Virus genome (UHGV): UHGV-0135730
DNA length: 54,321 nucleotides
Reading direction: 5' to 3' (one strand)
Source of the DNA: a virus
Positions 1-54,321 of the stretch are shown here, in pieces; positions within the stretch are counted from its first letter, which is position 1, and every line of letters begins with the position of its first letter. The translations under genes and the position numbers were made by a program. Under the pieces are notes generated by a model. That model was not told the DNA's origin and did not search any database. It saw only the letters and a program-made list of their open reading frames with translations.

Positions 1-361
1 CGTCATTGAGTAGTTTTAATAAGGTTGATGTTTTGAAGTTGGTTGCGCCTACGTTATAGGCGAAGGAATAAAGTGCAGCGCGGGTAAAATCTGATATTTC
101 GACTTTGATATATGGGTCAATCGCTTTTGCGGTTTTGTGCAGATCTTTATTCAATAAAGCATCGCATTCTGATTGCGTGTAAGTCTTACCAAGCATGATG
201 TCTTTTCCGGTGTGACCGTAGCAAACAGTCCATACACCTACAACATCACGATAGGGATCGTGTTCCACGCCCTCTAATGGCTTAATCATCACCGCCGCAA
301 TAGCGATCGCCCCACCAGCCGCCGCCGCAATAATCTTATTCTTCAGCGATTGGCTAATCAT
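1..361 (-). CDS. SAR endolysin (lysozyme), N-terminal segment; continues at 54191-54321
   Basis: ATG at 361; [24 protein letters not shown] signal-anchor then lysozyme-like core ([20 protein letters not shown]); frame continues into window end, resembles P21-type SAR endolysin. Confidence 0.8.
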
Positions 362-362
362 G

Positions 363-563
363 TTACTTATTCCCCATTCGCGCGTCGTGTTCCTCTTGCG
401 CTCGCTTGTTCTCCTGTGATTTAAAGTAATAGTTAACGGCAAATGTGCCTATGGTTGATAAGATACCCACAAAGACGGCAATGTCATTGATGGTTATCGC
501 GCCGAAAAAAGCAGTTACGGCCCCGGTCACATACGCACACGCCTCCCGTATTCTGTCGAACAT
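363..563 (-). CDS. Holin, pinholin-like (class II)
   Basis: 66 aa from MFDR with two hydrophobic helices and charged C-terminus; RBS GGAGG; directly upstream of endolysin. ORF-track N-terminal extension rejected. Confidence 0.65.
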
Positions 564-577
564 AGATTTTCCTCCAA

Positions 578-606
578 CAAAGCAAAAACCCGGCGCGGGG
601 GCCGGG
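578..606 (-). terminator. Rho-independent terminator upstream of holin (tR'-like)
   Basis: Hairpin CCCGGC-GCGGGG-GCCGGG followed on minus strand by TTTTTGCTTTG; 15 nt upstream of holin RBS. Confidence 0.6.
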
Positions 607-634
607 TAGTTACAGTTTCGCATTGTTAGGTAAT

Positions 635-663
635 ATTTTAATCTGTTTGTTTTCGACCCACAA
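635..663 (-). promoter_or_regulatory. Candidate late promoter (PR'-like) upstream of tR'-like terminator
   Basis: TTGTGG-17-TAAAAT on minus strand; weak -35; position inferred by analogy with lambda PR'/tR'. Confidence 0.25.
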
Positions 664-671
664 ATACGGCT

Positions 672-848
672 TTACGCAGTTCTGTATATCAGTCCGTTAT
701 CAAGCAATGTTTGCATGTGTTCGCGATCCATGTCGCTTAATTCCCAATAAGGAACATCTTCATTCCTTATCATCACCTCTTCGCCTCTTACCAAATAGGC
801 GATGTCAAATACCTTATGCAAATAGATGCCATCTTCGATCTCGTTCAT
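672..848 (-). CDS. Hypothetical small protein (58 aa), paralog of 845-1027
   Basis: MNEIEDGIYLHKVFDIAYLVRGEEV...; ATGA overlap with upstream gene; shares IEDG-Y...V.GE pattern with neighbour. Confidence 0.5.
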   Translation of the reverse strand: MNEIEDGIYLHKVFDIAYLVRGEEVMIRNEDVPYWELSDMDREHMQTLLDNGLIYRTA

Positions 849-1027
849 AGGTCGCTAACCTTTACCAGTTCACCAGCATCAAGAAATATTTTAATTGTTT
901 CTCGCGTCGTCTTAATGATTGGCGCTACCCACTCGCCACCGCCAACGCAGATACGAATATCATCGCCTTCTACGCGGTAAAACAGCCTGTCGACTACTGT
1001 TGCTGCGTACACGCCATCTTCAATCAT
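845..1027 (-). CDS. Hypothetical small protein (60 aa), paralog of 672-848
   Basis: Start at internal ATG with AAGGAG RBS; MIEDGVYAATVVDRLFYRVEGDD... Confidence 0.5.
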   Translation of the reverse strand: MIEDGVYAATVVDRLFYRVEGDDIRICVGGGEWVAPIIKTTRETIKIFLDAGELVKVSDL

Positions 1028-1223
1028 TTTTGCGCTCCTTAATGGCTCGCATGATGTTAATACGCATAGCGTCACTGAATGCGTATATCGTAATGAAAGG
1101 CCAGAAGACTAGCTCGAACCAAATAATGCCGTCACTATCAACAGCTTTCTGAAAAGCGCCCATTAAAATGACGCCAGCCAGGTAAATGATAACCGCCGCA
1201 ATAATAAGGCATTCAATCATCAT
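1020..1223 (-). CDS. Hypothetical membrane protein (two predicted TM helices)
   Basis: Hydrophobic segments IIAAVIIYLAGVILMGAF and FELVFWPFITIYAF; start codon uncertain (several ATGs). Confidence 0.45.
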   Translation of the reverse strand: MMIECLIIAAVIIYLAGVILMGAFQKAVDSDGIIWFELVFWPFITIYAFSDAMRINIMRAIKERKND

Positions 1224-1470
1224 CGTCATCGTCCTCATGTTCAGCCAGGAACTCATCAACCACTCTGTAAGTCACTGGCGGGATGTATTCGAAATCATCA
1301 GAATCAAGATCAAGCGTCCGGCTGTCGCCGTCATCGTCCAGCGTATTCATCCCTAATTCACCGAAAGGGCCGTACCCAATGTGGCCCAGGTATTCGCATC
1401 CAGTCGTAAAGCCAGGGTATTCGCCTTTGCACCTGATCTTGTACAGCTTACTTGATGCGCTCAATTTCAA
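1213..1470 (-). CDS. Hypothetical acidic protein
   Basis: 85 aa ORF with poly-Asp N-terminus; operon orientation. Confidence 0.4.
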   Translation of the reverse strand: MKLSASSKLYKIRCKGEYPGFTTGCEYLGHIGYGPFGELGMNTLDDDGDSRTLDLDSDDFEYIPPVTYRVVDEFLAEHEDDDDDD

Positions 1471-1771
1471 TTCCCCCTTCTACCCCTTCAGTCATTTTGT
1501 ATTCCGCAAACAGTTCAGCGCCAAGTAATTCGACATCAGTATCACCAATACCAGGGAACGCCAGATAAGCAAAAATAAGGCTTTTAATTCTATTCGGGTC
1601 TTCAAGATGGTCTGCATTAAAAGGCGGTTCAGTTACATGGAAGCATTTAACGTGCGTGTCGTCTTCAGTGGCTACACGGAAACATGCGCCAGGTTGTCCG
1701 GCGAATTGCCCCAATGTTTCCTTGCTCGGTAAAGTGCCACGAAAAACTTTAACGCTGATAAATTTGTACAT
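1448..1771 (-). CDS. Hypothetical protein
   Basis: 107 aa ORF in same-strand gene train. Confidence 0.45.
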   Translation of the reverse strand: MYKFISVKVFRGTLPSKETLGQFAGQPGACFRVATEDDTHVKCFHVTEPPFNADHLEDPNRIKSLIFAYLAFPGIGDTDVELLGAELFAEYKMTEGVEGGIEIERIK

Positions 1772-1794
1772 TGCTTATTCTCCTTAGTAATAAA

Positions 1795-2094
1795 TTAAAA
1801 TTCAGCACCAGGTAAGCTACGCGCTTTATTTATAACATCTTGTTTTAACAATAATAGTGAGTGATAATGCATGTTAAACATTCTGCAAAGTGGTGTTTCA
1901 CTATTTTCTGACTTAATTTTGAATAACTGGTTTGCAGTAAAAATCATGTCGTCGTCTGTTATGTATAACCAGTCGCCGCGCTTACCAACAACAATATGAG
2001 ATTTTCCCCAGCTATCTTTAAATTCATAATTGCAGAAGACATCACCTTTAGGCACTTCAACGAAACAGCACGCTATGAATTTATCGCTTTTCAT
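1795..2094 (-). CDS. Hypothetical protein (AT-rich)
   Basis: 99 aa ORF; lower GC than flanks. Confidence 0.45.
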   Translation of the reverse strand: MKSDKFIACCFVEVPKGDVFCNYEFKDSWGKSHIVVGKRGDWLYITDDDMIFTANQLFKIKSENSETPLCRMFNMHYHSLLLLKQDVINKARSLPGAEF

Positions 2095-2137
2095 GATTCA
2101 ACCCTTCTGGTTTGATGGGGCCATCCGACCCCGTGCT

Positions 2138-2278
2138 TTATCCTTCTTTGCCTCCTTTGAACCCCAAACACTCCGCGTATTCGTCAATGCTTAATGCTTC
2201 TTCACCTGGTGCCAGCAATTCAAAGTAGCGGGCATATAACTCAAAAACCCATGCCGGATATTTAGCGTTAGCGCTCAT
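2138..2278 (-). CDS. Hypothetical small protein (46 aa)
   Basis: MSANAKYPAWVFELYARYFELLAPGEE...; GGAGG RBS; not in ORF track (short). Confidence 0.4.
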   Translation of the reverse strand: MSANAKYPAWVFELYARYFELLAPGEEALSIDEYAECLGFKGGKEG

Positions 2279-2311
2279 CTTCTTGCCTCCCCTCCGCCTT
2301 TCCGTGGCTTA

Positions 2312-2355
2312 TATATAACAAAATGGCACTGTCGAAACAATGCCATTTCGTATAC
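2312..2355 (-). promoter_or_regulatory. Candidate sigma70 promoter with upstream TACGAAATGGC motif
   Basis: Minus strand GTATACGAAATGGC-A-TTGTTT-17-TATATA; palindromic arms AAATGGCA/TGCCATTT. Confidence 0.4.
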
Positions 2356-2392
2356 TTTGCGAGGTAGATCACATTTATTGGTGAGAACTATA

Positions 2393-2608
2393 TTACCACT
2401 TAACGAAACGCGCCATAACTCGATTGTCAAAGCTGCCCTTAACAACCCCTTTTGCGTGATCTCCGTAAAATTGCCACGCATCGCCATCATTATCTTTTAC
2501 ATAATGAATACCTACAGCGCCGCGCTTGCACCCATTGAGAAGGTCAACGCTATATGACTCACCAACAGTAAAGTGAACAGTGTCAGAGTAAACACATCTT
2601 GCAAACAT
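2393..2608 (-). CDS. Hypothetical protein
   Basis: 71 aa ORF in gene train. Confidence 0.4.
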   Translation of the reverse strand: MFARCVYSDTVHFTVGESYSVDLLNGCKRGAVGIHYVKDNDGDAWQFYGDHAKGVVKGSFDNRVMARFVKW

Positions 2609-2610
2609 AA

Positions 2611-2862
2611 TCAGAAAACCCCTTTATAATCTGCCGTGTATTTTGCAACCAATTTCCATTCACAATAGTTTTCCATGTCGCGCGGTTGCCAGCCTTTCAT
2701 GCCTACAGCACCACGCACGCCGTGGCGACGATAATTATCGTTATAGTCAGCTACGCACCACGGCTGAAGCACAAACATGTAATTGGCCTCGTTAACCAGG
2801 ATCGCCATCTGCTTTCCTGTTGCCTTATCTTTCGCCCGGAAATAACTTACCCTGATTTTCAT
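2611..2862 (-). CDS. Hypothetical protein
   Basis: 83 aa ORF; start may be a downstream ATG (overlap with upstream gene). Confidence 0.4.
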   Translation of the reverse strand: MKIRVSYFRAKDKATGKQMAILVNEANYMFVLQPWCVADYNDNYRRHGVRGAVGMKGWQPRDMENYCEWKLVAKYTADYKGVF

Positions 2863-3073
2863 TTTGATATACCTCTATCAACATTTCTTCCTCAAGGTTG
2901 GCAGGACGTTTACGGAATACCCCGGCAAAAACCAGATCGTCGAGCAAGTCTTTGCTCTTAAATAGCCATTCCTTCATTATTACCCCATCGTCGCTGCGAT
3001 ATACCACGCTGTTTTTCAGAAAATAAAACGTGTGCGTGTTTGTCTGGAGGTACAGATCTTCGTAAACGTCCAT
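2825..3073 (-). CDS. Hypothetical protein
   Basis: 82 aa ORF in gene train. Confidence 0.4.
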   Translation of the reverse strand: MDVYEDLYLQTNTHTFYFLKNSVVYRSDDGVIMKEWLFKSKDLLDDLVFAGVFRKRPANLEEEMLIEVYQNENQGKLFPGER

Positions 3074-3077
3074 GATG

Positions 3078-3305
3078 TTAACCCTCGACTACTTCCAGCC
3101 CGCGCCCCTTGTCGCCAACGAAGTCCCCCAGGCTGAACGTATACGACCATGCCGGATTAATGTAATGGTCATCAGCGCCAGCGGCTATCAGGTCAGCACC
3201 GTTAATCATGCAAGTGACATTATCACTATGCACAACTTTAACGACCTTACCAACAACCTGTTTCAGTGACGGATAACCGTGATCGTGCAAGAATTTTACT
3301 TTCAC
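3078..3305 (-). CDS. Hypothetical protein
   Basis: 75 aa ORF, tightly spaced. Confidence 0.4.
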   Translation of the reverse strand: MKVKFLHDHGYPSLKQVVGKVVKVVHSDNVTCMINGADLIAAGADDHYINPAWSYTFSLGDFVGDKGRGLEVVEG

Positions 3306-3580
3306 TCTTCTGCCTCCCAGCGCTCAATACTGATTAAAAAGTCCCGGATAGCGTGGCGCTCGTCGCGCGTTGGTTTGCGTTTCCGGTAGATCCTGAAATC
3401 GAACCATTCTTTTTCCTGCTCAAAATCCAGGTCGTAAGCAAGCGCCTCAATGTATCCGCATTCGTGATACCAGTACGCAACGCCAGCACGAACAAAAAAG
3501 CGGGTTTTATCCCGCTTGTGCTCATAGATACGCATATTCACCCCGTTATGCTGTTGTGTAGCTGTCAACCAGTTTTTCAT
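3302..3580 (-). CDS. Hypothetical protein
   Basis: 92 aa ORF, 4-nt overlap with next gene. Confidence 0.4.
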   Translation of the reverse strand: MKNWLTATQQHNGVNMRIYEHKRDKTRFFVRAGVAYWYHECGYIEALAYDLDFEQEKEWFDFRIYRKRKPTRDERHAIRDFLISIERWEAEE

Positions 3581-3776
3581 CTTTCATTCTGGCAAGCTGT
3601 GCGATGTTCATCGTGTAGCCGCCATCAGCGAAAAGCAATTCCGCCGCAGCGCGACGGAAAGCAATATCATCATGGTTACGTGTCCATGTAGCGATCACAA
3701 CGCGTTTCCCGTTAGTGGCGAACATAGACAATTCGTTATCAACAACGTCGATAGCACACCAGATTTTTAGCTCCAT
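3546..3776 (-). CDS. Hypothetical protein
   Basis: 76 aa ORF. Confidence 0.35.
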   Translation of the reverse strand: MELKIWCAIDVVDNELSMFATNGKRVVIATWTRNHDDIAFRRAAAELLFADGGYTMNIAQLARMKDEKLVDSYTTA

Positions 3777-4132
3777 GACTTATCCCCGTAGATCTTGAAT
3801 AGTTCGCGCTCTTCCTGGTCTTCAACTATCCCTATATGCAGATCACGCAGGCGGCGCATTGTGCGGAATCGTGGCCTGAACTCCTGGCTGCGTTTAATGT
3901 ACTTACCGCCAATTGAGTAAATGTGTCCGTATGAGTACCATCTATTCCCTACCCATATTTCATATTCCTTTCCTTCGTAATTGAATTTTATCGTTAGCTC
4001 TCCGACTTCAACTATTAACCCTTTGTCAATAATGTCGTTAAGCATTTCATCCCATTCTTTTAGAAATGGTTGTTGATAAAAACCAAAAATCGTATTAACA
4101 GCGTGACAGAGATAATCAATGATTATTTGCAT
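3767..4132 (-). CDS. Hypothetical protein (AT-rich)
   Basis: 121 aa ORF. Confidence 0.45.
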   Translation of the reverse strand: MQIIIDYLCHAVNTIFGFYQQPFLKEWDEMLNDIIDKGLIVEVGELTIKFNYEGKEYEIWVGNRWYSYGHIYSIGGKYIKRSQEFRPRFRTMRRLRDLHIGIVEDQEERELFKIYGDKSWS

Positions 4133-4136
4133 ATTA

Positions 4137-4352
4137 TCACCACATCATATAATAAACGTTGTCGTTAGCTACTTCGTCAGCTTGTTCTTGTGTTAATAGC
4201 GGTGCGCTTTCCATAAAAGCATCAGAGTAATGCCATTCATAAACAAGCATTCGCGCCCATTTACGGCGCTGGCGCTTATTGCGACGCAGATCATCAAAAG
4301 CCTTTAATGCTTTGTCATACGCCCTTACCAGGCGCTTACGGTTACTTTTCAT
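4137..4352 (-). CDS. Hypothetical basic protein
   Basis: 71 aa ORF, Arg/Lys-rich. Confidence 0.4.
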   Translation of the reverse strand: MKSNRKRLVRAYDKALKAFDDLRRNKRQRRKWARMLVYEWHYSDAFMESAPLLTQEQADEVANDNVYYMMW

Positions 4353-4654
4353 TTTTCACCTCTTAGCATCCAATTCACATCGCATTTAATTGCGAATACC
4401 TTAACAGGATCAGGGCCGAACAATGGATGTATGATTGTTTTCACTTCATAGCCAAAATAAGGTAGGTCTATAATCCGGTGTTTTTCGTGTCCTGCCGGAT
4501 AACCCCATTTAATGAACAAACGTTCATACTCCCGACCTTCCAGGCGCTTGCGCCAGTAGTCATTATAAAGCCGGTATTCCTCCACCTTCTTTCCCGCACG
4601 GATAGCGTGGAAGTATTCTCCTTTTAAATTCAAATGCAGGTGTTTACTTGCCAT
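4349..4654 (-). CDS. ASCH-domain-like protein
   Basis: GxKxxExR-type motif (IRAGKKVEEYR) typical of ASCH/PUA-like fold; start at MASKHL. Confidence 0.45.
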   Translation of the reverse strand: MASKHLHLNLKGEYFHAIRAGKKVEEYRLYNDYWRKRLEGREYERLFIKWGYPAGHEKHRIIDLPYFGYEVKTIIHPLFGPDPVKVFAIKCDVNWMLRGEK

Positions 4655-4913
4655 CGCTATGATCCTGTAAACAGTCGTTATAGCCTTCAATGTATCCAGT
4701 TAACCCAGTGTTGCTAACAGACCAGTCAGCCGAACGGCGCTTGATGGCCTTGTCTATAGTCATTTCATCGCCCTGGCCGCCTGGCTCAATGTATTTTCTC
4801 AAATCCCTTGCTATCCATTCCCTTAGCTGTTGCGTATCACTGAGCACACGCGCCGTCAGTGTCAGTTCGTTAACCAGCTTTGCAAATAGATGTTCTTTTA
4901 ATTTAGGCTTCAT
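4644..4913 (-). CDS. Hypothetical protein
   Basis: 89 aa ORF. Confidence 0.4.
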   Translation of the reverse strand: MKPKLKEHLFAKLVNELTLTARVLSDTQQLREWIARDLRKYIEPGGQGDEMTIDKAIKRRSADWSVSNTGLTGYIEGYNDCLQDHSDGK

Positions 4914-5103
4914 CTTTCACCTCGCGACGATAGATATTTACTGGCTTAACCGGGATGGCGTTAAAATCCCCTTCATCCAGTGCGGCAATAAACGTTAGCG
5001 CCAACCGTGCTTCAACACCGCTTAAATACTTGCACCATGCCTCACCGTTATGATCTTCAAAAAGAATAACCACTTTTTTCATGTTTATTTCTTGTTGTTC
5101 CAT
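4903..5103 (-). CDS. Hypothetical protein
   Basis: 66 aa ORF immediately downstream of Q. Confidence 0.4.
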   Translation of the reverse strand: MEQQEINMKKVVILFEDHNGEAWCKYLSGVEARLALTFIAALDEGDFNAIPVKPVNIYRREVKDEA

Positions 5104-5831
5104 TATTCACCCCGTGTCACTCGTTTAATTTCGTTATCAGCCCGCGCCTCTTCTTTGAACAATTCAGCAATGGCGTCTTCATAGAAAGCACGGTATTTCT
5201 TCCACCATGTTGATCGGCTTACCGGAAAAACAAGCTGATTAACCGCCTGTCGGACAAGATCTACAGGGAAACGCGAGTACCCGCGCCCGCCGCAGTGCTG
5301 GCACGTTTTGAACACTGGCATTTCCGCCGCTTCACTGGCTGCTTTATCCGGTACTTCGCCACGACCCTTGCACCGCTGGCAATGGTTTTTAACGTAGCCT
5401 TTGCCGCCGCACCGCGAGCAAACTGTCGATGCGTACTCACAATATGGATGTGGTGAAAGCCCGTTACCGCCGCACTTAGGGCAAACTTTTTCGGTCGCTG
5501 CACTCTGGCAATAATCCCGAAACGCGAAAACGGCAACAAGAATAATGAGATCATTGCGTTTGGCCTCGTCCAGTTCCATAACGTATTCATATTCTTTTGC
5601 CATAGCTCTTAAACGCTCTGTAAGCAAAACTACGGCCTTATGTTTTTCGGCTTGTGATAGTTCCATCTTTCCCAAAAAAGCGCTATAGCCAAGCTCTACG
5701 CGCGATTGCGCCATACCTGCGGCAGTTAGTGCATCCGTAGTATTAAGCGCATCCGGGGACGTGCCCCGGCTTTCATCTGATAAACGCGGTGATTTTGGGA
5801 AGTGGAATTTGAGAATAGATTCCAGATTCAT
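5103..5831 (-). CDS. Q: Late-gene antiterminator Q (lambda Q family)
   Basis: MNLESILKFHFPKSPRLSDESRGTSPD closely parallels lambda Q N-terminus; multiple CxxC zinc-binding motifs. Confidence 0.85.
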   Translation of the reverse strand: MNLESILKFHFPKSPRLSDESRGTSPDALNTTDALTAAGMAQSRVELGYSAFLGKMELSQAEKHKAVVLLTERLRAMAKEYEYVMELDEAKRNDLIILVAVFAFRDYCQSAATEKVCPKCGGNGLSPHPYCEYASTVCSRCGGKGYVKNHCQRCKGRGEVPDKAASEAAEMPVFKTCQHCGGRGYSRFPVDLVRQAVNQLVFPVSRSTWWKKYRAFYEDAIAELFKEEARADNEIKRVTRGE

Positions 5832-6013
5832 TACTTGCCCCCGTAACGCGCAACAAGTCTTTTGCGATCAGATATTGCCTGCACCAACTTTCTTTCAAGC
5901 TCTTTAAGTGCAAGCAATTCTCGCATGTGGAAAGCCTGTATTTGTCGCACAGTCTCTAAATCATGCTCATCGCGCTGAATATCTATTTGCAGATCTTTAA
6001 TTTCGTTTTTCAT
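5831..6013 (-). CDS. Hypothetical coiled-coil protein
   Basis: 60 aa ORF between RusA and Q. Confidence 0.4.
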   Translation of the reverse strand: MKNEIKDLQIDIQRDEHDLETVRQIQAFHMRELLALKELERKLVQAISDRKRLVARYGGK

Positions 6014-6016
6014 TTG

Positions 6017-6418
6017 TCACCCCCACATATTAGTTTCGTATTCACCAATATCCGGTAACAGGTCGCCGCGTTCGCGTACCTTAATAAACAATCGCCCGCC
6101 TTTTACCTTCCGGCAGCGAACAATTTTTATTGAGTCAATTTGCCCGTCATCCATCCAGAATCCGGCATAAGTAAGGCTGTCAAAAAGGCATTTAGGGATA
6201 TTATCCAGATCTCTGATCCGGTTATCCGGCGGCGCGGCGTAAATGGCAATTGCCAGTCGGCAAGGTAGGTTAATATTTAAATTTAATAGCTCGATGATGT
6301 CTCTTACTTGTTCCCTGTATTCCTTCCCTACTTTGCTGATATAATGAAAACCGCGCGAATGTCGGTAATAGCGATTATTCGATGGCGGGTAAGGCAGGCT
6401 AAAAGAATATTCATTCAT
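6017..6418 (-). CDS. rusA: Holliday junction resolvase RusA
   Basis: 133 aa, RusA-like size and conserved acidic residues; nin-region context. Confidence 0.7.
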   Translation of the reverse strand: MNEYSFSLPYPPSNNRYYRHSRGFHYISKVGKEYREQVRDIIELLNLNINLPCRLAIAIYAAPPDNRIRDLDNIPKCLFDSLTYAGFWMDDGQIDSIKIVRCRKVKGGRLFIKVRERGDLLPDIGEYETNMWG

Positions 6419-7020
6419 GCCGCCTTTCTCCTTAAGGCGTCCAATTTAGCCTGATAGACTTTTATGATTTCCTTACATTCTTCTATCGTCCATTTGTGAG
6501 TTTCGTTGTTGTTCTCCAGCGCTACCACCCTGGCGAGGCCAATTTTTCGAATCAGTGCCGGGCGATACCCTCCGATGTTGCCGTCTAGTGTCTGGTTGCA
6601 GTGCCTGCATTGTTTATGGCAATTATCCTCGTTAAAGCGAAGATGTCCGGCGGCGGCTACCGTCCTGTAATGGCCCGCATCCCACCCGCATTGCTCACCG
6701 TAGTAAGTACCGCAAGATATACACGGCAAGCGCGCGTCACGTTCGCGAATATAGGCGTTAAATACATTTTGAACTTGTTTGATCCAATAACTACGCGGAT
6801 TTAACTGCTTCCGCTTCCGGTTGCGCTCTTCCCGCTGGCGGTCGCGGCGTTTCTTCCGCTCCATAGCCTTCATAGCCTTCTCACGGTCGCGGCATAGCTG
6901 ATCAAATTTCAGCTCTTCCAGACACTCATCACTGCACCACGTTTGATTATGGTATTTAGGCTCAAAAAAAACGCCGCAGCATTTGCAACGGCGTTTTATG
7001 GGTTTTTTAGGGTTCTGCAT
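6415..7020 (-). CDS. ninG: NinG (Rap) recombination protein
   Basis: RSYWIKQVQNVFNAYIRERDARLPCISCGT...WDAGHYRTVAAAGHLRFNE..NCHKQC matches lambda NinG; ATG at 7020. Confidence 0.85.
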   Translation of the reverse strand: MQNPKKPIKRRCKCCGVFFEPKYHNQTWCSDECLEELKFDQLCRDREKAMKAMERKKRRDRQREERNRKRKQLNPRSYWIKQVQNVFNAYIRERDARLPCISCGTYYGEQCGWDAGHYRTVAAAGHLRFNEDNCHKQCRHCNQTLDGNIGGYRPALIRKIGLARVVALENNNETHKWTIEECKEIIKVYQAKLDALRRKAA

Positions 7021-7034
7021 AAAAACCACCCCGA

Positions 7035-7211
7035 TTATTTTTGATTCTCTGTTTCGTTCAGCCTTTCGGCGTGTCCGGCCCTTAGCCAATGATCTAAACA
7101 TTCGTTGCACTCGTTACAGCCTCCTTTCTTTGTGCTGCATACATTGCACATTGCACGCATGACGCTTTCTCGTTCATAGTCGTCATGCCATTGGTAATTA
7201 TCAAAAGACAT
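7035..7211 (-). CDS. Hypothetical Cys-rich small protein (58 aa)
   Basis: Strong AGGAGGG RBS; CNVC...CNECNEC motifs suggest zinc ribbon. Confidence 0.5.
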   Translation of the reverse strand: MSFDNYQWHDDYERESVMRAMCNVCSTKKGGCNECNECLDHWLRAGHAERLNETENQK

Positions 7212-7291
7212 AATGCTCCCTCCTTTTCAGGTGATTTATACGCATTTCAGCGCTGCCGGATTTTTAAAGAGCATTTTGTTTGCTTGAAGTA

Positions 7292-7366
7292 TACAAAATG
7301 GATACATGCAAACAAGACAAAAAGCGCCATTATGTGATCCGCATCACGCAATGACGCCATTTTGTA
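7292..7366. promoter_or_regulatory. Intergenic regulatory region: divergent TACAAAATGG motifs flanking palindrome TGTGATCCGCATCACG
   Basis: TACAAAATGG at 7292-7301 (+) and 7357-7366 (-); TGTGA-N6-TCACG palindrome at 7333-7348. Confidence 0.45.
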
Positions 7367-7370
7367 AACT

Positions 7371-8153
7371 TCAGTCCGGTAAAACGCGGTTGAGCGTAGT
7401 ACGATTGATGGCCCGGTCGTTAGCCATAAATACAGCACGGGCAAAGCCGCGCGGCGTTAGTGAGCGGATCATCTTTGTTCGTTTCGTCCGGCCTCCAGTT
7501 TTAGCCCACCCTGGGTTATCACCAGAATTAAGATCTACAGCCCTGAAAAGCGGCCGTTTGAATCCGTTGCCGCACCATATGCAAGTTTTCTTCGTGTAAG
7601 CGTCGCGCGGCGGGTAAACATCCGGGAAAGCAGGATGCTTGTCGTCTTCCGGCAGGTAGCCACCGTAAGCGCACGGATTGAAGATAAAATCCGGTTTACG
7701 CCATAGCGTTGACAGTGCTCCCACCGGATTTTCCACCATCCACGGCACGTTATACATATTCGCCAGTTTTTCTACCAATTTTGCGTTATACGCCGCCTTT
7801 ACCTGGAAGTCAGGATCTTCTTTTCGCTTGTCAGCGAACCAGCGAGCGCCAGACACGGCGAGATTGTCGCATGGCGGGAAGCCCAGGATAATATCAGGCT
7901 CCGGGTAAACTGATAATTCAGGCGAGAACATCACCAGGAAGTGACTGTCAATCCACACGTTAACGTATTCAATATTCGGGTGAATGATTTTAACGCCTTC
8001 ATAATCGCCGTGATTTGCGCCGTCATAGTTGAAGCAATAGCATTTATATCCTGCTTCCGCCCAGTCTTTAACGGCGTACCCGCTGCCGTCGTACAGCGAC
8101 CACACAACCCAGTTTCTTAGCCAGTTATTTAACCAGTGTTTAGCCTTGCTCAT
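7371..8153 (-). CDS. DNA cytosine-C5 methyltransferase-like protein (divergent)
   Basis: Order of motifs resembles C5-MTases: YDGSGY (motif I-like), GFPPCDNLAVSGA (motif IV-like, PCD in place of PCQ), ENPVG (motif VI-like). Confidence 0.35.
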   Translation of the reverse strand: MSKAKHWLNNWLRNWVVWSLYDGSGYAVKDWAEAGYKCYCFNYDGANHGDYEGVKIIHPNIEYVNVWIDSHFLVMFSPELSVYPEPDIILGFPPCDNLAVSGARWFADKRKEDPDFQVKAAYNAKLVEKLANMYNVPWMVENPVGALSTLWRKPDFIFNPCAYGGYLPEDDKHPAFPDVYPPRDAYTKKTCIWCGNGFKRPLFRAVDLNSGDNPGWAKTGGRTKRTKMIRSLTPRGFARAVFMANDRAINRTTLNRVLPD

Positions 8154-8695
8154 TTTTTGCCCTCAAACGTGAAATAGCGGCGCATGATGATAGTGATCAC
8201 CGTCACCGCTGCCATTTTTGAGATAAACTGCATCGCTGATATTTCCGGCATAAACGCCATAAACGATAGCGTCGGGAAAATTAACGCATCCCCGATGGCT
8301 GAAGCTATATTTGCAGGCCAGCGTTTCGAATCGAAATCACCAGGCAAAACCCGGTAAACACCGCCAGATATAAGCGCACCGGAAACAACCGCGACGAATG
8401 ACGCTATTGCTACCATTCCTGCATCGTAATTTATTAGCACCGTGATTGCGCCAGCGGCGGCGCATGTTGTAGCCGACCATTTCAGGCCGCCGTCATATAA
8501 CAGGAAGTCACGGATCATCATATTGACACATACAGCGGCTACCGTAGTGATCGGAATTACCCACGGGCCGCAATGGTTAACAATAAGGTTGATGATCACG
8601 AAAACGGCGACATAAACGCAGGCCAATAACCTGTCAATTGTCACCTTTTTCATTTGGGTCATACCTCTTATCGCGAATAGCTTCAGATCTGTCAA
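8150..8695 (-). CDS. Multi-pass inner membrane protein, unknown function
   Basis: 181 aa with at least 5 hydrophobic helices; overlaps neighbours. Confidence 0.5.
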   Translation of the reverse strand: MTDLKLFAIRGMTQMKKVTIDRLLACVYVAVFVIINLIVNHCGPWVIPITTVAAVCVNMMIRDFLLYDGGLKWSATTCAAAGAITVLINYDAGMVAIASFVAVVSGALISGGVYRVLPGDFDSKRWPANIASAIGDALIFPTLSFMAFMPEISAMQFISKMAAVTVITIIMRRYFTFEGKK

Positions 8696-9131
8696 AACTC
8701 AAATCAAGCCGAGTTGAAATACAACCGCATTGAGGGTTAAGCATTGAATGAGGCAATCCCTTACAGCTTGTTATTGCTGCGTCATTTATTATTCCATCAT
8801 TAATATTGGCGGCAGTGAACTGCCTTTTCTTCAGTTCCTCTTCCCTATCGTTTAATATTTGCTCCGCTTTTAGTGCGCTGTAGCTAATTAAATCAACCAA
8901 TGTATCAGTAGGATCGCTTTCATTAACTAAAATGGCCTCTAAACGCGCCTCCTTAAGACAAATCAACAGATCCCACACATCAAGTGGGGTTAAACTTGCC
9001 CCCTTCTTAGCGTTGTATATAGTGGCTATTTTTGGCGCTGATTTTTCCTCTTTTCTGTCGTAGCCGTTTTGTTTACCCCTTTGCTCTATTGTTTCCGCTG
9101 CAACTCGTAATAAATCTGCTGCACTAGTCAT
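8634..9131 (-). CDS. Hypothetical protein
   Basis: Start at MTSAADLL; between Dam-like methylase and membrane protein. Confidence 0.45.
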   Translation of the reverse strand: MTSAADLLRVAAETIEQRGKQNGYDRKEEKSAPKIATIYNAKKGASLTPLDVWDLLICLKEARLEAILVNESDPTDTLVDLISYSALKAEQILNDREEELKKRQFTAANINDGIINDAAITSCKGLPHSMLNPQCGCISTRLDLSFDRSEAIRDKRYDPNEKGDN

Positions 9132-9663
9132 TTTCTGCACCTCTTGCATATAGCTCTTTACGCGTTATGTGTGTGAAAATACATTCATGTCTGCACCGTG
9201 GATGCCAGATCAAAAACAAGCTCCCCTTGTTGTTTCCGCTAACTGGCTTACCAGTCGCAGCATTTATAAAAGCCAGCCGCCCGCGCGTTATTAATCTGCA
9301 TTCGTTTGCCGTCTCAACGCCGTTCATGAACCAGCTAACAGAAACGTCAGCGGGCAACAACATTACGCAACCAATGTGATTTCGTTGATGTTCAAGCGCC
9401 GCTTTATCAACGAATGGCCCTGGGTTTGAGTATGGCGGATTCATCCAGACATATTCACCAGGCATTGCCACCGCTCCCCACGGATAATGCAGCGTGTCCA
9501 TTTCTTCGGTTATATATCGCGGGATTAATGCGTTTGCCTTGTTTGCCGCCACGTCAGCGACAAATTCAAACTCGCGGTCCATTCCTCTAAAAACTGGTTT
9601 AGGTGTCTGCCACAGGTCTTTAATTTCCTTCGGCGTGCTGCTGCCTCCAAAATCATTTTTCAT
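9124..9663 (-). CDS. DNA N6-adenine methyltransferase (phage Dam-like)
   Basis: NPPY catalytic motif (VWMNPPYSN) and size typical of phage N6A methylases. Confidence 0.7.
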   Translation of the reverse strand: MKNDFGGSSTPKEIKDLWQTPKPVFRGMDREFEFVADVAANKANALIPRYITEEMDTLHYPWGAVAMPGEYVWMNPPYSNPGPFVDKAALEHQRNHIGCVMLLPADVSVSWFMNGVETANECRLITRGRLAFINAATGKPVSGNNKGSLFLIWHPRCRHECIFTHITRKELYARGAEND

Positions 9664-9672
9664 TACGCCCCC

Positions 9673-9921
9673 TTAAAAATAATCTTGTTCAGTCCCCCAA
9701 CGGTTGTTTAAATACCCAACCAACCAGATAAAACGCTCAATGCTGATTAGCGGGGCAACCTTGCGATAATGCTTTTCTAATATCAGCCGCGTAGCTTTAT
9801 CGCTGTAGCCGTTTCTTTCTACCTCTGCTTTGCAGGCAGAAAGCGCCGCACGCGCGGCAGTTTTTACGGCATTAAATTGCAGTTCTGACATATTGAACAA
9901 AGCCATAGGATCACCATTCAT
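9673..9921 (-). CDS. Hypothetical protein
   Basis: Start placed at MNGDPMALF to avoid long overlap. Confidence 0.35.
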   Translation of the reverse strand: MNGDPMALFNMSELQFNAVKTAARAALSACKAEVERNGYSDKATRLILEKHYRKVAPLISIERFIWLVGYLNNRWGTEQDYF

Positions 9922-10144
9922 CCCAATCCTGCGAAACGGTAAGGCAAAAACCGATGAATGCGCTACCAGCCAATAAAGCGCGCACAGTAAAAAGAATACT
10001 TTCAATGTCGTTAAATTCAGGTACTGACCATGTAACAAACATCATACCCAGCGTAAATATAACGATAGCGCCGCTGAACACCAAAAAAACAGAAAGCGTA
10101 GCCAAAAGCCACGCCTTTAACCAGTTTAAAAAGATTTTAACCAT
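9911..10144 (-). CDS. Hypothetical membrane protein (2 TM)
   Basis: 77 aa with two long hydrophobic helices. Confidence 0.45.
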   Translation of the reverse strand: MVKIFLNWLKAWLLATLSVFLVFSGAIVIFTLGMMFVTWSVPEFNDIESILFTVRALLAGSAFIGFCLTVSQDWDEW

Positions 10145-10145
10145 T

Positions 10146-10349
10146 TTAAACCTCGTCTATTACACCGCCTTGCACGCGCTCTTTAATGTCCCATGTATGA
10201 GGCTTGCATAATTCTTGATAATAGTGATCCGGCCTGCTGCCGAAATACCATTTACCTTCCATATAAAAATAAACGCCCGAAAATATTCCGGGCGCTGCCT
10301 TTGTTGCTGATTCTGGAATCTTCCAGTCTTTATACTGTTTAAACTTCAT
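10146..10349 (-). CDS. Hypothetical protein
   Basis: 67 aa ORF. Confidence 0.4.
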   Translation of the reverse strand: MKFKQYKDWKIPESATKAAPGIFSGVYFYMEGKWYFGSRPDHYYQELCKPHTWDIKERVQGGVIDEV

Positions 10350-10533
10350 GAGCTTTTAAGTAACCTCTTCTGAATGCTTTGATGTAAAGTCCTAGCCTTC
10401 TTATATGCTGAACGCCATCAATGATGCGCACCAAATAAATTTTCCCGTTTGTGTCAGATACAAAACGACAACCAAAACCAATGCCAACCAACGTCAGGTT
10501 GTCAGGTATTCTATAATCAGTTTTCTGTTCCAT
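10339..10533 (-). CDS. Hypothetical protein
   Basis: 64 aa ORF. Confidence 0.4.
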   Translation of the reverse strand: MEQKTDYRIPDNLTLVGIGFGCRFVSDTNGKIYLVRIIDGVQHIRRLGLYIKAFRRGYLKAHEV

Positions 10534-10536
10534 GCC

Positions 10537-10629
10537 TCACCTCATATGGTATTCAATAAACCACCTGATAAACAGGCATAAGGCAATAAAACCCCAGCAA
10601 CAGCACATATAAAACAATGTGTCGTCCAT
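10537..10629 (-). CDS. Small hydrophobic peptide (30 aa)
   Basis: MDDTLFYMCCCWGFIALCLFIRWFIEYHMR; packed between flanking genes (3-nt gaps). Confidence 0.4.
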   Translation of the reverse strand: MDDTLFYMCCCWGFIALCLFIRWFIEYHMR

Positions 10630-10631
10630 AA

Positions 10632-10850
10632 TTAAGCCTCAATAACACCGTAATCAAACGTGCCCAAATACCGTTCGATACTTACAACTTCAATACCATC
10701 AACGCACCGTTTCCACACAGACACCTGGCTTTCATTTTCTCTGAAGTGCATATTAGAAAGCACTTCATCGGCTGGATAGCCTTTCCCGGCGACGTAGGCA
10801 TCGTGACCTACTCCACCCTCAACACAATAAAGCATTAATTCGCGGGCCAT
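10632..10850 (-). CDS. Hypothetical protein
   Basis: 72 aa ORF downstream of predicted promoter. Confidence 0.45.
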   Translation of the reverse strand: MARELMLYCVEGGVGHDAYVAGKGYPADEVLSNMHFRENESQVSVWKRCVDGIEVVSIERYLGTFDYGVIEA

Positions 10851-10924
10851 CTTATTTCCCTCCGCACCGTAAACCTTTTGATTTCAGTTCACAAAACGGA
10901 TTCGCGATCACAATACAAAACGTA

Positions 10925-10953
10925 TATTTATGTGATCGCAATCACGATGTCAA
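10925..10953 (-). promoter_or_regulatory. Candidate sigma70 promoter with operator-like palindrome in spacer
   Basis: Minus strand TTGACA-17-TAAATA; the 17-nt spacer contains palindrome TGTGATCGCAATCACG (10931-10946). Confidence 0.5.
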
Positions 10954-11570
10954 TGAAGTACGCGTTTTTCAGGTTCTGGCATTGGCTGTGCGTCTTTCCG
11001 TGCGTCATTAAGCACGGCTATAGCTGCCTGTACACCTAAATCATTTGCGCGCATATTATTGCCAACCATTTCGCCGTAAAATAATGGCATGATCGCCTTT
11101 ACTTCTTCCTCTGTGTGCCCTTCATCAATACACTTCTGTAACGCTTTAGCCTCGAATACTTTTTTCATTACGCCGCGCATAGAATACAGCGCAACGCTAC
11201 CCATATGATTTTTATCTAACGGGAAAATAACCGCACTTCCGAACGCCAGCGGGTCAATTTCTTCCGGCACTGGCACGCGACCATACTCCTCTTCCATGCG
11301 CTTTACGAAAGTAAGGCAGAAGACATAGCGAGCTACGGCAGTTTTTTCTTCAGCGTTTAAAGACACATAATCGCGGATCGACGCGTCCATCACAATATCA
11401 ACAATCTGTAACGCCAGATTCAAATCGGCGTCATACTTGCCAGATTCCATATCTTTCAATACTTCGTGATAATCTTTAATTTCCACTTCATGAAAACTTG
11501 CGTCTTCAGTGTAGCGAGTGATTAACATGCCTTCGCTGCCGAGTGAATAAGCTGTTTTGATGTCTTTCAT
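10950..11570 (-). CDS. Hypothetical protein
   Basis: 206 aa ORF. Confidence 0.5.
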   Translation of the reverse strand: MKDIKTAYSLGSEGMLITRYTEDASFHEVEIKDYHEVLKDMESGKYDADLNLALQIVDIVMDASIRDYVSLNAEEKTAVARYVFCLTFVKRMEEEYGRVPVPEEIDPLAFGSAVIFPLDKNHMGSVALYSMRGVMKKVFEAKALQKCIDEGHTEEEVKAIMPLFYGEMVGNNMRANDLGVQAAIAVLNDARKDAQPMPEPEKRVLH

Positions 11571-11583
11571 GATATTTATCCTT

Positions 11584-11916
11584 TTATAGTGGGTGATGCC
11601 ATTTCATTTCTGTTTCTGAATTAAACGGGTTTCCTTCGCTTGAAAGGAATAAATCACGCTCCCGTTTCAGTTCTTCCGGGCTTATTTCTATTTCATCAAT
11701 CTGACCGAACGATCCCGGCATCATTCGTTTTAAATCAGATAGCGGACGCATAAGGCCGCAGCCGCGTAACAGCATATCGACCGCGAATTGTCTACGTCCG
11801 GCGGCGTCATTAAAGCGCCGCGCCCAGGGCACAACCACGATCCGGCGTTCGAATTCGATAAATAGTGATAGCTTGTTTGTTTCGCTATCATATGCTTTAT
11901 GGAATTTAATTTTCAT
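11584..11916 (-). CDS. Hypothetical protein
   Basis: 110 aa ORF. Confidence 0.45.
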   Translation of the reverse strand: MKIKFHKAYDSETNKLSLFIEFERRIVVVPWARRFNDAAGRRQFAVDMLLRGCGLMRPLSDLKRMMPGSFGQIDEIEISPEELKRERDLFLSSEGNPFNSETEMKWHHPL

Positions 11917-12097
11917 TTAACACCTCAACATATTGTTCAAGATGCCATTGACCCACCTCATCATCTTCCTCGTCAAATAATGTTACCTGACCACCAGGCC
12001 CAAAAGAAAAGGCAGCTATGATAAATTTATACCCATACCACGTACGGATCTTTTCGCCGCCTTTTAAATCTTTAACTTTCACCAATTTTATAGCCAT
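11906..12097 (-). CDS. Hypothetical protein
   Basis: 63 aa ORF. Confidence 0.4.
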   Translation of the reverse strand: MAIKLVKVKDLKGGEKIRTWYGYKFIIAAFSFGPGGQVTLFDEEDDEVGQWHLEQYVEVLNEN

Positions 12098-12360
12098 ACG
12101 CCGAACATCCCATTCAGTCCGGCGAACAATTTCCGCCAGTGGTTTTCAACATAAGCCCGGAACGGCTTAACGCGAACATTGCGGGCCTTCAGTTCAATCT
12201 TGTCGAAGAAACGCGGCTCTATAATTGTTCCATCTAGATATTTAACCAGGATCGGGCGCTCAAGATCGTTATATGTCTTGTTCAGCACAACCAGACCAGG
12301 GTCTTTACGGTATTCCGGGAGCACGACCAGATCGCCCGTTTTGATATTCATGAATGGCAT
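12088..12360 (-). CDS. Hypothetical protein
   Basis: 90 aa; ATG at 12360 overlaps stop of upstream peptide gene (TGATG). Confidence 0.45.
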   Translation of the reverse strand: MPFMNIKTGDLVVLPEYRKDPGLVVLNKTYNDLERPILVKYLDGTIIEPRFFDKIELKARNVRVKPFRAYVENHWRKLFAGLNGMFGVWL

Positions 12361-12476
12361 CACATCACCCCGCCGATATAGCTAATAATTGCCGCAGTCG
12401 CGCCAGCCATTACCACCATGAAGACGAAAGCGACCACGCAGAAAACAGCCTTGACAGTATTTTTGTCGACTCGCAT
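12360..12476 (-). CDS. Small hydrophobic peptide (38 aa)
   Basis: MRVDKNTVKAVFCVVAFVFMVVMAGATAAIISYIGGVM; single predicted TM helix. Confidence 0.45.
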   Translation of the reverse strand: MRVDKNTVKAVFCVVAFVFMVVMAGATAAIISYIGGVM

Positions 12477-12483
12477 ATAAACC

Positions 12484-12591
12484 TCACATGTCAGTAATCA
12501 GCTTAACAATCGCCACAGTGATATAAAGTGACGCAATAAGGTAAACAGCCGCCACAGCAACGGCGGCGGATAACATTGCAATCTTTTTCAT
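12484..12591 (-). CDS. Small hydrophobic peptide (35 aa)
   Basis: MKKIAMLSAAVAVAAVYLIASLYITVAIVKLITDM; ATGA overlap with upstream gene. Confidence 0.45.
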   Translation of the reverse strand: MKKIAMLSAAVAVAAVYLIASLYITVAIVKLITDM

Positions 12592-12827
12592 TTGCCACCC
12601 TCCGCAATGAACTTATCAAGCCATTTGTTATTAGCCAGCCGTTCTTTGTCATTACCAAAACTGTTTCTGCTTAAAAGCTCCTGTTTTGTTAATTGCGGCC
12701 ACTTATCCGTCCACCCAGCCGACGTATCGAACTCATACAGACCGCCGTCAAAAGTAACAAAGTCATCAGCCGTGTCAGGCACTTCTTTATCAACTTCTTT
12801 TTCTTCGATCATGATTTGATACCTCAT
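12588..12827 (-). CDS. Hypothetical protein
   Basis: 79 aa ORF. Confidence 0.45.
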   Translation of the reverse strand: MRYQIMIEEKEVDKEVPDTADDFVTFDGGLYEFDTSAGWTDKWPQLTKQELLSRNSFGNDKERLANNKWLDKFIAEGGK

Positions 12828-13120
12828 TAATCGTTAATGACCTGGCCCATACGCCCGCGATATTTGCGCATACGTGGATCGACATATTCAGGCCAATGCA
12901 TATCCGGTTTTCTTTGCAGTGGGTAAAAACTTGCCTGCCAGTTGTCGAACCATATTTGCTTTGCGTACAGGTCACTAAATCTTTTCGCCATTCGTTCCGC
13001 TGCCGTGCCGCATAAAAAAAGCCCGCGATCGATTTGATCACGGGCTTCTCTTAAAACTTGCTCTTTTGTTCGCGGAATCGGTGGCGCATTAAGATAATGC
13101 GTGGATTCTGCTTTTTCCAT
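12827..13120 (-). CDS. Hypothetical protein
   Basis: Start at MEKAEST; downstream of SSB. Confidence 0.4.
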   Translation of the reverse strand: MEKAESTHYLNAPPIPRTKEQVLREARDQIDRGLFLCGTAAERMAKRFSDLYAKQIWFDNWQASFYPLQRKPDMHWPEYVDPRMRKYRGRMGQVIND

Positions 13121-13556
13121 ATTGTAACCCAATAGGAGCAAATGGAATATCGTCGTCGAGGTCCATCGGCGGCGCATTATTCCCGTTATTATTCTGCTGC
13201 TGCGGCGGCGCTTTCTGCTGCTGGCCTTGCTGCTGGCCTTGTTGGTTAACGTTCATGAATTCGAATTCGTTAACCGCCACTTCAACCGCCGTCCCCTTCG
13301 TGCCGTCGTTCCGGTCATATTGCCGAACATCCAGGCGACCGCTTACCACTATTTTTCCACCCTTACGAATATGTGGCGCTAATTTTTCCGCACGCTCGCC
13401 AAATACCAGGCAAGTGATCCACATTACCCGCTTATTATCGCCGTAGCCATTCGTTACAGCTAACGGAAAGCTACCAATAGCTTTACCGTTTTGCGTGTAG
13501 CGAACTTCCATATCATTTCCGATATTACCGCCCAGCATGATTGAATTTAAGCTCAT
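13089..13556 (-). CDS. ssb: Single-stranded DNA-binding protein
   Basis: OB-fold-like N-terminus, Gln/Gly-rich linker, C-terminal acidic tip DDDIPF. Confidence 0.85.
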   Translation of the reverse strand: MSLNSIMLGGNIGNDMEVRYTQNGKAIGSFPLAVTNGYGDNKRVMWITCLVFGERAEKLAPHIRKGGKIVVSGRLDVRQYDRNDGTKGTAVEVAVNEFEFMNVNQQGQQQGQQQKAPPQQQNNNGNNAPPMDLDDDIPFAPIGLQYGKSRIHALS

Positions 13557-14209
13557 TAACCGATCTCCCCGTTAAGCTCTTTTAAGCGAATATCATAAAC
13601 GTCTTTAGCTTTCTGTTGCTGCTCTGAATCTTTAGGAAGTAGCTTCCAGCACTTTCCGAAGATCTCGCGTAACTTGTTAGCGTCCGGCGCTTTCGCTGCC
13701 GCATCACAGAAACGCGCTAACACTTCATCAGGATTTGGCGGCGCTTTCTGCTGCTGTGGTTTCTGATTAGTTTGTTGTTTTGGTGGGTTTTTCTGTTGGC
13801 GAGGCTGCTGGCCTGTCTGCTTAGCGTATGCGTCAGTATCAGGATCTCGCGCATCGTCAATGCAGAACAATCCGTTCAACGCGTATTTACGCGCATAACT
13901 TGATGTCGCGCCAGTTAACTGGCTTGCGTCCATTCCCTTCTTGCTTTCTTCTTCCCTGGCGTAAGCAGTTACCGCAATTTCATCTTCGCCGTCGCTTAGT
14001 GTAGCCGTGGCTTTCACATAATAGCGATTGCCGATCAGGACGATTTCATCGCTAACAGTCAGCGTTATATTTTGAAGAAGTGGCTTAACCGCCTCCAAAA
14101 TATCCTCCGCCGACCTGTAATTGTACCCACCAAAATTATTACGCTGATTTTTCGGCGCGTTCAACGTTTGTTGAATCGTCCACAGCTTTTTGTGTAACTC
14201 TGTTTTCAC
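13556..14209 (-). CDS. erf: ERF-family single-strand annealing recombinase
   Basis: N-terminal FGGYNYRSAEDILEAVKPLL and TGATSSYARKYALNGLF typical of ERF; GTG start with AGGAG RBS. Confidence 0.75.
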   Translation of the reverse strand: MKTELHKKLWTIQQTLNAPKNQRNNFGGYNYRSAEDILEAVKPLLQNITLTVSDEIVLIGNRYYVKATATLSDGEDEIAVTAYAREEESKKGMDASQLTGATSSYARKYALNGLFCIDDARDPDTDAYAKQTGQQPRQQKNPPKQQTNQKPQQQKAPPNPDEVLARFCDAAAKAPDANKLREIFGKCWKLLPKDSEQQQKAKDVYDIRLKELNGEIG

Positions 14210-14328
14210 TCTTTGATCTCCTTCGCTGTTAACACTATGTATAAGGCTTTATTCGCGGCGCTCCACATTTCGGCATCGTGAAGCATTTCCGCTACTGCCA
14301 GTTTGAATTGAAGCGCCTCGATAACCAT
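14206..14328 (-). CDS. Hypothetical small protein (40 aa)
   Basis: GGAGG RBS; stop overlaps erf start (GTGA). Confidence 0.35.
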   Translation of the reverse strand: MVIEALQFKLAVAEMLHDAEMWSAANKALYIVLTAKEIKE

Positions 14329-14358
14329 AATGTAACCTCCGAATGTTTACATTTTGTA

Positions 14359-14649
14359 TTAATGGTAACGGACTTTATCCAGGGGTTTCTCCCCTAAATG
14401 GCGTGGTTGCGTTGCGTGGTAGTAGCTGCCACTTTCATTTTCCGTATACCATTTTACTGATCCTTTGCGACGTTCTTTTTTGCCATCTGGCTTGCATCTT
14501 TCGTCACTTGCCATTCGAATGGCTTTTTCCACATTGTCAGTTTTATTAATTGCAGGTGATGATTTTCTTTCGTTTTCTCTTTTTATCCTTCTGCGTTCCC
14601 TGGCATTTATTTTGCTATCACATTTACCATATATAATTGTAACGCTCAT
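14359..14649 (-). CDS. Arg-rich basic protein, candidate N-like antiterminator
   Basis: First gene after the pL-like promoter and a 340-nt leader; N-terminal arginine-rich motif NARERRRIKRENERK resembles N-family ARM. Confidence 0.4.
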   Translation of the reverse strand: MSVTIIYGKCDSKINARERRRIKRENERKSSPAINKTDNVEKAIRMASDERCKPDGKKERRKGSVKWYTENESGSYYHATQPRHLGEKPLDKVRYH

Positions 14650-14705
14650 AATCTGATCTCCGTATATCCTTGATGATACTTAATAAAAAATCATCTTCGT
14701 TAATT

Positions 14706-14743
14706 GCCGCACTTCCAGCGGCTGACCAGATTGTTAATGAGCG
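14706..14743 (-). promoter_or_regulatory. Candidate nutL (boxA-like plus boxB-like hairpin)
   Basis: Minus strand CGCTCATTA (boxA-like) then 12 nt then hairpin GCCGC-UGGAAGU-GCGGC, upstream of the N-like gene. Confidence 0.35.
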
Positions 14744-14997
14744 GCTTAACATCTTTCAACTAATCCCGCAATCATCGCCGTTCCCGGCGTGACCTTGCTC
14801 ACTCCAAGCAAGCTGACTCGTCGCCTTGCGTGCGGTTTCGTGGGGGATGTAACGCTTTAAACACCCCATGCGCCTTGTTATCAGTGCCGCTTTCGGTCCC
14901 CCATCGGGGAGTTACTCCACGGTTGACAAGGTGTTAAGCCTGATTTTTAAAGTGCCAGGAAGTTGCTTTTGTTGCCTGCTCCCTTCCTTTGATTCGC

Positions 14998-15040
14998 AAT
15001 ATACGCCCCGTAAAACACCGAGTCAATCCATTTTGTATAC
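14998..15040 (-). promoter_or_regulatory. Early leftward promoter (pL-like)
   Basis: Minus strand GTATACAAAATGG-A-TTGACT-17-TATATT. Confidence 0.6.
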
Positions 15041-15107
15041 TTTTTTAAAATATTTTATATACTATTGATATTTAAACAATAAATAGCGTTTTCTGTTTAC
15101 GTTTTGG

Positions 15108-15145
15108 TGTTTTTTCGAACAAAGAAAAGCCGCCACCAGGCGGCT
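15108..15145 (-). terminator. Rho-independent terminator after repressor gene
   Basis: Hairpin AGCCGCC-ACCA-GGCGGCT followed by T-rich run on minus strand. Confidence 0.6.
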
Positions 15146-15150
15146 AATGT

Positions 15151-15798
15151 TTATGGCAGGTTTACGATCTTCGCATCAACAACCACGCCAATGATTTTTG
15201 ACTCTGGATTCATAGGGATCGGCGGATACAACGGATTCAGTGAACGCAAAAGTTTTCGGCCTCCATCAATAATCAACTGTTTAAACGTAGGTATCTGCCC
15301 TTCCTCCAGTTGTGCTATAACAAGTTTTCCGTCAATAGCTGGCGCGTGCGGGTCAACGAGTATCATAGTCCCCGCCGGGATGCTTAACCCCTGCGGTGCG
15401 TTCATTGATTCACCTTTAGCAACCAGCCAATAACTATCATCCGAACAAATAACGCTAGTAGCAACGTGTGGCAATGTTGATCGGTGTGTGCCTTCCATAT
15501 TGTTTGCTACATCCTTCCAGTCAACAACCGGGTAACTGCCTAAATCACGCGGTGGCGCTCCCGACAACGTGTTAGAAACAGAATCATCAATGACCATTCC
15601 GTCATGAGTAACAGTAAATTGCCGACGCCCAAGCGCCCGCATGATACGCGCAATATCTTCAAGATTCGGCTCACGGCGACCGTTCAGCCAGTGAGAAAGG
15701 CCGCCTTTGGTTATCCCCATAAGATCAGCCAATGAATCCTGGCTCATGCCCTGCGCCCGCATGAGTTGTTTTGCTAAGTCATACCATTTTGTTTTCAT
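15151..15798 (-). CDS. CI-like prophage repressor (HTH plus S24 LexA-like peptidase)
   Basis: N-terminal HTH (QDSLADLMGITKGGLSHWLNG), C-terminal S24 domain with GESM serine motif. Confidence 0.85.
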   Translation of the reverse strand: MKTKWYDLAKQLMRAQGMSQDSLADLMGITKGGLSHWLNGRREPNLEDIARIMRALGRRQFTVTHDGMVIDDSVSNTLSGAPPRDLGSYPVVDWKDVANNMEGTHRSTLPHVATSVICSDDSYWLVAKGESMNAPQGLSIPAGTMILVDPHAPAIDGKLVIAQLEEGQIPTFKQLIIDGGRKLLRSLNPLYPPIPMNPESKIIGVVVDAKIVNLP

Positions 15799-15857
15799 GT
15801 CGCTACCCTATAACCTAAAAAATTTTGATGCAAGTCACAAAACGTGTTTTTCAAGCC

Positions 15858-15885
15858 TTGACCTGTTAGCGCCATTATGTAAACT
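15858..15885 (+). promoter_or_regulatory. Early rightward promoter (pR-like) within operator region
   Basis: TTGACC-16-TAAACT; flanked by TTGATGCAAG / CTTGCAATGATGCAAGG operator-like repeats. Confidence 0.45.
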
Positions 15886-15961
15886 TGCTGACAAGGTAAA
15901 GCCATACTTGCAATGATGCAAGGAAAAAGATAAGGGAAAGCACAAAAAGGCCGACGCCTTA

Positions 15962-15995
15962 AGCTCTTTAAAAATCCGGTGTCGCTGCGAAGCGA
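15962..15995 (+). promoter_or_regulatory. Candidate nutR (boxA-like plus short hairpin)
   Basis: AGCTCTTTA followed by hairpin TCGC-TGCGAA-GCGA in the rightward leader. Confidence 0.25.
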
Positions 15996-16103
15996 AAAAC
16001 AAATATCACGCAACGGCGGGATCTGTTGAGCGGTCAGTCACTGCTATCTAATGCTAATGGGATGCCCGCCCGCGCGTTCACTCTAACCATAGGAGAAAAG
16101 AAT

Positions 16104-16349
16104 ATGTATTACGTGCGCAAGGCTTTTGATATTCGCCTGAATAACAATGATCCGGCGCAAAAACTCATCTTAATTGCACTGGCAACAAAGGCCGGATGCA
16201 ACGGCAAAAGCGAAGTAACGCCAGAAGAGATCGCGGAAATGTGCGAAATTTCGTTACGCGATACTATCTCTGCACTGCATCAACTGAAAAGAAGCGGCCT
16301 AATCAGCCAGCTGCCAGGTTTCTTCTGTGTTTATCAGTTAATGTTTTAG
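16104..16349 (+). CDS. HTH protein, paralog of replication-initiator N-terminal domain (possible Cro/cII-like regulator)
   Basis: First rightward gene, AGGAGA RBS; LILIALATKAGCNGKSEVTPEEIAEMCEISLRDTISALHQLKRSGLI parallels N-terminus of 16356-17363 product. Confidence 0.55.
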   Translation: MYYVRKAFDIRLNNNDPAQKLILIALATKAGCNGKSEVTPEEIAEMCEISLRDTISALHQLKRSGLISQLPGFFCVYQLMF

Positions 16350-16355
16350 TTCGTC

Positions 16356-17363
16356 ATGAGGTTAATGCTTATGAGTATGCGGCTAATGGTAGAGGTCTTC
16401 CATACTGAGGTTGGCGACCCAATGCACAAACTGGTGCTGTTGAAGTTGGCTGATAACGCTAATGATAACGGCGAGTGTTACCCTTCTTACCATCACATAG
16501 CAAAGGAGTGTGAGATCAGCAAAAGAACAGCTATGAGGGCTGTAGACTCACTTTGTGAAAAAGGGTTGTTGATTAAACAACCAAGATATTTAATCGGAGG
16601 AAAAGAGCAAACTAGTAATTTCTATGTAATAGTCCTTCCGTCATTGCATGGTAGTGTCACTATGACACCGGGGGTAGTGACACAGAGTCACCAGGGTAGT
16701 GACACAGAGTCACCGGGGGTAGTGTCACAGAGTCACCCTAACCAGTCATATATAACCAGTAAAGAGAACATTAAAAACAATACACTCCGTGTATTGGAAA
16801 AAGACCGGTCTATCAGCGAAGAAGATCGGGAGGTTAATCTGGCGGCATTGCGTTGCCTGGCCTTCTACAACGACAAGGCAGGATGCAAATGTCGTGATGC
16901 AAAGCCATTCGTAGAACTACTGACAGAAACAAAAACACGTAAAGCGTATACGGAGGATGAAATCACATTAGTGATTGAGTGGGCTTTAACACAATGGCGT
17001 AGCCGTGGTGGAACACCTAAGCCTATAAACATTTGCCGGGTAACTAAATTTGATGGGTATCTGGCTGACGCTGAAAAATGGCACAAACTGTCAGCCACTG
17101 CAAACGCTGCCGACGTAGTGGAGGCATTTAACAGCACGTTTGATGGCCTGTTGCCACCTGCCGAACTGGATCGGGATCTTGAACGCAAGATTTATGCGTT
17201 CACTGACTACCTGAAAGACAAAAGCATCAACGGCTTTGTCGCCTACTTTGAAACGTTCAAAAACACGGCTTCAGATTTTTACTTCGGCAATGGCTTCACA
17301 GCGACACTTGATTTCCTGCTTAAACCAAAAACGCTACGTGATACACGATGTGGCGCTCTTTGA
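16356..17363 (+). CDS. Replication initiator (lambda O-like, winged-HTH N-terminus)
   Basis: HTH replication-protein-like N-terminus; iterons within coding sequence as in lambda O; start may be ATG 16371. Confidence 0.7.
   Translation: MRLMLMSMRLMVEVFHTEVGDPMHKLVLLKLADNANDNGECYPSYHHIAKECEISKRTAMRAVDSLCEKGLLIKQPRYLIGGKEQTSNFYVIVLPSLHGSVTMTPGVVTQSHQGSDTESPGVVSQSHPNQSYITSKENIKNNTLRVLEKDRSISEEDREVNLAALRCLAFYNDKAGCKCRDAKPFVELLTETKTRKAYTEDEITLVIEWALTQWRSRGGTPKPINICRVTKFDGYLADAEKWHKLSATANAADVVEAFNSTFDGLLPPAELDRDLERKIYAFTDYLKDKSINGFVAYFETFKNTASDFYFGNGFTATLDFLLKPKTLRDTRCGAL
16650..16737. repeat. Origin iterons (4 direct repeats, about 22-bp period) inside initiator gene
   Basis: GGTAGTGACACAGAGTCACC at 16673, 16695, 16718 plus degenerate copy at 16650; each contains GTGAC/GTCAC inverted half-sites; AT-rich stretch follows. 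Confidence 0.8.
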
Positions 17364-17496
17364 CCAACCACGATCTGCAAAAATCCAAAATTACCCACAA
17401 AACAACCTCACCGGCGAGCTAAAACACGCATGGTGCTACGACTGCATATCTTTAGCGGTCTAGCTCGTTATAGAGCGTTTTAGAGAGGATTTTAAA

Positions 17497-17598
17497 ATGG
17501 ACGGTAAACACGTTTTCGCCCTGGCCTTTGCCATCGCTGCTGCAATCGCTGTTAACGTCGCTTTGTTCGGCGGTTTGTTCCTTCTTATCAATCCATAA
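17497..17598 (+). CDS. Small hydrophobic peptide (33 aa)
   Basis: MDGKHVFALAFAIAAAIAVNVALFGGLFLLINP; GAGAGGA RBS; intergenic between initiator and antirepressor. Confidence 0.4.
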   Translation: MDGKHVFALAFAIAAAIAVNVALFGGLFLLINP

Positions 17599-17730
17599 CC
17601 TTCATACCAGTCTGTAAATCAAAAATTAGCCACCTGAAAGCGCCTCTGACGCAATAAGACACTGCAACCTGTGCAAACGGGTTACGCGGTGGGATTTTTG
17701 CGTTGTAGCGCGTTTTACGGAGAAATTACA

Positions 17731-18474
17731 ATGTCTGAGTTGATGTGTTTTAATTTTGATGACAATAAAATCACTGCTGTAATTTATGATGGTAAACCTG
17801 CTTTTGTTGCAATGGATGTGGCGCGGGCGCTTGGGTACGCTACGCCGCAAGATGCCATTAAAAAGCATTGTAAGTCATTGATAAAAATAAAATGTCGTGA
17901 AATGCGACATTTGGGTTTCGAACCAATCCCGCAAGGCGTAACGCTAATCCATGAATCAGATGTTTACCGCCTGGTGATGCGATCAAAAGTAGAATTGGCT
18001 GAGCGCTTCCAGGATTGGGTGTGCGAGGATGTTCTCCCTGCTTTGCGTGAAAATGGACATTACGGCTTTAAACCAGCTTTGCCGGATTTCACTGACCCAG
18101 TTGTTGCGGCTCGCGCATGGGCGGATGAGGTAGAGCAAAAACTATTAGCACAGAAGGAAGTTGATCGTCTGGCGCTGGAAAACAAGGAATTAGCGCCAAA
18201 AGCGGCTGTCTGTGATGCGATTGTAAGAAACGAACAGCATCGCAACGCGACACAGGTTGCCAAGCCTTTGGGTATGACTGCTACGCAACTCAACAAAAAA
18301 CTTGAACAGGTCGACGTCTACGATACGCGGATTAAGCGAGGCGGTCGTATGTTCAAGCAGTGGTTCGTAGACAAAGGCTACGGAGTGGTAAAATGTTCGG
18401 CTGAAGGTTACGTCCAATCACTATTTACTGCTAAGGGTCAGATTTGGGTGTCTGAACTTTTTGCGTGTAAGTAG
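17731..18474 (+). CDS. Antirepressor (Bro-N domain plus C-terminal KilA-C-like region)
   Basis: Bro-N-like N-terminus (FNFDDNKITAVIYDGKPAFVAMDVARALGY); GGAG RBS. Confidence 0.65.
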   Translation: MSELMCFNFDDNKITAVIYDGKPAFVAMDVARALGYATPQDAIKKHCKSLIKIKCREMRHLGFEPIPQGVTLIHESDVYRLVMRSKVELAERFQDWVCEDVLPALRENGHYGFKPALPDFTDPVVAARAWADEVEQKLLAQKEVDRLALENKELAPKAAVCDAIVRNEQHRNATQVAKPLGMTATQLNKKLEQVDVYDTRIKRGGRMFKQWFVDKGYGVVKCSAEGYVQSLFTAKGQIWVSELFACK

Positions 18475-18507
18475 GTATACATTTTGTTAACTGGAGGGAT
18501 TAACATT

Positions 18508-19626
18508 ATGTCGCAAAGAAAAATCAGCGATGAGCAATTGATCGCTGAATACAACAACGGTTTAACGTACAAACAGATTGCTGAGAAGTACGGCATGTCT
18601 AAACGCAATGTCGAGCGCCTGGGCGCAAAACTGGCGAAACGTGGTTTATTATCAACACGCCGCGCGCCTGGTTTTGGCGTCAATGGCGAGTCGTTGCTAG
18701 TCGATAAAAACGGCAATGTGATCATGCGCTGGATTAAAACAGCCCGTGACCGCGACGAAATGGAACAGCTAATGGAAGCGGCCCGCGACGCTTTCACGGA
18801 TGAAATACCACGCGCGGAGGCTGTGCCAGTGCCTGAAATTGATTTTCAAAAAAGCCTGGCACTTTACCCGGTATTTGACCTGCATATCGGGGCGCTTGCT
18901 CATAAAGCTGAATGCGGAGAGAGCTACGATACTGGGATCGCTGAGCGCGTGTTGAATGACTTCTTTGACTACGCTGTTGGCGCTGCTCCGATGTCTGAAA
19001 AAGCAGTACTGCTCCTCGGTGGCGATCTACTTCATTCTGACGGTATGGTCCCGGTGACGCCAACAAGCGGGCACATTCTTGATCAAGATAGTCGCTACGC
19101 AAAACTTGTTTATGTGGCGATCCGGTCTGTCCGGCGGGCGGTAGGAAAGATGTTGTTAAATCATAAAGATGTTGAAATCCAGGTGTTATCAGGCAATCAC
19201 GATCAGTCGGGCATGATTTGGCTACGTGCGGCGCTGGCGGCTTTTTACGAAGATGAACCGCGCGTGACGGTTGATGTATCACCTGCTATTGTCCACCACA
19301 CACAGTACGGTAAAACATTCCTTGCATATCATCACGGTCATACTATCAAAAAACCTGAAAATTTGTTGTCTGCCTGCGTATCTGACTGGCGTGAGGATTT
19401 CGGCAAGTCGGCGGCTGTTTACGCTCACACTGGACATCTACATCACCAATCTGTTGTTGAAACATCATTGGGGATCGTTGAACACCACGGCACGTTAGCT
19501 GGCAAAGACGCATATTCGACTAATGGCGGCTGGCGGTCGCGGCGGCTGGCAGCGGTGATTATTTACAGCCCGGATCATGGGGAAATTGGGCGCTTTGTTT
19601 ATTACCCTGAATATTCCATTTTGTAA
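18508..19626 (+). CDS. HTH domain fused to calcineurin-like metallophosphoesterase
   Basis: N-terminal HTH (LTYKQIAEKYGMSKRNVERL); phosphoesterase motifs DLH, GGDLLH, GNHD, HHGH, GHLHH in canonical order. Confidence 0.6.
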   Translation: MSQRKISDEQLIAEYNNGLTYKQIAEKYGMSKRNVERLGAKLAKRGLLSTRRAPGFGVNGESLLVDKNGNVIMRWIKTARDRDEMEQLMEAARDAFTDEIPRAEAVPVPEIDFQKSLALYPVFDLHIGALAHKAECGESYDTGIAERVLNDFFDYAVGAAPMSEKAVLLLGGDLLHSDGMVPVTPTSGHILDQDSRYAKLVYVAIRSVRRAVGKMLLNHKDVEIQVLSGNHDQSGMIWLRAALAAFYEDEPRVTVDVSPAIVHHTQYGKTFLAYHHGHTIKKPENLLSACVSDWREDFGKSAAVYAHTGHLHHQSVVETSLGIVEHHGTLAGKDAYSTNGGWRSRRLAAVIIYSPDHGEIGRFVYYPEYSIL

Positions 19627-19644
19627 ACCGGAGGTAATGACATA

Positions 19645-21060
19645 ATGGTAACTGAGCAAATAAACTCACTACGGCAGGAACGTGAAGCGTCAGTTATCGG
19701 CGGGCTGCTGTTAGGTGGCCTCACTCCTAACGCGCAAGATGTTCTCGCCACTCTGGATCCTGAAGTGTTCACGATCTCGCTTTACAAACGTGCGTTTGAA
19801 GTTATCCGGGCGCAAGCCAGAAACAGGAATCTTATCGACGCGTTATTGGTTGGCGATGAGATTGGGAATGAAAACTTTGTTCCTCTGATGCAAACGGCGC
19901 GATCGTGTCCTTCTGCCGCCAACCTGAAGGGATACGCACAGCTACTACGTGAAGAGCACCAGCGGCGGCAGATGTTGGAACTCATCGACGATATGCGCTA
20001 CAAGCTGGAAACGGGGACGCTTGAAGTCGTCAAAGAGACGATGAAAGATTTTGATTCCCGGTACTCAAAATTAAAAGTAACTAAAGACAAGATCATTCCT
20101 GTTCTGTTGCGCGATGCGGTACAGGAATACACGGAGGTTTTAAGCAAGCGCATGGAATGCGGTGTCAATTCTGACAACATCAAAACAGGGATAGAACCAC
20201 TCGACGAAATGTTAGGCGGCATTAACGCTACTGATTTGGTGCTTCTCGCCGGACGTCCTGGGTCTGGTAAATCTGCGTTGGCGCTTGCAATTGCCCGCGA
20301 GGCTGCCGAACGCCCTTACCCTGGCGGCGAAGGTCAGCGGGTAGGCGTTTTGCTGTTTACGCTTGAAATGTCACTCGATCAGATGACTGAGCGGGCTATA
20401 GCTGGCGCTGGCAATTTATCAACTGACTGCCTGCGCAATCCGGTAAAACTTGATGATGAGGGGTGGGCGCATGTCGGCCAGGGTATGAGCGCACTTGCTA
20501 ATCTTGATGTGTGGATCGTTGACGCGTCGCAGTTAACGGTTGAGGAAATACGCGCAACAACGGAACGCATGAAGCAGGATCACCCGAACCTGGGTATGGT
20601 AATGATTGACTATATCGGGTTAATGAAGCTGGCTAAAGCCGAACGTCACGATCTCGCCGTGGGGCAATTATCGTGGTCGTTAAAGATGATGGCTAAAGAA
20701 TTGCGCGTACCAGTGTTGGCGCTGGCGCAATTGTCACGCCGAGTTGAGGAACGACCAAACAAGCGCCCTAATAATTCTGATCTTCGTGATTCTGGCAACC
20801 TTGAGCAAGATGCCGACAGGATAATCATGGTTTACCGCGATGGATATTACGACGAACAGTCTGTTGCCCGCGAATATATGGAAATCATTGTGTCAAAAAA
20901 CCGTCATGGTAAGTCTGGAACTGTTTACCAGCGGTTTGATGACAACGGTAATATCTTGCCATGCGACCAGGCGCGCGCAGCCGCAGCGTGCATTCAGTCA
21001 ATGAATCATCGCACAAGCCGTTTTAACCAACGAAACAATCAGAATAACGCATCTTTTTAA
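19645..21060 (+). CDS. DnaB-family replicative helicase
   Basis: Walker A GRPGSGKS, RecA-like C-terminal domain; 471 aa. Confidence 0.85.
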   Translation: MVTEQINSLRQEREASVIGGLLLGGLTPNAQDVLATLDPEVFTISLYKRAFEVIRAQARNRNLIDALLVGDEIGNENFVPLMQTARSCPSAANLKGYAQLLREEHQRRQMLELIDDMRYKLETGTLEVVKETMKDFDSRYSKLKVTKDKIIPVLLRDAVQEYTEVLSKRMECGVNSDNIKTGIEPLDEMLGGINATDLVLLAGRPGSGKSALALAIAREAAERPYPGGEGQRVGVLLFTLEMSLDQMTERAIAGAGNLSTDCLRNPVKLDDEGWAHVGQGMSALANLDVWIVDASQLTVEEIRATTERMKQDHPNLGMVMIDYIGLMKLAKAERHDLAVGQLSWSLKMMAKELRVPVLALAQLSRRVEERPNKRPNNSDLRDSGNLEQDADRIIMVYRDGYYDEQSVAREYMEIIVSKNRHGKSGTVYQRFDDNGNILPCDQARAAAACIQSMNHRTSRFNQRNNQNNASF

Positions 21061-21136
21061 TCAATATTAGCAAACAGCTTGCCGGAAAGTTTACCGCTTT
21101 CTGGTGGCTGTTATCGCGTTTTAAACGAGGCTAAAA

Positions 21137-21694
21137 ATGAGCGCTGAAATTGAAACAAAAATTATCAATATCCTTGAACTTGATGGCATCGCAACAATGC
21201 ACCAGTTACGCCAGAAAACAGGGTTATTGGCTTGGTATGATAAGGACGGAATCATGCCTGAGACAATTAAACACTTAATAAAAAACGGCATCGTCGAGCG
21301 CGTGTATACATGTTTTGGACGCCGCCGCCGCCTGCTGGGTTATCGCATTAAACAGTTATATGCTGAACGTCGTGAGCGTGTTGCGTCGTTATTTGGTGAC
21401 TACAGCGTTAAAAAACGTATGCGCGACATTAGCGCTGAGACTGGTATCCCGTGGAATTATCTTTCTCGTACTCTTCGCCTAATGGTGATTGATGAAACAC
21501 TTTGCGTTGATCCAAATAGGCACGGCGTTAACTTTTACTCACTGTTTAAACCTGGGCGATTCGGTCACGCTAATGATTTGGCGTTTGACTTTGACAGCCG
21601 CCTGAGCGAATACCGGAAAAATAACGGCCTGCTACCTGATAAACCAGTGTTTGAGATTGAAAAACTTAACGGTGAAACGGGGTTGGAATTATGA
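21137..21694 (+). CDS. Hypothetical protein
   Basis: 185 aa ORF downstream of helicase. Confidence 0.5.
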   Translation: MSAEIETKIINILELDGIATMHQLRQKTGLLAWYDKDGIMPETIKHLIKNGIVERVYTCFGRRRRLLGYRIKQLYAERRERVASLFGDYSVKKRMRDISAETGIPWNYLSRTLRLMVIDETLCVDPNRHGVNFYSLFKPGRFGHANDLAFDFDSRLSEYRKNNGLLPDKPVFEIEKLNGETGLEL

Positions 21695-21897
21695 GACGGG
21701 TAATTTTTTATTCAGTTGAAACGTTTATTGACGAATCTCACTTTAAATTCACACGCGATCCTTGCGGAACGATGGTTTATACGCCTCCACTAATGCGCAA
21801 GTATAAGCACGTAAAATTTAACCGTGCTTTTGTGCCGATTCGTTACGCTTTGCAGGCGTTGCGCGGTGAATTACGAAACACAATGCGTATTGTGTAA
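21691..21897 (+). CDS. Hypothetical protein
   Basis: 68 aa ORF, ATGA overlap. Confidence 0.4.
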   Translation: MRRVIFYSVETFIDESHFKFTRDPCGTMVYTPPLMRKYKHVKFNRAFVPIRYALQALRGELRNTMRIV

Positions 21898-21907
21898 GGG
21901 GGAGATC

Positions 21908-22105
21908 ATGAACAGGGAATTGGATTTGACCGTGGAAGACTTAAGCACGATTGCGGAATACATGCGCGGCGGCGATCCTGATAAGCCTGTTGTTGTTGAT
22001 ATGAGGTACTTAAAAAGCGCTTTTATGACAAGCTCGCGCCTAATTTCTTTGCGGGCGATCATGTATGCGCGGGCACAGTGGAAAAATAGTAACGGTGTAT
22101 CATGA
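21908..22105 (+). CDS. Hypothetical protein
   Basis: Start at MNRELD with GGGGGAG RBS. Confidence 0.4.
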   Translation: MNRELDLTVEDLSTIAEYMRGGDPDKPVVVDMRYLKSAFMTSSRLISLRAIMYARAQWKNSNGVS

Positions 22106-22533
22106 GGCAAATAAGATTTGAAATAGTAAACGACGCCGTAAAAGAAAACGCTATCAGGCAGATAAGAGAGATCCAGCCTGATAGCAAAAGCCCGCTGGTA
22201 ATTACCATCCGTGAGAAGACACGCTCACTGAGTCAAAATGCGTTGCTTTGGGCGCTATTAACAGACGTTAGCGATCAGGTTAATTGGTACGGAAAAAAGC
22301 TGTCGCCGGAAGATTGGAAAGCGGTATTTACTGCCGGGCTTAAGAAATATGGCGTTGTCCCTAACCTGGATAAATCAGGTTTTGTTGTGCTGGGTACGTC
22401 AACCAGCCGGATGAGTAAGGCTGAATTTAGCGAATTAATCGAACTGATCTACTCGTTCGGCGCTGAACATGGTGTTCAGTGGTCTGGCGATACGAAGTTA
22501 AACGAGGAATTTATAAAACGCTGGGGGCAATAA
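22102..22533 (+). CDS. ninB: NinB (Orf-family recombination mediator)
   Basis: 143 aa; SLSQNALLWA motif characteristic of lambda NinB. Confidence 0.75.
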   Translation: MRQIRFEIVNDAVKENAIRQIREIQPDSKSPLVITIREKTRSLSQNALLWALLTDVSDQVNWYGKKLSPEDWKAVFTAGLKKYGVVPNLDKSGFVVLGTSTSRMSKAEFSELIELIYSFGAEHGVQWSGDTKLNEEFIKRWGQ

Positions 22534-22709
22534 TGGTTCGTTACTACATGGCTAAACCTACAGGCATTTTGTATAAGATTGATGGCGAATATGTTTATTA
22601 CTTTCACAATCAGGCGCGTGAGTGGCGATTATGTCACGCGCACTTTCAGCACGAAATAGAAAACCATCCTGAATATTTTATCAAAGTTGACAATGTAACG
22701 GTGGCGTAA
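22533..22709 (+). CDS. Hypothetical protein
   Basis: 58 aa ORF with overlapping stop-start. Confidence 0.35.
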   Translation: MVRYYMAKPTGILYKIDGEYVYYFHNQAREWRLCHAHFQHEIENHPEYFIKVDNVTVA

Positions 22710-22723
22710 TTGAGGATAAGAAA

Positions 22724-23383
22724 ATGAATAAACTTAAAGTAATTGGCGTGATTAGCCATCGTACTAACCCTGAGTGTTACCCATCGTTTGAGGTAACAAC
22801 ATGCCGCACAGAATATAATTTTGGATCATGCTATTTAATGGGCATTCGCGCTGACACTGGCGGCACTTATTCTGTTATGGCTGCAAGCTGGAAATTTGAA
22901 AAATACGATGATTTATCGAATAAGGATGATGACGGCATGAATAAAGAAAGTGAAGTTGTTGATGAATTAATCGAAGACGAACGCCGTGACTGCGAAACGA
23001 AACAAGAAAAAACGGAATGGAAGCCAGGAGAAAAGCCGCCGTGCGGCGTGTGGCTTGAATGTTATTATCCTGATGGTTATCTAGTTGGGATTGTAATGTT
23101 TAAATTTGTCGGTGATAAATTCGGTGTGTACACTGAAAAAGGCAGTAAACAGCAAGAACATACTATTGATTGGGGTTTTTGTAATTATTTTTTATATGTT
23201 GACCCGAAAGAAAAAGCACTTGCTGAAATCGCGTTTGCACTTGCTATCAAAGTTATGGGTGAAGACGCGGCAAAAGAGATTGACTTTAACCATGACAATG
23301 ATTTTTCGTGCGATTATCGCAATATGGCGCAAGCTATTATTGATGGATGTATCGGACACGTTGAATACACGGGGAAAAGATAA
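22724..23383 (+). CDS. Hypothetical protein (AT-rich, possible cargo)
   Basis: 219 aa ORF; lower GC. Confidence 0.5.
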   Translation: MNKLKVIGVISHRTNPECYPSFEVTTCRTEYNFGSCYLMGIRADTGGTYSVMAASWKFEKYDDLSNKDDDGMNKESEVVDELIEDERRDCETKQEKTEWKPGEKPPCGVWLECYYPDGYLVGIVMFKFVGDKFGVYTEKGSKQQEHTIDWGFCNYFLYVDPKEKALAEIAFALAIKVMGEDAAKEIDFNHDNDFSCDYRNMAQAIIDGCIGHVEYTGKR

Positions 23384-23613
23384 TGGATAAAACGGCAACA
23401 ATTCTTCTTAGTCGCCCTGCCATCTGCCGTATGCTTGGGGGAATTAGCAGGGGAACGTTCTATTCATGGCGTAAAAAGTGGGAGGAAAACGGAACTCCAT
23501 TCCCGGACCCTGTTGATGTGTTGGGGACCGGGAGGGGCGTCATGTACCGCTATCAGGATGTAATGCGGTTCTTTGATAAGATCGGATTAACGCCAGCCAG
23601 GGATAAGACGTAA
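23383..23613 (+). CDS. AlpA-family DNA-binding protein / excisionase candidate
   Basis: Short HTH protein (ICRMLGGISRGTFYSWRKK) adjacent to integrase; 3' end overlaps int 3' end convergently. Confidence 0.6.
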   Translation: MDKTATILLSRPAICRMLGGISRGTFYSWRKKWEENGTPFPDPVDVLGTGRGVMYRYQDVMRFFDKIGLTPARDKT

Positions 23614-24767
23614 TCCGCAAATTTATTTAACGCCTCCTTTTGTTCATCAAGATAATCATATTTGTCGTACACTGCCAGTATTCCTCTGAGTGAATGGCCT
23701 AATACCTTTTCCGCGATATGTACCGGAACACCTATAGCTGAAAGGTGTGTACGGCACGTCCTGCGGAGGTCGTGACAGGACCATGATTTGCCTCCCATCC
23801 TTTTACGCACGAAGATTGCAGCTACTTTTATCACTGATGCGTTTACTGGCTTGTTGCCGCCGTTAATCACTGGCGGGAACACATAATCATACTCATGGGA
23901 GGCTAATACCTCCCTGAGCATTTTTATCGACAAATCTGATAATCCCCGCCTGATTTCACTTCTTGTCTTCGCCACTGCCGCCGGGACGGTCCATACCCCG
24001 TTATCCAGGTCGAGGTGTTCCCTTCTCATTTTCTGCAACTCCCCCACCCTGCACCCAGTTAGCAATAATAGCCTTAATGCTATCTTGTTTTGACGGTAGA
24101 TCTGCGAATCATCCACCGTTCGCCAGAAATGGCCTATTTCATCGCATGATAAATAACGCTCGCCAACCGCATAATTTTCGCCTACGTCAACAACCCTGAT
24201 ATTGTTTATCGCTGTACTGGTCATTAGCCCGCGCCGGATAGCGCTGTTTACAACAATCTTCATTCGCTTAAGTATCAGCCCAGCCGTAACCGCGTGGCCC
24301 GCCGCAGTGATCTCGCCAAATATATCCATCCATTGCTTCGTGCTGACATCATCGGCAATATACTCACCGAATTTATCGACAACGTGGCGCTTAAGCGCGC
24401 TCCTGACGTCATTATATGCAACCAGCTTAATAACGTTCGGCAGGGATAAATAGTCACTCACAATGGCGCTTATTGTTAATTTGCCACGCTCAATATTTAT
24501 CGCTTGCTTTACTGAAACAGTCGGGTTCTTCCCCTTCGCTAATAGCTCTTTGTATTCTGCCACCGCGTAGCGTGCATCTTTCAATGTCATGTTGCCATAA
24601 TCGCCAATCTTCATCCTTACAGGTTTACCGTTGAACCTGTACCTGAACTGGAAAATGATTTTCCCCTTCGGGCTTATCCTGGCAGACAAGCCATCGCGAT
24701 CCGCTATCTCGTTCGGGCCGTCATATGGCTTGTTTGCTATTGCGCGTAATTTCGTATCCGTCAGCAT
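23553..24767 (-). CDS. int: Tyrosine integrase (P4-like)
   Basis: N-terminal arm-binding-like domain, C-terminal catalytic region with HDLRRT...HxxxH...Y. Confidence 0.85.
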   Translation of the reverse strand: MLTDTKLRAIANKPYDGPNEIADRDGLSARISPKGKIIFQFRYRFNGKPVRMKIGDYGNMTLKDARYAVAEYKELLAKGKNPTVSVKQAINIERGKLTISAIVSDYLSLPNVIKLVAYNDVRSALKRHVVDKFGEYIADDVSTKQWMDIFGEITAAGHAVTAGLILKRMKIVVNSAIRRGLMTSTAINNIRVVDVGENYAVGERYLSCDEIGHFWRTVDDSQIYRQNKIALRLLLLTGCRVGELQKMRREHLDLDNGVWTVPAAVAKTRSEIRRGLSDLSIKMLREVLASHEYDYVFPPVINGGNKPVNASVIKVAAIFVRKRMGGKSWSCHDLRRTCRTHLSAIGVPVHIAEKVLGHSLRGILAVYDKYDYLDEQKEALNKFADYVLSLAGVNPILSKNRITS

Positions 24768-24785
24768 TCTGATACCTCTTTTTTT

Positions 24786-25046
24786 TGGTCACGATTTGGT
24801 ACACATTTTTATCTGAACGGATATTAACACCATCGAACGGATTTAAACACACGACATGATGATTTATGCGTAACTTAGTGAATTTAAATGGTATTTTTTA
24901 TCAACCGTGAACGAGTATGAACAGGATTGAACACCACTAATCGTTACTGTCTGGAATGGTTAGCGCCGTGAATAATCACTTATAAAACAGTATGTTACAG
25001 TGCTTTTGCTTTTGGTTTTTGATATTTGGTCACAATTTGGTACACA
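24786..25046. other. attP-like region with arm-type direct repeats
   Basis: 20-bp direct repeats TGGTCAC(G/A)ATTTGGTACACA at 24786 and 25027; three GAAC(G/A)GAT(A/T)T(A/G)AACAC repeats at 24815, 24835, 24919; intergenic next to int. Confidence 0.5.
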
Positions 25047-25073
25047 AAAAGAAACGAGGCGTAAGCCTCGTTT
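25044..25073 (-). terminator. Rho-independent terminator after tail-fibre gene
   Basis: Hairpin CGAGG-CGTAAG-CCTCG followed on minus strand by TTTCTTTTTGT. Confidence 0.6.
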
Positions 25074-25103
25074 CGCGCGGCGATGTTCTTCGCACATCAC
25101 CTC

Positions 25104-28100
25104 TTATTCTTCGCTTCCTGTTAACTGCCGGACAAGCGCTTCAAGTTTTGCGATACGCTCATCCATTGCGGCAATGTTGGCGCGTAGGCTGGCGTTTTCC
25201 TCTTCCAGTTCGGTTACGCGGTTATCTGTTTCGCGTGCCACCTGGACAAGTAAACCAGTCACCGCCGCATAGTCAACATTGAGGTAACGAGTTTCCTCGC
25301 GTAGCTCGTTGCCGTCAGTGGTCGGGCCTTGTAACGCTTCACCGTAATGAGTAAATGATCCAACAGCTTCCGGCAGCGCCTCCATGACCTCCTGAGCGAT
25401 AACGCCAGCGTAAGGCAGGCCGTTTTCCTTAAGGGTATAAGTGTACCCGTTCATTTTACGGATTGCTTCGGTAGCGTCACCTATAACCTGAATGTTGTCT
25501 TTAAGATCGCGGTCTGATGTTTGGGTAACTGTTGTGCATGTAATACTACCTCCTACCTGCAACTGGGCAGAACCATCTGAGAGGTATTTAGCCATAAACA
25601 GTGATTTCAATGATGTCTCACTACTGTTTGTATCAGCCGCTATGACTTCATAATACAACGGGACAGATTTATCACCCCACGATACTATTTTGGCGTTCAC
25701 TGTCGATGATGCGGAACACTGATGTTTCATGAAACGTGTGTGCGTGCTATCAAAGACATAATGAACAGTAAAATGATTGTCTCCTGTCCATAAGTTTTTT
25801 GTGTCAAGCGTAGCAAGTTGATGCCAGCCTTTATCAACTCCCGCCTCAAAACTTCTTGCATAGAATGATGAGTTTCGCCCGGCGAACTGGGTGGCATGTG
25901 TACCGCTAAATCCAACATGAAAACCGCCATATGTAACGTTGCTTTCAGGTGCATTAACATTACCCGCAATAGGCTTAAAATTGTTTAAGCTACCTGACTG
26001 CTGCGTGTTCCAGTCAGCGCCAGTTTCTGCAGCGTAACCTTTAGACGATCCTATCGTGCCATTTATAGTTAGCTTCGGCATCGTCATAGATATTTCTTCG
26101 CCGACGGTAATCCCGCTAAACAGACCTACGCGAGCACCACTACAAATATAATGGAGTCCTTCAGTTGTTGCGGAATAAAAACCACAACGCCCCATCCTGA
26201 AGTCAAACATAACCTGTAGGTTTTTATATGAACCTAAAGGATCTGATACACCCCACGGGATGATCGTTTCTGTATCTTTACCACTATTATATACAACCTG
26301 GGCGGTTGGTACTTGTACTGTTACGCCTACAGGCAAGCGCATTTTAACAGGGAATGCCCTTGCTTCAACAAAAACAAAGAGCAAGTTTTCTTTGTCTTTG
26401 CTGGAACTGCAGATAGAATGTAAAGCGATTTCTTTGTCGGTATAGCGATTATAAAAACCGTACCCGGCATCTTTTCTGTCACTCCACCCGCCAGTCCTTA
26501 TATACCCTGAAAAGGTGTTACAGTTCATTGGGTAACTACCAGCGCCAGACGCTGTAACAATATCGACCTGATAGCCAGTCAGGTAAGCGTTGTAATAATT
26601 GGCGTTTATAATTATAGGGTAATACTTCCCATCCTCAACGCCTTCCGGTGCTTCGATTGTCATCAACTCGCCACCGCCTATGGTTGGGATATTGAGATTT
26701 CTCCTTGTCTGTTGAGCGTTCTTAGCTTTGAAAGAGTCGGCTATAAATTCGCCGTTCGCGGTAAGGCTGGCGTATTTGCTCACGCCGCCAGTTCTCAAAT
26801 GCATTGTTAGCTGATCAGGCTCAGTAAGATGCGTTTCTGGATACACAGCACCATAAACACGCTCCGTTCCTGTTGTACCAACCAAAGCGCTAGATAAAAG
26901 ACCACCAGCAACCCACCCGGTAGTTACGTCAGTAGCCCTTTTTAGTGAAACATTAAGGAACTGCGGGCTATTTGAAGACCCGACGCCGAGGTTTGCCCTT
27001 GCTGTCTCTGCATTTGTTGCACCAGTACCACCCTGAGCAACGGCGAGCGGGATCCATTTTTTCTGCGTGTCGCTGTAACAACCCCATAATGAGGCTGATA
27101 AACCCATGCGCATAGAGTTGTCAGCGTTATATATCCACGTCTCGCTTCCCCACTCATCAACCCTTTCTGTTACTACAATTTTCTTCCATGCGCTCCAACC
27201 TTCCCCGTTAAACACCCTTCTATAGCTGGTTTTTACATCGTTAAACACATAATAGGTCTGGATGCACCCCTTAGCGTCACCCGCGCCAGTTTTTTGCACT
27301 AACAGTGATCCCGCAACCTGTTTAGGGTAATTTAACTCAGGTTTTGCGTTTGCTGATAAATATTGATGATAAAAGCCTGCCGAGTCTCCTTTTAAATCAT
27401 CAAGATTCTGAGTCGAACTAAGGGAAGATTTTGCATCATGCATAACCATTAGGTTATTTCTGGCTTCTGCTGCGTTTCCTGCACCAGTACCGCCATACAT
27501 AATGCCTAACTTAATTGCCCCAGTTGTTGAATAAGCACCCCACCCAGTGTTATTAACGAAGATATAATTTTTCTTGTCCCCGTCCCATAACTGACTTTCT
27601 TTTGAGGAACCAGCACTTTGAAGTAAGCGATCCACTTCATCCTTGCGTGCGTGGCGTGTCCAGTTCGCGCCTGATGATGCAATCCATGTATAGGTATAAA
27701 GTGATCGCGTAGACCAGCCGACAAAGACGCCTGTATATGAAGGCGTTGTGTCTCGTTGACAGATAAATCCACTCAAAAATGATTCACCAGCCGCCACGGA
27801 AGGAAAACCCTTAGTCGTTTCCTTTATGCGCAAAAATCCAACGTAAGAAGACGGATTGCCTGATATATCGGTGCAATCTCGCGGCTCTGGCCCCAAGCCA
27901 ATATTGCTGCCATCTATTGCGCTGGATATTTCATCTTCCTTTTCCTGATAAAAACGAAGCGTTTCCGCTACATCCTGAGCAAGCCCATCAACTGAGATCG
28001 AGTCAGAAAGCAGAATGCTAAATTTTGTCCCGGCAGCGATTGCAGGGCTAGCCGCTGGCGTTACTGACAGTTCAGTACCGCTCTTGATTTCAGTAATGGT

Positions 28101-28235
28101 AAAGATCTGGATAGGGTTGCTAATAGCAATAAGCGTGCAACCTACACGAATGAGAGAAAGCGGCGCGGAGAAGTTTGTGCCCGTGCCTTTAACAGTGTTG
28201 CCGTTGATGGCAATTGTTCCAGTTGTGTAAATCAT
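25104..28235 (-). CDS. Side tail fibre with C-terminal intramolecular chaperone (S74-like) domain
   Basis: 1043 aa; C-terminal TSDRDLKDNIQVIGDATEAIRKMNGYTY...coiled coil resembles self-cleaving chaperone domains of tail fibres/tailspikes. Confidence 0.75.
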   Translation of the reverse strand: MIYTTGTIAINGNTVKGTGTNFSAPLSLIRVGCTLIAISNPIQIFTITEIKSGTELSVTPAASPAIAAGTKFSILLSDSISVDGLAQDVAETLRFYQEKEDEISSAIDGSNIGLGPEPRDCTDISGNPSSYVGFLRIKETTKGFPSVAAGESFLSGFICQRDTTPSYTGVFVGWSTRSLYTYTWIASSGANWTRHARKDEVDRLLQSAGSSKESQLWDGDKKNYIFVNNTGWGAYSTTGAIKLGIMYGGTGAGNAAEARNNLMVMHDAKSSLSSTQNLDDLKGDSAGFYHQYLSANAKPELNYPKQVAGSLLVQKTGAGDAKGCIQTYYVFNDVKTSYRRVFNGEGWSAWKKIVVTERVDEWGSETWIYNADNSMRMGLSASLWGCYSDTQKKWIPLAVAQGGTGATNAETARANLGVGSSNSPQFLNVSLKRATDVTTGWVAGGLLSSALVGTTGTERVYGAVYPETHLTEPDQLTMHLRTGGVSKYASLTANGEFIADSFKAKNAQQTRRNLNIPTIGGGELMTIEAPEGVEDGKYYPIIINANYYNAYLTGYQVDIVTASGAGSYPMNCNTFSGYIRTGGWSDRKDAGYGFYNRYTDKEIALHSICSSSKDKENLLFVFVEARAFPVKMRLPVGVTVQVPTAQVVYNSGKDTETIIPWGVSDPLGSYKNLQVMFDFRMGRCGFYSATTEGLHYICSGARVGLFSGITVGEEISMTMPKLTINGTIGSSKGYAAETGADWNTQQSGSLNNFKPIAGNVNAPESNVTYGGFHVGFSGTHATQFAGRNSSFYARSFEAGVDKGWHQLATLDTKNLWTGDNHFTVHYVFDSTHTRFMKHQCSASSTVNAKIVSWGDKSVPLYYEVIAADTNSSETSLKSLFMAKYLSDGSAQLQVGGSITCTTVTQTSDRDLKDNIQVIGDATEAIRKMNGYTYTLKENGLPYAGVIAQEVMEALPEAVGSFTHYGEALQGPTTDGNELREETRYLNVDYAAVTGLLVQVARETDNRVTELEEENASLRANIAAMDERIAKLEALVRQLTGSEE

Positions 28236-28412
28236 CGCAATGACTCCATAATGTTAATTAACGGAATAATTCTACCATTTTGTGATCTGTGTTGCATTTT
28301 CTGCTTACACAAAATGTATTTGTTGATTTTTATCAATATACGAAATGTGGTTTTGTCGGATATTTAAGTCACCGGATGAACCGGACGAACCAACAAGAGC
28401 GAGGATTCAAAG

Positions 28413-28661
28413 ATGAAAAACGTATTCAAAGTGGTTTTGTTCGCTGCGGCTGTAGCTCTTACTGGTTGTGCTGTTGACAAAGAGGCTGCATTGCATAACC
28501 TGCCGAACAGCGGAGTGATTCCACAGGATGTTGTCTATGATGGTAGCGGTCATCTTGTCTATGACACTGAAAAGCTACCGTATACTGGGCAATGGTGTCA
28601 TGAACTCGATCACAACATGCGCCGCATCGGTAGCCCGTCAAACTGTGTAGCTAACTACTAA
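28413..28661 (+). CDS. Small lipoprotein (opposite-strand cargo between fibre genes)
   Basis: Signal peptide with lipobox LTGC (MKNVFKVVLFAAAVALTGCA); own terminator. Confidence 0.65.
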   Translation: MKNVFKVVLFAAAVALTGCAVDKEAALHNLPNSGVIPQDVVYDGSGHLVYDTEKLPYTGQWCHELDHNMRRIGSPSNCVANY

Positions 28662-28666
28662 AAGAA

Positions 28667-28694
28667 AACCCCGCGCGAAGCGGGGTTGTTTTTT
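28667..28694. terminator. Bidirectional rho-independent terminator
   Basis: Hairpin CCCCGC-GCGAA-GCGGGG flanked by A-run and T-run. Confidence 0.7.
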
Positions 28695-31600
28695 AACCTG
28701 AGAATGTACCAGAACCGCGCGACACAATGACAGTCGGCGAGTTTATATATGCCCCCTTACTATTTTGAGCGGATACACTAATTATCACTGTAACGCTCCT
28801 GTTAGCTACTGATGCTGCGTGCATAACAAGGCGCTCTTCGCCAGTCATAGAAAGTTGTTTCTGCGAACCGCTGATGTTTATCGTACATCCGCCGAAGCCC
28901 TTAACGTTTGCTATGACACAAACATGTCGGGCGTATGCTGCGTCTGTTGTATCGTAGTACTGAATTGTTTTTTGCAATACGCCATTTTGTAACCTGCTAA
29001 CGTCAGATCCCGTATACATGTTCGCAACGTCACCGATAAATGTCTTCGCTTCCAGTTGTCCTGAGAATTTACCGTTGGTTGCGTACACTGTACCGTTAAA
29101 CACCCCATCATTAGCGTATACCGTGCCCCTTATTGTTGCCTGGTTAAATACTGCTGCACCGTTTTTGTTTATCGCCCAGCCTGTACCGTTTTCCCAGCTG
29201 TAATTACTGGATTGTATTTGCTGAGCTATTTTTGCAGTAGTGATCGATGCGTCTTTAATAAACGCTTCTTTCACATACATTGCACCGTTAGACACATAGA
29301 ATGGCGTTGTATATGTGCCGTTTGCAGCCGTCATCAACACGAAGCGGTCAACAAGGAAGATACACTGCGATTGGACGTTAGTACCGTTGCCAGTCAGCCC
29401 AAGCGACATACCTGTCGCATACTTCATGCCGTTGTTGTCGGTTGCCAGCTTGATGGAATACGTCGCATCGACATTACCTTTGAAGTCGGTTAACGCTTTC
29501 GAAGTAGTCTGTATAGCTGTTGTGTTCCCGTTAACGGTCACTGTTAGCTGATCGATTTTGCTTGATAATGCCTCGTCAGCCGTTGCCATTGTCTGTGACC
29601 ATTCTGTAATACTTGAGTTTACAGAATCGAAAGACGCTGAGATCTGGCCGAATTTTTCCGCGCTTGATGCCTCATGCGTAGAAAGCGCCGTTGATACCTC
29701 AGACACCTTCGAGTTAATCGTACTGGTAAGCGATGAGTTAAGGTTACTTATCGCGTCAGTGCGTGCCTTCGTTTCGTCAGCGACGGCCTTGTCGAGACGG
29801 TTAACGTTGCTTGTCACTTTGCCATCAAGGGTTGAAATTGATGCGTTCACGCCAGTGATGGCTTGTGCTCTGGCGCTGGACTCGTCAGCAATCGCCTGGT
29901 CCAGTCTGCTAACCTCGGATTCAGTGTTGCTTTCGAGGGTGTTAATGCTCGCATTCACTCCACTGATAGCTTCTGTTCTTGCGCTGGTTTCGTTGGCAAT
30001 AGCCTGATCTAAACGTTTAACGCTGGCGTCGGTTTTCTTGTCGAGCGCTGAAATGCTTGCGTTAACGTTGCTCACCGCCTGGCTGCGTGCGTTGGTTTCG
30101 TCAGCGATAGCCTTATCGAGACGTGAAACGCTGGCATCGGTTTTCTTATCAAGATCCGTGATCGATGCTTTTACCACGCCGATTGCTTCGGCTGTAGCTT
30201 TTTTCTCTTCAGCGATAACACTGTCAATACGATCAATCTGCGCGCTTGTTTCCTTGCGACCTTTCTTGTACTGGGCCGTAAGCGTAACACGCGTGTTGGT
30301 TTGAGCGATTGAGTTGTTAATCAGAGCAATAGATGCGTTTTGCAGGCTTGCTTTGGTCTGGCTTATTTCGTCGCTGTTCTTGTCAACGTTATTTTCAACC
30401 TTGCCAAGCTCGGCGCTGATTCCAGATATAGCCTGAGCACGGGCGCTTGATTCGTCAGCAATAGCCTGGTCTAAGCGTTTTACGCTGGCGTTTGTGTTAC
30501 TTTCGAGCGTTGTTAAATCAGCTTTAACCTCTGTTATTGCGTCGCTTCTTGCCTGCGTTTCATCTGCTATTGCTTTATCGAGTCTGGAAACGCTGGCGTC
30601 TGTTTTGCTTTCAAGGTTGCTTATTGATGCTTTCACATCGCTCACAGCCTGGGCGCGGGCGCTGACCTCGTCAGCAATAGACTGGTCAAGGCGTTTAACT
30701 GCCGAATTGGTGTTACCTTCAAGCGTGTCAATACTTGCTTTGACACTACTGATAGCTTCAGTTCTTGCACTGGTTTCGTCTGCTATTGCTTGATCCAGGC
30801 GTTTAACGCTGGCGTCGGTTTTCTTGTCAAGCGCTGAAATGCTTGCGTTAACGTCACTGACTGCCTGTGTGCGGGCGTTCGTTTCGTCTGCAATAGCCTG
30901 ATCAAGTCTATTGACGCTGGCATCGGTTTTCTTGTCGAGATTGCTTATTGATGCGTTCACGCCGTTAATTGCTTCGGCGCGGGCACTGGTTTCGTCAGCT
31001 ACTGCGCGTTCCACGCTGGAGATCTGACCCTTGAGGTTGGAATCCATCGTGTTCATTTCTGCCGTGATGGTTTTCAGAGATTCAGCCGTGGCCTGTTTCT
31101 CATCAGCAATAACGTTGTCAATGCGGTCAATTTCAGCCTTCGTCTCTGTCCTGCCTTTCTTGTACTGTGCAGTGAGAGTAACCCGCGTGTTGGTCTGAGC
31201 AAGGGAGTTGTTGATAAGTGCCAACGACGCGTTTTGCAGGCTTGCTTTTGCTTGCGCCAGTTCACTGCCAACTTTTTCGCTGGATACCTCCAGAGAGTCT
31301 ATTCTTGCCTCATGCTGTCCAATATCGTCGGCGTTTTCCCCAACCTTTTTGTAAAGATCTTCCGTCTCTTTTTTCAGTGTGTCCGTGTCAGCTTTTATGG
31401 CCCCTGTTTCTGTGATTAGGCCGTCCGTATCAGTCCTCAATTCGTCAGTGATGTTTGTCAGGTTGTCAGTGTCAACCCTTAAATCGTCAGTGATGTTTGT
31501 CAGGTTATCAGTTGCAGTTTTGAGGCTGTCAGTAGCGTCTTTAAGGTCATTTGTAGCGCTTTCGATAAGGTCGGCGCGGTTGCCAAGATCTTCAATATCG

Positions 31601-34077
31601 CTAATCATGCCCTTGAACTGCTCTGACCCCATGACGTCCTTCATCACGTAGTCGCTGATTTCGTCAAAGTTTTCAGTCGGTTTACCTGATGCCTCAACGA
31701 AGTCTGACACACCGAAAGCGTTACGCGTGCGCACATAAACGTAATAGGTGTGGCCCGTGTTCATGCCGCCAAAAGTCCATTGGTAGCCGCGCCCGGTGAA
31801 TTGCGCCAGCGTGGTTACTTTTGACGGGTCTGTGATCTGATTCTCACCTGAGTAGTAAAACTCATATGCCGTATCAGTGGTCAGCGTTGTTTTGCTGATC
31901 GGGTAGACTGTTGCCTGGAAGACGCCCGGAATCCAGTTGACTCCAATCGGGGCCGCTGGCGCACCAATAACCAGGTCAACAATACTTTCCGCACCCTTCA
32001 TACCAGTGTCATTACGCCCGCGAATACCAAGCGTGTAGCTGCCAGCGTTGAGGCCATAGAAATCATAACGGTAATTCGTGGTTTCATAAGTTGCCACTAC
32101 ACGCCCATCTGCGTTATATACGCGGATTTCAAAGGTCAGGCGATGCGTTGTTGTCTGTGTTTCCCACGTTGCGCGGCATTGAACCGTCTCAGAACCAACA
32201 TTTAACACCCTCAGGTTTTCGATGTTCGGAACGCGGAAGTGATTAAGCGTGTCGTTGTTTACCTCGAAGATTGCACCTTCATCAACTACAGCCTGTTTAT
32301 GCGGATCGTGCTGTGCAGCCTCAATGGTGTACACGCTGTTATTTTCGGTTTCCGCTACACTGGTAATTCGGCACAGAACCGGTTTTGCAGATTCAGTAGA
32401 CACGGCGAATACGGTTCCGTTGCGGATCCATGCTGGCGCTGCCGCAAGGGTAATATTGTTTCCGTTAACCCCAGTGATCTGATGTTTTTTAAACTTGCCA
32501 TCGCTGTCCAGCAAGCTGATGGTGTCACCAGCCGCCACCAGGTCAGAATCAACCTTGTCTACAGTTATTACTTTCCCGTTATTCGCCACGATGCGACCGC
32601 CTAAACGAGCGCCTGCGCGGTTATTGTCGAGTATCTCGATAATATCCCCTGGGGTGAAGTGAATTGCGTCACGGGCCATTTTAAACGTGAATTTTGAGGG
32701 TTCGCGTTTTGCTGTTTCTATCAGCCATTTGCCTGCGCGGTACGCCTGCCCGCGTGATGTGCAACCAAAAGCCTCCAACGTGGTTTCGTTGTAACCATCG
32801 CGGGCGATCAGTTCATCATCTGCCACGTATTCTTTTGATTGTTCCCAACCGTTTTCCGGGTCAGTCCATGATACGATCACGGCGTTGTAAGATTCTGCGC
32901 GAGCGATACTTGAACGAGTGAACGCGCCATCAACGACGTTAGCATTCGTGATGGTGGCAATTGGATCCTGAGGCGCATCAATCATCACAGTAAGGCGCTG
33001 CCCGTCCCATAACGCGATACCACGGAACATGCCCGCAATGTTGTCCAGCAAGTCGCGTGCGCTCATTTGCTCAGTGATGTATGCGTTAAGCGTCATGCGT
33101 GGTTCAAGGCCACCGTAACCGTCGTTTACCAACTGGTCGCAGTATTGAGAAAGCGTATACAGTGCGCCGTCATCAACGTCGATGTAACCAGCGTGGCGGG
33201 CAAGCCCGAAGCGTTCATTTTTAACCAGATACCGGAAAAGCCATGCAGGGTTGTTGGTATATGCCTTTTTAAAGCCACCAAGCCATAAACCTGAATATGT
33301 GCGCGTTTCCGGGTCGTAGTTATCAGGCACGTCAACAATCAGACCGCGCATGTGATAGGTACGTGTCGGCGTGTCAGTATACTGATCGTGGTCAATTACC
33401 GCGCCTGCTACAGCGGTGTGAGGATAAGATAAATTATCGTCGATTATCTCGCTGTAACTGCTCCACCTGGTGTCATTGCGAAGTAGATCGCTTTTGCTGT
33501 CTGGCGTTATGCGACGAACGCGGATGTCAAACGGTTTTTCATCCGGTGCCTGGATGATATGCGCTTCCATGTACTCGCCGCTTTGCTTACCAGGGCCAAT
33601 GGTAATGCCTTTAACAATTGACCATGTTGTTGATGATGAAGGCTTAACGTCAACAGCCAACGTAACAGATGTGTTGTATTGATTGCCTTTATCATCTGAC
33701 TGAACCAGAGAATCGACACCAAGATTCAGCCTTACGCGGTTAACGTTTGGATCTGAAACGGTTCGGATTATTGGTGTATCGTAAGTCACTTTTGCGTTAA
33801 CAATAACGGTTGATTCAATGGCGTTGAATCCGTTGATTGGTGACTGGTCTGCCGTACCATTACGCCACGCCACGCTGACGCCGGGGACTGATGTATTACC
33901 GTTGGCGTCAGTGATTGGGCTGTCATTAAGCATTACGCTGTTTAATGGCGCTTTCTGGTTTACAGGTCCATAGATTGGGCCCTCGCTGAGAATGTCCAAA
34001 ACGCGATAGAACTGTTTATGGAACAGGTTATCGTTTAATAGTGTTGGTGTTTTGGCTTTGCCGCCGCCGCTACTCAT
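28693..34077 (-). CDS. Central tail fibre / host-specificity protein (lambda J-like) with inserted coiled-coil repeat region
   Basis: 1794 aa; N-terminus MSSGGGKAKTPTLLNDNLFHKQFYRVLDILSEGPIYGPV parallels lambda J; central 36-aa tandem repeats; J-like C-terminal domain. Confidence 0.8.
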   Translation of the reverse strand: MSSGGGKAKTPTLLNDNLFHKQFYRVLDILSEGPIYGPVNQKAPLNSVMLNDSPITDANGNTSVPGVSVAWRNGTADQSPINGFNAIESTVIVNAKVTYDTPIIRTVSDPNVNRVRLNLGVDSLVQSDDKGNQYNTSVTLAVDVKPSSSTTWSIVKGITIGPGKQSGEYMEAHIIQAPDEKPFDIRVRRITPDSKSDLLRNDTRWSSYSEIIDDNLSYPHTAVAGAVIDHDQYTDTPTRTYHMRGLIVDVPDNYDPETRTYSGLWLGGFKKAYTNNPAWLFRYLVKNERFGLARHAGYIDVDDGALYTLSQYCDQLVNDGYGGLEPRMTLNAYITEQMSARDLLDNIAGMFRGIALWDGQRLTVMIDAPQDPIATITNANVVDGAFTRSSIARAESYNAVIVSWTDPENGWEQSKEYVADDELIARDGYNETTLEAFGCTSRGQAYRAGKWLIETAKREPSKFTFKMARDAIHFTPGDIIEILDNNRAGARLGGRIVANNGKVITVDKVDSDLVAAGDTISLLDSDGKFKKHQITGVNGNNITLAAAPAWIRNGTVFAVSTESAKPVLCRITSVAETENNSVYTIEAAQHDPHKQAVVDEGAIFEVNNDTLNHFRVPNIENLRVLNVGSETVQCRATWETQTTTHRLTFEIRVYNADGRVVATYETTNYRYDFYGLNAGSYTLGIRGRNDTGMKGAESIVDLVIGAPAAPIGVNWIPGVFQATVYPISKTTLTTDTAYEFYYSGENQITDPSKVTTLAQFTGRGYQWTFGGMNTGHTYYVYVRTRNAFGVSDFVEASGKPTENFDEISDYVMKDVMGSEQFKGMISDIEDLGNRADLIESATNDLKDATDSLKTATDNLTNITDDLRVDTDNLTNITDELRTDTDGLITETGAIKADTDTLKKETEDLYKKVGENADDIGQHEARIDSLEVSSEKVGSELAQAKASLQNASLALINNSLAQTNTRVTLTAQYKKGRTETKAEIDRIDNVIADEKQATAESLKTITAEMNTMDSNLKGQISSVERAVADETSARAEAINGVNASISNLDKKTDASVNRLDQAIADETNARTQAVSDVNASISALDKKTDASVKRLDQAIADETSARTEAISSVKASIDTLEGNTNSAVKRLDQSIADEVSARAQAVSDVKASISNLESKTDASVSRLDKAIADETQARSDAITEVKADLTTLESNTNASVKRLDQAIADESSARAQAISGISAELGKVENNVDKNSDEISQTKASLQNASIALINNSIAQTNTRVTLTAQYKKGRKETSAQIDRIDSVIAEEKKATAEAIGVVKASITDLDKKTDASVSRLDKAIADETNARSQAVSNVNASISALDKKTDASVKRLDQAIANETSARTEAISGVNASINTLESNTESEVSRLDQAIADESSARAQAITGVNASISTLDGKVTSNVNRLDKAVADETKARTDAISNLNSSLTSTINSKVSEVSTALSTHEASSAEKFGQISASFDSVNSSITEWSQTMATADEALSSKIDQLTVTVNGNTTAIQTTSKALTDFKGNVDATYSIKLATDNNGMKYATGMSLGLTGNGTNVQSQCIFLVDRFVLMTAANGTYTTPFYVSNGAMYVKEAFIKDASITTAKIAQQIQSSNYSWENGTGWAINKNGAAVFNQATIRGTVYANDGVFNGTVYATNGKFSGQLEAKTFIGDVANMYTGSDVSRLQNGVLQKTIQYYDTTDAAYARHVCVIANVKGFGGCTINISGSQKQLSMTGEERLVMHAASVANRSVTVIISVSAQNSKGAYINSPTVIVSRGSGTFSG
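29560..31560. repeat. In-frame tandem repeats within J-like gene (about 108-bp units plus a higher-order duplication)
   Basis: Repeated units encoding ...KKTDASVKRLDQAIADETSARTEAISGVNASI...; duplicated block encoding LTAQYKKGR... at about 30260 and 31160. Confidence 0.75.
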
Positions 34078-34090
34078 GGTTTTTCTCCTG

Positions 34091-34621
34091 TTAACTTACA
34101 ACGTCAAGGGCGTCTCTGTTGTTACTTGTGTCTATGCCTAACGACCCGACATTTGAACCTATTTTCATTTCACCCAACAGGATCGGCACTGGTCTACCCT
34201 GGCCTACCTTGTTTTCAACGCTGGTGTATGTGTTGTTAGATATGGTGTTATCTTGTGCGCTTTCTGCTGATGTTTTTATCTTCATGTTGCGTGACATAAA
34301 GATCGAGAATGCAACGCTAACAACCGAAACACCAATCAAAATCCAGCCTACAACGCCAATCCCCGCAATACCACCTTCCACAACTGGTGCAACAATGACT
34401 GTGGTTCCGTCCGGGTATTTACTGTTAACCGCTGCGGGCGCGGTCTTTTCGTCATAATCTTTCCCGGCAATCCTCAGGCGCAAAGGGGTATTTAAAAACG
34501 CCTTCTTGAACTCATGATTCTGCGCAACCAATAAGTTAAGACCTTGCGCTGGCGTATCAACGTTCAAACACACCTTGCCGTAATATCTTCGAAGATTGCC
34601 CGTAAATCTAAACTTGAGCAT
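34091..34621 (-). CDS. Tail assembly protein I-like
   Basis: 176 aa, position between K and J, hydrophobic central segment. Confidence 0.6.
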   Translation of the reverse strand: MLKFRFTGNLRRYYGKVCLNVDTPAQGLNLLVAQNHEFKKAFLNTPLRLRIAGKDYDEKTAPAAVNSKYPDGTTVIVAPVVEGGIAGIGVVGWILIGVSVVSVAFSIFMSRNMKIKTSAESAQDNTISNNTYTSVENKVGQGRPVPILLGEMKIGSNVGSLGIDTSNNRDALDVVS

Positions 34622-35295
34622 TTGTCAGATCTCCATATTGAATTGGTCTGTCGAACATACGCGGGCCGCATTTGCTCGCGGCGGCTTAACAGTCCGGCAT
34701 TGTCATGATGCAAAACAGTGTTATCGCCCAGGTAAATCATCGCGTGGCATGGGTCAGCGCCTTTAAACGGCTGGCGGATAATCACGTCACCGGGCTGAAT
34801 GCTTTGCGCGTCAACCATGAAAAACCCGTTCAATGGCAGGTTCTTTATGTACAGGTTTTCCCCACGCAGCCACCACCCGTCGTGGCGTTCAAAGTCAGGC
34901 AGATCCACGCCGCATAGGTGATAGGCGTCACGGAAAAGCGAATAACAGTCTGTTTTCCCGTGCTCAAATTTACGGCCTAACAGGTGCGCCACTGGGCGGA
35001 ATTTTCTCACCCTGCCACCGGAGCACAAAAACCACGGCAGGCCGGAAATAACCTGCTGTTGTCGATCCCGCGCTGACAACACCAATGAATCATTAGTATG
35101 TGAGTGGAAAACAGCTGTTATAACGCCCAATTCGTCAGCTTTGATATAATCGTCAGGAGAGATTTTAAAACTGTTGTGCGGCGTTTCAGACACGTTAGCG
35201 CACGGGTAAAAATAATCGTTATCTATCACCAGCCCGCACACTTCCTCGCGCGGGTGGGCTGCCGCATAGCGAATCATTTTATCTTCAAGTGCCAT
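34564..35295 (-). CDS. Tail assembly protein K-like (MPN/JAMM plus NlpC/P60)
   Basis: HSHT JAMM-like motif (FHSHTNDS) and C-terminal Cys/His peptidase-like region; start at MALEDK. Confidence 0.7.
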   Translation of the reverse strand: MALEDKMIRYAAAHPREEVCGLVIDNDYFYPCANVSETPHNSFKISPDDYIKADELGVITAVFHSHTNDSLVLSARDRQQQVISGLPWFLCSGGRVRKFRPVAHLLGRKFEHGKTDCYSLFRDAYHLCGVDLPDFERHDGWWLRGENLYIKNLPLNGFFMVDAQSIQPGDVIIRQPFKGADPCHAMIYLGDNTVLHHDNAGLLSRREQMRPAYVRQTNSIWRSDKCSSLDLRAIFEDITARCV

Positions 35296-35297
35296 AA

Positions 35298-36002
35298 TTA
35301 ACCGACCTTGCTTGATCCGGGAAAACATGAAATTGGTAACGGATTGGGGCGCGGGAAACGCAAACGGCAACCGCTCAGGCGGTGGCTGCATTTATCCAGC
35401 TTTGGATCGCTGGTCGATTCGTCTTTATCTGTAGCTACAGGGCCGCCACTGTATCCGCAACCGTCGCCCCGGTATTGCCACTGGCAAACGTCAGCAAGGA
35501 TTGTGCGCCCAGGAATAACCGCCTTGTCAGCATCAATTGGCGTTGACAGTTCATACTGCACCTGGTCGGCTGTTTCTTCGCTCATCGCCTCAACGACGTA
35601 AAAAGATACAGCCTCGATAGATGGATCTGCATCCGGGTTGCCGTTGGGGAAATTAACGGCGTCCAGGTATTTTACTTCCACTTGGCGGCGCGTAACCTTC
35701 ATTCCTCGCAGGTCGTTAAAATCGTTGTTCATCCCGGTGATTAGCCCGCCAATGTTGGCTACTACCATTTGCGGGCGCGAGTAAACGCCTTCGTTTTTCA
35801 TTTCGAAGCCAGTAGCCTCGATTGGGTAGCTGTTGTAAGTCACTCCCTTCCAGATAACCGGGCCGTAATAACCATTCGCGCCGGAATGGAAGCGGATAAC
35901 CTCGCCACCCAGGGGTGTGAGGTCTAATTCAAACAGGTCAATTACCGCGCCGACTCCGGCATCGACGGAATCAATAATCATTTCTGTAGGTATGGTGCGC
36001 AT
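35298..36002 (-). CDS. Minor tail protein L-like
   Basis: 234 aa, position and C-terminal Cys cluster as in lambda L. Confidence 0.65.
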   Translation of the reverse strand: MRTIPTEMIIDSVDAGVGAVIDLFELDLTPLGGEVIRFHSGANGYYGPVIWKGVTYNSYPIEATGFEMKNEGVYSRPQMVVANIGGLITGMNNDFNDLRGMKVTRRQVEVKYLDAVNFPNGNPDADPSIEAVSFYVVEAMSEETADQVQYELSTPIDADKAVIPGRTILADVCQWQYRGDGCGYSGGPVATDKDESTSDPKLDKCSHRLSGCRLRFPRPNPLPISCFPGSSKVG

Positions 36003-36020
36003 TTTATCACCTTGTCATTT

Positions 36021-36084
36021 TGTGATCGCCATCACGCTAAATCATACCAAAACGGTTGATCGCGTTTTTTACAATACGTATATT
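36021..36084 (+). promoter_or_regulatory. CRP-like palindrome plus sigma70 promoter for cargo cassette
   Basis: TGTGATCGCCATCACG (36021-36036) centred about 62 bp upstream of predicted start; TTGATC-17-TATATT at 36056-36084. Confidence 0.5.
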
Positions 36085-36100
36085 GTACTCAAAAGGAAGC

Positions 36101-36286
36101 ATGGTTAACAAAATGGCGCGGAGGTGTGAGGTGGATGATAAGGTGTGGAGGTTGACGGTGTTCCTTAGTGATGGCAGGAAAATGACTGTAGCTCTGTATA
36201 AGGATGAAGGCGAGGCACTGACTGACGCGCTTTTACTTGCTGAAGACGATCGCGTTTTGGGGTACAGGATCGAACCTGTCAAATGA
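36101..36286 (+). CDS. Hypothetical protein (cargo cassette)
   Basis: Start at MVNK with AAGGAAG RBS. Confidence 0.5.
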   Translation: MVNKMARRCEVDDKVWRLTVFLSDGRKMTVALYKDEGEALTDALLLAEDDRVLGYRIEPVK

Positions 36287-36298
36287 GAGGTTAACGAA

Positions 36299-36646
36299 AT
36301 GCAAAAATATAGTCTTGATGTGTGGTTAAGTGGTTGCAAGGAGTGTTTCGGATTATTTGATAGCGAAGAGGCAGCTTTGGAAGAAGGAAGGATTCTTGAA
36401 TGTAGTTTAGGCCATCCAGTGAAATATGCTGCTAATCCGGTGCAGGTAAATGATGAGGTGGAAAACATGAACCCGAAAGATATTAACTTTAACGTCAATG
36501 TTGAATTTGCAGGCTCTATGGATCAGGCTTGCCCTGGTGAAATCCACGCAAAAGGCTTCCCGGCTGACGATCCTGAGGCAAAACGCGAATACGAAAAAGC
36601 GGCGAAAGACTTCTGCATTGATAACCTGGGCGCATTCGATAAATAA
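36299..36646 (+). CDS. Hypothetical protein (cargo cassette)
   Basis: 115 aa ORF on strand opposite to tail operon. Confidence 0.55.
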   Translation: MQKYSLDVWLSGCKECFGLFDSEEAALEEGRILECSLGHPVKYAANPVQVNDEVENMNPKDINFNVNVEFAGSMDQACPGEIHAKGFPADDPEAKREYEKAAKDFCIDNLGAFDK

Positions 36647-36655
36647 GGCGGCAAC

Positions 36656-36904
36656 ATGGGGCGGCGCAATCACGGCGATTATGTGTACACGTTGAAACAG
36701 GCCGCCCGCCTAGTTGGTTATCATGAACACGAATTTATTGATTTGCTGATTGAGCGCGGGATACTGTACCAGGTCTGTTTAACGCTGTACCCGAAAGCGA
36801 AATACCTACAGGAAAAGTTATTCATCATCATGACGGATGAAAACCAGGTTAACCATTCATTCGTCACGGATAAGGGCGTTAATTATCTGCGTGATAACTT
36901 ATAG
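36656..36904 (+). CDS. Putative HTH DNA-binding protein (cargo cassette)
   Basis: YTLKQAARLVGYHEHEFIDLLIERGIL resembles MerR/excisionase-type HTH. Confidence 0.45.
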   Translation: MGRRNHGDYVYTLKQAARLVGYHEHEFIDLLIERGILYQVCLTLYPKAKYLQEKLFIIMTDENQVNHSFVTDKGVNYLRDNL

Positions 36905-36914
36905 GTGACAGATT

Positions 36915-37031
36915 ATGAAAATAGAAGTTTTGGCGCTAATAATAATGGGATTGATAGTATTTGGCGTTCATGCTGTAGATCTGGACTGGAAAACGATAGC
37001 GGAAAATATAGCATTAATGGAAATGGAATAA
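36915..37031 (+). CDS. Small hydrophobic peptide (38 aa)
   Basis: MKIEVLALIIMGLIVFGVHAVDLDWKT...; last ORF before terminator. Confidence 0.35.
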   Translation: MKIEVLALIIMGLIVFGVHAVDLDWKTIAENIALMEME

Positions 37032-37034
37032 TAA

Positions 37035-37062
37035 TAACCCCGCTTCTCGCGGGGTCGTGTTT
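37035..37062. terminator. Bidirectional terminator hairpin
   Basis: Hairpin CCCCGC-TTCTC-GCGGGG with flanking A/T runs. Confidence 0.55.
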
Positions 37063-37258
37063 ATACGCCATCAACCAAAAATAAAACCTCCTTCCCTTCC
37101 CGGGATCTACACCCCACGTACCCATCGCCAACGTCGTGAAGATACCATATATCGCCGTTGTCAGCTTTTACAGTAAGGTCGTTGATCTCATAGTCGTCAA
37201 ACAATGTAAAAGCGTAAGTTTTGTCAACTACACAAGTCCCGTACATAACAACCCCCAT
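37061..37258 (-). CDS. Hypothetical protein downstream of M
   Basis: 65 aa ORF, start overlaps M stop. Confidence 0.4.
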   Translation of the reverse strand: MGVVMYGTCVVDKTYAFTLFDDYEINDLTVKADNGDIWYLHDVGDGYVGCRSREGKEVLFLVDGV

Positions 37259-37611
37259 TAGCCAACAACTTGTTCAAACGTTGCGTTTAGCGTGTACACA
37301 GGCCCGTCTTTGGTCATGCTCCAGCTACGGCAAACGAAAAGCCTTTGCACCCCGTCGATCGATGGAGTCCAGTAAAACGCCTCGACAGCGCCGCGCGCCC
37401 TCAAAAATGCTTCGGCCTGGATCGCCACGTTTCCACCATCACCACATCCCGCGCTACTGCCTTTGAAAACCAGGGTGTAACTATCAAGCAACGTGTTAAT
37501 CCCTTTCGCCTGGCGCTGTTCATAACCATCACCAAGTTTAACGACAGACACATTTGGTTCCCTGGTCACGCTGTAGCTTCTTTGCGGCGTCCATCTGAAA
37601 ACTTCTGGCAT
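37258..37611 (-). CDS. Minor tail protein M-like
   Basis: 117 aa; position after tape measure; GGGGG RBS. Confidence 0.65.
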   Translation of the reverse strand: MPEVFRWTPQRSYSVTREPNVSVVKLGDGYEQRQAKGINTLLDSYTLVFKGSSAGCGDGGNVAIQAEAFLRARGAVEAFYWTPSIDGVQRLFVCRSWSMTKDGPVYTLNATFEQVVG

Positions 37612-37639
37612 GATTCCCCCTATAAGTTACATATTGCAT

Positions 37640-37668
37640 ACATCTTTACGCGCCTCTACGCGAAAAAT
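37640..37668 (-). promoter_or_regulatory. Conserved 29-nt element upstream of M (second copy at portal start)
   Basis: Minus strand ATTTTTCGCGTAGAGGCGCGTAAAGATGT; near-identical to 49853-49881. Confidence 0.45.
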
Positions 37669-37739
37669 GAGAAATTCATCACAAGAATTATAACCAGTTT
37701 ACAAAATGGCTTCACATAAGGCGTGACAAGATGTATATA
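37668..37739 (+). promoter_or_regulatory. CRP-like site plus TACAAAATGG-type promoter for cargo cassette
   Basis: TGAGAAATTCATCACA (37668-37683); GTTTACAAAATGGC then TTCACA-17-TATATA (37711-37739). Confidence 0.5.
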
Positions 37740-37779
37740 GTAAGCAAGAAGAAAAAGCAGTACCGACAAGGGGGGCAAT

Positions 37780-37935
37780 ATGGAACGCTATGTGGTTGTG
37801 ATGCTGAACAAAGCATTCGAACAGGTGGAAGTTGCGATTGTGAAGGGCTTTGATGATGCATTCAAATACGGTCAATTCATGATGAATGCAAAAGAAGATG
37901 AATACCGTGATTTCTTCCTGAAAGTGGTCAACTAA
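37780..37935 (+). CDS. Hypothetical small protein (cargo cassette)
   Basis: 51 aa ORF. Confidence 0.45.
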   Translation: MERYVVVMLNKAFEQVEVAIVKGFDDAFKYGQFMMNAKEDEYRDFFLKVVN

Positions 37936-37953
37936 TGGATTGCGGGGTGGGTT

Positions 37954-38208
37954 ATGAAATTGGTAATGATTGGTAAAAACCTGAAAGCACAGAAAAACGC
38001 ACAGGACCGGATCATCAAAAAGGGCAAGGCTTTATTAAATGCTTTCCTGAAAAAAGAGGCCAACCCCAAAAAATTACGCGATGGCTACGGTTATAAATTT
38101 GACATCAACCCCGATTGGCGGTTATTCAGCGAAGATTTAAAGATGTGGTTAATTATTGACCACCTGGAATATAACAGGCACTGTGGGGTGAAAGGTGCTC
38201 ACAAGTGA
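37954..38208 (+). CDS. Hypothetical basic protein (cargo cassette)
   Basis: 84 aa ORF. Confidence 0.5.
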   Translation: MKLVMIGKNLKAQKNAQDRIIKKGKALLNAFLKKEANPKKLRDGYGYKFDINPDWRLFSEDLKMWLIIDHLEYNRHCGVKGAHK

Positions 38209-38239
38209 CACGGATTTGAATGTTGCGGAGGAAAACAAA

Positions 38240-38410
38240 ATGAAAAATCCGGCAAATAAAAGCAACGTAAAACGCATAGCCTGGGTGCTAAAATATATGG
38301 ATAGTAAAGGGGATACATATACATGCCCATTTTTCAGGTATACTGACGCGGTATTTGCCAGAAGTGTACACGGAGGGAAAATTGAGAGAGGATATACAAG
38401 ATTTGAGTAA
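38240..38410 (+). CDS. Hypothetical small protein (cargo cassette)
   Basis: Start at MKNPANK with GGAGG RBS. Confidence 0.45.
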   Translation: MKNPANKSNVKRIAWVLKYMDSKGDTYTCPFFRYTDAVFARSVHGGKIERGYTRFE

Positions 38411-38448
38411 ATTTATTCACGAAATCAATAACATGACGAAGGTTAACA

Positions 38449-38628
38449 ATGGTTATTCATGAGACTGAAGAATGCAGAAGTATTAATCTTAGTATTGAAG
38501 ATGACGGGAGATTATGGATCGTTAGCGACTGCGAGATGATTGTAATAGACCAAAAGCAAGCTGACGAACTAATAAGAGCATTACAGCTTTATGCAAACGG
38601 CGAATTTAAAAATGATGAAATTGAATAA
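38449..38628 (+). CDS. Hypothetical small protein (cargo cassette)
   Basis: 59 aa ORF ending at terminator. Confidence 0.45.
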   Translation: MVIHETEECRSINLSIEDDGRLWIVSDCEMIVIDQKQADELIRALQLYANGEFKNDEIE

Positions 38629-38632
38629 AGAT

Positions 38633-38665
38633 AACCCCGGCATTGTACCGGGGTTTTGTTTATTT
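38633..38665. terminator. Bidirectional rho-independent terminator
   Basis: Hairpin CCCCGG-CATTGTA-CCGGGG followed by TTTTGTTTATTT. Confidence 0.7.
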
Positions 38666-41008
38666 CCTGCGAGGTTGCAACATTCCTCCGGGTCGTTGCG
38701 ATTCCCTTGCCATCATTTTCATCGCGACGCGTTCCATCGTCTGTTCAAGTCTGCGACTGTCTTCGTCGCTAAATCCGTTTGTGGTCTGTACGGTGATGTT
38801 AACAGGCATATTGATGCCGCCGCCGCTGAAGAGATCACGGCCAGGAATTACCCTACCATTCTCGCCAGGAATCATATACTGACGCCCGTTGCTCGTCTGG
38901 AATAGCTCTGGGATTCCGTGCTCACCTACGCGATACAGGCTGCCACCATTAACAGAACCACCATTATAACGCCCGCCACCAAAGATTGACGTTGCCAGCG
39001 ACATGATCGCAGAAAGCGCCGCAGCACCAGCCGCCGCCCAGCTACCACCAGTTGACGCCGCAGTCGCCGCCGCCGCTGGGGCCGCCGCCGCTGCAATCTG
39101 GCCTTGTGCCGCTACTGCGCCAGCCGTTGTACTTGCCTGGGTAGCCTTGCTTTGCGTTTCCATCATCAATTGATCTGCTATCCAGTTAGCGGCAATTTCT
39201 GACAGTTTGTTGCCAACGGTGTTAAGTATGCTACTTCCCAGGTTGGCGAAAACCTCGCTTAATGATTGAGTGCCGTTTAGCAGTCCGGTAAGGGCATTAC
39301 CCATGCCACCCTTCAGGCCGCTGACGCACGCACCAATCAGGCCGTTTGTTTCGCTTTGCGCCTGCCATTGTTCCCATTTCAGATCTCTGATCTGTTGTTC
39401 ATATTCCAATAGCGCCTGTTTCTGTTGCGCCTCTGTAGCGCCCAAGTCTATCAGCATTTGTTTGCGAACGGCCCATTCATTTTGTGCCTGCTTGATTGGG
39501 TCAATTTCTCCCTTAAGCTGGTCCATCGGGCTGACTATGTGATCCCATTTGTCGCGTAGCTCATCAACAGGGATTTGCGCCAATTCGTCCTTCAGTTCCT
39601 TGCCTATCCCTTTCTGCGCGGCCTTGTACTCAAGTAGGGTTATTTTGCCCTGGGCGAATGCAGCTTCAATGGCCTTGCCGTTCTCTAATGCTTTGCGCAT
39701 AGCGGCGGCGTCCTTGTTGTACTGGTCGGACACTTTTATGCCTTCATCACCAAGCCGATCAGCTTCAGATTTCTTGTCCTTTTTGCCCTTTTTCCCTTTT
39801 TTAGGCTTACCGACTGGCTGATCGAATCCGGTGATCTTGCCATCGTCAGCCTCATCCTGTTTCTGCATTAACTCATCATAGGCGGCGGTCGCGTTTTTAA
39901 TGTCGTTTGCAAACGTCATGACTTTGCCGACGGTGGGGCCAAATTTTTTCTCGTTGTTGCTGTTTAGCTCTTCCTTGCGTTTATCGACGATCTCCTTCAT
40001 CCACTTGTAACCATCCATTAGCGCTTTGATTGGCGTTACCATTTTGATGATTTCTTCCGCCACCTCACCAGCCTTAACAGCAACGTCGTCAAACATGTCG
40101 ATGAACTCGTTACCAGCGGTTTTAAGTGTGTTGAAACAGGTTGCGGCGAATTTTGCGCCTTTACCCAATCCCTCAACGCCACCAGTGATTAAGTCTATTG
40201 CTGTTACAACGCCGTCAGATATGCCGAAAAGATCATCAAGCTGTTCGACAAGTCCCATAACCTCAACTTTAAGCTCGTTGAAGGCCATGCCGGATGTGCG
40301 AGGCAACTGCGCAAACTTCTCGTTTGTTTCCTGCGTAGCGGCCTGGATCGCGTTAAGCATCCTTTCAGCCGTGATCTTGCCGTCCAGCATTTCAGCGCGG
40401 AACTGACCCATAGACAACCCCATTTGGCGGGCCATTTCCTGTATGATTGTTGGTGTGTTGTCACGTATTGAGTTAAATTCCTCAGCCTGCAACACGCCAG
40501 CATCAATAGCCTGGCGGAACTGAAGCATGGAGTTTGATAGTTGTTCCGCAGACACGCCGCCCAGGTTGCCGAGTTTTTGCAGCGTGCTAACCAGGTTGAG
40601 TACCTGGCCTTCTGTAGCGGATGTGTTTTTTAGCGATATAGCAAGACCTTGCCACAGGGCACCAGTATCCTTGAGGCTTTGGCCTGTTTCTTTTGATATA
40701 TCTTTCAGTCTGTTGAAAACACGTTCCGTGGCCTCCGCTTCACCTGTAAGCAGTTTGATTTTTACGCGAAGCATTTTCGCTTGCTCCGCCATGTCAATAA
40801 ACTGGCGTACAGCCTCCGCAGCAAGTAGCAAATGGATAACCCTGGATAGCGCTTTGATTGAAGTCTTAAGCGTGTTCACCTGGCGGTCAGCGCGTTTTGC
40901 GCCACGCTCGATGCTGTCAAAAGCCTGGTCTGCCTGTCGTTGAGCAACGAGAAGTTGACCAGTTTTTGCATCAACTTCGTAGTAAATTGTACCTAAACTA
41001 GTTGCCAT
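38660..41008 (-). CDS. Tail tape measure protein
   Basis: 782 aa, coiled-coil rich with Gly/Ala-rich segment; between chaperone and M. Confidence 0.85.
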   Translation of the reverse strand: MATSLGTIYYEVDAKTGQLLVAQRQADQAFDSIERGAKRADRQVNTLKTSIKALSRVIHLLLAAEAVRQFIDMAEQAKMLRVKIKLLTGEAEATERVFNRLKDISKETGQSLKDTGALWQGLAISLKNTSATEGQVLNLVSTLQKLGNLGGVSAEQLSNSMLQFRQAIDAGVLQAEEFNSIRDNTPTIIQEMARQMGLSMGQFRAEMLDGKITAERMLNAIQAATQETNEKFAQLPRTSGMAFNELKVEVMGLVEQLDDLFGISDGVVTAIDLITGGVEGLGKGAKFAATCFNTLKTAGNEFIDMFDDVAVKAGEVAEEIIKMVTPIKALMDGYKWMKEIVDKRKEELNSNNEKKFGPTVGKVMTFANDIKNATAAYDELMQKQDEADDGKITGFDQPVGKPKKGKKGKKDKKSEADRLGDEGIKVSDQYNKDAAAMRKALENGKAIEAAFAQGKITLLEYKAAQKGIGKELKDELAQIPVDELRDKWDHIVSPMDQLKGEIDPIKQAQNEWAVRKQMLIDLGATEAQQKQALLEYEQQIRDLKWEQWQAQSETNGLIGACVSGLKGGMGNALTGLLNGTQSLSEVFANLGSSILNTVGNKLSEIAANWIADQLMMETQSKATQASTTAGAVAAQGQIAAAAAPAAAATAASTGGSWAAAGAAALSAIMSLATSIFGGGRYNGGSVNGGSLYRVGEHGIPELFQTSNGRQYMIPGENGRVIPGRDLFSGGGINMPVNITVQTTNGFSDEDSRRLEQTMERVAMKMMARESQRPGGMLQPRRK

Positions 41009-41027
41009 GATTTAACCTCATGAAAAT

Positions 41028-41089
41028 TGTGATCTAGATCTCTATTCTATACAAAATGGCTTCAGTTCAACGAATACATTTTGTATAAA
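41028..41089 (+). promoter_or_regulatory. CRP-like site plus TACAAAATGG-type promoter for cargo cassette
   Basis: TGTGATCTAGATCTCT (41028-41043) centred about 60 bp upstream of predicted start; TATACAAAATGGC then TTCAGT-17-TATAAA. Confidence 0.5.
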
Positions 41090-41165
41090 GAAGATAAAAG
41101 AAAGGGATAGAGCGAAGGGACTTAAAAGGCCGGATTAACCGGAGGAAGCAAAAGAGGATAAGAAA

Positions 41166-41255
41166 ATGAAAAACGTAAACTACCACCCCAACGAGCATGA
41201 GCGTTATGCCGACTTCATCAAAGAAATGTTGAAAGCACTTAAAAACAAAAACTAA
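41166..41255 (+). CDS. Hypothetical small protein (29 aa)
   Basis: MKNVNYHPNEHERYADFIKEMLKALKNKN; precedes secreted-protein gene. Confidence 0.35.
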   Translation: MKNVNYHPNEHERYADFIKEMLKALKNKN

Positions 41256-41267
41256 GCGGGGTGAGTT

Positions 41268-41684
41268 ATGAAACGGTTAATTAGAGCGGCAATGATGGCG
41301 GTAATGGTTGGTTTGGCATTCAACGCAAATGCAAACGATGTAATAAATATAAACTGCGATGAAGTAGCAAATAACGTTGCCGAATACCATAAAATTTTCA
41401 AGAAGGAACCCGCAGCCATCAAGGTTTTTTATAAAGCAATTGACAAGCATTTCGAAGGTAAACCAGTTTATGCAAGATGGTTTAATTATGGGCTTGTGAA
41501 GGAGGCTGCTGTAGGTGTCGTATTCGAAGGTAACAATGAAATAAGAAACAGAATAGCCAACGAGTGCAACGCTGATAAAGCCGCATTTGCTGAAAGAATA
41601 TTTAACGAAGGCGGCGCGGGTGTTAAAAATCATGCTATCGTTGATTTAGGTAACGGCAGAATTGAAATTGTAAGGATCAGATAA
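41268..41684 (+). CDS. Secreted protein of unknown function (cargo)
   Basis: Cleavable signal peptide MKRLIRAAMMAVMVGLAFNANA; own promoter and terminator on opposite strand. Confidence 0.6.
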   Translation: MKRLIRAAMMAVMVGLAFNANANDVININCDEVANNVAEYHKIFKKEPAAIKVFYKAIDKHFEGKPVYARWFNYGLVKEAAVGVVFEGNNEIRNRIANECNADKAAFAERIFNEGGAGVKNHAIVDLGNGRIEIVRIR

Positions 41685-41708
41685 TGAGCACTATCAAAAA
41701 GCATCATC

Positions 41709-41733
41709 GACATATAACGCCCGGTTCTACCGG
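41709..41733 (+). terminator. Rho-independent terminator after secreted-protein gene
   Basis: Hairpin GCCCGG-TTCTA-CCGGGC followed by TTTTTCTT. Confidence 0.7.
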
Positions 41734-42413
41734 GCTTTTTCTTGCTCGCGTTTTTTCATCAATTCCAGCACCCTTTTAGCCGCTCCCATTTGCTCATCAT
41801 AATCACGTTTATTTATATGAACGTTTGGTTTACCTTTCTCGTTTCTTTCGTCTGGCGGCGTTTTAGCGCGTACAGCGGCCCTATATCCGGTCATTGTCAT
41901 GCCCCACGCTTCAGATTCAGACAATCCCAAGTGAGCAACGGCGGAGTAAACATACTCAAGGATGTCGAATGTTGGCTTGTACTCACCTTCCTGGTTTGTG
42001 ACCGTGTCTTCTTCTGGACCGTCACCAATTAAACCGTGATACATACAGTGTTGCGCCAGCGTGATAACGTCGCTGGTGGGCATCAATCCCGGTTTCATTC
42101 TCAACTTACCCGAAGGAGTAAAGCTGCATTCGCCCAATAACGGGCCTATTTCGCATTCTGAGCAACATTTCAGTACGTGGATGGACGTTTGCACCAGTTC
42201 ACCATAACAACGCGCCAGAATGCGATTGCGGAGGTCTGAATCAGTTGGCAAACGTTGTGGGTATCTGCCACCGTGCACCGTTGCGAAGTATTCTACCAGC
42301 TCCCTGTCGCTGCCGATCTTAGCCATTGCAGCAAAGCAGGGATTGAACTCGTAACGTCTGCCATCAACCACAACCGCAAATTGTCCTGTTCGAACATGGA
42401 TCATAACTGTCAC
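41727..42413 (-). CDS. Tail assembly chaperone-like protein
   Basis: Position between major tail and tape measure; basic C-terminus; no frameshift site identified. Confidence 0.4.
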   Translation of the reverse strand: MTVMIHVRTGQFAVVVDGRRYEFNPCFAAMAKIGSDRELVEYFATVHGGRYPQRLPTDSDLRNRILARCYGELVQTSIHVLKCCSECEIGPLLGECSFTPSGKLRMKPGLMPTSDVITLAQHCMYHGLIGDGPEEDTVTNQEGEYKPTFDILEYVYSAVAHLGLSESEAWGMTMTGYRAAVRAKTPPDERNEKGKPNVHINKRDYDEQMGAAKRVLELMKKREQEKAR

Positions 42414-42458
42414 CCTAAAAATAAAGGGGCCAAATGGCCCCGATGTTAATATTTACTG

Positions 42459-42935
42459 TTACATTGACGGAACGTCACCTACTGTGACCTTGCCAGCGCT
42501 TTCGCACTCAATGGACCAGGTGGACACATCGTCGTGCGGATCTTCTTCTTTAAAGGAGGTGCAAAGGAATGGGCCTTCGGTTACGTCGAGCGGGGAAACA
42601 AGTTTTAGCCAGACGTAAGGCTGCGCACCAGTTGTTTCGCCAGGGTTAATAACGTGGCGTTTAAGTGCTTTCTGGTTGTGGATCTCTTCGGTGCGGGATA
42701 CGCCGTCGCCGGAGAAAGAAACGGACTTGTAAGTTACCATTGATTCTTTGGTATAGTCTGCTGATTTATCAGCGGTGGCGTCTGCAGTTTCCCATTCTAC
42801 GGAAAGCGATTTGCCACGCATCATACCTAACGCTTTATAAGCGCTTTCTTCAGGTTTCGCATTAGGGCAAGCGATAGCGTAAAATGCGGCAACGTCGCGG
42901 CCTAAGAACGAACCTTTATCACAAGTCTGAGACAT
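42459..42935 (-). CDS. Major tail protein
   Basis: 158 aa, position upstream of chaperone/tape measure. Confidence 0.6.
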   Translation of the reverse strand: MSQTCDKGSFLGRDVAAFYAIACPNAKPEESAYKALGMMRGKSLSVEWETADATADKSADYTKESMVTYKSVSFSGDGVSRTEEIHNQKALKRHVINPGETTGAQPYVWLKLVSPLDVTEGPFLCTSFKEEDPHDDVSTWSIECESAGKVTVGDVPSM

Positions 42936-42948
42936 GTTTAGTTACCTC

Positions 42949-43335
42949 TTATCTTGATATGATGGTTTGGAAAGCTACGGTGAAGATGAAGCGCCCTTCC
43001 CTTGTCTGCATTGCAGGAATCGCGCCAATTGGTTTCATGTGTGTAATTTTATCAGTTTTGTATTCGGTTATCATACTCTGGCGTATTGCGTCGGCGAGAT
43101 CTTCCACTTCACTGATATTTGCGTCATTCCGCGCTGAAATAACCAGGATGCGAAAATAGTCACGGGTTACTGCTTCTTCACCAGCCGCACCGCCGTTTTG
43201 CTGTATGACAATATATCTGCTGTTATTCGAATTGGATCGCTCATTCCAGAAACGGGCCTGCAAAATATAACCTTCGTCGTACCCGTGGGATTTAATCCAA
43301 TCCCTTATTTCGTCATATACTTCGCTGCGTTTCAT
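42949..43335 (-). CDS. Tail completion / neck protein
   Basis: 128 aa, position between head-tail joining genes and major tail. Confidence 0.45.
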   Translation of the reverse strand: MKRSEVYDEIRDWIKSHGYDEGYILQARFWNERSNSNNSRYIVIQQNGGAAGEEAVTRDYFRILVISARNDANISEVEDLADAIRQSMITEYKTDKITHMKPIGAIPAMQTREGRFIFTVAFQTIISR

Positions 43336-43805
43336 GATTGTTTCGTCCAGTACCCAAGTTTAATCGTGTTCCAGATCTCATTGAAATTATCTGGTTCCTC
43401 GAACGCCTTGCGCAAAAATTCAGGTTCCGCGTTTGGATCCCAGTAATAACCCTTCCCAGTACCGCCGCCGAACTCAACTACCTGTTTCGGGCCGAAATCT
43501 GAAAGGTTATTGGTTTTCCCGAAATGCTCGCGAGGCTGTCCCATTAATGTCCCCGGCATGTCATGCACCCATTCAGCATAGCGGGCGGTATATCCAACCA
43601 TGAGACAAAGGCCGTTACCGTTTTTCTCGACAGTCTGGTACATGCTGTTAATTAAAAAACCCGTATCAACTGGCGTCATTCCAGATGCAAGGCCGGACGC
43701 GACATTGCCAACAATCCATAGCACTTCATAAGTCTTTTTGTCTGCTATGTTCCTGATTTCTTCCGTCATTTTCATACGGACGCGTTTGACGCCTTTCAGT
43801 GGCAT
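43332..43805 (-). CDS. Head-tail joining protein (HK97 gp10-like)
   Basis: 157 aa; size and position consistent with HK97 gp10 family. Confidence 0.5.
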   Translation of the reverse strand: MPLKGVKRVRMKMTEEIRNIADKKTYEVLWIVGNVASGLASGMTPVDTGFLINSMYQTVEKNGNGLCLMVGYTARYAEWVHDMPGTLMGQPREHFGKTNNLSDFGPKQVVEFGGGTGKGYYWDPNAEPEFLRKAFEEPDNFNEIWNTIKLGYWTKQS

Positions 43806-43807
43806 GA

Positions 43808-44182
43808 TTAACCTCCTGTGACGATCTTATAATCCGGCGTGTCGTTAAACATACTCATGTCCCATTCAACGATCCCAGTTATAAAGTTGGCCCCAGCCGC
43901 CAGCGGGTCAGAAATAGCAGTGGTGTCACCAGTGGCAAGCATCCATCCTTTTTCCGGGAGCTGCACTGGCTGCATCTTGTGAAGCAGTTCGGTATATACG
44001 GTTATCGTGTTGCTAACCTCATTCCCGTTTGCGTCTGTTGCGGTTCCGTCAGTACGCTCCCATGCACAATCTACCAGGTATGGCGCACCGTATACGTCGG
44101 AGTTTGTCCAGTCGTCACGCGTTACGGGGTAAATGGTGGCTAATGCCTTGTAACTGAATCTCGCGATCTTACTCATAGCCAT
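43808..44182 (-). CDS. Head closure / head-tail adaptor protein
   Basis: 124 aa, position. Confidence 0.45.
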   Translation of the reverse strand: MAMSKIARFSYKALATIYPVTRDDWTNSDVYGAPYLVDCAWERTDGTATDANGNEVSNTITVYTELLHKMQPVQLPEKGWMLATGDTTAISDPLAAGANFITGIVEWDMSMFNDTPDYKIVTGG

Positions 44183-44354
44183 AGCTCCATTTAACGATTT
44201 TCGGATGGGTTTTCGCCACTCGCGGGCATAGAATTACCCATTCGCCAGCGTCATTGAGATAGGCCGCCACCTGTCGCCCGGTGTCAGTCTTCACCCACAC
44301 GCGAGTAAACAGTTTCGGCAATAGCGGATCCGGTAATGTCAGGTCGTTCCACAT
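44169..44354 (-). CDS. Hypothetical small structural-module protein
   Basis: 61 aa ORF. Confidence 0.35.
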   Translation of the reverse strand: MWNDLTLPDPLLPKLFTRVWVKTDTGRQVAAYLNDAGEWVILCPRVAKTHPKIVKWSYGYE

Positions 44355-44356
44355 TG

Positions 44357-44743
44357 TTACATCCTCCCGCTTTTACCTATCCAAAGCCCAGCGTGCGCGG
44401 TATTTTCTGGATCTGGTGGGATCAGTTCGGCTGTACAGTGATGTTTATCAAGGGAGTAAAGCAACGAGTAGGCTGCCTTCCATTTTTTATTGAAATCGAC
44501 ATAGCGGTATGACTGGCTTGCACCGTTAGGACCAGTTTGCGAGGAAACGTACTTGTTAGCCTGGGTAAGTCCTAACAGGCCAATAAGATAAAGTTGAATC
44601 AATGTTGCACTGGAGGCCGGATAGTTGGCATCAAGGCATTCATTAACGCTGTTTGCCTGCTCCACCAGCAAGGATAAGATAACGTCTGGCAGGTCAATAC
44701 CCTGGCTTTCAAGATATTCCCGCGCCTGTTCTGTAGTGACCAT
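44357..44743 (-). CDS. Head-tail connector-like protein
   Basis: Start at MVTTEQ (GGAG RBS); first ATG of the ORF lies inside the terminator hairpin. Confidence 0.45.
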   Translation of the reverse strand: MVTTEQAREYLESQGIDLPDVILSLLVEQANSVNECLDANYPASSATLIQLYLIGLLGLTQANKYVSSQTGPNGASQSYRYVDFNKKWKAAYSLLYSLDKHHCTAELIPPDPENTAHAGLWIGKSGRM

Positions 44744-44761
44744 TTTGTTTGCTCCACATAC

Positions 44762-44790
44762 AAAAAAAATCCCCGGCATCGCGCCGGGGA
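44762..44790 (-). terminator. Rho-independent terminator after major capsid gene
   Basis: Hairpin TCCCCGGC-ATCGC-GCCGGGGA followed on minus strand by TTTTTTTT. Confidence 0.75.
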
Positions 44791-44808
44791 GTTACAGGAA
44801 ATGCGAAA

Positions 44809-45861
44809 TTATTTGTGACCGTAAACGACACCGGAACGGCCCAGCATGTCGCAGGTGATTTGTAAACCTTCGGCAGACATGATTTTGAAATTGTAGTTAT
44901 CGGTAGGCATGGTGCGCGGCAGAGGCACTACGCCAGTAGTCATACCAACCAGCGGGGTAATGACGTTGCGGCGGCGTTGATAGGCAATGAACTCGTTGCC
45001 TTTCAGTGCATAGGTCTGACGGATCTCTTTAACCGGAATGAACGGTTTAACGATATTCAGAACACTGCCTACGACAGTCCCGTTTGCAATGTGCGGCGCT
45101 GCCAGGTTAGCCATAATTTCAGGTGACACCCACATGAGATCATACTGGTCAACGCGGTTGTTGCGGGCCATAACACCGAATGCACCAGTGGTGAAGAATT
45201 TGATGAGAGCATCGAATCCGTCAGTGGTGAGATCTTCGGAGGTCATGACTAGTTGCTGGGTATTGCGGTGATTTTTAATACCCTGGCCCGGTTTACCGTT
45301 GACGTTGATTTTTGCGTTACCGTTAAGGTAATACTCAACGCGGGCCTTGTTGAATTTTTGCAGTTTCAGGCGCTGGCTATCCAGTGCAAGGTCAATACCC
45401 ACAGTTTTCAGACCCTCGGAATGACGCCAGCTGACACCGTAACCCGCTGCGAACATCGGGATCGGGTCGCCATCGCTGCCATATTCAGTGTGATCGAAGC
45501 CATGCGGGGCTTGACCATCGATACTAACGACAACCTCATCGTTAATATCACCGGATACGCTGTACATTTTCTCGGTTTTACCGATTGGCAATACGGTTTG
45601 CACAGCCATCAAATCGTTTACGATTTCAATGCCAGTCTCTTCGGTGCTCATTTCGATAATCTGGTTATCGACAGCTTTCCAGAACTCCTGATCGAAGCCG
45701 CCAACGGCATTACATGCCAGGATGTCAGCGGTCATGTTTGCCATATTTGCGGCAATAAGAGCGCCGTCCTGCTCATTGAACATGTTGCGCTGCGCCCAAA
45801 GGTGATCCCACTGGGCACGAATGCGGCTGTTGGTAGCAAGGTTGTGTTTATTAAACAACAT
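44809..45861 (-). CDS. Major capsid protein
   Basis: 350 aa, followed by strong terminator, preceded by decoration and scaffold genes. Confidence 0.7.
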   Translation of the reverse strand: MLFNKHNLATNSRIRAQWDHLWAQRNMFNEQDGALIAANMANMTADILACNAVGGFDQEFWKAVDNQIIEMSTEETGIEIVNDLMAVQTVLPIGKTEKMYSVSGDINDEVVVSIDGQAPHGFDHTEYGSDGDPIPMFAAGYGVSWRHSEGLKTVGIDLALDSQRLKLQKFNKARVEYYLNGNAKINVNGKPGQGIKNHRNTQQLVMTSEDLTTDGFDALIKFFTTGAFGVMARNNRVDQYDLMWVSPEIMANLAAPHIANGTVVGSVLNIVKPFIPVKEIRQTYALKGNEFIAYQRRRNVITPLVGMTTGVVPLPRTMPTDNYNFKIMSAEGLQITCDMLGRSGVVYGHK

Positions 45862-45880
45862 AGTTTTTCACCTCTTATTA

Positions 45881-46291
45881 TTATGCAACGCGGACACGTA
45901 CAAAATCAGCCGCTTCAAGGGTTACAGTTTCCTGGCAGAAAGCGAAAACCGGATCGGCAGATTCACCAGTTGCTGCGACCTTAAAGCCATCAGCACCAAT
46001 GGTGATACCAGCGTCTTTGGTGTAAGTGCCAGTCGGAAGCAGGATTGCGAATTCGCGCCCTTCTTCTGCGTAGTCAGCGACCACGGAATGACCAACCGGG
46101 ATCGCATCTTCAATGCCTAATCCTTCATGGTATGCTGGATTAACAACATAAATACGGCCTACGGTATCGGTGGCGGCAACGAATTTACCAGCCGTCATTT
46201 TTACCGGGGTACCTGGTTTAAGCTCTGCGGCAGATACTGCGGTTTCGGTAATAGATTTACCGTCAATATTCACACGACGAAAACGGGCCAT
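45881..46291 (-). CDS. Head decoration-like protein
   Basis: 136 aa, immediately upstream of capsid gene. Confidence 0.4.
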   Translation of the reverse strand: MARFRRVNIDGKSITETAVSAAELKPGTPVKMTAGKFVAATDTVGRIYVVNPAYHEGLGIEDAIPVGHSVVADYAEEGREFAILLPTGTYTKDAGITIGADGFKVAATGESADPVFAFCQETVTLEAADFVRVRVA

Positions 46292-46301
46292 AATTCACCT
46301 C

Positions 46302-47588
46302 TTATGCGAAATAGTTGTTAATGTCAGGGGTGGCAGGTTTATTTCCACCAGCGGCGGAGTTTGCTGCCATTGGTGCTGCTTTACCCAGAGATTTAAACAT
46401 TGCTTCTAACGCTTCCCCACTTAATGCGTTAGCAACAATTTCGCCGTGTACTTTCGCAACTGCGGCGCGTTTTTCTGCTACTTCTTTATTTGCGTTTGCT
46501 GCGATCTCTTCTTTAATCGCTTTTTGATTGGTCTGTAATTCTTCAACGCTTGCCTGTACTGGTTTAAGCGCTTCAGCGATTGCATTAGCCATATTTGCAG
46601 TGATGCTTTCGTTAATTTCTTTTACCAGTTCGGCGCGTTCTTCTTTGGTCAAAGGCATGGGATCGTCCTCCGATTTATTGGCCTTAATTTTTTCGTTTAA
46701 TGAGAAAAGATTGGATAGGTGTTCAGCGAACTGAGCGAACCAGGATTTACCTTCCTCATTGGTTGCAAGCTCGCCATTATTGAGAATTATTTTATCAGCC
46801 TGTTTTTCATACGTGCAAACTTGAGCATTTTCAGCGTTAGTAGCAATCGTCACTTCTTTATCAGTGAAGTCCACGACATAGACATAATCTGCATCGGGGA
46901 ACAGTTTACGCGCCGCTTCCTCAAGTTGTCTTTCAAGCGTGCGATAGCTGTTTTCTTTCATTGCCACCGCCATTAATGGCTTCGCCTGGTCAGTGTTAAC
47001 CATCAGGCCAACGCCCTGTTCAGGCGATGCGGCTGGCGGTTCATGCAATAAGATAGCGTCATGGTCAATCGACATAATTTTGACAACGCTGTCAGCACCC
47101 TGTGCTTTCATCTCTTCAGTAGCTGGCATGCGCTGACGATATACGGCAACAGATGACCAGATCGGATCTTTGCTTTCGCCTTTTTCCAGTGCTTCCAGTC
47201 GGCTTAATAATTCGCGGCCTTGTTCTGAATGGCTGGCGGTTTCCACATCCACCCATTTTTCCACATAAACACGGTTGCCGCGTAATTCAACATTTCTGTT
47301 CCACGCTCCACAAAAGCCAATATTCAGACCTTCCGGGCTAAATGCGGAAACAAATTCACCGTCAACCGTAGGATGGCCCAGCGGTGCGAGCGTGCCTTCC
47401 AGAGATTGATAATTAGCAATGATTTCGGCTTCCGGGTAATATTCCCGATTCATAACGATATTGAAGGGCAACGTATAAGACGGGACCACAATATGTTCGC
47501 GCCCGTTATATGTTTCCCGGCGGATGGTATTAGCGGTTAATTTGGTATTAACCTGAATCAGTTCTTTACTCACGGTTTTTACTCCCAA
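46302..47588 (-). CDS. Scaffolding / prohead protease-like protein
   Basis: 428 aa, coiled-coil Ala/Glu/Lys-rich C-terminal half; position between head morphogenesis and capsid genes. Confidence 0.45.
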   Translation of the reverse strand: MGVKTVSKELIQVNTKLTANTIRRETYNGREHIVVPSYTLPFNIVMNREYYPEAEIIANYQSLEGTLAPLGHPTVDGEFVSAFSPEGLNIGFCGAWNRNVELRGNRVYVEKWVDVETASHSEQGRELLSRLEALEKGESKDPIWSSVAVYRQRMPATEEMKAQGADSVVKIMSIDHDAILLHEPPAASPEQGVGLMVNTDQAKPLMAVAMKENSYRTLERQLEEAARKLFPDADYVYVVDFTDKEVTIATNAENAQVCTYEKQADKIILNNGELATNEEGKSWFAQFAEHLSNLFSLNEKIKANKSEDDPMPLTKEERAELVKEINESITANMANAIAEALKPVQASVEELQTNQKAIKEEIAANANKEVAEKRAAVAKVHGEIVANALSGEALEAMFKSLGKAAPMAANSAAGGNKPATPDINNYFA

Positions 47589-48523
47589 TCTTCGCCATAT
47601 TTAGCGTGCGCAACTTTATAGTTTTCTTGCGCCCGATCTAATATTCGTTTGTTTAATATATTACCGTCTTCGTCAACTAATACGGTAATCGTGCTACATT
47701 TGCAGTTAATTGAATTAGGGGATTTGCTCCACCATTCGCGCTGCTCTTCTATGGTGTACGTTTTCCCGTGTCGCTGTGCGTGTGACAGCCTGGTAGTCGG
47801 TGACAATGCCGAAATATGCATCTGCATAGTGCGCAAGTTAAGCTCATCCGATGCGGCCTCTGCCTCATCCATACGCGCTGTGCGTAACGCTGTGCATATT
47901 TCAGTACGGGCAATACGTTTGCACCTGTATAGCGGCAATTGCGTTTCCTGCTGCAATGTGCGCGCTATTTCCAGTGGGTTTAGGCCACGGGCCATGCCTT
48001 CGGTTAATCGGCGGGCCATATCCTTCTTGATCTGTGCGGTAAGACCGCGCATCTCTTCAAATACACGGGTACGGACCAGGGCAAGGCGCGTGCGATAGGT
48101 CTGACTGGTTAATACTGCCGACACTTCAGGATAAGCCCTGGAATATGTGACTGACTGGTTAGCGAGGTTGGCATATTCCTGAGAAGTGCCGCGCTGATAT
48201 GCCACCTTCACGTATTCCTGCCAGAACCAGAAGTTTTCCGGGTCTGTTAACTCGAATATTTCATCAATCATGACGCTGGCGTCTTCCAGCAAATCATGCA
48301 ATTCGTCAATGTAGATCTGGAAGGTGTATTTCTTGTTAACAGCCAGGCTATATTGCATCCTGTCCAGTATGGCGATATACGGATCCGCAACTTTCTTCAG
48401 GCAGGTTTTAAAACGCTTGATAGCTCCCGACCGTAACTTACCTGTCATGGTCGGGTCTTCGGTGTTAGATGGCATTATCGCGGCTGGAGGTATTCGCCTG
48501 ATTATCTTCTTCACCCTCATCAT
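47579..48523 (-). CDS. Head morphogenesis protein (Mu F-like)
   Basis: 314 aa following portal; strong GAGGAGG RBS at first ATG; 3' overlap with portal. Confidence 0.55.
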   Translation of the reverse strand: MMRVKKIIRRIPPAAIMPSNTEDPTMTGKLRSGAIKRFKTCLKKVADPYIAILDRMQYSLAVNKKYTFQIYIDELHDLLEDASVMIDEIFELTDPENFWFWQEYVKVAYQRGTSQEYANLANQSVTYSRAYPEVSAVLTSQTYRTRLALVRTRVFEEMRGLTAQIKKDMARRLTEGMARGLNPLEIARTLQQETQLPLYRCKRIARTEICTALRTARMDEAEAASDELNLRTMQMHISALSPTTRLSHAQRHGKTYTIEEQREWWSKSPNSINCKCSTITVLVDEDGNILNKRILDRAQENYKVAHAKYGEDWE

Positions 48524-49835
48524 CGTCCTCCTCTTCCGTTTCTACTTCACTGGCTGGGCCATCGTATCCGGCAGCCTCGCGGATCTCGTCACCGCTAAAT
48601 ATTTCTTCACCAGTAGCCAGACAAGCCTGATTGATTTGTGCCATTTTGTATGCCGCTTCCAGTAGTTCGGCTTTGGTCATAGCGTTCAGGTCGTCCCATA
48701 TCACTGATACGTCTACTGGCATACTGATAAGGCGTAGCGCTGCCATCTTGCTAAACAGATCTTCAAGCTCACCCCCGATTTCCTCCCTGCGAGTCATACA
48801 GCGGCTGTTGAAGTAGCGGAGGTCTTCGGTTGATGCGCGTTCGCCCTGCTGGTTCCCAACCAGGATGCGGGTCGGAATATCAATACCAGCGGCGGCGGTT
48901 TGCAGGTTGACGTCATAGGTTGCTGACGGGTCAGATACGGCAGTCACCAGCGGGCTTACTGTCGCCCCTTGTAATGCCATCATCACGTCGTTACCCTTAT
49001 TCATTTCAGCCGCTGCCTCATTGAATCTTTCTCGCAGCTCTGTGACGTCGCAATCGTATGTTGCAGCCAGGGAGCGGAAGTCGATTTCCTTATCGAATGA
49101 GATAGCAAGCTGGCGGGCGGCGTTTTTCAGGAATGATTCACCGCTACCCCCTTCCACCTTCTCAAGTGACACAAAGGCGTTATAGGACGGTTCAAGGAAA
49201 GCGATGGCATCATCAGAATAGTCGCCAAAGATGAAAATACGGTCAGGGTGGATCCTTCTTGCTATGGTCTTACTGTTAATGCGTTCTTTGTATTCCCACC
49301 ACGTCGGCAGGCCATAGTTTTCACTGTTTGGGTCTTCTTCGAACTCCTTCGGCGTAAGCGCACCAGCCCATACCGGGGTAAATTTGGCAATGCCTACGCC
49401 TTTTGTGACTGGCTTATCCCACGGCTGGTTATCTCTGACATGAATCAACAGGCCAGCATAACGACCGATGAGGCGGCGGCGGTCACATTCGGCAATGGTG
49501 CGCCAAAATCTGTTGTCGAATTGTTTCTTGATTTCTCTTTCCCAGGGTGTTTCCTTTTCGGCTTTCTCGTCTTCGGTTCCCTCGATTAGCGTTGGCATGG
49601 TTCGCCAGCAAGTGGTAACAATCTTCTCAACAGCACCGTGAGCGATACCACCGCGCCTGTACAGTTTGTATAGATCGTCGTACGTGATCTCTTCTTTGAA
49701 TCCGTATTCACTCCATGCAGCATCGCGTTTGGCATCTATCCCCATAGTGAATGGGTGGGCTGCGGCATAGCGGGCATATGCAGCCTGGCGTTGAGACAAG
49801 GCAGCATTAACCGCCAATTCTAAATTGGATGGCAT
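48465..49835 (-). CDS. Portal protein
   Basis: Follows terminase large subunit; acidic C-terminal tail; start reassigned to ATG 49835 (AGGAG RBS). Confidence 0.65.
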   Translation of the reverse strand: MPSNLELAVNAALSQRQAAYARYAAAHPFTMGIDAKRDAAWSEYGFKEEITYDDLYKLYRRGGIAHGAVEKIVTTCWRTMPTLIEGTEDEKAEKETPWEREIKKQFDNRFWRTIAECDRRRLIGRYAGLLIHVRDNQPWDKPVTKGVGIAKFTPVWAGALTPKEFEEDPNSENYGLPTWWEYKERINSKTIARRIHPDRIFIFGDYSDDAIAFLEPSYNAFVSLEKVEGGSGESFLKNAARQLAISFDKEIDFRSLAATYDCDVTELRERFNEAAAEMNKGNDVMMALQGATVSPLVTAVSDPSATYDVNLQTAAAGIDIPTRILVGNQQGERASTEDLRYFNSRCMTRREEIGGELEDLFSKMAALRLISMPVDVSVIWDDLNAMTKAELLEAAYKMAQINQACLATGEEIFSGDEIREAAGYDGPASEVETEEEDDDEGEEDNQANTSSRDNAI

Positions 49836-49852
49836 AATGTTTACTCCTGAAT

Positions 49853-49881
49853 ACATGTTTACGCGTTGCTACGCGAAAAAT
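49853..49881 (-). promoter_or_regulatory. Conserved 29-nt element at portal gene start (copy of 37640-37668)
   Basis: Minus strand ATTTTTCGCGTAGCAACGCGTAAACATGT. Confidence 0.45.
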
Positions 49882-49912
49882 AGAAAAACTTGTGGGTAGT
49901 TGTGAGGCAGAT

Positions 49913-51397
49913 TTAAAATCCGCGCAGGCGCTTCGGTAACATAAGGCCCATCGCCTGTGGCTGGCTTAGTTCAGTGATACCCCATACCATTGCGTCCATA
50001 CGGTCAGGGGATTTTTTAGCGGTTGCTGGCACGTATTCCATCATTTGATTTTCCAGCGTGTACAGGCTGCCAGTGTGGGCCACCCTTCCTTGTGCATACA
50101 GTGCCGATATTGGTTCGGCACGGGCGAATTTACCCTTGCTTGCGTGCACCTTAACAATGCGGCCTTTGAATCCGGCGTTACGTAGCGTGGCCTCTGCCAT
50201 TTCGCCGCCCTGGTTGGTTTCGATAACCATCGCGTCAGCTTCATGGATGTTGTAGGCGTTCATTGCTGCTTGCGCCCAGTCGTTAGGAGACATGCGGCCT
50301 GAGTAGTCACCATCAACAGAATACTGAGCATTCTTGCCGCCACCATAAGCGGAACACGCCATGATCCCCGTTTCGTCCGACTCATCAGATGACGTTGTCG
50401 CCGGGTCAATGGCTATTACCGTGCGGATCTTGTCCTGCGTTATCTGCATCCGGTGCGCTGCGGTTATCATCGCTTCAGTCCACAATGCACCCTCTTCGTC
50501 GAACTTACGCGGGCGCTGCATGTACTGGGCCTCAAATGACCGTCTGTGTGCCTTCAATCCAGCTTCATGGGCGTCATTGTGTTTTTTAGGCCATAGCCAG
50601 CCATCAGGCAGGTTGTGAGCAATAGGGATAGCGAACTCGTTTTCAGGGTACAGATCCCGGTAGTCAACGCTGTTGTCGATCTTCACTGGCAGGTTAAGGT
50701 GATACCACTTTTCACCGCTCCCACCGCGTAGCAGGTAGCCGGACAAATCATCGTAGTGGATGCGCTGCATGATGACGATAACAGGCGTCGTTTGCACTGC
50801 CAGACGTGAAGCAAGCGTGTCGTTATAGTTGGTGTTAACCTGCTTTCTCACCACGTCAGAATAAGCGTCAGCGGGTTTTAATGGGTCGTCGATGATTAAC
50901 GCGCCGTTAAATCCTGGTTCCATATACCCCGCACGGAACCCAGTAACCTGGCCAAGCGATGACGTTGCATACACGCCGCCACCGTATTCAGTCCACCACA
51001 TCGATTTACTGTTTGCATCGTTGCGGATCTTCATGGGCCACATTGCCTGATATTCAGGCGTGCAGATCATATTTCTTACAGTCGAGGAATTGAGTAGCGC
51101 CAGGTTGTTGGAATAGGAAACGTGAAGGAATCGTGTGCGGGGATTTATTGCGAGGGACCGCGCCATCATATTGATAGTTGCGATCATGGTTTTACCGTAC
51201 CCTGGGGGAATGTTAATAATGAGGCGGGTTATCTCACCATTAATAACGCGTTGCAATGCATCACGGATAGCTAAATGATGGCCTGATAATAACATCTTCG
51301 TTCCGTTCGCTTGCTTATAGAAGTAGCGATTGAAAAACAGGCCATCGTTTTCACATTTGGACTGAATAACTCGTTCTTTGATTGTCAACATAATCAC
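49913..51397 (-). CDS. Terminase large subunit
   Basis: Walker A-like PPGYGKT; C-terminal nuclease-like acidic residues; 494 aa. Confidence 0.85.
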   Translation of the reverse strand: MIMLTIKERVIQSKCENDGLFFNRYFYKQANGTKMLLSGHHLAIRDALQRVINGEITRLIINIPPGYGKTMIATINMMARSLAINPRTRFLHVSYSNNLALLNSSTVRNMICTPEYQAMWPMKIRNDANSKSMWWTEYGGGVYATSSLGQVTGFRAGYMEPGFNGALIIDDPLKPADAYSDVVRKQVNTNYNDTLASRLAVQTTPVIVIMQRIHYDDLSGYLLRGGSGEKWYHLNLPVKIDNSVDYRDLYPENEFAIPIAHNLPDGWLWPKKHNDAHEAGLKAHRRSFEAQYMQRPRKFDEEGALWTEAMITAAHRMQITQDKIRTVIAIDPATTSSDESDETGIMACSAYGGGKNAQYSVDGDYSGRMSPNDWAQAAMNAYNIHEADAMVIETNQGGEMAEATLRNAGFKGRIVKVHASKGKFARAEPISALYAQGRVAHTGSLYTLENQMMEYVPATAKKSPDRMDAMVWGITELSQPQAMGLMLPKRLRGF

Positions 51398-51879
51398 ACC
51401 TCATCTTCTACTTCCTGAACGATGCGGGCGATCTCTTCTTTTGTGACTTCTACCTGTACGGGCGCTTCTTCCCTGTTGCCTACGATTTCCTGCGTAACGC
51501 GTTCGCCATACTTACGCGGTTGCAGTTTTGCCAATAGCCATTTACGCGTTTCAATCATCAGTTGATGGCGGCGGCATTCGTCTTTATCGATGTTCTCCGC
51601 TGCATCGGCTATATCGATGATCTCATCAGCCAATACCTCAAAACCGATCTCCTTCGCGCGCATGTACATGTCCGAGAACCCTGGCACGTCTCTGAACCAT
51701 TTAAGGATTGTTGAACGCGCAGGCATATCAGGCATCTTCGAAATTTTGTTAATACTCTGACCGTCCGCCACCAGCTCACAGATTTCTAATGCCTTTTCTT
51801 CGGTATAACCATGCGGACGGCCCGTCTTTTTGGCTGCTGGCTTTTTATCGTCAGCCTTTGCCTTTTTCGTGCGGGCCAT
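51394..51879 (-). CDS. Terminase small subunit
   Basis: 161 aa, HTH-like N-terminal region, ATGA coupling to large subunit. Confidence 0.7.
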   Translation of the reverse strand: MARTKKAKADDKKPAAKKTGRPHGYTEEKALEICELVADGQSINKISKMPDMPARSTILKWFRDVPGFSDMYMRAKEIGFEVLADEIIDIADAAENIDKDECRRHQLMIETRKWLLAKLQPRKYGERVTQEIVGNREEAPVQVEVTKEEIARIVQEVEDEV

Positions 51880-51889
51880 AATTCACCTC

Positions 51890-51973
51890 TTAATATTTAT
51901 TGATGATATATACGCAAGCCACAAAACTTGCGCAGTATGTTAATACTTCCAACCAGTCGAATAGCTCTTTCAT
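51890..51973 (-). CDS. Small hydrophobic peptide 0 (27 aa)
   Basis: MKELFDWLEVLTYCASFVACVYIINKY; RBS AAGGG; first member of tandem array next to terS. Confidence 0.45.
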   Translation of the reverse strand: MKELFDWLEVLTYCASFVACVYIINKY

Positions 51974-51983
51974 TGCTTACCCT

Positions 51984-52052
51984 TTATGCGAAGAAAACGA
52001 TAACGACTAACAGCGAACTTATAGCTATGATTAAGAAATCGACGTCAGACAT
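51984..52052 (-). CDS. Small hydrophobic peptide 1 (22 aa)
   Basis: MSDVDFLIIAISSLLVVIVFFA; ATGTCTGA overlap with upstream peptide gene. Confidence 0.5.
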   Translation of the reverse strand: MSDVDFLIIAISSLLVVIVFFA

Positions 52053-52119
52053 TGATAATAAACCCAATAATAACAACCGCAGCGATGCACACGAATAATA
52101 CTGCTTCGATAGTTTCCAT
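52045..52119 (-). CDS. Small hydrophobic peptide 2 (24 aa)
   Basis: METIEAVLFVCIAAVVIIGFIINV; RBS AGGTGA. Confidence 0.5.
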   Translation of the reverse strand: METIEAVLFVCIAAVVIIGFIINV

Positions 52120-52127
52120 ATATTCAC

Positions 52128-52196
52128 CTATTGAGTCAGCGCGGTCATGGTAAGAACAATCGCAACAATCAGGAAAAAGAAATCAAGCAGTTTCAT
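52128..52196 (-). CDS. Small hydrophobic peptide 3 (22 aa)
   Basis: MKLLDFFFLIVAIVLTMTALTQ; strong RBS AGGAGG. Confidence 0.55.
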   Translation of the reverse strand: MKLLDFFFLIVAIVLTMTALTQ

Positions 52197-52213
52197 TTTT
52201 AACCTCCTGCGAT

Positions 52214-52285
52214 TCAGTTAACGCTTAAAAGGACGGCAACGATGACGATCACTATAATCATGCAAAAGAAGTCTGCTTCTCTCAT
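52214..52285 (-). CDS. Small hydrophobic peptide 4 (23 aa)
   Basis: MREADFFCMIIVIVIVAVLLSVN; ATGA overlap with upstream peptide gene. Confidence 0.5.
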   Translation of the reverse strand: MREADFFCMIIVIVIVAVLLSVN

Positions 52286-52362
52286 CTTTTCAACCCTCGA
52301 TAAAAATCTACGGCGATAACTGTAATAACAGCCACCAGCAATAGCATTTCGTATGCATTCAT
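52282..52362 (-). CDS. Small hydrophobic peptide 5 (26 aa)
   Basis: MNAYEMLLLVAVITVIAVDFYRGLKR; ATGA overlap. Confidence 0.5.
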   Translation of the reverse strand: MNAYEMLLLVAVITVIAVDFYRGLKR

Positions 52363-52457
52363 TTGATGCTACCCATAACAAGGCCGATGATGATAATTAT
52401 GGCGACAATGCCTAACATCATTCCGCACATAATCGCCAGTAATTCGAATATATCCAT
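52359..52457 (-). CDS. Small hydrophobic peptide 6 (32 aa)
   Basis: MDIFELLAIMCGMMLGIVAIIIIIGLVMGSIK; RBS AGGTGA. Confidence 0.5.
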   Translation of the reverse strand: MDIFELLAIMCGMMLGIVAIIIIIGLVMGSIK

Positions 52458-52465
52458 GCCGTCAC

Positions 52466-52540
52466 CTATACAACATTCTTCCACCAGAAATAGATAATGA
52501 CGGCGACCACCAACCACCAGATGAGATCGTAAATATTCAT
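52466..52540 (-). CDS. Small hydrophobic peptide 7 (24 aa)
   Basis: MNIYDLIWWLVVAVIIYFWWKNVV; RBS AAAGG. Confidence 0.5.
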   Translation of the reverse strand: MNIYDLIWWLVVAVIIYFWWKNVV

Positions 52541-52551
52541 GATGAGAACCT

Positions 52552-52626
52552 TTAGCTTTCAATGAATATCATGATCGCCAGCCATACAGCGACGCAGGCA
52601 GAAAGGATAATGAGCGGGTCAATCAT
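52552..52626 (-). CDS. Small hydrophobic peptide 8 (24 aa)
   Basis: MIDPLIILSACVAVWLAIMIFIES; RBS GGGGTGG. Confidence 0.5.
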   Translation of the reverse strand: MIDPLIILSACVAVWLAIMIFIES

Positions 52627-52639
52627 CTTGCCACCCCAT

Positions 52640-52735
52640 CTAATACTTGCTCTTTACGGTTATCAGTACAGCAATAACAAAACTCACCAGAAATACAGAA
52701 ACGCCGATTAATCCGGCGATGATATAATCGTCCAT
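52640..52735 (-). CDS. Small hydrophobic peptide 9 (31 aa)
   Basis: MDDYIIAGLIGVSVFLVSFVIAVLITVKSKY; RBS GGTGA. Confidence 0.5.
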   Translation of the reverse strand: MDDYIIAGLIGVSVFLVSFVIAVLITVKSKY

Positions 52736-52739
52736 AACA

Positions 52740-54321: not shown

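Follow-up and report, generated by a model that had tools for sequence, protein, structure and literature searches.

Bacterial small membrane proteins act by binding larger membrane proteins (reviewed in PMC12648545). AcrZ, KdpF, MgrB, and CydX, for example, have at most 50 aa, a single transmembrane (TM) helix with very short flanks, and no catalytic domain, and they are often missed by annotation pipelines (PMC12648545). Type I toxins (e.g., Hok, TisB, Ibs, Ldr, and ZorO) are also short and hydrophobic and have a single-helix architecture. In phage HK97, gp15 is a prophage-expressed inner-membrane superinfection exclusion moron of the YebO family (PMC3594210). Short, conserved, hydrophobic ORFs between annotated genes have been found through purifying selection in Enterobacteriaceae (PMC11188072), and small transmembrane gene families are reported to have been predicted in phage genomes (Fremin et al. 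2022, cited in PMC11188072). The five phage genes analysed here (s1 to s5, Table 1) resemble all of these in size, hydrophobicity, or position. Their predicted products share the listed features of AcrZ, KdpF, MgrB, and CydX, but they have no sequence relation to any named family, are phage-encoded, and belong to one lineage.

The window (the whole stretch of 54,321 nt that was analysed, virus genome UHGV-0135730) comes from a temperate E. coli phage that belongs to the mEp021/"mEpimmI" group. The earlier note had placed five mini-genes in it, each with a ribosome-binding site (RBS). All five are present at exactly these coordinates, strands, and lengths, with 30-38 codons and an ATG start each. 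The RBS claim also holds: a Shine-Dalgarno-like motif lies 6-8 nt upstream of each ATG (GAGG in s1 and s2, GGAGGG in s3, GAGAGGA in s4, and AGGTGA in s5), and these motifs are kept in nearly all orthologues (e.g., GAGG of s1 and GGAGG of s3). s1 to s3 are missing from the RefSeq PGAP annotation, and none of the five is annotated in the original record of the archetype, mEp021. In the published pangenome study of the gut-prevalent mEp021/mEpimmI group they are not discussed.

Table 1. Features of the window discussed in the text
Feature	Position	Strand	Description
s1	10537..10629	-	30 aa, MDDTLFYMCCCWGFIALCLFIRWFIEYHMR; Cys/Trp-rich, predicted single-helix peptide
s2	12360..12476	-	38 aa, MRVDKNTVKAVFCVVAFVFMVVMAGATAAIISYIGGVM; basic N-terminus, 29-residue uncharged core
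s3	12484..12591	-	35 aa, MKKIAMLSAAVAVAAVYLIASLYITVAIVKLITDM
s4	17497..17598	+	33 aa, MDGKHVFALAFAIAAAIAVNVALFGGLFLLINP
Promoter-like site, head of s5 cassette	36056..36084	+	TTGATC-17-TATATT, consensus match only
51-aa ORF, s5 cassette	36131-36286	+	
115-aa protein, s5 cassette	36299-36646	+	
82-aa protein, s5 cassette	36656-36904	+	KilAC/ANT domain
s5	36915..37031	+	38 aa, MKIEVLALIIMGLIVFGVHAVDLDWKTIAENIALMEME; predicted N-terminal hydrophobic helix and acidic tail
Bidirectional intrinsic terminator	37036..37056	.	Ends s5 cassette and convergent 65-aa gene
11-gene array	51890..52808	-	Hydrophobic peptides, 22-32 aa

No model from Pfam, PHROGs, NCBIfam, or PADLOC matches the products of s1 to s5, and no homologue with an assigned function was found in these collections. 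The families occur in the mEp021/mEpimmI phage lineage only. The s2 family comprises 73 clusters, all of 37-48 aa (nearly all 38-40) and all from E. coli or phage contigs, and the s4 family has only three clusters among 1.84 billion representatives. A profile search with s5 against 5.8 billion sequences returned close relatives only; its best Pfam match, DUF6814 (E=0.05), is below threshold.

Conservation was examined in about 45 related phages, with orthologues of each ORF in 37-47 relatives and 21-28 distinct haplotypes. The earlier note had regarded loss of the reading frames in related phages as evidence against its proposal; instead, purifying selection has preserved all five frames, and their synteny is kept as well. 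Orthologues are always in the same position, all distinct haplotypes keep the frame open, and length variants differ by whole codons. Tree-edge dN/dS is 0.16-0.24 (p from 1e-15 to 1e-28), and accepted genes on the flanks have pN/pS of 0.13-0.46 with similar pS. Synonymous divergence at s1 to s5 is as high as in the neighbouring genes, which places the constraint on the protein rather than on an RNA element that overlaps it. In the other frames here, dN/dS is about 1 or higher or the frame is interrupted, except for an expected antisense artefact at s4. As a background test, 290 small ORFs (20-60 aa) from the same regions with at least eight haplotypes among the relatives were analysed. Only 21 of them are open in every haplotype, 11 of these 21 have dN/dS below 0.3, and s1 to s5 are among those 11. 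It is highly probable that s1 to s5 are genuine coding genes whose peptides insert into the membrane.

All five peptides carry a single hydrophobic core, 17-29 residues long and free of charges. A caveat is that T-rich short ORFs tend toward hydrophobicity by composition alone (PMC11188072). In s1 to s5, replacements preserve hydrophobicity even at 40-60% amino-acid identity. The Kyte-Doolittle maximum over 17 residues is 2.0-3.3 in all 101 variants, and at hydrophobic columns 110 of the 117 alternative residues are non-polar or small uncharged (from 13/17 in s4 to 18/18 in s1). Lengths are 30-38 aa in the window and 29-45 aa in nearly all relatives; one 44-aa call of s3 has a doubtful start. 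Judged by sequence, each of the five products consists of hardly anything beyond one transmembrane helix and would insert into the host inner membrane. On the same grounds they are new orphan families of an already known kind, putative single-helix membrane micro-proteins. Exclusion in mEpimmI phages has so far been shown for Lpp lipoproteins and not for s1 to s5. The lipobox [LVI][ASTVI][GAS]C of such Lpp-type proteins is absent from s1, s3, s4, and s5; it is found in only 3 of 26 variants of s2, through an F-to-S change, and so is not conserved.

According to the mEp021 map, s1 to s3 lie within the early operon and are therefore expected to be expressed early after infection or induction. 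They are translationally coupled links of this long operon, with the Erf/SSB/anti-RecBCD genes on one side and the DNA methyltransferases on the other. s1 occupies the gap between a 72-aa and a 64-aa gene; its start lies 2 nt past the upstream stop, and that of the following gene 3 nt past the s1 stop. Its product, with an acidic N-terminus and a basic C-terminus, is identical to mEp010_37. s1 is present in 47/47 loci and intact in 23/23 haplotypes (dN/dS 0.16, p=1.3e-15). s3 is always directly upstream of s2, and its start codon shares bases with the preceding stop (ATGA). A gap of 7 nt separates s3 from s2, whose stop codon in turn overlaps the following start (TGATG). Both are found in 45 loci. 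s2 is intact in all 28 haplotypes, with 38-40 aa and identity down to 42% (dN/dS 0.24, p=2.7e-23), and s3 in all 21, with identity down to 40% (dN/dS 0.23, p=2.0e-21).

s4 stands alone between replication gene O and a Bro-N/KilAC antirepressor gene. It is 133 nt from the O stop and 72 nt from the next start. The earlier note had described all five genes as tightly coupled to their neighbours. This is correct for s1, s2, s3, and s5, with gaps of 0-10 nt, and because of the two spacers it fails for s4. s4 would be a separately initiated gene just 3' of the replication initiator gene. It is present in 37 of the 38 loci covering the region and intact in 24/24 haplotypes (dN/dS 0.16, p=1.2e-17), and it keeps its position where the downstream antirepressor gene is replaced.

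s5 (dN/dS 0.16, p=1.1e-28) closes a moron-like cassette that lies on the opposite strand between tail genes L and M. The gene starts 10 nt past the upstream stop, and a bidirectional terminator follows within 5 nt. The cassette has a GC content of 0.44 (0.52-0.53 in the flanking tail genes) and is at the same position in all relatives, with an identical gene order in all contexts fetched by exact-sequence look-up. In the relatives, a CCCCGC...GCGGGG stem lies 3' of every s5 or alternative allele. Note that promoter-like consensus matches such as the one at the head of the cassette are no commoner than in shuffled sequence (7 found, 6.0 expected). The cassette would be a four-gene, terminator-bounded moron inserted between L and M with s5 as its terminal gene, which makes prophage expression of s5 plausible.

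The s5 slot is always occupied by a small hydrophobic ORF, which has one of three alternative alleles (38, 45, and 24 aa in 17, 14, and 14 loci). The 24-aa allele is itself under selection, with dN/dS of 0.28 (p=0.0016) versus 1.3 and 3.2 in the shifted frames. Allele class is only weakly associated with the neighbouring tail genes. The s5 ATG is lost in seven relatives (ATA in six and a frameshift at the start in one), so s5 is dispensable in some lineages. Like HK97 gp15, the s5 product is a small protein predicted to lie in the inner membrane, and its gene is part of an insertion with its own terminator in the tail cluster of a temperate E. coli siphophage. The insertion sites differ, between L and M for the s5 cassette and between tail chaperone and tape measure for gp15. 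In addition, s5 is on the opposite strand, is the fourth gene of a multi-gene cassette, and has no match to YebO or any other Pfam family.

The earlier note had called the mini-genes similar to the peptides of the 11-gene array. They are alike in type only, as profile comparison found no homology of s1 to s5 to the array peptides or among one another. All 11 array ORFs are conserved as well (dN/dS 0.16-0.35). Therefore the proposed count of at least 16 single-helix micro-proteins in this phage stands computationally. A filter for micro-protein ORFs finds 12 in this phage and none in lambda. At least 16 per genome, including a tandem array, stands out from the families of PMC11188072 and of Fremin et al. 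(2022), the latter as described there, and the three-allele polymorphism of the s5 slot is a further difference from these descriptions.

In the best explanation overall, to which we give a probability of about 0.6, s1 to s5 encode single-helix membrane micro-proteins that modulate larger membrane proteins. By analogy with AcrZ, KdpF, or MgrB, we infer that they bind such proteins. They would form five unrelated families, core to the mEp021/mEpimmI lineage, in three transcription contexts. The early micro-proteins would help to take over the host or to exclude other phages early. In analogy with HK97 gp15, s5 with its alleles would be a prophage-expressed exclusion or host-modulating factor. 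That the five are modulators and not toxins is about an even call, and a specific role of s5 in superinfection exclusion is tentative and rather doubtful.

Alternatively, the five may anchor the soluble proteins encoded by the genes coupled to them (72/64-aa, 79/90-aa, and the 82-aa KilAC protein) in the membrane, or be subunits of these proteins, and may not themselves act on host proteins. Tight, conserved coupling favours stoichiometric co-synthesis, and a large enterobacterial smORF survey predicted that micro-proteins interact with the products of neighbouring genes (PMC11188072). The invariable adjacency of s2 and s3 and the joint occurrence of their allele classes at the same loci also fit, but physical linkage explains the joint occurrence equally well. 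Moreover, a swap of the antirepressor gene downstream leaves s4 in place, and the 82-aa protein encoded next to s5 stays 93-97% identical whichever of the three very different s5 alleles is present. We regard this role as unlikely.

It is quite unlikely that the five damage membranes as type I toxins or holins do, by oligomerising in the inner membrane and depolarising it for host shut-off, abortive infection, or prophage stabilisation. Peptides of 30-38 aa with one TM helix and short flanks do fit the description of type I toxins (PMC12648545), a ParE-like toxin cassette nearby indicates that the phage does carry addiction-type modules, and s4 stands by itself between two untranslated spacers. 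Type I systems, however, are stand-alone loci with long structured 5' UTRs, while s1 to s3 and s5 are translationally coupled in operons and start 0-10 nt after the preceding gene; only s4 has spacers. No antisense RNA, promoter of their own, or structured leader was detected. An Rfam search of the whole window gave no RNA match, a scan of both strands around s4 revealed no promoter-like site, and synonymous divergence is not reduced as overlap with an antisense RNA would make it. None of the five is within the lysis cassette.

For s5 alone, the product could be a Sec signal peptide followed by an acidic peptide of 18-25 aa, which is cleaved after VHA and released to the periplasm without a membrane anchor. 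Its hydrophobic core of only about 13-17 residues and the variable length and sequence past VHA agree with such cleavage. In the 38- and 45-aa alleles, moreover, V18 and H19 never vary and A20 hardly does, consistent with the -3/-1 rule. The 24-aa allele (14/45 loci), however, has no post-helix region and yet is under purifying selection, the n-region has a net charge of 0 rather than a positive one, and the AlphaFold2 model is one uninterrupted helix (residues 3-37, pLDDT 89), which makes secretion highly unlikely. Chance-open ORFs, conserved through RNA or DNA signals (coupling spacers, terminators, or nut sites), are extremely improbable and already contradicted by the comparative sequence data: the ORFs are very short, s1 to s3 are missing from PGAP and all five from the mEp021 record, and weak terminator-like hairpins lie inside s1, s3, and s4, but purifying selection is specific to one frame with normal synonymous rates, the frames are uninterrupted in 21-28 haplotypes whose amino acids diverge by up to 60%, lengths change by whole codons, replacements keep hydrophobicity, and Rfam matches are absent.

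A bolder reading is that the 16-17 or more single-helix peptides act in coordination, as a tool-kit with which this phage lineage rewires the inner membrane of its host. The s5 slot with its three alleles would then be a diversifying, prophage-expressed specificity determinant, which controls superinfection exclusion or releases a short periplasmic peptide after VHA cleavage. We consider this a long shot.

Small membrane proteins are the least annotated class among phage genes, and recognition of s1 to s5 as core, selected genes corrects the gene map of this phage group. Together with the array, the five orphan families make up a compact peptide set in defined early, replication, and prophage contexts, which can be used to ask how phage single-helix peptides affect the host envelope. 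The three-allele s5 slot in the tail-gene moron is the most direct entry to experiments on exclusion and host modulation.

Comparison with relatives shows the five small ORFs s1 to s5 to be coding sequences under selection, each for a hydrophobic peptide with a single predicted helix. All five are present in the window exactly where the earlier note placed them (see the table) and, as it stated, each has a Shine-Dalgarno-like motif at normal distance before its ATG. By its sequence, the phage belongs to the mEp021/"mEpimmI" group, which consists of temperate, Nus-dependent, non-lambdoid E. coli siphophages (PMC11893012). Megablast with three parts of the window found seven phage relatives in GenBank with 84-96% nucleotide identity (mEp010, mEp013, mEp021, mEp044, mEp515, mEp554, and MagusPhagus), and 35 related prophages were found by megablast in complete E. 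coli genomes. The comparison sample comprised 43 IMG/VR loci spanning s1-s4 and 43 spanning s5, plus GenBank and RefSeq records. Syntenic orthologues were identified by tblastn at 47 loci for s1, 45 each for s2 and s3, 37 for s4, and 30 for s5. Six of the seven absences of s4 are truncated contigs. True absence is found only in locus L045, where a 77-aa helix-turn-helix gene (3720-4208 of that locus) replaces s4 and the antirepressor gene together.

Features of the window, with dN/dS among relatives and the binomial p for the excess of synonymous changes
Feature	Position	Strand	Length (aa)	dN/dS	p
s1	10537-10629	-	30	0.16	1.3e-15
s2	12360-12476	-	38	0.24	2.7e-23
s3	12484-12591	-	35	0.23	2.0e-21
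s4	17497-17598	+	33	0.16	1.2e-17
s5	36915-37031	+	38	0.16	1.1e-28
Array of 11 hydrophobic peptide ORFs	51890-52808	-	22-32	0.16-0.35	
Protein with two hydrophobic segments	9911-10144	-	77		
Non-hydrophobic small ORF	14206-14328	-	40	0.07-0.24 (range of three)	
Non-hydrophobic small ORF	2138-2278	-	46	as above	
Non-hydrophobic small ORF	7035-7211	-	58	as above	
ORF antisense within a real gene	9494-9676	+		0.06-0.30 (range of four)	
ORF antisense within a real gene	8184-8357	+		as above	
ORF antisense within a real gene	20646-20828	-		as above	
ORF antisense within a real gene	17460-17591	-		as above	
Tail gene L, one flank of the s5 cassette	35298-36002	-			
s5 cassette (51 aa, 115 aa, 82-aa KilAC, s5 fourth and last)	36131-37031	+			
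Bidirectional terminator, s5 cassette end	37036-37056				
Tail gene M, other flank of the s5 cassette	37258-37611	-			
Second cassette	37780-38655	+			
First ORF of second cassette	37780-37935		51	0.07	
ParE-like protein of second cassette	37954-38208		84		
Bidirectional terminator, second cassette	38633-38655				

All distinct nucleotide haplotypes of s1-s5 (21-28 per ORF) keep the frame open at a similar length. Length differences among relatives are whole codons without exception, and variable sites are mostly third codon positions. For the dN/dS values in the table, substitutions in protein-guided codon alignments were tallied along a minimum spanning tree of haplotypes so that shared changes were not re-counted. 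All-pairs pN/pS is 0.19-0.42 for s1-s5, compared with 0.13-0.46 for accepted neighbour genes. Synonymous divergence is also alike (0.26-0.55 in s1-s5, 0.25-0.56 in the neighbours), implying that the constraint is on the protein and nothing else. The earlier note had made conservation of the frames in related phages a test of its reading; in the relatives they are open, syntenic, and under purifying selection.

Other ORFs overlapping s1-s5 are broken in many relatives or have dN/dS near or above 1, with one exception. The antisense partner of s4 is intact in 74% and has a dN/dS of 0.30, a low value that comes from third positions common with the true frame, which is a known artefact. Note that four antisense ORFs within real genes score low for the same reason. 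Low dN/dS alone is therefore insufficient, and full intactness and the absence of an overlapping longer gene were also required. Such antisense values are a caution for smORF screens that rely on dN/dS alone. The background set consisted of 316 small ORFs in covered regions, 290 of them with at least eight haplotypes. Only 21 of these 290 are always intact, 11 of the 21 have dN/dS <0.3, and s1-s5 make up five of the 11. Three small non-hydrophobic ORFs are also always intact and constrained in relatives, the 58-aa one being Cys-rich with CxxC-like spacing.

A single uncharged core, 17-29 residues long, is present in each of the five peptides, and all 101 protein variants have 17-residue Kyte-Doolittle maxima of 2.0-3.3. 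While s2 and s3 diverge down to 40-42% identity, 61 of 63 alternative residues at their hydrophobic columns are non-polar or small. The flanks differ. In s1 the N-terminus (MDD) is acidic and the C-terminus basic, as in most array peptides; the N-termini of s2 and s3 are basic; s4 has almost no charge; and in s5 the 17-residue core is followed by an acidic tail. By the positive-inside rule, these flanking charges suggest that the membrane orientations of the five peptides differ. The AlphaFold2 model of s5 (18-sequence alignment) is one helix at residues 3-37 with a mean pLDDT of 89. A lipobox-like VVSC is found in three of 26 s2 variants (e.g., at loci L037 and L016, by an F-to-S change); it is not family-wide, and a lipoprotein identity was rejected.

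No significant match for any of s1-s5 was found in Pfam, PHROGs, NCBIfam, or PADLOC, and the neighbour genes match only PHROGs of 'unknown function', a KilAC domain, and a Bro-N/KilAC antirepressor. The earlier note took s1-s5 to be similar to the array peptides. As homology this does not hold, since profile-profile comparison by hhalign gave at most 40% probability for every pair including any of s1-s5, whether with each other or with the 11 array peptides. Within the array only a7, a8, and a10 look paralogous (about 92%). Among 50,697 phage records, tblastn matched s1 in all seven mEp021-group phages only and s5 in six of them only, MagusPhagus being without a match. Profile searches of 5.8 billion proteins returned 73 clusters for s2 and 45 for s5, all short, from E. 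coli or from phage-like contigs of about 54 kb, and close relatives only. For s4, HMMER run over all 1.84 billion representatives gave three clusters, and in exact look-ups of s5 the gene neighbourhood is identical every time. By these searches the five families are lineage-restricted. They are orphan families of a known kind, the small membrane proteins of phages and prophages.

Annotation of these ORFs varies. The mEp010 record (PHANOTATE/Pharokka-type) has s1-s5 as hypothetical proteins mEp010_37, _30, _29, _14, and _107, s1-s3 are so called in the MagusPhagus region examined, and older GenBank annotations of E. coli include the ORFs in up to ~430 contigs. RefSeq PGAP annotation of one prophage omits s1-s3, and none of the five is annotated in the original mEp021 record. 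The peptide sequences were not found in a full-text literature search, and proteins of the small hydrophobic or transmembrane kind go unmentioned in the mEp021-group paper (PMC11893012). Thus s1-s5 are already in databases as unnamed hypothetical proteins, neither analysed nor discussed.

The five genes occupy three operon contexts. Tight coupling to neighbours, claimed for all five, is found in s1, s2, s3, and s5. The ATG of s1 lies 2 nt past the stop of a 72-aa gene, and the next ATG 3 nt past the s1 stop. The start of s3 overlaps the preceding stop (ATGA), s2 begins 7 nt after s3 and its stop overlaps the following start (TGATG), and s5 starts 10 nt past the stop of an 82-aa gene. s4 is uncoupled, with untranslated spacers of 133 nt upstream and 72 nt downstream. 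Shine-Dalgarno motifs and coupling geometry are kept among relatives. In P0015 from public assemblies (window 10339-10629), the s1 stop is changed from TGA to TGG in four contigs, which fuses s1 in frame with the downstream 64-aa gene into a 96-aa product.

On the mEp021 record, gp21 (anti-RecBCD) and gp30 (adenine methyltransferase) bracket the stretch with s1-s3. In this group the N-like protein Gp17 antiterminates an early transcription unit that begins at nutR1/gp17 and reaches as far as nutR2, which is downstream of gp32 (PMC11893012 section 3.5). Since s1-s3 fall inside this published unit, they would be expressed early. The same operon encodes a 77-aa protein whose homologue is named 'cell division protein FtsK' in RefSeq and looks like a mis-annotated small membrane protein. 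s4 is located after the O-like replication gene and before the gene for the Bro-N/KilAC antirepressor, and its position is unchanged in relatives with a different downstream gene.

The cassette that ends in s5 has, by sequence, the anatomy of a moron: it runs opposite to the flanking tail genes, its GC content is 0.44 compared with 0.52-0.53 for L and M, and s5 ends in TAA TAA TAA immediately followed by a GC-rich hairpin. A promoter-like TTGATC-17-TATATT precedes the cassette, a match no better than chance. A second opposite-strand cassette, between M and the tape-measure gene, has a highly constrained ORF followed by a ParE-like gene and probably represents a moron of the type II toxin-antitoxin kind.

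The s5 position is polymorphic. At 14 of 45 loci, a 24-aa ORF (consensus MCEHYVLEMIIIIIGLLCILLSTL) with its own Shine-Dalgarno motif stands at the identical position, its stop 0-1 nt from the cassette terminator. Its dN/dS is 0.28 (p=0.0016; 12 loci recovered by pattern search, eight haplotypes), whereas the two shifted frames give 1.3 and 3.2. The remaining loci have the 38-aa form (17) or a 45-aa form with another, longer C-terminus (14). The slot therefore always codes for a small hydrophobic peptide, and the part after the helix is variable or absent. The s5 start is changed from ATG to ATA in six relatives, and in a seventh a single base inserted directly behind the ATG shifts the frame (together L054-L057, L060, L061, and L071); the remaining frame is open. 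These changes suggest recent loss or weak alternative initiation, and imply that s5 is dispensable in some lineages. As a sign of any link between s5 allele and tail specificity, allele class was compared with the flanking genes; it correlates weakly with all of them (within- minus between-class identity 0.01-0.08, confounded by linkage), slightly more on the M/tape-measure side.

All frames of the array are conserved in relatives, and its peptides mostly have an acidic N-terminus followed by a transmembrane helix, like s1. An annotation-free filter (ATG, 20-50 aa, Shine-Dalgarno motif, hydropathy >=2.0, outside longer tiled ORFs) yields 12 ORFs for the window, 10 for mEp010, and none for lambda; s5 and three array members escape it in the window because of spurious long ORFs. 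The repertoire of at least 16 single-helix micro-proteins, as the earlier note counted it, is supported as unusually large by comparison with one control genome, lambda. Apart from the array homology and the coupling of s4, the earlier reading is supported.

What the peptides do may be considered by analogy. Those small membrane proteins that have been characterised in bacteria work by binding to larger ones (PMC12648545); s1-s5 probably insert in the inner membrane and may act likewise. They could possibly serve instead to anchor the proteins of coupled neighbours to the membrane, but whether s4 and s5 persist or vary does not depend on their neighbours. For s5, the conserved VHA would fit a cleaved signal peptide, but the 24-aa allele would have no cargo. 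Depolarising peptides like type I toxins have a fitting architecture, but the evidence argues against them: s1-s3 and s5 are embedded in operons, no antisense signal was seen, an Rfam scan of the whole window gave no RNA family match, and synonymous rates are normal. That s1-s5 are non-coding is contradicted by the comparative data. As peptides that bind larger membrane proteins, those of the early operon may serve host takeover or early exclusion, while s5 may act from the prophage like the moron protein gp15 of HK97 (PMC3594210). The slot with three alleles, in a moron among tail genes, is the strongest lead.

Follow-up and report, generated by a model that had tools for sequence, protein, structure and literature searches.

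The window (the whole 54,321-nucleotide stretch of the virus genome UHGV-0135730 analyzed here) very probably encodes the early processive antitermination system of a coliphage of the mEp-immI group, orthologous to Gp17 and the nut sites nutR1, nutL, and nutR2 of phage mEp021. We assign the window to the mEp-immI phage group, the DNA between positions 14200 and 16400 being 96% identical to mEp010 and 92% identical to mEp021, and both the synteny of the immunity region and the possession of three nut sites are the same as in the members of this group bearing Gp17. The identification stands on what we observed of the anatomy of the locus, the homology of its protein, conservation, and RNA covariation. 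The Gp17/nut system was published in 2023 and is thus not new.

Gp17 has been described as the N-like antiterminator of mEp021 (Valencia-Toxqui et al. 2023, Arch Virol 168:92; PMC11893012). According to PMC11893012, early antitermination in mEp021 is ascribed to Gp17, which is termed N-lambda-like, on grounds called experimental (section 3.5), and Gp17 acts on three nut sites: nutR1 precedes gp17, nutL precedes the repressor gene, and nutR2 follows a methyltransferase gene. The same source gives arginines 17, 19, 20, and 24 of Gp17 as conserved and describes the phages of the mEp collection as having been isolated as Nus-dependent. The conservation of the Gp17 system across 48 members of the group was shown in 2025. 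In mEp021, the boxA of the first nut site and that of the third are 7947 bp apart. The 2023 work reportedly found antitermination in reporter assays to depend on the arginine-rich motif (ARM), and is said to have polymerase reading through to nutR2 over "more than 7.9 kbp", a figure that the 7947-bp spacing fits.

The N-like protein

The gene in question is as follows.

14359..14649, minus strand: N-like antiterminator gene, Gp17 ortholog of 96 aa (ORF, PHROG, homology)

A sequence-only reading of this DNA had taken the first gene of the operon to encode a 96-aa basic protein with an ARM near its N-terminus, and the open reading frame at 14359..14649 (-) bears this out, with a pI of 9.9 and a net charge of approximately +11. 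The ARM, NARERRRIKRENERK, comprises residues 15-29 (codons 14607 to 14563 on the minus strand). The protein shares 88% identity with mEp021 Gp17 (mEp021_17); the substitutions affect 12 of the 96 residues, every one outside the ARM, and R17, R19, R20, and R24 are present exactly as conserved in Gp17. With an identity of at least 63% to the Gp17 family, a length of 96 aa, and R17/R19/R20/R24, we regard the protein as a Gp17 ortholog, and the C-terminus conserved in the family (KWY.ENESG..HATQPR.LGEKPLDKVRYH) was found in it as well.

PHROG 271, "anti-termination protein N-like", was matched over the full length of the protein with an E value of 2.5e-11, and the same PHROG includes both P22 gp24 (7e-40) and lambda N (4e-23). 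The Gp17 family aligned with P22 gp24 in hhalign (probability 70%, E value 4e-5) along residues 1-49, a stretch that contains the ARM, while the direct comparison with lambda N gave just a non-significant C-terminal match of 13 residues. The joint alignment shows A16, R20, and R24 unchanged in Gp17, P22, and lambda, and it pairs residues 15-24 of the window protein, NARERRRIKR, with NAKTRRHERR of P22 and DAQTRRRERR of lambda. The match to Pfam N_peptide scored 15.7 bits, under the curated cut-off of 27.9, a phmmer search against PDB sequences recovered no N peptide or N complex, and NCBIfam contains no model, not even for lambda N. Among the GTDB representative genomes scanned, there was no relative, and tblastn against phage records detected 7 mEp-type phages and no others, so that the Gp17 family is narrow. 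The protein is small and basic, bears an N-terminal ARM, and has detectable homology to known N proteins; it thus belongs to the N family, as the sequence-only reading had proposed, and its kinship with Gp17, its membership in PHROG 271, and nut sites identical to those of mEp021 agree with an antiterminator. For the window phage, a dependence of terminator read-through on the protein, the ARM, and the nut sites would be the expectation from the 88%-identical ortholog, for which Gp17-dependent early antitermination on three nut sites is stated.

The three nut sites

The nut sites, under their published names, consist of the following elements.

14731..14743, minus strand: boxA of nutR1, CGCTCATTAACAA, identical in mEp021
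14706..14722, minus strand: boxB hairpin of nutR1, GCCGC-U-GGAAG-U-GCGGC (fold and stem covariation)
15962..15974, plus strand: boxA of nutL, AGCTCTTTAAAAA, identical in mEp021
15982..15995, plus strand: boxB hairpin of nutL, UCGCU-GCGA-AGCGA, with a GNRA tetraloop (fold of -6.5 kcal/mol)
7261..7273, minus strand: boxA of nutR2, TGCTCTTTAAAAA (motif search)
7240..7253, minus strand: boxB hairpin of nutR2, GCGC-U-GAAA-U-GCGU (fold and covariation)

A boxA-like element and a GCCGC-UGGAAGU-GCGGC hairpin had been noticed before in the leader of the N-like gene, and both are indeed there, at 14743 to 14731 and 14722 to 14706 (-), the boxA CGCTCATTA (14743 to 14735) extending to CGCTCATTAACAA. The structure prediction proposed at that time recovered the hairpin at -10.1 kcal/mol, an energy that is by itself modest evidence since 9 of 200 shuffles folded as well, and the stem is varied in relatives as GCUAC/GUAGC and UGCAC/GUGCA, i.e., with covariation. 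The site is base-for-base identical to nutR1 of mEp021. The label "nutL-like" given to it in the sequence-only reading was right as to a nut site, but the published name is nutR1 and nutL is the rightward site, the naming being dependent on orientation. The rightward pair at 15962-15995 had also been seen and judged weaker; it is present and identical to mEp021 nutL, but it is not weaker: the boxA comes nearer to the consensus, and the boxB bears a GNRA tetraloop, for which relatives have GCAA or GUGA and so keep G-N-R-A. The third site, at 7273 to 7240 (-), fell outside the range of that reading, which had named two sites, and was missed. This third site shares the 17 nt GCTCTTTAAAAATCCGG with the site at 15963, its boxB has a compensatory variant, CCGC/GCGG, in the related loci L041-43 and L048-50, and its boxA-to-boxB sequence is identical to that of mEp021.

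When the three 45-nt windows around the sites were compared with mEp021, a single base differed, located just 3' of the nutR2 boxB. The motif GCTCWTTAAMAAYC occurred three times versus zero expected in shuffles, and boxA followed by CTGNRA within 6-12 nt likewise three times versus zero, both search patterns having been derived after the sites had been seen. All three sites are in the sense of transcription, and they are conserved in 45 genomes (44 IMG/VR loci and mEp021). The host rrn boxA consensus is TGCTCTTTAACAA, from which the boxA elements here differ at 1-2 positions. Hairpin energies by themselves were not statistically striking. Compensatory changes were found at 4 of the 5 boxB stem pairs, with the observed score reached by 0 of 500 shuffles, and the covariation collapsed when the register was slid; for these pair counts, boxB was aligned alone, as MAFFT on full boxA-boxB segments mis-registered the sites with 5-nt loops. 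The loop is always G-N-R-A (GAAA, GCGA, GCAA, GUGA, or GGAA(G)), and all 13 boxB variants have G as the first and A as the fourth loop nucleotide. Thus, the boxB helix is genuine, and its loop is GNRA-like.

In the window itself, the three boxB loops are a 5-nt GGAAG flanked by a U.U mismatch, a GAAA tetraloop flanked by U.U, and a GCGA tetraloop closed by U-A.

Promoters, leader, and neighboring genes

The remaining elements around the nut sites are listed below.

14998..15026, minus strand: early promoter of the gp17-like operon, TTGACT-17-TATATT (consensus 10/12)
14942..14955, minus strand: orphan boxA-like copy, GCACTTTAAAAATC, without a following boxB (comparison with relatives)
14744..14941, minus strand: structured leader segment between the two boxA copies (fold, long versus short forms)
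15128..15145, minus strand: predicted intrinsic terminator after the repressor gene, equal to mEp021 TERM_1 (mEp021 mapping)
15151..15798, minus strand: cI-like repressor, HTH_3 and Peptidase_S24 (domain match)
15858..15917, plus strand: two overlapping candidate promoters of the replication-side early operon (consensus match, 9/12 each)
7310..7365, minus strand: hairpin of strong terminator type with a U tract, equal to mEp021 TERM_4 (mEp021 mapping; -23.6 kcal/mol, z = -5.0)
5103..5831, minus strand: Q-type late antiterminator gene (Pfam Antiterm, 7e-32)

The pL-like promoter and 340-nt leader of the sequence-only reading were both recovered, as TTGACT-17-TATATT at 15026 to 14998 (-) is followed by approximately 340 nt up to the ATG at 14649. 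In the scan of 14 kb (5000-19000), this promoter matched sigma-70 best, and it is conserved in the related loci. The repressor gene, whose product is named "Rep021" in PMC11893012, is followed by the TERM_1 equivalent, which sets the immunity transcript apart from the early promoter. The candidate rightward promoters are TTGACC-16-TAAACT and CTGACA-18-AATGAT, and no convincing operator-like repeats common to both early promoters were found. On the plus strand downstream of the rightward nut site, no convincing intrinsic terminator was predicted, and this site may override Rho-dependent termination.

The leader contains a second, orphan copy of boxA (14955 to 14942, -), an addition to the earlier reading, and its position is that of the functional boxA in short-leader relatives. 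The long leader exceeds the short form by approximately 213 nt, and the additional segment ends in 9-nt inverted repeats (GGCTTAACA/TGTTAAGCC), holds a 37-aa ORF equivalent to mEp021_16, and is lacking in 9 of 41 related loci, in which the gene and the nut site are retained. The fold of the whole leader is better than that of shuffles (z = -3.9), and one helix in it bears 3 compensatory pairs. In Rfam, no family reached its gathering score in the whole window, with chance-level matches only in 14600-16150. We considered the insertion as a multi-copy mobile element and rejected this, since it is found in a single copy per genome and only in this phage group.

Proposed mechanism and alternatives

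Upon loss of the repressor, RNA polymerase would start at the divergent pair of early promoters on either side of the repressor gene, and each early transcript would soon carry a nut site composed of an GCTCTTTAAAAA-like boxA, near the host rrn boxA, and, 6-9 nt later, a short boxB hairpin whose loop is of the G-N-R-A type. The leftward operon would then supply, from its first gene, the 96-aa protein, the N-terminal ARM of which (A16-R17-x-R19-R20-R21-x-K23-R24) probably binds the loop of boxB while the RNA is nascent. Acting with host Nus factors assembled on boxA, the protein would stay with the polymerase, so that terminators would be ignored. In the leftward operon, the polymerase may read through the terminators at approximately 12.55, 10.28, 10.10, and 7.33 kb and reach the third nut site at 7.27 kb and then ninG-rusA-Q beyond it, and rightward antitermination would serve the replication genes. 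The details of the Nus complex and the terminators overridden in the window phage are what we infer here. The layout of genes is consistent with this scheme: there are terminators between the first nut site and Q, and Q follows ninF-like, NinG (1e-67), and RusA (1e-14) genes in the same direction of transcription (Pfam). Antitermination on three nut sites is known from the literature for the ortholog, and the window sites, identical to its sites from boxA to boxB at all three, would be expected to act alike.

The TERM_4-equivalent hairpin, a strong terminator, lies just approximately 45 nt upstream of the boxA of the third nut site, which would suit an arrangement in which this site is served by a weak promoter of its own between the t4-like terminator and boxA, with nin-Q forming a separate N-dependent unit. 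The 17-nt element ATCCATTTTGTATACTT would suit it as well: it contains a -10-like hexamer, TATACT, occurs twice in the window versus zero copies expected by chance, and is located at 7303 to 7287, between the TERM_4-like terminator and boxA, and at 15026-15042, abutting the main early promoter at its -35, both copies being conserved in most of the relatives. Nevertheless, we consider a separate promoter improbable, as none was detected at the scan threshold (the best manual fit, TTGTTT-16-TATACT, reaches 8/12), the two copies of ATCCATTTTGTATACTT are opposite in orientation, and the published view is reportedly read-through to nutR2.

The genome position of the 96-aa protein and its N-terminal ARM architecture are those of HK022 Nun, and the Gp17 family is small and distinct; an exclusion factor that terminates the transcription of competing phages via their boxB is nonetheless very unlikely, given three cognate boxA and boxB sites with covarying stems in the phage's own early transcripts, terminators between the early promoter and Q, and the antitermination reported for the ortholog in the literature. 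We give slightly less credence still to the structured 213-nt leader RNA being the real, put-like cis-acting antiterminator to which the boxA/boxB likeness is secondary; its fold far exceeds that of shuffles and one helix has compensatory changes, but loci without the segment retain the gene and nut site, the segment does not accompany the other two nut sites, and Rfam gave no match. That boxA and boxB are chance matches and the ORF encodes a small basic protein of a different function is hardly conceivable: the motifs are short, single hairpin energies unremarkable, and the Pfam score under the cut-off, but against this stand three sites versus zero expected, each rightly oriented and placed, the covariation of the hairpins, the membership in PHROG 271, and the published function of the ortholog.

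Comparison with known systems

The system of mEp021 is the same, R17/R19/R20/R21/R24 being common to both proteins. The gene order is also shared, from the repressor, terminator, promoter, leader, gp17, kil-like gene, erf, and ssb, and further on to the methyltransferases, terminator, nutR2, ninF/G, rusA, and Q. The two differ in the accessory genes between the first and third sites, which are 7470 bp apart here versus 7947 bp in mEp021.

Among the classical systems, P22 gp24/nut rather than lambda N is the closest relative, and the sites look more like those of P22 than of lambda. The N-termini are alike (MTV-ITYGK...NAKTRRHERR in P22 versus MSVTIIYGK...NARERRRIKR in the window), a D-x-V-x-K-A-I motif is common to both proteins, and in both phages the N gene comes after a nut site, first in the repressor-adjacent operon, with kil and erf after it. 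P22 nutR (CGCTCTTTACCAATCTG..CCGC-C-GACAA-C-GCGG) closely resembles the first site of the window (CGCTCATTAACAATCTG..CCGC-U-GGAAG-U-GCGG). On the other hand, the overall identity to gp24 is approximately 27%, with C-terminal halves unrelated in sequence, and the boxB of P22 has a 5-nt GACAA loop whereas two of the three loops here are true 4-nt GNRA. Moreover, P22 has two nut sites and the window three, the window lacks cro before the replication-side nut site, and its N-like gene and Q are transcribed in the same direction, unlike those of P22.

Lambda N shares PHROG 271 and the alignable ARM pattern A-x-x-R-R-x-x-(R/K)-R, boxA and spacer of lambda nutL (CGCTCTTAAAAAT) resemble those of the window (GCTCTTTAAAAAT), and a C-terminal R-K-x-x-x-x-W-Y likeness is weak and not significant. 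Dependence on host Nus factors is a further likeness, reported for the mEp group in PMC11893012. In contrast to the window, lambda has a 5-nt GAAGA/GAAAA boxB loop on a GCCCU/AGGGC stem and two nut sites, and its N and Q are in opposite early operons. HK022 Nun is likewise a small protein with an ARM, and its gene occupies the N position in a temperate coliphage. It terminates transcription on the nut RNA of another phage, while antitermination in HK022 uses put RNAs; the window phage differs in having its own cognate nut sites.

Annotation and implications

RefSeq and GenBank list the gene as "hypothetical protein", both for the E. coli prophages inspected and for the mEp phages, and phage MagusPhagus alone carries an N-like label. 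The gene escapes NCBIfam as well as the Pfam cut-off, and gene callers place small spurious ORFs on top of the nut site. The practical value of the present identification is in annotation, and it matters little for discovery.

Rather doubtfully, we entertain a joint reading in which the ARM naturally reads three boxB loop structures, including a tetraloop class without an extruded base, and the leader insertion is a tuning module. The structured insertion has left the orphan copy of boxA, and could have done so by splitting an ancestral boxA. Neither the tetraloop-class nor the leader-module idea was found stated in the accessible literature. If true, a tetraloop boxB without the extruded loop base of lambda/P22 might dispense with the NusA contact to that base, and the 213-nt insertion, as a regulatory RNA or micro-protein module, could tune loading at the first nut site. 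The boxB variants found in nature, whose stems covary and whose loops are G-N-R-A, form a compact set that could guide work on ARM-RNA specificity.

Gene organization of the immunity and early-control region

Immunity and early control of a temperate coliphage are encoded in the 13.5-17.4 kb segment of the window, the features of which are listed below.

Features of the immunity and early-control region
13089-13556 (-): SSB (name taken from the mEp021 annotation)
13556-14209 (-): Erf
14206-14328 (-): Kil-like ORF, 40 aa
14359-14649 (-): 96-aa ORF
14650 to about 14990: leader, about 340 nt
15026->14998 (-): promoter TTGACT-17-TATATT
15145->15128 (-): intrinsic terminator
15151-15798 (-): cI-like HTH + S24 repressor
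15858-15917 (+): candidate promoters, replication side
16104-16349 (+): HTH_36 protein, 81 aa
16356-17363 (+): replication initiator

Positions 14200-16400 share 96% identity with phage mEp010 and 92% with mEp021, and this stretch was found in 35 of the 5426 complete E. coli genomes, with one copy each. In contrast to the lambda layout, the N-like gene and Q share one direction while the replication genes lie in a divergent operon. Between the N-like gene and Q (5103-14649(-)) lie genes for recombination, one or more methyltransferase genes (Dam) and nin genes. No cro-like or cII-like ORF was found between the replication-side early promoters and the first gene (15800-16104(+)), the HTH_36 product of which resembles the N-terminus of replication initiators. 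A Bro-N/KilAC (ANT) antirepressor-like gene (17671-18474(+)) was detected within the same operon. The 40-aa ORF directly 3' of the N-like gene matched Lambda_Kil weakly (Pfam E 3e-4, below cut-off) and PHROG 34942 (function unknown) strongly. The kil-then-erf order found downstream of gene 24 in P22 recurs 3' of the N-like gene in the window.

The N-like protein

The sequence-only reading had proposed an N-like antitermination system with a basic protein bearing an arginine-rich motif (ARM). The 96-aa protein is present as placed, with a pI of 9.9, a net charge of about +11 and NARERRRIKRENERK at residues 15-29. It is the counterpart of mEp021_17 (Gp17, the N-like antiterminator of mEp021) with 88% identity, and all of the 12 differences fall outside the ARM. 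R17, R19, R20 and R24 of Gp17 are fully conserved across 48 group members (PMC11893012), and all four positions are also arginine in the window protein. PHROG 271 ('anti-termination protein N-like') was matched by the window protein over its full length (E 2.5e-11), as well as by P22 gp24 (7e-40) and lambda N (4e-23). The profile comparison of the family with P22 gp24 gave an E of 4e-5 over residues 1-49. The direct comparison of the family with lambda N gave no significant match. In the joint alignment, A-x-x-R-R-x-x-(R/K)-R aligns among the window protein, P22 and lambda, and the ARM is followed by a D/S-x-V-x-K/S-A-I/L motif. The window protein fell below the cut-off of Pfam N_peptide, for which 12 of 14 family members had sub-threshold matches, and a search of PDB sequences with the 96-aa protein was negative. 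Altogether, the PHROG 271 membership, the published Gp17 system and the retention of the four arginines argue for the proposed N-family antitermination function.

Three nut sites and their boxB hairpins

The window carries three putative nut sites, not two, and the third lies outside the range covered by the sequence-only reading (14359-15995).

Putative nut sites in the window
nutR1, before the N-like gene (-): boxA CGCTCATTAACAA at 14743->14731; hairpin GCCGC-UGGAAGU-GCGGC at 14722->14706; gap of 8 nt
nutL, right-hand site (+): boxA AGCTCTTTAAAAA at 15962-15974, then UCGCU-GCGA-AGCGA at 15982-15995
nutR2, third site (-): TGCTCTTTAAAAATCCGGCA-GCGC-U-GAAA-U-GCGU at 7273->7240

Both elements of the leader site were recovered as described, and local folding predicts the nutR1 hairpin (-10.1 kcal/mol), although this energy alone is weak evidence because 9 of 200 shuffles folded equally well. 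The right-hand pair, located in the untranslated leader of the replication-side operon, also exists but does not deserve to be called weaker, since its boxA is one or two positions off the rrn-type (TGCTCTTTAACAA; nutR1 is two off) and a clean GNRA tetraloop caps its boxB hairpin. The window contains only two exact copies of the 14-mer GCTCTTTAAAAATC, at 15963-15976(+) and 7272->7259(-), along with a copy carrying two mismatches at 14742->14729(-) and another carrying a single mismatch at 14955->14942(-). The boxA plus spacer of the third site match those of the site at 15963 at all 17 nt. A strong terminator-like hairpin (7365->7317(-); -23.6 kcal/mol, z = -5.0) lies about 45 nt upstream, and the site directly precedes the genes for ninF-like, NinG, RusA and a Q-type antiterminator (5103-5831). 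Two patterns derived post hoc, the degenerate motif GCTCWTTAAMAAYC and boxA followed by CTGNRA within 6-12 nt, each matched the three sites only, with 0 expected.

The third site (7273->7240) is equivalent to the published nutR2. A distance of 7947 bp separates the boxA copies of the gp17-proximal and third sites in mEp021, and a 2023 mEp021 study reportedly places nutR2 'more than 7.9 kbp' downstream of nutR1; as the spacing fits this figure, we take the gp17-proximal site, not the orphan boxA copy at 14955, to be nutR1. Across the 45 nt compared, nutR1 and nutL are the same in the window and mEp021, and in nutR2 a single base immediately 3' of boxB is different.

Using an alignment of 14 family members, we fetched 44 IMG/VR loci, in which all three sites were present wherever the contig extended that far.

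boxB variants among the related loci
nutR1: stems GCCGC/GCGGC, GCUAC/GUAGC, UGCAC/GUGCA; loop GGAAG, or GAAA in divergent phages
nutR2: stems GCGC/GCGU, ACGC/GCGU, CCGC/GCGG; loop GAAA
nutL: stem UCGC/GCGA; loops GCGA, GCAA, GUGA

In the boxB-only alignment of 13 distinct variants, four of the five stem pairs changed on both sides, the covariation score was reached by none of 500 shuffles, and all slid registers collapsed. Loop base 1 was always G and base 4 always A, so that every variant conforms to G-N-R-A. The 5' flanking base was U throughout, and the 3' flanking base was usually U; most nutL variants have A there, and one nutR1 variant has C. Although partial paralogy among the sites and relatedness of the sequences mean that the counts are not independent events, the covariation and the loop pattern are what a functional boxB would predict.

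Judged by their sequences, the RNA sites look more like those of P22 than those of lambda. P22 nutR (CGCTCTTTACCAATCTGAA-CCGC-C-GACAA-C-GCGG) and the first site of the window (CGCTCATTAACAATCTGGTCAG-CCGC-U-GGAAG-U-GCGG) have in common boxA with its spacer, the stem, and a 5-nt loop bordered by a pyrimidine-pyrimidine mismatch.

Two forms of the leader

The distance from -10 to boxB was about 85 nt in nine loci (short form) and about 298 nt in 32 loci, the window and mEp021 among them (long form). The extra segment of about 213 nt (14744-14955(-) in the window) is flanked by two boxA-like copies, of which the one at 14955->14942 (GCACTTTAAAAATC) is an orphan lacking boxB and the one at 14743 is functional, and has 9-nt inverted ends (GGCTTAACA/TGTTAAGCC). 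The segment is strongly structured, single-copy, confined to this phage group, and contains a 37-aa ORF equivalent to mEp021_16. The whole leader folded with z = -3.9, including one helix with three compensatory pairs.

Separately, the 17-nt sequence ATCCATTTTGTATACTT is found at 15026-15042(+) and again, without mismatch but in the opposite orientation, at 7287-7303(-) (0.01 expected by chance). The first copy lies immediately next to the -35 of the main early promoter, the second between the t4-like terminator (7365->7317) and the third nut site, and both are kept in most related loci. The repeat may bind a regulator or belong to a secondary promoter.

Proposed mechanism and relation to the published system

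Processive antitermination of the lambda/P22 type is the best-supported mechanism. The ARM would bind boxB in the nascent RNA and Nus factors would assemble at boxA; the modified polymerase would then pass the (-) strand terminators at 12567->12548, 10296->10272, 10117->10093 and 7365->7317, meet the third nut site and reach Q. On the (+) strand, a simple scan of 16000-23400 found no convincing intrinsic terminator 3' of the right-hand site, and the targets of this site may be Rho-dependent.

The 2023 study is said to have used GFP reporters with nut-terminator constructs, ARM mutants and a gp17 deletion phage. Public annotation of the system is poor: Gp17 orthologs are labeled 'hypothetical protein' in the mEp phage and RefSeq E. 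coli records examined (e.g., L051/L052 667-957), a small ORF is called over the nut site in mEp010 (L002 3447-3554), and NCBIfam has no N model at all. Gp17 acts on three nut sites, of which nutR1 precedes gp17, nutL precedes the repressor gene and nutR2 follows a methyltransferase gene, and Nus dependence has been described for the phage group (PMC11893012). The system in the window is already known as mEp021 Gp17 with nutR1, nutL and nutR2 (Valencia-Toxqui et al. 2023, Arch Virol 168:92). To this, the present analysis makes modest additions, namely the likeness of the sites to those of P22, explicit evidence for boxB covariation and G-N-R-A loops, the presence of tetraloops in two boxB sites, and the leader insertion with an orphan boxA.

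Follow-up and report, generated by a model that had tools for sequence, protein, structure and literature searches.

The 54,321 nucleotides of DNA analysed here (the window) make up the entire genome, circularly permuted, of a temperate siphophage; it belongs to the published mEpimmI (mEp021-like) E. coli phages, whose archetype is mEp021. Its long open reading frames (ORFs) run on the minus strand from 15798 down to 363, then through int (23553-24767) and then from 25104 to 54221, and on the plus strand from 16026 to 23613; GC skew tracks this strand pattern, being negative over 1-15 kb and positive over 16-24 kb. The features of both arms and of their flanks are as follows.

635-663, minus: candidate Q-dependent late promoter, TTGTGG-17-TAAAAT
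622-628, minus: -10-like TAACAAT upstream of the holin gene
588-607, minus: terminator t5, just upstream of the holin start
5103-5831, minus: Q (PF03589, E 7e-32), with 35% full-length identity to lambda Q
5831-6013, minus: orf60, packed between rusA and Q
6017-6418, minus: rusA (PF05866, E 1e-14)
6415-7020 (likely extent), minus: ninG (PF05766, E 1e-67), 53% identical to the lambda protein
6972-6990, minus: hairpin followed by U8 inside ninG (-17.1 kcal/mol)
7035-7211, minus: ninF, within the packed block 5103-7211
7240-7272, minus: nutR2, boxA GCTCTTTAAAAATC and boxB GCGCUGAAAUGCGU, invariant in relatives
7288-7315, minus: hypothetical internal promoter, TTGTTT-16-TATACT, between the t4 hairpin and nutR2
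7317-7365, minus: t4 hairpin after a methylase gene (-24 kcal/mol, z -4.1), corresponding to the predicted TERM_4 of mEp021
7371-8153, minus: second DNA methyltransferase (phrog_757, E 2e-86)
9124-9663, minus: Dam methylase (PF05869, E 3e-51), two ORFs away from the second methyltransferase
13089-13556, minus: SSB (PF00436, E 2e-23)
13556-14209, minus: Erf recombinase (PF04404, E 7e-42)
14359-14649, minus: N-like antiterminator, Gp17 ortholog (phrog_271, E 2.5e-11), 88% identical to mEp021 gp17
14706-14742, minus: nutR1, boxA GCTCATTAACAATC and boxB hairpin GCCGCUGGAAGUGCGGC
14998-15026, minus: candidate N-arm early promoter, TTGACT-17-TATATT (10/12 consensus match)
15128-15145, minus: terminator t1 directly after cI, a 7-bp G+C-rich stem then a T run
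15151-15798, minus: cI-type repressor, Rep021 ortholog (HTH_3 and Peptidase_S24)
15858-15885, plus: candidate replication-arm promoter, TTGACC-16-TAAACT, with TTGA and TAAACT invariant in six relatives
15963-15995, plus: nutL, boxA GCTCTTTAAAAATC and boxB UCGCUGCGAAGCGA
16104-16349, plus: 81-aa winged-HTH (wHTH) protein at the "cro position", its real start being the ATG at 16104
16356-17363, plus: O-like replication initiator (phrog_428/8540/345)
17671-18474, plus: Bro-N and KilAC antirepressor (HMM search)
18484-19626, plus: HTH-"DNA repair exonuclease"
19645-21060, plus: DnaB helicase (HMM search)
21137-23383, plus: 185-aa MarR/Ren-like protein, small ORFs, NinB and a 219-aa protein (HMM searches)
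22102-22533, plus: NinB (E 3e-47), 54% identical to lambda NinB
22724-23383, plus: ORF for the 219-aa protein, function unassigned
23383-23613, plus: 76-aa excisionase-like HTH protein, last gene of the replication arm
23553-24767, minus: tyrosine integrase of type I (dgcM/ydaM site; Arm-DNA-bind_3 and Phage_integrase), 96% identical to the mEp021 integrase
24784-25074, minus: attP region, prophage homology ending at about 24955
25051-25074, minus: strong terminator after the tail-fibre gene, between tail genes and int

The repressor, whose function is taken from the mEp021 literature (PMC11893012), is 91-98% identical in 41 loci and 33% identical to lambda cI; t1 behind it is invariant in relatives and annotated as TERM_1 in mEp021. 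Both hexamers of the candidate N-arm promoter are invariant in six relatives and this copy of nutR1 is kept in all aligned relatives, while a second boxA-like sequence, GCACTTTAAAAATC (14942-14955), lies within a ~215-bp insert of only some of them. The N-like protein carries an arginine-rich motif (R17, R19, R20, R21, and R24). All three nut sites have boxA-CGG/TGG-boxB in common, with the nutR2 boxA an exact 14-mer common to nutL, and their positions match mEp021 nutL, nutR1, and nutR2 (PMC11893012). According to the mEp021 study, Gp17 acts on all three sites, antitermination is Nus dependent, and t1, t2, and t5 terminate in experiments (PMC11893012). Promoters are throughout consensus or conservation calls, and in the promoter scan as a whole sites were no more frequent than in shuffled sequence. 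Downstream, stops and starts overlap or abut along ninG-rusA-orf60-Q, leaving no intergenic space for a promoter. This packing, the terminator-like hairpins between the early promoter and Q, the nut sites on the minus strand, and the published action of Gp17 are consistent with the proposal, made in a preliminary description of this DNA, that activating the late genes requires N-arm transcription; Q expression would then depend on read-through.

A possible, though less probable, alternative is that three promoters serve the three nut sites: ninF-ninG-rusA-Q would be a separate early unit transcribed from TTGTTn-16-TATACT (7315-7288) and controlled via a 15-bp element, CCATTTTGTAWACTT, with Q requiring only N in trans past the ninG hairpin, without read-through from the cI-side promoter. 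Across 45 loci (35 distinct sequences) neither the -35 TTGT nor any position of the -10 block in this candidate promoter changes, while flanks and spacer vary, and its layout is that of the replication-arm promoter, with a 16-nt spacer and CCATTnTG immediately before TAWACT. The 15-mer, exact at 15028-15042 and 7287-7301, also overlaps the -10 of the replication-arm promoter; six copies occur at <=1 mismatch to CCATTTTGTAWACTT, 14 matches to CCATTTTGTATACTT at <=3 mismatches (2.2 expected), and the copies are syntenic in all relatives scanned. The succession terminator-promoter-nut is moreover the order of an operon boundary, lambda having one nut per early promoter; the strong ninG-internal hairpin with its U8 provides a target for nutR2; and a nut site 7.5 kb into an N-modified unit is hard to explain with one promoter, which favours an internal one. 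On the other hand, the -35 matches only 3/6 of the consensus and the site was not called by the promoter scan; half of the six motif copies point away from any gene, which would also fit a protein-binding site or an UP-like element instead of a promoter core. The mEp021 authors, in a 2023 abstract, reportedly interpreted nutR2 as reached by read-through from nutR1, which also counts against a separate unit. Even with a promoter of its own, Q would probably still require N made from the same arm, given the strong hairpin and U8 inside ninG. N-dependent read-through from the cI side is kept as our preferred reading, with the conserved promoter-like element and 15-bp motif just upstream of nutR2 as a new lead, seen in sequence, that the ninF-Q block may own a promoter.

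On the replication arm, the wHTH protein shares 37% identity over 59 aa with the O-like protein's N-terminus (E 3e-10), in agreement with its earlier labelling as an HTH paralog, and four iterons lie within the O-like gene (16650-16736). HMM searches upheld the gene identities previously named on both arms, apart from alpA. The gene called an HTH-phosphoesterase matches phrog_704, the HTH-exonuclease (E 5e-142), with no Pfam metallophosphoesterase match at E<=0.01. The gene labelled alpA encodes the 76-aa HTH protein, which has no Pfam AlpA match; it matches HTH_23 and, weakly, Xis_Gifsy_1. In fold comparison it comes closest to the GIsul2 excisionase 8c3t (prob 0.94, E 0.17; single-sequence model, pLDDT 78), and its identity class follows integrase type in 22/22 loci, which that of the adjoining 219-aa gene does not. 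We infer an excisionase-type role. It is unlikely that the rightward arm is something other than one N-dependent operon closed by an excisionase gene, with genes distal to ninB under their own promoter and the 76-aa protein an AlpA-type regulator or a small terminase- or transposase-like HTH unrelated to excision. Such a reading is favoured by the Pfam result, which yields HTH_23/HTH_28 and no excisionase family, by a Xis_Gifsy_1 score far under the cutoff (17 bits vs 60), by the E value of the fold match and the pLDDT of its model, and by a 190-bp gap between ninB and the 219-aa ORF; yet this gap holds no called terminator-like site or consensus promoter, the HTH gene overlaps int at its 3' end in every relative checked, and both the tracking of integrase type and the top structural match argue for an excisionase. 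The preliminary description had the replication arm meet int head-to-head: the two do converge, but with 3' ends overlapping by 61 bp they lie tail to tail. Beyond int, 21-bp direct repeats occur in the attP region (24784-24804 and 25025-25045) and E. coli prophage matches end at query position 2956, beside dgcM; integration at ydaM is described in the mEp021 literature (PMC11893012).

A leftward operon running through lysis and structural genes around the circle to int had also been proposed. The continuity is real, since the endolysin ORF runs through the end-to-start junction of the window, but a single operon is not what we find: the minus strand comprises a cI unit ending at t1, the early promoter, several terminators, the candidate pre-holin late promoter, and a terminator and attP before int. 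With these last two in between, int cannot be read simply as the closing gene of the late operon. The holin starts at the ATG at 563, and the sequence from 650 down to this start is nearly invariant across four phages, while the upstream ORF varies; the late-promoter -35 hexamer (663-658) lies upstream of the invariant block and is not conserved in MagusPhagus. About 17 small ORFs lie between Q and the pre-holin promoter/terminator unit.

Up to 17 marker genes keep the same order and orientation in 43/43 related loci examined, which take in six sequenced isolates and IMG/VR contigs. In the window as in all these loci, and as first described, the replication arm and int converge; the other arm, which runs in the late-gene direction, carries the N-like gene, recombination genes, and Q; and the nin genes are split, ninB standing apart from ninF, ninG, and rusA. 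Prophages in complete E. coli chromosomes show this layout too, together with the dgcM junction expected of them. An artefact of assembly or orientation, or a private inversion that arose recently in a phage otherwise of lambda order, was considered only since a single inversion turns the lambda order into the observed one; it found no support, is vanishingly improbable, and is refuted by the 43 independent loci and the chromosomal prophages, GC skew also flipping sign where the strand flips.

Formally, the genome is a lambda/P22 map in which the segment [quoted passage not shown] is inverted; thus the replication arm ends tail to tail with int and the N arm runs on into Q and the late genes. 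As in lambda (NC_001416), cI is flanked by two early promoters that point outward and has the same orientation as N, with the N-like gene just downstream, antitermination is of the N/nut/Nus kind, four iterons lie inside the O gene, a tyrosine integrase adjoins attP, and Q would act on a promoter/terminator unit before the lysis genes; NinB, NinF, NinG, and Q have homologs in lambda (35-54% identity). In lambda, however, the cro arm continues from O-P into the nin genes and Q, and the N arm finishes with int-xis, whereas in the window the N arm leads on to Q and the replication arm closes with the xis-like gene; int, unlike that of lambda, points the same way as the late genes and converges with the xis-like gene. 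The window has three nut sites instead of two, Erf, SSB, and DnaB instead of Exo, Bet, and P, and ~4.4 kb rather than ~100 bp between Q and its putative target; its structural genes show no DNA similarity to lambda. P22, a podovirus, likewise has Erf, Abc anti-RecBCD, a phage DnaB-type helicase, an O-like initiator, nin genes, an N-like gp24, and a Q-like gp23, and because of these common elements the content of the two arms is nearer P22 than lambda. P22 nevertheless keeps the canonical lambda order: PL reads erf and gene 24 in the direction of xis-int, and PR reads genes 18, 12, nin, and 23 in that of the late genes.

The closest relatives, mEp554, mEp515, mEp021, mEp010, mEp044, mEp013, and MagusPhagus, are 86-93% identical in DNA over 62-98% of three window segments. 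They represent the published mEpimmI "Nus-dependent non-lambdoid" coliphages (mEp021, mEp010, mEp013, mEp044, mEp515, and mEp554 in Negrete-Mendez et al. 2025, PMC11893012), a group that does not form hybrids with lambda (PMC11893012). The GenBank record of mEp021 is MH706966. With these phages the window has in common DNA 86-93% identical over most of the genome, an identical gene order and orientation, the three nut sites, the terminators, the integrase type, and the dgcM/ydaM attachment site, and with mEp021 the repressor (96% identical) and the N-like Gp17 with its arginine-rich motif. Differences are at the allele level only: in mEp021 the place of the Bro-N/KilAC antirepressor is taken by a zinc-ribbon gene and an HNH endonuclease, ~17 small ORFs separate Q from the holin gene against 8 in mEp021, and tail-fibre and moron content differ.

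The layout first noticed in this DNA is thus confirmed, yet it is the already-known, conserved genome plan of the mEpimmI group. Overall, we consider it highly probable that this plan combines an inverted early segment with N-dependent read-through to Q and then to the late genes. Upon loss of the repressor both early promoters would fire, and the N-like protein and host Nus factors would load at nutR1, nutR2, and nutL. From the promoter at 15026-14998, the N arm would be transcribed through nutR1, the N-like, Erf, SSB, anti-RecBCD, and methylase genes to nutR2 and ninF-ninG-rusA-Q, the N-modified RNA polymerase passing t2, t3, t4, and the ninG-internal hairpin. After Q and the small ORFs would come a lambda-PR'-like unit before the holin, where Q would let polymerase from the pre-holin promoter pass t5 into the lysis, head, and tail genes. 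The replication arm (promoter, nutL, wHTH, O with ori, ant, exonuclease, DnaB, NinB) would end with the excisionase-type gene beside attP; excisionase would accordingly be expressed from an N-dependent arm, while int would need a promoter of its own, between attP and its start codon.

The early region had been described beforehand as atypically ordered, and its strand layout holds. Genes on the minus strand extend from cI (15798) to 363 and then, by circularity, from 54221 to 25104; plus-strand genes occupy 16026 to 23613, with int back on the minus strand, and the sign of the GC skew switches where the coding strand switches. HMM searches confirmed nearly every gene label of the preliminary description. 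Besides an N-like protein that bears the published arginine-rich motif, the N arm (the minus-strand early genes, co-oriented with the late genes) encodes Erf, SSB, Dam, a second methyltransferase, NinF, NinG, RusA and Q. The repressor gene, the plus-strand replication arm and int are placed as follows:

15151-15798, minus: cI, with HTH_3 and S24 domains (HMM search)
16104-16349, plus: 81-aa wHTH, true ATG at 16104, with 37% identity to the N-terminal DNA-binding domain of the O-like initiator
16356-17363, plus: O-like initiator, with four 19-22-bp iterons inside the gene (16650-16736)
17671-18474, plus: Bro-N/KilAC antirepressor
18484-19626, plus: HTH-exonuclease, an N-terminal HTH fused to the PHROG "DNA repair exonuclease"
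19645-21060, plus: DnaB
22102-22533, plus: NinB
23383-23613, plus: 76-aa HTH
23553-24767, minus: tyrosine integrase (int)

The replication arm does converge on int, but the two meet tail to tail, with the 3' ends of int and the adjoining 76-aa HTH gene overlapping by 61 bp, and not head to head as had been stated. Nor is the leftward strand a single operon reaching int, as a terminator and attP intervene. The "phosphoesterase" label of the HTH-exonuclease derives solely from the PHROG annotation; a sequence search against the PDB gave marginal HTH matches only. A 33-codon ORF with a good ribosome-binding site (17498-17599, plus), encoding the very hydrophobic peptide MDGKHVFALAFAIAAAIAVNVALFGGLFLLINP, lies in the 307-bp gap between the O-like and antirepressor genes.

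This order is not peculiar to one genome. The arrangement int>, xis-like (the 76-aa HTH)<, orf219<, ninB<, dnaB<, exonuclease<, O<, followed by cI>, N>, erf>, ssb>, dam>, MTase>, ninG>, rusA>, Q>, was recovered by tblastn in 43 of 43 loci (42 IMG/VR loci around the N-like gene plus mEp021; up to 17 marker genes per locus), and the annotated MagusPhagus and mEp554 records match it. Since all 43 loci and both records share the order, an assembly artefact or a private inversion is ruled out. A scan of one genome per species with the N-like protein returned no relative, tblastn against the phage collection returned only seven known mEp-type phages, and the 42 IMG/VR loci all belong to the mEpimmI group; in these searches the arrangement was not found outside it. 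Klebsiella phage Sin4 and the BEK phages were rejected as relatives: the common gene is the phrog_704 exonuclease only, and Sin4, a virulent T1-like Drexlerviridae phage, has an unrelated architecture.

The endolysin ORF continues unbroken from the last bases of the window into its first, so that the window is an arbitrary circular permutation of a complete genome of 54,321 bp, and the gene is missed when ORFs are listed from the linear window. The window contains no tRNA genes. The lysis genes are all on the minus strand:

54222-54321 joined to 1-372, minus: endolysin, spanning the window ends
363-563, minus: holin, start at 563
53733-54221, minus: spanin ORFs

Three megablast queries, together covering most of the window, matched mEp554, mEp515, mEp021, mEp044, mEp010, mEp013 and MagusPhagus at 86-93% identity over 62-98% per segment. 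With mEp021 the three segments gave 80-98% coverage and 88-93% identity, and 17 marker genes stand in matching order. The phage is a "Nus-dependent non-lambdoid" mEpimmI coliphage. mEp021 (GenBank MH706966, deposited 2018) is the archetype of this group, whose description was based on 48 genomes (Negrete-Mendez et al. 2025; PMC11893012) and reports that the genome architecture is conserved, that the repressor is of CI type, that the N-like antiterminator Gp17 works at three nut sites, and that the phages integrate at ydaM, abgT or mppA; the isolates show Nus-dependent growth and siphovirus morphology and form no hybrids with lambda (PMC11893012). The individual markers agree. The cI protein is 96% identical to that of mEp021 and 91-98% to those of 41 loci and carries the HTH_3 and S24 domains, as fits the Rep021-type repressor, a single immunity group with about 96% similarity within mEpimmI. 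The N-like protein, 88% identical to mEp021 gp17, has arginines at 17, 19, 20, 21 and 24, the conserved positions of Gp17 being 17, 19, 20 and 24 (21 in most). The integrase, 96% identical to that of mEp021, is type I, in keeping with integration at dgcM/ydaM. Part of the ninB-int segment (query window 22000-24955) is matched in 278 of 5,426 complete E. coli genomes, the top matches (91-95% identity) ending next to dgcM; prophage relatives thus appear to reside in some complete E. coli genomes, the weaker matches not having been inspected. Within the minus-strand tail operon, two plus-strand small-ORF islands (36056-38628), where the local GC skew is positive, flank a 117-aa minus-strand ORF (37258-37611); they are probably morons, including the group's reported lipoprotein and superinfection-exclusion genes.

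Comparison with lambda (NC_001416) bears out the claim that the order differs. The immunity core is alike in both (N, promoter, cI, divergent promoter, cro-position gene, O), and the O-like initiator, as lambda O, has its iterons inside the gene; the difference is what each arm runs into. By the functional definition, lambdoid phages have the lambda gene order (an N arm ending in xis-int and a cro arm with O-P-nin-Q-late), which allows viable hybrids; here, by contrast, the N arm leads into Q, and the replication arm runs up to the xis-like gene and int. The lambdoid combination of N-/Q-type antitermination and cI-type immunity is nonetheless present (N-like phrog_271, Q and cI), and identities to the lambda proteins are 33% for cI, 54% for NinB, 53% for NinG and 35% for Q. 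Most simply, everything from the recombination genes to ninB, by way of N, cI, O and the helicase, can be seen as inverted relative to lambda, with ninF-ninG-rusA-Q-late on one flank and xis/int-attP on the other as reference; the orientation of int is also opposite to lambda. The observation is confirmed, and the order it describes is one already published, and conserved, for this phage group. As stated, it re-describes the mEpimmI genome plan and adds little new, although the accessible papers show the layout without stating the inversion relationship.

At the cro position, the label "HTH paralog" was apt, given the 37% identity of the 81-aa wHTH to the O-like DNA-binding domain. The gene occurs in all 43 relatives, mostly only 33-40% identical to the window copy, against 91-98% for cI. 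If it were a true Cro, using the same operators as the conserved cI, it would be expected to be conserved as well; the wHTH may therefore not be a Cro analog, and may be linked to the initiator or ori. At the other end of the replication arm, the name "alpA" for the 76-aa HTH did not stand: there was no PF05930 match at E<=0.01, and HTH_23, HTH_28 and HTH_29 were found instead. Its sequence class switches in step with that of the integrase in all 22 related loci, which the neighbouring gene does not do. The best PDB fold match of a single-sequence AlphaFold model (pLDDT 78) is the GIsul2 excisionase (prob 0.94, but E 0.17), which is suggestive only, and against Xis_Gifsy_1 the protein scores 17 bits (cutoff 60). 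Overlap with int, co-switching and fold match together point to a putative excisionase-like protein.

Beyond int, a minus-strand terminator with a 10-bp stem follows the tail-fibre gene (25074-25051). In prophage copies in complete E. coli chromosomes, homology is lost at about 24955, next to dgcM (=ydaM). attP thus lies in the interval from the tail genes to int, and the prophage has int at one end and the late genes at the other. A 21-bp direct repeat, GTGTACCAAAT(C/T)GTGACCAAA, occurs on the minus strand at 24784-24804 and 25025-25045 (20/21 positions matching), its copies 241 bp apart and flanking the attP crossover region; these are probably arm-type sites of the integrase.

The antitermination system of the group was reportedly characterized in a 2023 paper. 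The signals of the two arms in the window are these:

15145-15128, minus: t1, strong terminator after cI
15026-14998, minus: predicted N-arm promoter TTGACT-17-TATATT, invariant, downstream of t1
14742-14706, minus: nutR1 boxA/boxB, between the N-arm promoter and the N-like gene
12567-12548, 10296-10272, 7365-7317 and 6990-6972 (inside ninG), minus: terminator-like hairpins on the N arm
7272-7240, minus: nutR2, boxA at 7272-7259 (the exact 14-base boxA of nutL) with its own hairpin, in a 160-bp gap before ninF
15858-15885, plus: predicted replication-arm promoter TTGACC-16-TAAACT, invariant
15963-15995, plus: nutL, GCTCTTTAAAAATC with a GCGA-loop hairpin

The three nut sites, each with boxA and boxB, are counterparts of the published ones and stand where mEpimmI phages have them: nutL by the repressor gene, nutR1 before gp17 and nutR2 after the methylase. 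On the replication arm, the search for intrinsic terminators gave no convincing candidate. The window, mEp021 and L002 have an insert of ~215 bp (about 14745-14960, minus) between the N-arm promoter and nutR1, which mEp554, L029 and L043 lack; the insert includes a second boxA-like sequence, GCACTTTAAAAATC (14942-14955), and is the counterpart of the tiny mEp021 ORF gp16. Downstream, ninG, rusA, a 60-codon ORF and Q overlap or abut, leaving no room for a promoter immediately before Q outside coding sequence. The block from 650 to the holin start, conserved across four phages, contains on the minus strand a TAAAAT -10, a -10-like TAACAAT and t5 (a G+C hairpin with a U-run, 607-588); the proposed late-promoter -35, TTGTGG (663-658), lies just upstream and is not conserved in MagusPhagus. 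Given the homology of Q to lambda Q, we read this block as a putative PR'/tR' equivalent and candidate Q target, 4.4 kb from Q here versus about 100 bp in lambda. Q and the candidate late promoter are separated by a highly variable delayed-early region (690-5103, minus) with about 17 small ORFs, compared with 8 in mEp021 and about 25 in MagusPhagus. Late-gene expression would depend on early transcription of the N-carrying arm; this dependence, already proposed, fits the sequence and the published Gp17 results and is essentially supported. The regulatory sequences probably reflect a lambda-like cascade adapted to the flipped layout.

A second nut site deep in an already N-modified unit is odd. 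The sequence TTGTTT-16-TATACT (7315-7288, minus) lies between the t4 hairpin (7365-7317) and the nutR2 boxA; the 45 loci compared, with 35 distinct sequences among them, show no variation in TTGT of the -35 or anywhere in the -10 block, while flank and spacer bases vary. Its -10 sits within a 15-bp element, CCATTTTGTATACTT, found by k-mer comparison of two promoter regions:

7287-7301, minus: exact copy
15028-15042, plus: exact copy, abutting the N-arm promoter -35
15872-15886, plus: copy with one or two changes, over the replication-arm promoter -10
7357-7371 (plus), 2343-2357 (plus) and 37695-37709 (minus): further copies with one or two changes

Six copies of CCATTTTGTAWACTT with at most one mismatch are all intergenic or regulatory. 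At up to three mismatches the 15-bp element has 14 matches against 2.2 expected, its copies are syntenic in every relative scanned, and an inverted pair forms a hairpin at 2312-2357. Looking for operators among generic direct and inverted repeats, or with the palindrome ACAAAACGTGTTTT, yielded no signal beyond chance. The accessible literature contains no description of the element, and promoters and operators are likewise unmapped there. The element may be an operator or promoter core, and the pattern suggests a third early promoter and one common factor acting at all three regulatory regions. It is a tentative and rather doubtful proposal that the early circuit of this phage family has three promoter-nut units against lambda's two, the promoter between t4 and nutR2 driving ninF-ninG-rusA-Q and having CCATTTTGTAWACTT in common with the replication-arm promoter and the -35 flank of the N-arm promoter. 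Even with such a promoter, the hairpin and U8 inside ninG would keep Q N-dependent.

Overall, these phages offer a natural experiment in which cI, N/nut, O with ori, NinB, NinG and Q, all of lambda/P22 type, function although the early region is reversed; N and Q share an arm, and xis and int, uncoupled from each other, converge. In the human gut the group is reportedly as frequent as the lambdoid phages. If real, the internal promoter and the 15-bp element would together explain the family's need for a third nut site and would identify the still unmapped mEpimmI operators. Q would come under direct immunity-type control, with a third operator region 7.7 kb from cI, and the third promoter could be how the mEpimmI family made the flipped order workable.

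Follow-up and report, generated by a model that had tools for sequence, protein, structure and literature searches.

We found that the DNA analysed here (the window, a stretch of 54,321 nucleotides) very probably carries a lambda-type replication origin inside its replication initiator gene. The gene in front of the initiator gene encodes a small protein related to the initiator's own DNA-binding domain, and we read this protein as a likely accessory component of the replication module. The composite statement, in which the origin is combined with a replication-module role of the small gene, is in our view somewhat favoured. The features concerned are listed in Table 1.

Table 1. Features of the early region, in positions of the window
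Feature	Position	Strand	Basis or remark
CI/LexA-type repressor	15151..15798	-	Pfam HTH_3 4.8e-13 and Peptidase_S24 1.5e-18; defines immunity group I
Two overlapping sigma-70-like promoter sites, PR-equivalent	15858..15917	+	consensus scan
Palindrome CTTG-CTGA-CAAG	15884-15895		read from sequence; candidate operator
Palindrome CTTGCAATGATGCAAG	15907-15922		read from sequence; candidate operator
boxA-like GCTCTTTAAAAA and hairpin (5-bp stem, GCGA loop)	15963..15995	+	sequence and fold
Exchangeable mosaic cassette	16100..16841	+	small gene, initiator DNA-binding domain, iterons, AT-rich tract
Small stand-alone winged-helix protein, 81 aa (= mEp021 gp14)	16104..16349	+	first gene of the rightward operon
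Replication initiator, 330 aa (= mEp021 gp13)	16371..17363	+	Pfam HTH_36 5.1e-15
Four iterons, presumed initiator binding sites	16650..16737		starts 16650, 16673, 16695, 16718
AT-rich tract, presumed unwinding region	16738..16777		27% GC, counted from sequence
Origin palindrome CAATACAC-TCC-GTGTATTG	16778..16796		8-bp arms
Initiator C-terminal domain	16842..17363	+	conserved whatever N-terminal domain accompanies it
Phage DnaB-type replicative helicase	19645..21060	+	Pfam DnaB_C 5.1e-75, DnaB 1.8e-11

Phages of the mEp-immI (mEp021-like) group have been reported to be as frequent as lambdoid phages in human-gut E. coli. The window is evidently a member of this published group of temperate coliphages and an E. 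coli prophage; over 2.4 kb it was 96.4% identical to mEp010 and 90.7% to mEp021 at the nucleotide level, with the same gene order. The group has been published, but the analysis of its origin and of both genes is new, and the mEp021 paper (PMC11893012) contains no discussion of gp13, gp14 or the origin. Our comparative set consisted of 41 related loci. In all of them the repressor was more than 90% identical, and the leader (15963-16099) was nearly invariant. In mEp021, immunity is conferred by Rep021 (PMC11893012). The boxA-like element with its hairpin probably serves as the nut site for the rightward operon; a nut site ('nutL') has been placed in the corresponding intergenic region of mEp021 (PMC11893012). 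Folding of the 216-nt leader revealed no structured RNA (z-score 0.09), Rfam had zero matches throughout the window, and a search for an operator motif common to the left and right sides of the repressor gave nothing convincing. A single iteron-like site near the promoter, a 12-nt partial match at 15798-15809 in the repressor start, is present in all types and was judged to be due to chance.

The initiator scored 55.5 bits against HTH_36 (PF13730), above the cut-off of 25, and matched 'replication initiation O-like' families of PHROG, whereas Phage_rep_O (PF04492), the family of lambda O, gave no match at E ≤ 0.1. GAGG precedes the start codon by 9 nt, and the same start is annotated in mEp010; a start at either of the in-frame ATGs 16356 and 16365 is less probable. 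The winged-helix domain (HTH_36) is separated from a helical C-terminal domain by the linker that bears the iterons. In the AF2 model, which was built on a shallow alignment and is indicative only, residues 90-147 had a pLDDT below 35 and were without secondary structure; for residues 150-240 the value was about 80. The C-terminal domain has zero matches in Pfam and presumably recruits the helicase; among 38 scored loci, its identity exceeded 91% in 37 and was 70% in the other.

Four repeats spaced by about 22 bp in the linker of the O-like gene, followed by an AT-rich stretch, had been taken as a lambda-type origin in the first-pass annotation. We confirmed this arrangement, with a spacing of 23/22/23 bp. 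The sequence GGTAGTGACACAGAGTCACC is exact at 16673-16692 and 16695-16714 and has one mismatch at 16718-16737, with zero matches expected (100 shuffles). The remaining copy, GGTAGTGTCACTATGACACC at 16650-16669, is more diverged (5 mismatches). Copies 2-4 contain the dyad GTGAC-N5-GTCAC, and the whole 54 kb window holds no further copy.

The repeats might be nothing more than a repetitive coding linker, with replication beginning elsewhere. The modest AT-richness (GC 0.32 across 16740-16799) and DnaA boxes that are at chance level near the origin would fit this explanation. However, the iterons, which encode initiator residues 94-123, are translated alternately in two frames (GSVTMTP/GSDTESP versus GVVTQSH/GVVSQSH). 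As the spacing of 22-23 bp shifts the frame between successive copies, the repeat is preserved at the DNA level. Moreover, three iteron variants pair with the recognition-helix variants SKRT..DS, NKST..EA and (S/G)KST..DA in 14 of 14 initiators, and every locus of types A and C shows the pairing as well; the predicted recognition helix of the initiator thus co-varies with the iteron variant. The origin palindrome is kept in cassettes of types A, B and C although it is read in different frames (NTLRVL versus YTTCIV), and a different repeat stands at the same place in a non-homologous cassette. We therefore consider a mere coding linker highly improbable. Two AACCAGT repeats (16740-16746 and 16754-16760) lie within the AT-rich tract. 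At the equivalent site, SfV orf39 has GAACCAGTCA three times, encoding other amino acids, and E21845/N1286 carry another palindrome in the equivalent position.

The architecture, too, argues against a mere coding linker, since it resembles that of the lambda origin and of the Stx-phage origins (PMC7466680). As in lambda ori/O and Stx-phage O, the middle of the initiator gene holds the origin, four dyad iterons are about two helical turns apart and, as in lambda, an AT-rich tract follows them (PMC7466680). Like lambda O and Stx O, the initiator has its DNA-binding domain at the N-terminus and its partner-binding domain at the C-terminus. Lambda ori also has a palindrome next to its AT-rich tract, a further likeness to the origin in the window. 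Relatives of the window phage carry 2, 4 or 6 iterons, changing in units of 45 bp with linker indels of 15 aa. This parallels lambda, which has 4 iterons, and Stx phages, which have 6 (PMC7466680), where the number likewise changes in pairs with 13-15 more linker residues. Taken together, the DNA-level selection and the co-variation of initiator and iterons in this comparative evidence bear out the proposed lambda-type origin.

The initiator departs from lambda O in belonging to HTH_36 (PF13730) and not to Phage_rep_O (PF04492). Its N-terminal domain is 55% identical to those of SfV (orf39), ST64B (sb42), mEp460, cdtI and Stx2c phages, while the C-terminal domain differs from that of the SfV/ST64B-type initiators. 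With these initiator genes, SfV orf39 among them, the window shares the left half-iteron GGGGGTAGTG, followed to the right by AACCAGTCA repeats. We rejected SfV orf38 as an example of a paralog pair, as this small upstream ORF is unrelated to the initiator. Unlike lambda, the window phage has no lambda P or DnaC-type loader and encodes its own DnaB-type helicase; its operon also lacks cro and cII and has an extra stand-alone domain gene before the initiator. In P22, the initiator gene 18 is combined with gene 12, the phage's own DnaB homolog and not a loader. The combination of an origin-binding initiator with a phage DnaB homolog (here identified by Pfam) resembles this gene 18/gene 12 module. 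The likeness is one of module type; in the window the two genes are apart, with an antirepressor gene and an exonuclease-like gene between them.

The window is homologous to mEp515 and the WCHEC025970 prophage up to 16099, 4 nt before the ATG of the small gene, and again from 16842 on. In place of the window's cassette, these two have a type B small gene, a Lin1244_N domain and GGGTCATGA repeats spaced by 11 bp. In favour of the origin, dS rose to 1.67 in the DNA-binding domain of the initiator, versus 0.23 and 0.18 in the flanks. At the level of sequence, the comparison shows that origin specificity resides in the exchangeable cassette.

The first-pass annotation had described the first rightward gene as a paralog of the N-terminal winged-HTH domain of the initiator, and alignment of the two domains agreed with it: the small protein and initiator residues 21-79 are 37% identical over 59 aa (pairwise BLASTP, E 2e-10). 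The small protein also matched the N-termini of phage initiator families (PHROG, phrog_4617, 2.3e-10), and its best matches among cultured phages were initiator N-termini. At the HTH_36 cut-off of 25 bits, the type A protein fell short with 20.4 and the type B protein of mEp515 passed with 32.5; with Phage_rep_O (PF04492), the small protein stayed under the cut-off (13.8 versus 28.7 bits). In helix 3, the window phage has LRDTISA in the small protein and KRTAMRA in the initiator. AF2 gave a winged-helix-like model of four helices (pLDDT 67.6). For both proteins, small protein and initiator, the AF2 model is modest in confidence. A fold search with the small-protein model returned generic winged-helix regulators only (Lrp, LexA, MarR; all E > 0.4), and sequence searches of the PDB found no relative. 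The family appears to be narrow, since an exhaustive profile search of 1.84 billion representatives yielded no more than 10 proteins at E ≤ 1e-3; a scan of genome contigs added one distant Gemmobacter initiator only.

The small gene is real and under purifying selection. Its omega was about 0.07 (range 0.06-0.18), and 0.06-0.08 at dS up to 1.07; between the window and the related locus L008, we counted 0 non-synonymous and 8 synonymous changes. These values weigh against the small ORF being a functionless leftover, that is, an N-terminal domain orphaned when a new cassette recombined into the linker. Such an origin would account for the small protein stopping exactly at the linker entry of the initiators (...YVVMLPEE versus ...FYVIVLPSL), and the small proteins are not set apart from the initiator domains as a clade of their own, which suggests repeated origin. 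The gene is, furthermore, absent in some prophages and truncated to 50 aa on 61 contigs. Nevertheless, a length of 81-85 aa is maintained across types that are only 36% identical, a strong Shine-Dalgarno sequence (AGGAG) lies 8 nt upstream, and the gene has been kept independently in distant phages. A functionless leftover is thus very unlikely.

That no canonical cro is present, as the first-pass annotation had stated, was borne out: between the promoter-like sites (15858-15917) and 16104 there is no Cro-like ORF, and none of the three ORFs there with 40 aa or more has a Pfam match. As the first gene after the PR-like promoter, divergent from the CI/S24 repressor as in lambda and P22, and with a short product of DNA-binding fold, the small gene might itself encode a functional Cro that binds the operators and shuts off repressor synthesis and early transcription, the more so in the absence of any other Cro-like ORF. 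However, the small protein has no Pfam match to Cro, P22_Cro or HTH_3, and its fold is winged-helix and initiator-like. Within a single immunity group, with a repressor that is more than 90% identical and shared operators, the small proteins are only 36-38% identical to each other, or missing, and their helix-3 residues differ. Within 15799-16099, SNPs show no linkage to the small-protein type. Unlike Cro of lambda and P22, the small protein therefore does not follow the repressor and its operators. In addition, the mosaic boundary groups the small gene with the origin cassette and not with the immunity region, and homologous small genes elsewhere stand beside bona fide P22_Cro genes. We conclude that the small gene is apparently not a Cro substitute, and rate the functional Cro as decidedly improbable.

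Only slightly less doubtful is a transcription regulator with targets in its own cassette or in genes downstream. It could be a Cop-like autoregulator that limits the initiator, or an activator resembling CII that works on a leftward establishment promoter at the 5′ end of the small gene, which this promoter would overlap. The small gene lies directly upstream of the initiator gene, as cII does in lambda and cop genes do in plasmids; in plasmid R1, CopB limits repA. In type B, the Shine-Dalgarno sequence of the initiator falls within the 3′ end of the small gene, whose stop codon overlaps the following start codon or lies 2-3 nt from it. If the small protein acted on a site within its own gene, the lack of any co-varying external sequence would also be explained. 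Yet a consensus scan of both strands of 16104-16371 detected no sigma-70-like promoter, and no palindrome or direct repeat in the small gene is conserved across the type A variants. Pfam returned neither Phage_CII nor Phage_CP76 for the small protein, and Psychromonas prophages have a CP76 (CII-type) gene besides their small gene.

Natural variants of the small gene comprise types A, B1-B3, a chimera and absence. Across related loci, the protein identity ranged from 34 to 100%. The helix-turn-helix half is the most variable part of the protein, a pattern that would be unexpected if the DNA target were fixed. According to the first-pass annotation, the small protein might bind the iterons or the operators as a regulator or replication modulator. 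Binding to its own iterons or operators is disfavoured by the comparison of loci. Identical small proteins occur with three iteron variants (v1, v2 and v3), variant v2 occurs with two small-protein variants, and a B-like recognition helix of the small protein is found with both origin classes; an own-iteron competitor of matched specificity is disfavoured for the same reasons. The operators received no support either, given one repressor and operator region for such divergent types, the lack of type-specific SNPs and the three prophages, Ecol_244, KKa019 and PAR, in which the gene is missing. These three imply that any role is non-essential or that the prophages are defective. No co-variation with the palindrome variant was seen. 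As the small protein co-varies with neither iterons, origin class nor palindrome, the signature expected of a protein that acts directly on its own origin is missing.

We also considered an excisionase-type role, on the logic of P2 Cox or 186 Apl. Integrase Ib occurs with type A (mEp021) and type B (mEp515, WCHEC025970), and integrase II likewise with type A (mEp010, E21845) and type B (09-0049, MLI107, 127; integrase types from PMC11893012, Table 2). The small-protein type is thus independent of the integrase type, and this role was rejected. These distributions show that the small gene is dispensable at the population level and independent of iterons, operators and integrase.

Metagenomic lambdoid contigs and prophages of Psychromonas sp. 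PT13 also contain the pair of small gene and initiator gene. Their gene order is CI / Cro, (CII/CP76), further genes, small HTH_36 gene, HTH_36 initiator with internal iterons and lambda P, with a 4-nt overlap between the small gene and the initiator gene. As in the window, a small initiator-domain paralog adjoins an iteron-carrying initiator; these phages differ in having Cro, a CII-type gene, lambda P and the overlap. Their small protein is 42% identical to the N-terminus of its own initiator (E 2e-21), and its helix 3 resembles that of the initiator (RTAMR in both), unlike in the window pair. The presence of the pair in lambdoid prophages already equipped with Cro and CII strengthens the label of replication modulator, so that this part of the earlier proposal is plausible while binding to iterons or operators is unsupported. 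Adjacency to initiators could also reflect how such genes originate, as leftover domains after cassette exchange, and not their function.

Proteins that consist of a DNA-binding domain only, bind origins and restrain initiation are known from HSV-1 (OBPC, of UL9) and papillomaviruses (E2 repressor forms), and CopB of plasmid R1 is a Cop repressor encoded upstream of a replication initiator that restrains initiation. OBPC, the E2 forms and CopB differ from the small protein in that the initiator gene itself encodes them or that they bind a defined promoter; the small protein does not co-vary with its own iterons. Our literature search found no paper on pairs of a stand-alone initiator-domain gene and an initiator and, as far as we found, this recurrent pairing has been uncharacterised so far.

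If the small protein belongs to the replication module, its target may be a conserved feature of its own origin or, with the same small probability, the origins of rival HTH_36-type phages; the remaining weight lies on some other target. The rival origins lead to a further explanation, in which the small protein would be a weapon in phage-phage competition that occupies the iterons of rival HTH_36-type phages and blocks their replication. It may be a copy of an initiator DNA-binding domain that is dead for helicase recruitment and may act in co-infection or upon joint induction of several prophages; the rivals may be SfV/ST64B/Stx2c-like or other mEp-immI origin variants. A weapon would explain the accessory nature of the small gene, the helix-turn-helix half as its most variable and mosaic part, the shuffling independent of its own iterons, origin class, immunity and integrase, and the recurrence of orphan domains beside initiators in unrelated temperate phages. 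We nevertheless treat it as a speculative and rather unlikely explanation.

We propose the following sequence of events for the lambda-type origin and its accessory protein. Upon derepression, transcription from the PR-like promoter would proceed through the putative nut site and yield two proteins, the small protein and the initiator. The N-terminal winged-helix domain of the initiator would bind the four iterons, which lie within the DNA for its own presumably disordered linker, and the neighbouring AT-rich tract and palindrome would complete the origin. The conserved C-terminal domain would then presumably bring in the phage DnaB-type helicase. The 81-aa protein would be an accessory and separately exchangeable relative of HTH_36 initiators that has the DNA-binding domain only; most likely, it would bind an origin-type DNA site and modulate firing without recruiting the helicase.

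Replication control in the mEp-immI phages had not been described before, and the origin, with its iterons, AACCAGT repeats and palindrome, is now located. The absence of Cro from its usual position in this phage makes one ask what fixes the lytic decision. Types A, B1-B3, the chimera and the loci without the gene provide ready-made natural material for tests. If the small protein restrains its own or a rival origin, it would represent a simple and engineerable control of phage or plasmid replication.

Over the 2.4 kb around the locus, Escherichia phage mEp010 shares 96.4% and mEp021 90.7% identity with the window, and the gene order is unchanged. Among 5,426 complete E. coli genomes, 35 carry the region as a prophage. 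By these matches, the phage is assigned to the ‘mEp-immI’ phages, which are Nus-dependent, non-lambdoid temperate coliphages (PMC11893012). The repressor (Rep021), the integrases, the virion and an N-like antiterminator (Gp17, with three nut sites) are characterised in that study, which mentions neither iterons or an origin nor the initiator (gp13) and the small HTH protein (gp14).

Features of the region between the antiterminator gene and the helicase gene
Feature	Position	Strand	Remarks
N-like antiterminator (Gp17 homolog)	14359-14649	-	arginine-rich motif RERRRIKRENERK
Terminator	15128-15145
CI/S24 repressor	15151-15798	-
Two promoter-like sites	15858-15917	+	in 305-bp intergenic region
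Perfect palindrome CTTG-CTGA-CAAG	15884-15895
Perfect palindrome CTTGCAATGATGCAAG	15907-15922
boxA-like element and hairpin	15963-15995	+
81-aa ORF (small gene)	16104-16349	+	preceded by strong AGGAG
Initiator	16371-17363	+
Iterons (starts)	16650, 16673, 16695, 16718		consensus exact at 16673 and 16695, one mismatch at 16718; copy at 16650 diverged, more palindromic
AACCAGT(CA) repeats	16740-16760		two copies
Palindrome with 8-bp arms	16778-16796		after AT-rich tract
33-aa hydrophobic ORF	17499-17600		shortly after initiator gene
Terminator-like hairpin	17556-17574
Bro-N/ANT antirepressor	17731-18474	+	between initiator and helicase
380-aa HTH-exonuclease-like protein	18484-19626	+	N-terminal HTH, phrog_704 ‘DNA repair exonuclease’ body; precedes helicase
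DnaB-type helicase		+	downstream of initiator

The antiterminator matches Pfam N_peptide weakly (E 0.022). Its gene, the terminator and the repressor gene are co-oriented, as cI, rex and N are in lambda. The slot of the antirepressor is variable in relatives and may hold a zinc-ribbon protein, Rha, BRO or a hypothetical protein. The 33-aa ORF (MDGKHVFALAFAIAAAIAVNVALFGGLFLLINP) is strongly hydrophobic, overlaps the terminator-like hairpin and in mEp010 carries the annotation ‘hypothetical protein’.

The first-pass annotation had described four repeats about 22 bp apart in the initiator linker, followed by an AT-rich stretch, and had proposed a lambda-type origin. The repeats are spaced by 23/22/23 bp and the tract after them has a GC content of 0.32 and two AACCAGT repeats, which bears out the description. 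No match to the iteron consensus was expected by chance, and elsewhere in the window there is none. The iterons are translated as GSVTMTP, GVVTQSH, GSDTESP and GVVSQSH. Since neither 22 nor 23 is divisible by three, neighbouring iterons lie in different reading frames; it is thus at the DNA level, not the peptide level, that the repeat is maintained. An AlphaFold2 model of the initiator, built on a shallow alignment and with a mean pLDDT of 55, has a winged helix in residues 1-89 and, in residues 150-240, a helical domain predicted with confidence. Residues 90-147 are unstructured, and all that the iterons, AT-rich tract and palindrome encode falls within this segment.

Of the 41 related loci that we compared, 32 come from IMG/VR and five are GenBank/RefSeq matches; the other four are the window and three more E. 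coli prophages. The initiator recognition helix SKRTAMRAVDS pairs with the iteron GTGACACAGAGTCAC, NKSTAMRAIEA with GTGGCACAAAGCAAC and (S/G)KSTAMRA(V/I)DA with GTGTCA(C/G)AG(T/A)GACAC; neither the loci nor a set of 14 diverse homologs holds an exception. For the window against mEp021, dS reaches 1.67 in the DNA-binding domain, compared with 0.23 for the small gene and 0.18 for the initiator C-terminal domain; domain and iterons therefore move as a unit. The linker varies in steps of 15 aa (45 bp, two iterons), giving two, four or six iterons, and this pairwise change matches that between lambda, with four iterons, and the Stx phages, with six and 13 extra residues (PMC7466680). In most relatives, 16100-16841 is replaced as a whole by a cassette that has a Lin1244_N-type N-terminal domain and, in the equivalent place, four GGGTCATGA repeats with 11-bp spacing; the C-terminal domain that follows is the same (>91% identical). 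Both cassette types keep the palindrome ATACAC-N3-GTGTAT at equal distance from this domain, translated in different frames (NTLRVL versus YTTCIV); two prophages have another palindrome at this position. In SfV, whose initiator gene is a distant relative (domain 55% identical), the iterons share their left half with those of the window and are followed on the right by three AACCAGTCA repeats. Because co-variation, dS, iteron units, cassette exchange, palindrome and SfV all point the same way, the proposed lambda-type origin inside the initiator gene is the only sensible reading of these sequences. By sequence, the initiator itself is an HTH_36 protein outside the lambda O family; it would work like lambda O.

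The AACCAGT(CA) repeats lie directly right of the iterons also in SfV orf39 (three copies, L049 2868-2908), where they code for different amino acids than in the window phage. These repeats are a candidate for a conserved element in the origins of HTH_36-type initiators.

The first rightward gene had been read as a paralog of the initiator N-terminal domain, and the alignment agrees: its product matches initiator-type families only and aligns with initiator residues 21-79 (37% identity, E 2e-10). Its dN/dS is 0.06-0.08 among variants of type A, the form in the window, and 0.18 between variants of type B, the form in mEp515; the window and locus L008 differ by zero non-synonymous and eight synonymous changes. 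The ORF is a real gene, and a functionless relic is highly improbable. Type A has 81 aa; types B1, B2 and B3 have 84-85 aa and are 34-38% identical to it. B1 and B2 are 62% identical, and the type B forms are mosaic in the helix-turn-helix half. When close relatives are compared, variation is greatest in the half made up of helix 2, turn, helix 3 and wing. Locus L046 (4001-4246), whose initiator is of the HTH_36 kind, encodes a chimera: its N-terminus and recognition helix resemble type B, its C-terminus type A. Recombination inside the small gene is thereby shown. In the prophages Ecol_244, KKa019 and PAR the gene is absent and the leader Shine-Dalgarno sequence is fused directly to the initiator.

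The E. coli KKa019 prophage (L040) has a different, 77-aa winged-helix ORF (~4628-4861; MarR_2 6e-7, HTH_36 2e-4) downstream of the initiator, in the slot of the window's antirepressor. A type A protein truncated to 50 aa (P0006, ending ...EMCEIS) occurs on 61 contigs, complete E. coli chromosomes included; in some prophages the gene may be interrupted or have become a pseudogene. In type A and type B phages the small-gene frame is open for 26 codons upstream (16026-16103) from a TTG, which accounts for the 106-111-aa versions of some gene callers (P0001, P0008); the short form starting at ATG 16104 is more likely, because AGGAG lies 8 nt before it.

The main suggestion at first pass, that the small protein specifically recognises its own iterons, is not supported. 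Identical type A proteins occur with all three iteron variants (v1, v2, v3) and both palindrome variants, v2 occurs with two different small-protein variants, and Lin1244-type as well as HTH_36-type origins occur with a B-like recognition helix. A Cox/Apl-like excisionase-repressor is argued against by the independence of small-protein type from integrase type.

The two perfect palindromes that overlap the promoter-like sites are candidate repressor operators; a repeat search found no matching motif left of the repressor gene. The boxA-like GCTCTTTAAAAA (15963-15974) and the hairpin with 5-bp stem and GCGA loop (15982-15995) are probably a nut site and, by position, the one placed between gp14 and gp15 (PMC11893012). 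From 15963 to 16099, up to the Shine-Dalgarno sequence, the 41 loci are almost invariant, more so than in the promoter region, and the PR leader fold is of ordinary stability (z 0.09). The leader holds no Cro-like ORF, in agreement with the earlier remark that a canonical cro is missing. The small protein could itself be the Cro analog, but this is quite unlikely: it varies or is absent beside a repressor >90% identical in all loci, as a Cro reading the same operators would not, and no SNP in the promoter, operator or leader region segregates with its type.

Relatives of the small protein were few in a profile search. Two prophages of Psychromonas sp. PT13 carry CI and, in order, Cro (P22_Cro/YdaS), a CII-type gene (CP76), orf110 and a small HTH_36 gene (92 aa), which overlaps by 4 nt an HTH_36 initiator with three 21-bp-spaced linker repeats, followed by lambda P; the small protein is 42% identical to the N-terminus of its own initiator (E 2e-21). 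Two metagenomic contigs have the order Cro, orf, small HTH_36 gene, overlapping HTH_36 initiator and lambda P, and a third has P22_Cro, small gene and initiator. The small gene thus accompanies initiators even in phages with a Cro and CII of their own, and so belongs to the replication module; the same pairing counts against a Cro analog. A Cop/CII-like transcription regulator is also unlikely. In a bit-score matrix the small proteins form no clade separate from the initiator domains, and they stop exactly where initiators enter the linker. They probably arose repeatedly as orphaned N-terminal domains, then kept by selection; the orphaning event would be recombination of a new domain-plus-iteron cassette into the linker/origin.

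As in lambda, the initiator winged helix would bind the iterons on one helix face, the AT-rich DNA beside them would open, and the conserved C-terminal domain, judging from the module type, would recruit the phage DnaB. The small protein would be made first, from the same transcript. It is an accessory relative of the initiator, reduced to one domain; most likely it binds origin-type DNA but cannot recruit a helicase, and would thus modulate or block initiation. Its target may be the origins of competing phages or a conserved feature of its own origin; the former would fit better, since the small protein co-varies with nothing in its own genome, is variable in its recognition half and is accessory. 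We know of no precedent for such a target.

Origins inside initiator genes are textbook knowledge and this part is of a known kind, in a phage group already published. The new variations, which raise experimentally tractable questions, are an exchangeable origin-specificity cassette, the lack of a Cro at the canonical place, and a stand-alone initiator-domain gene that recurs, is under selection and has a target that does not follow the phage's own origin.
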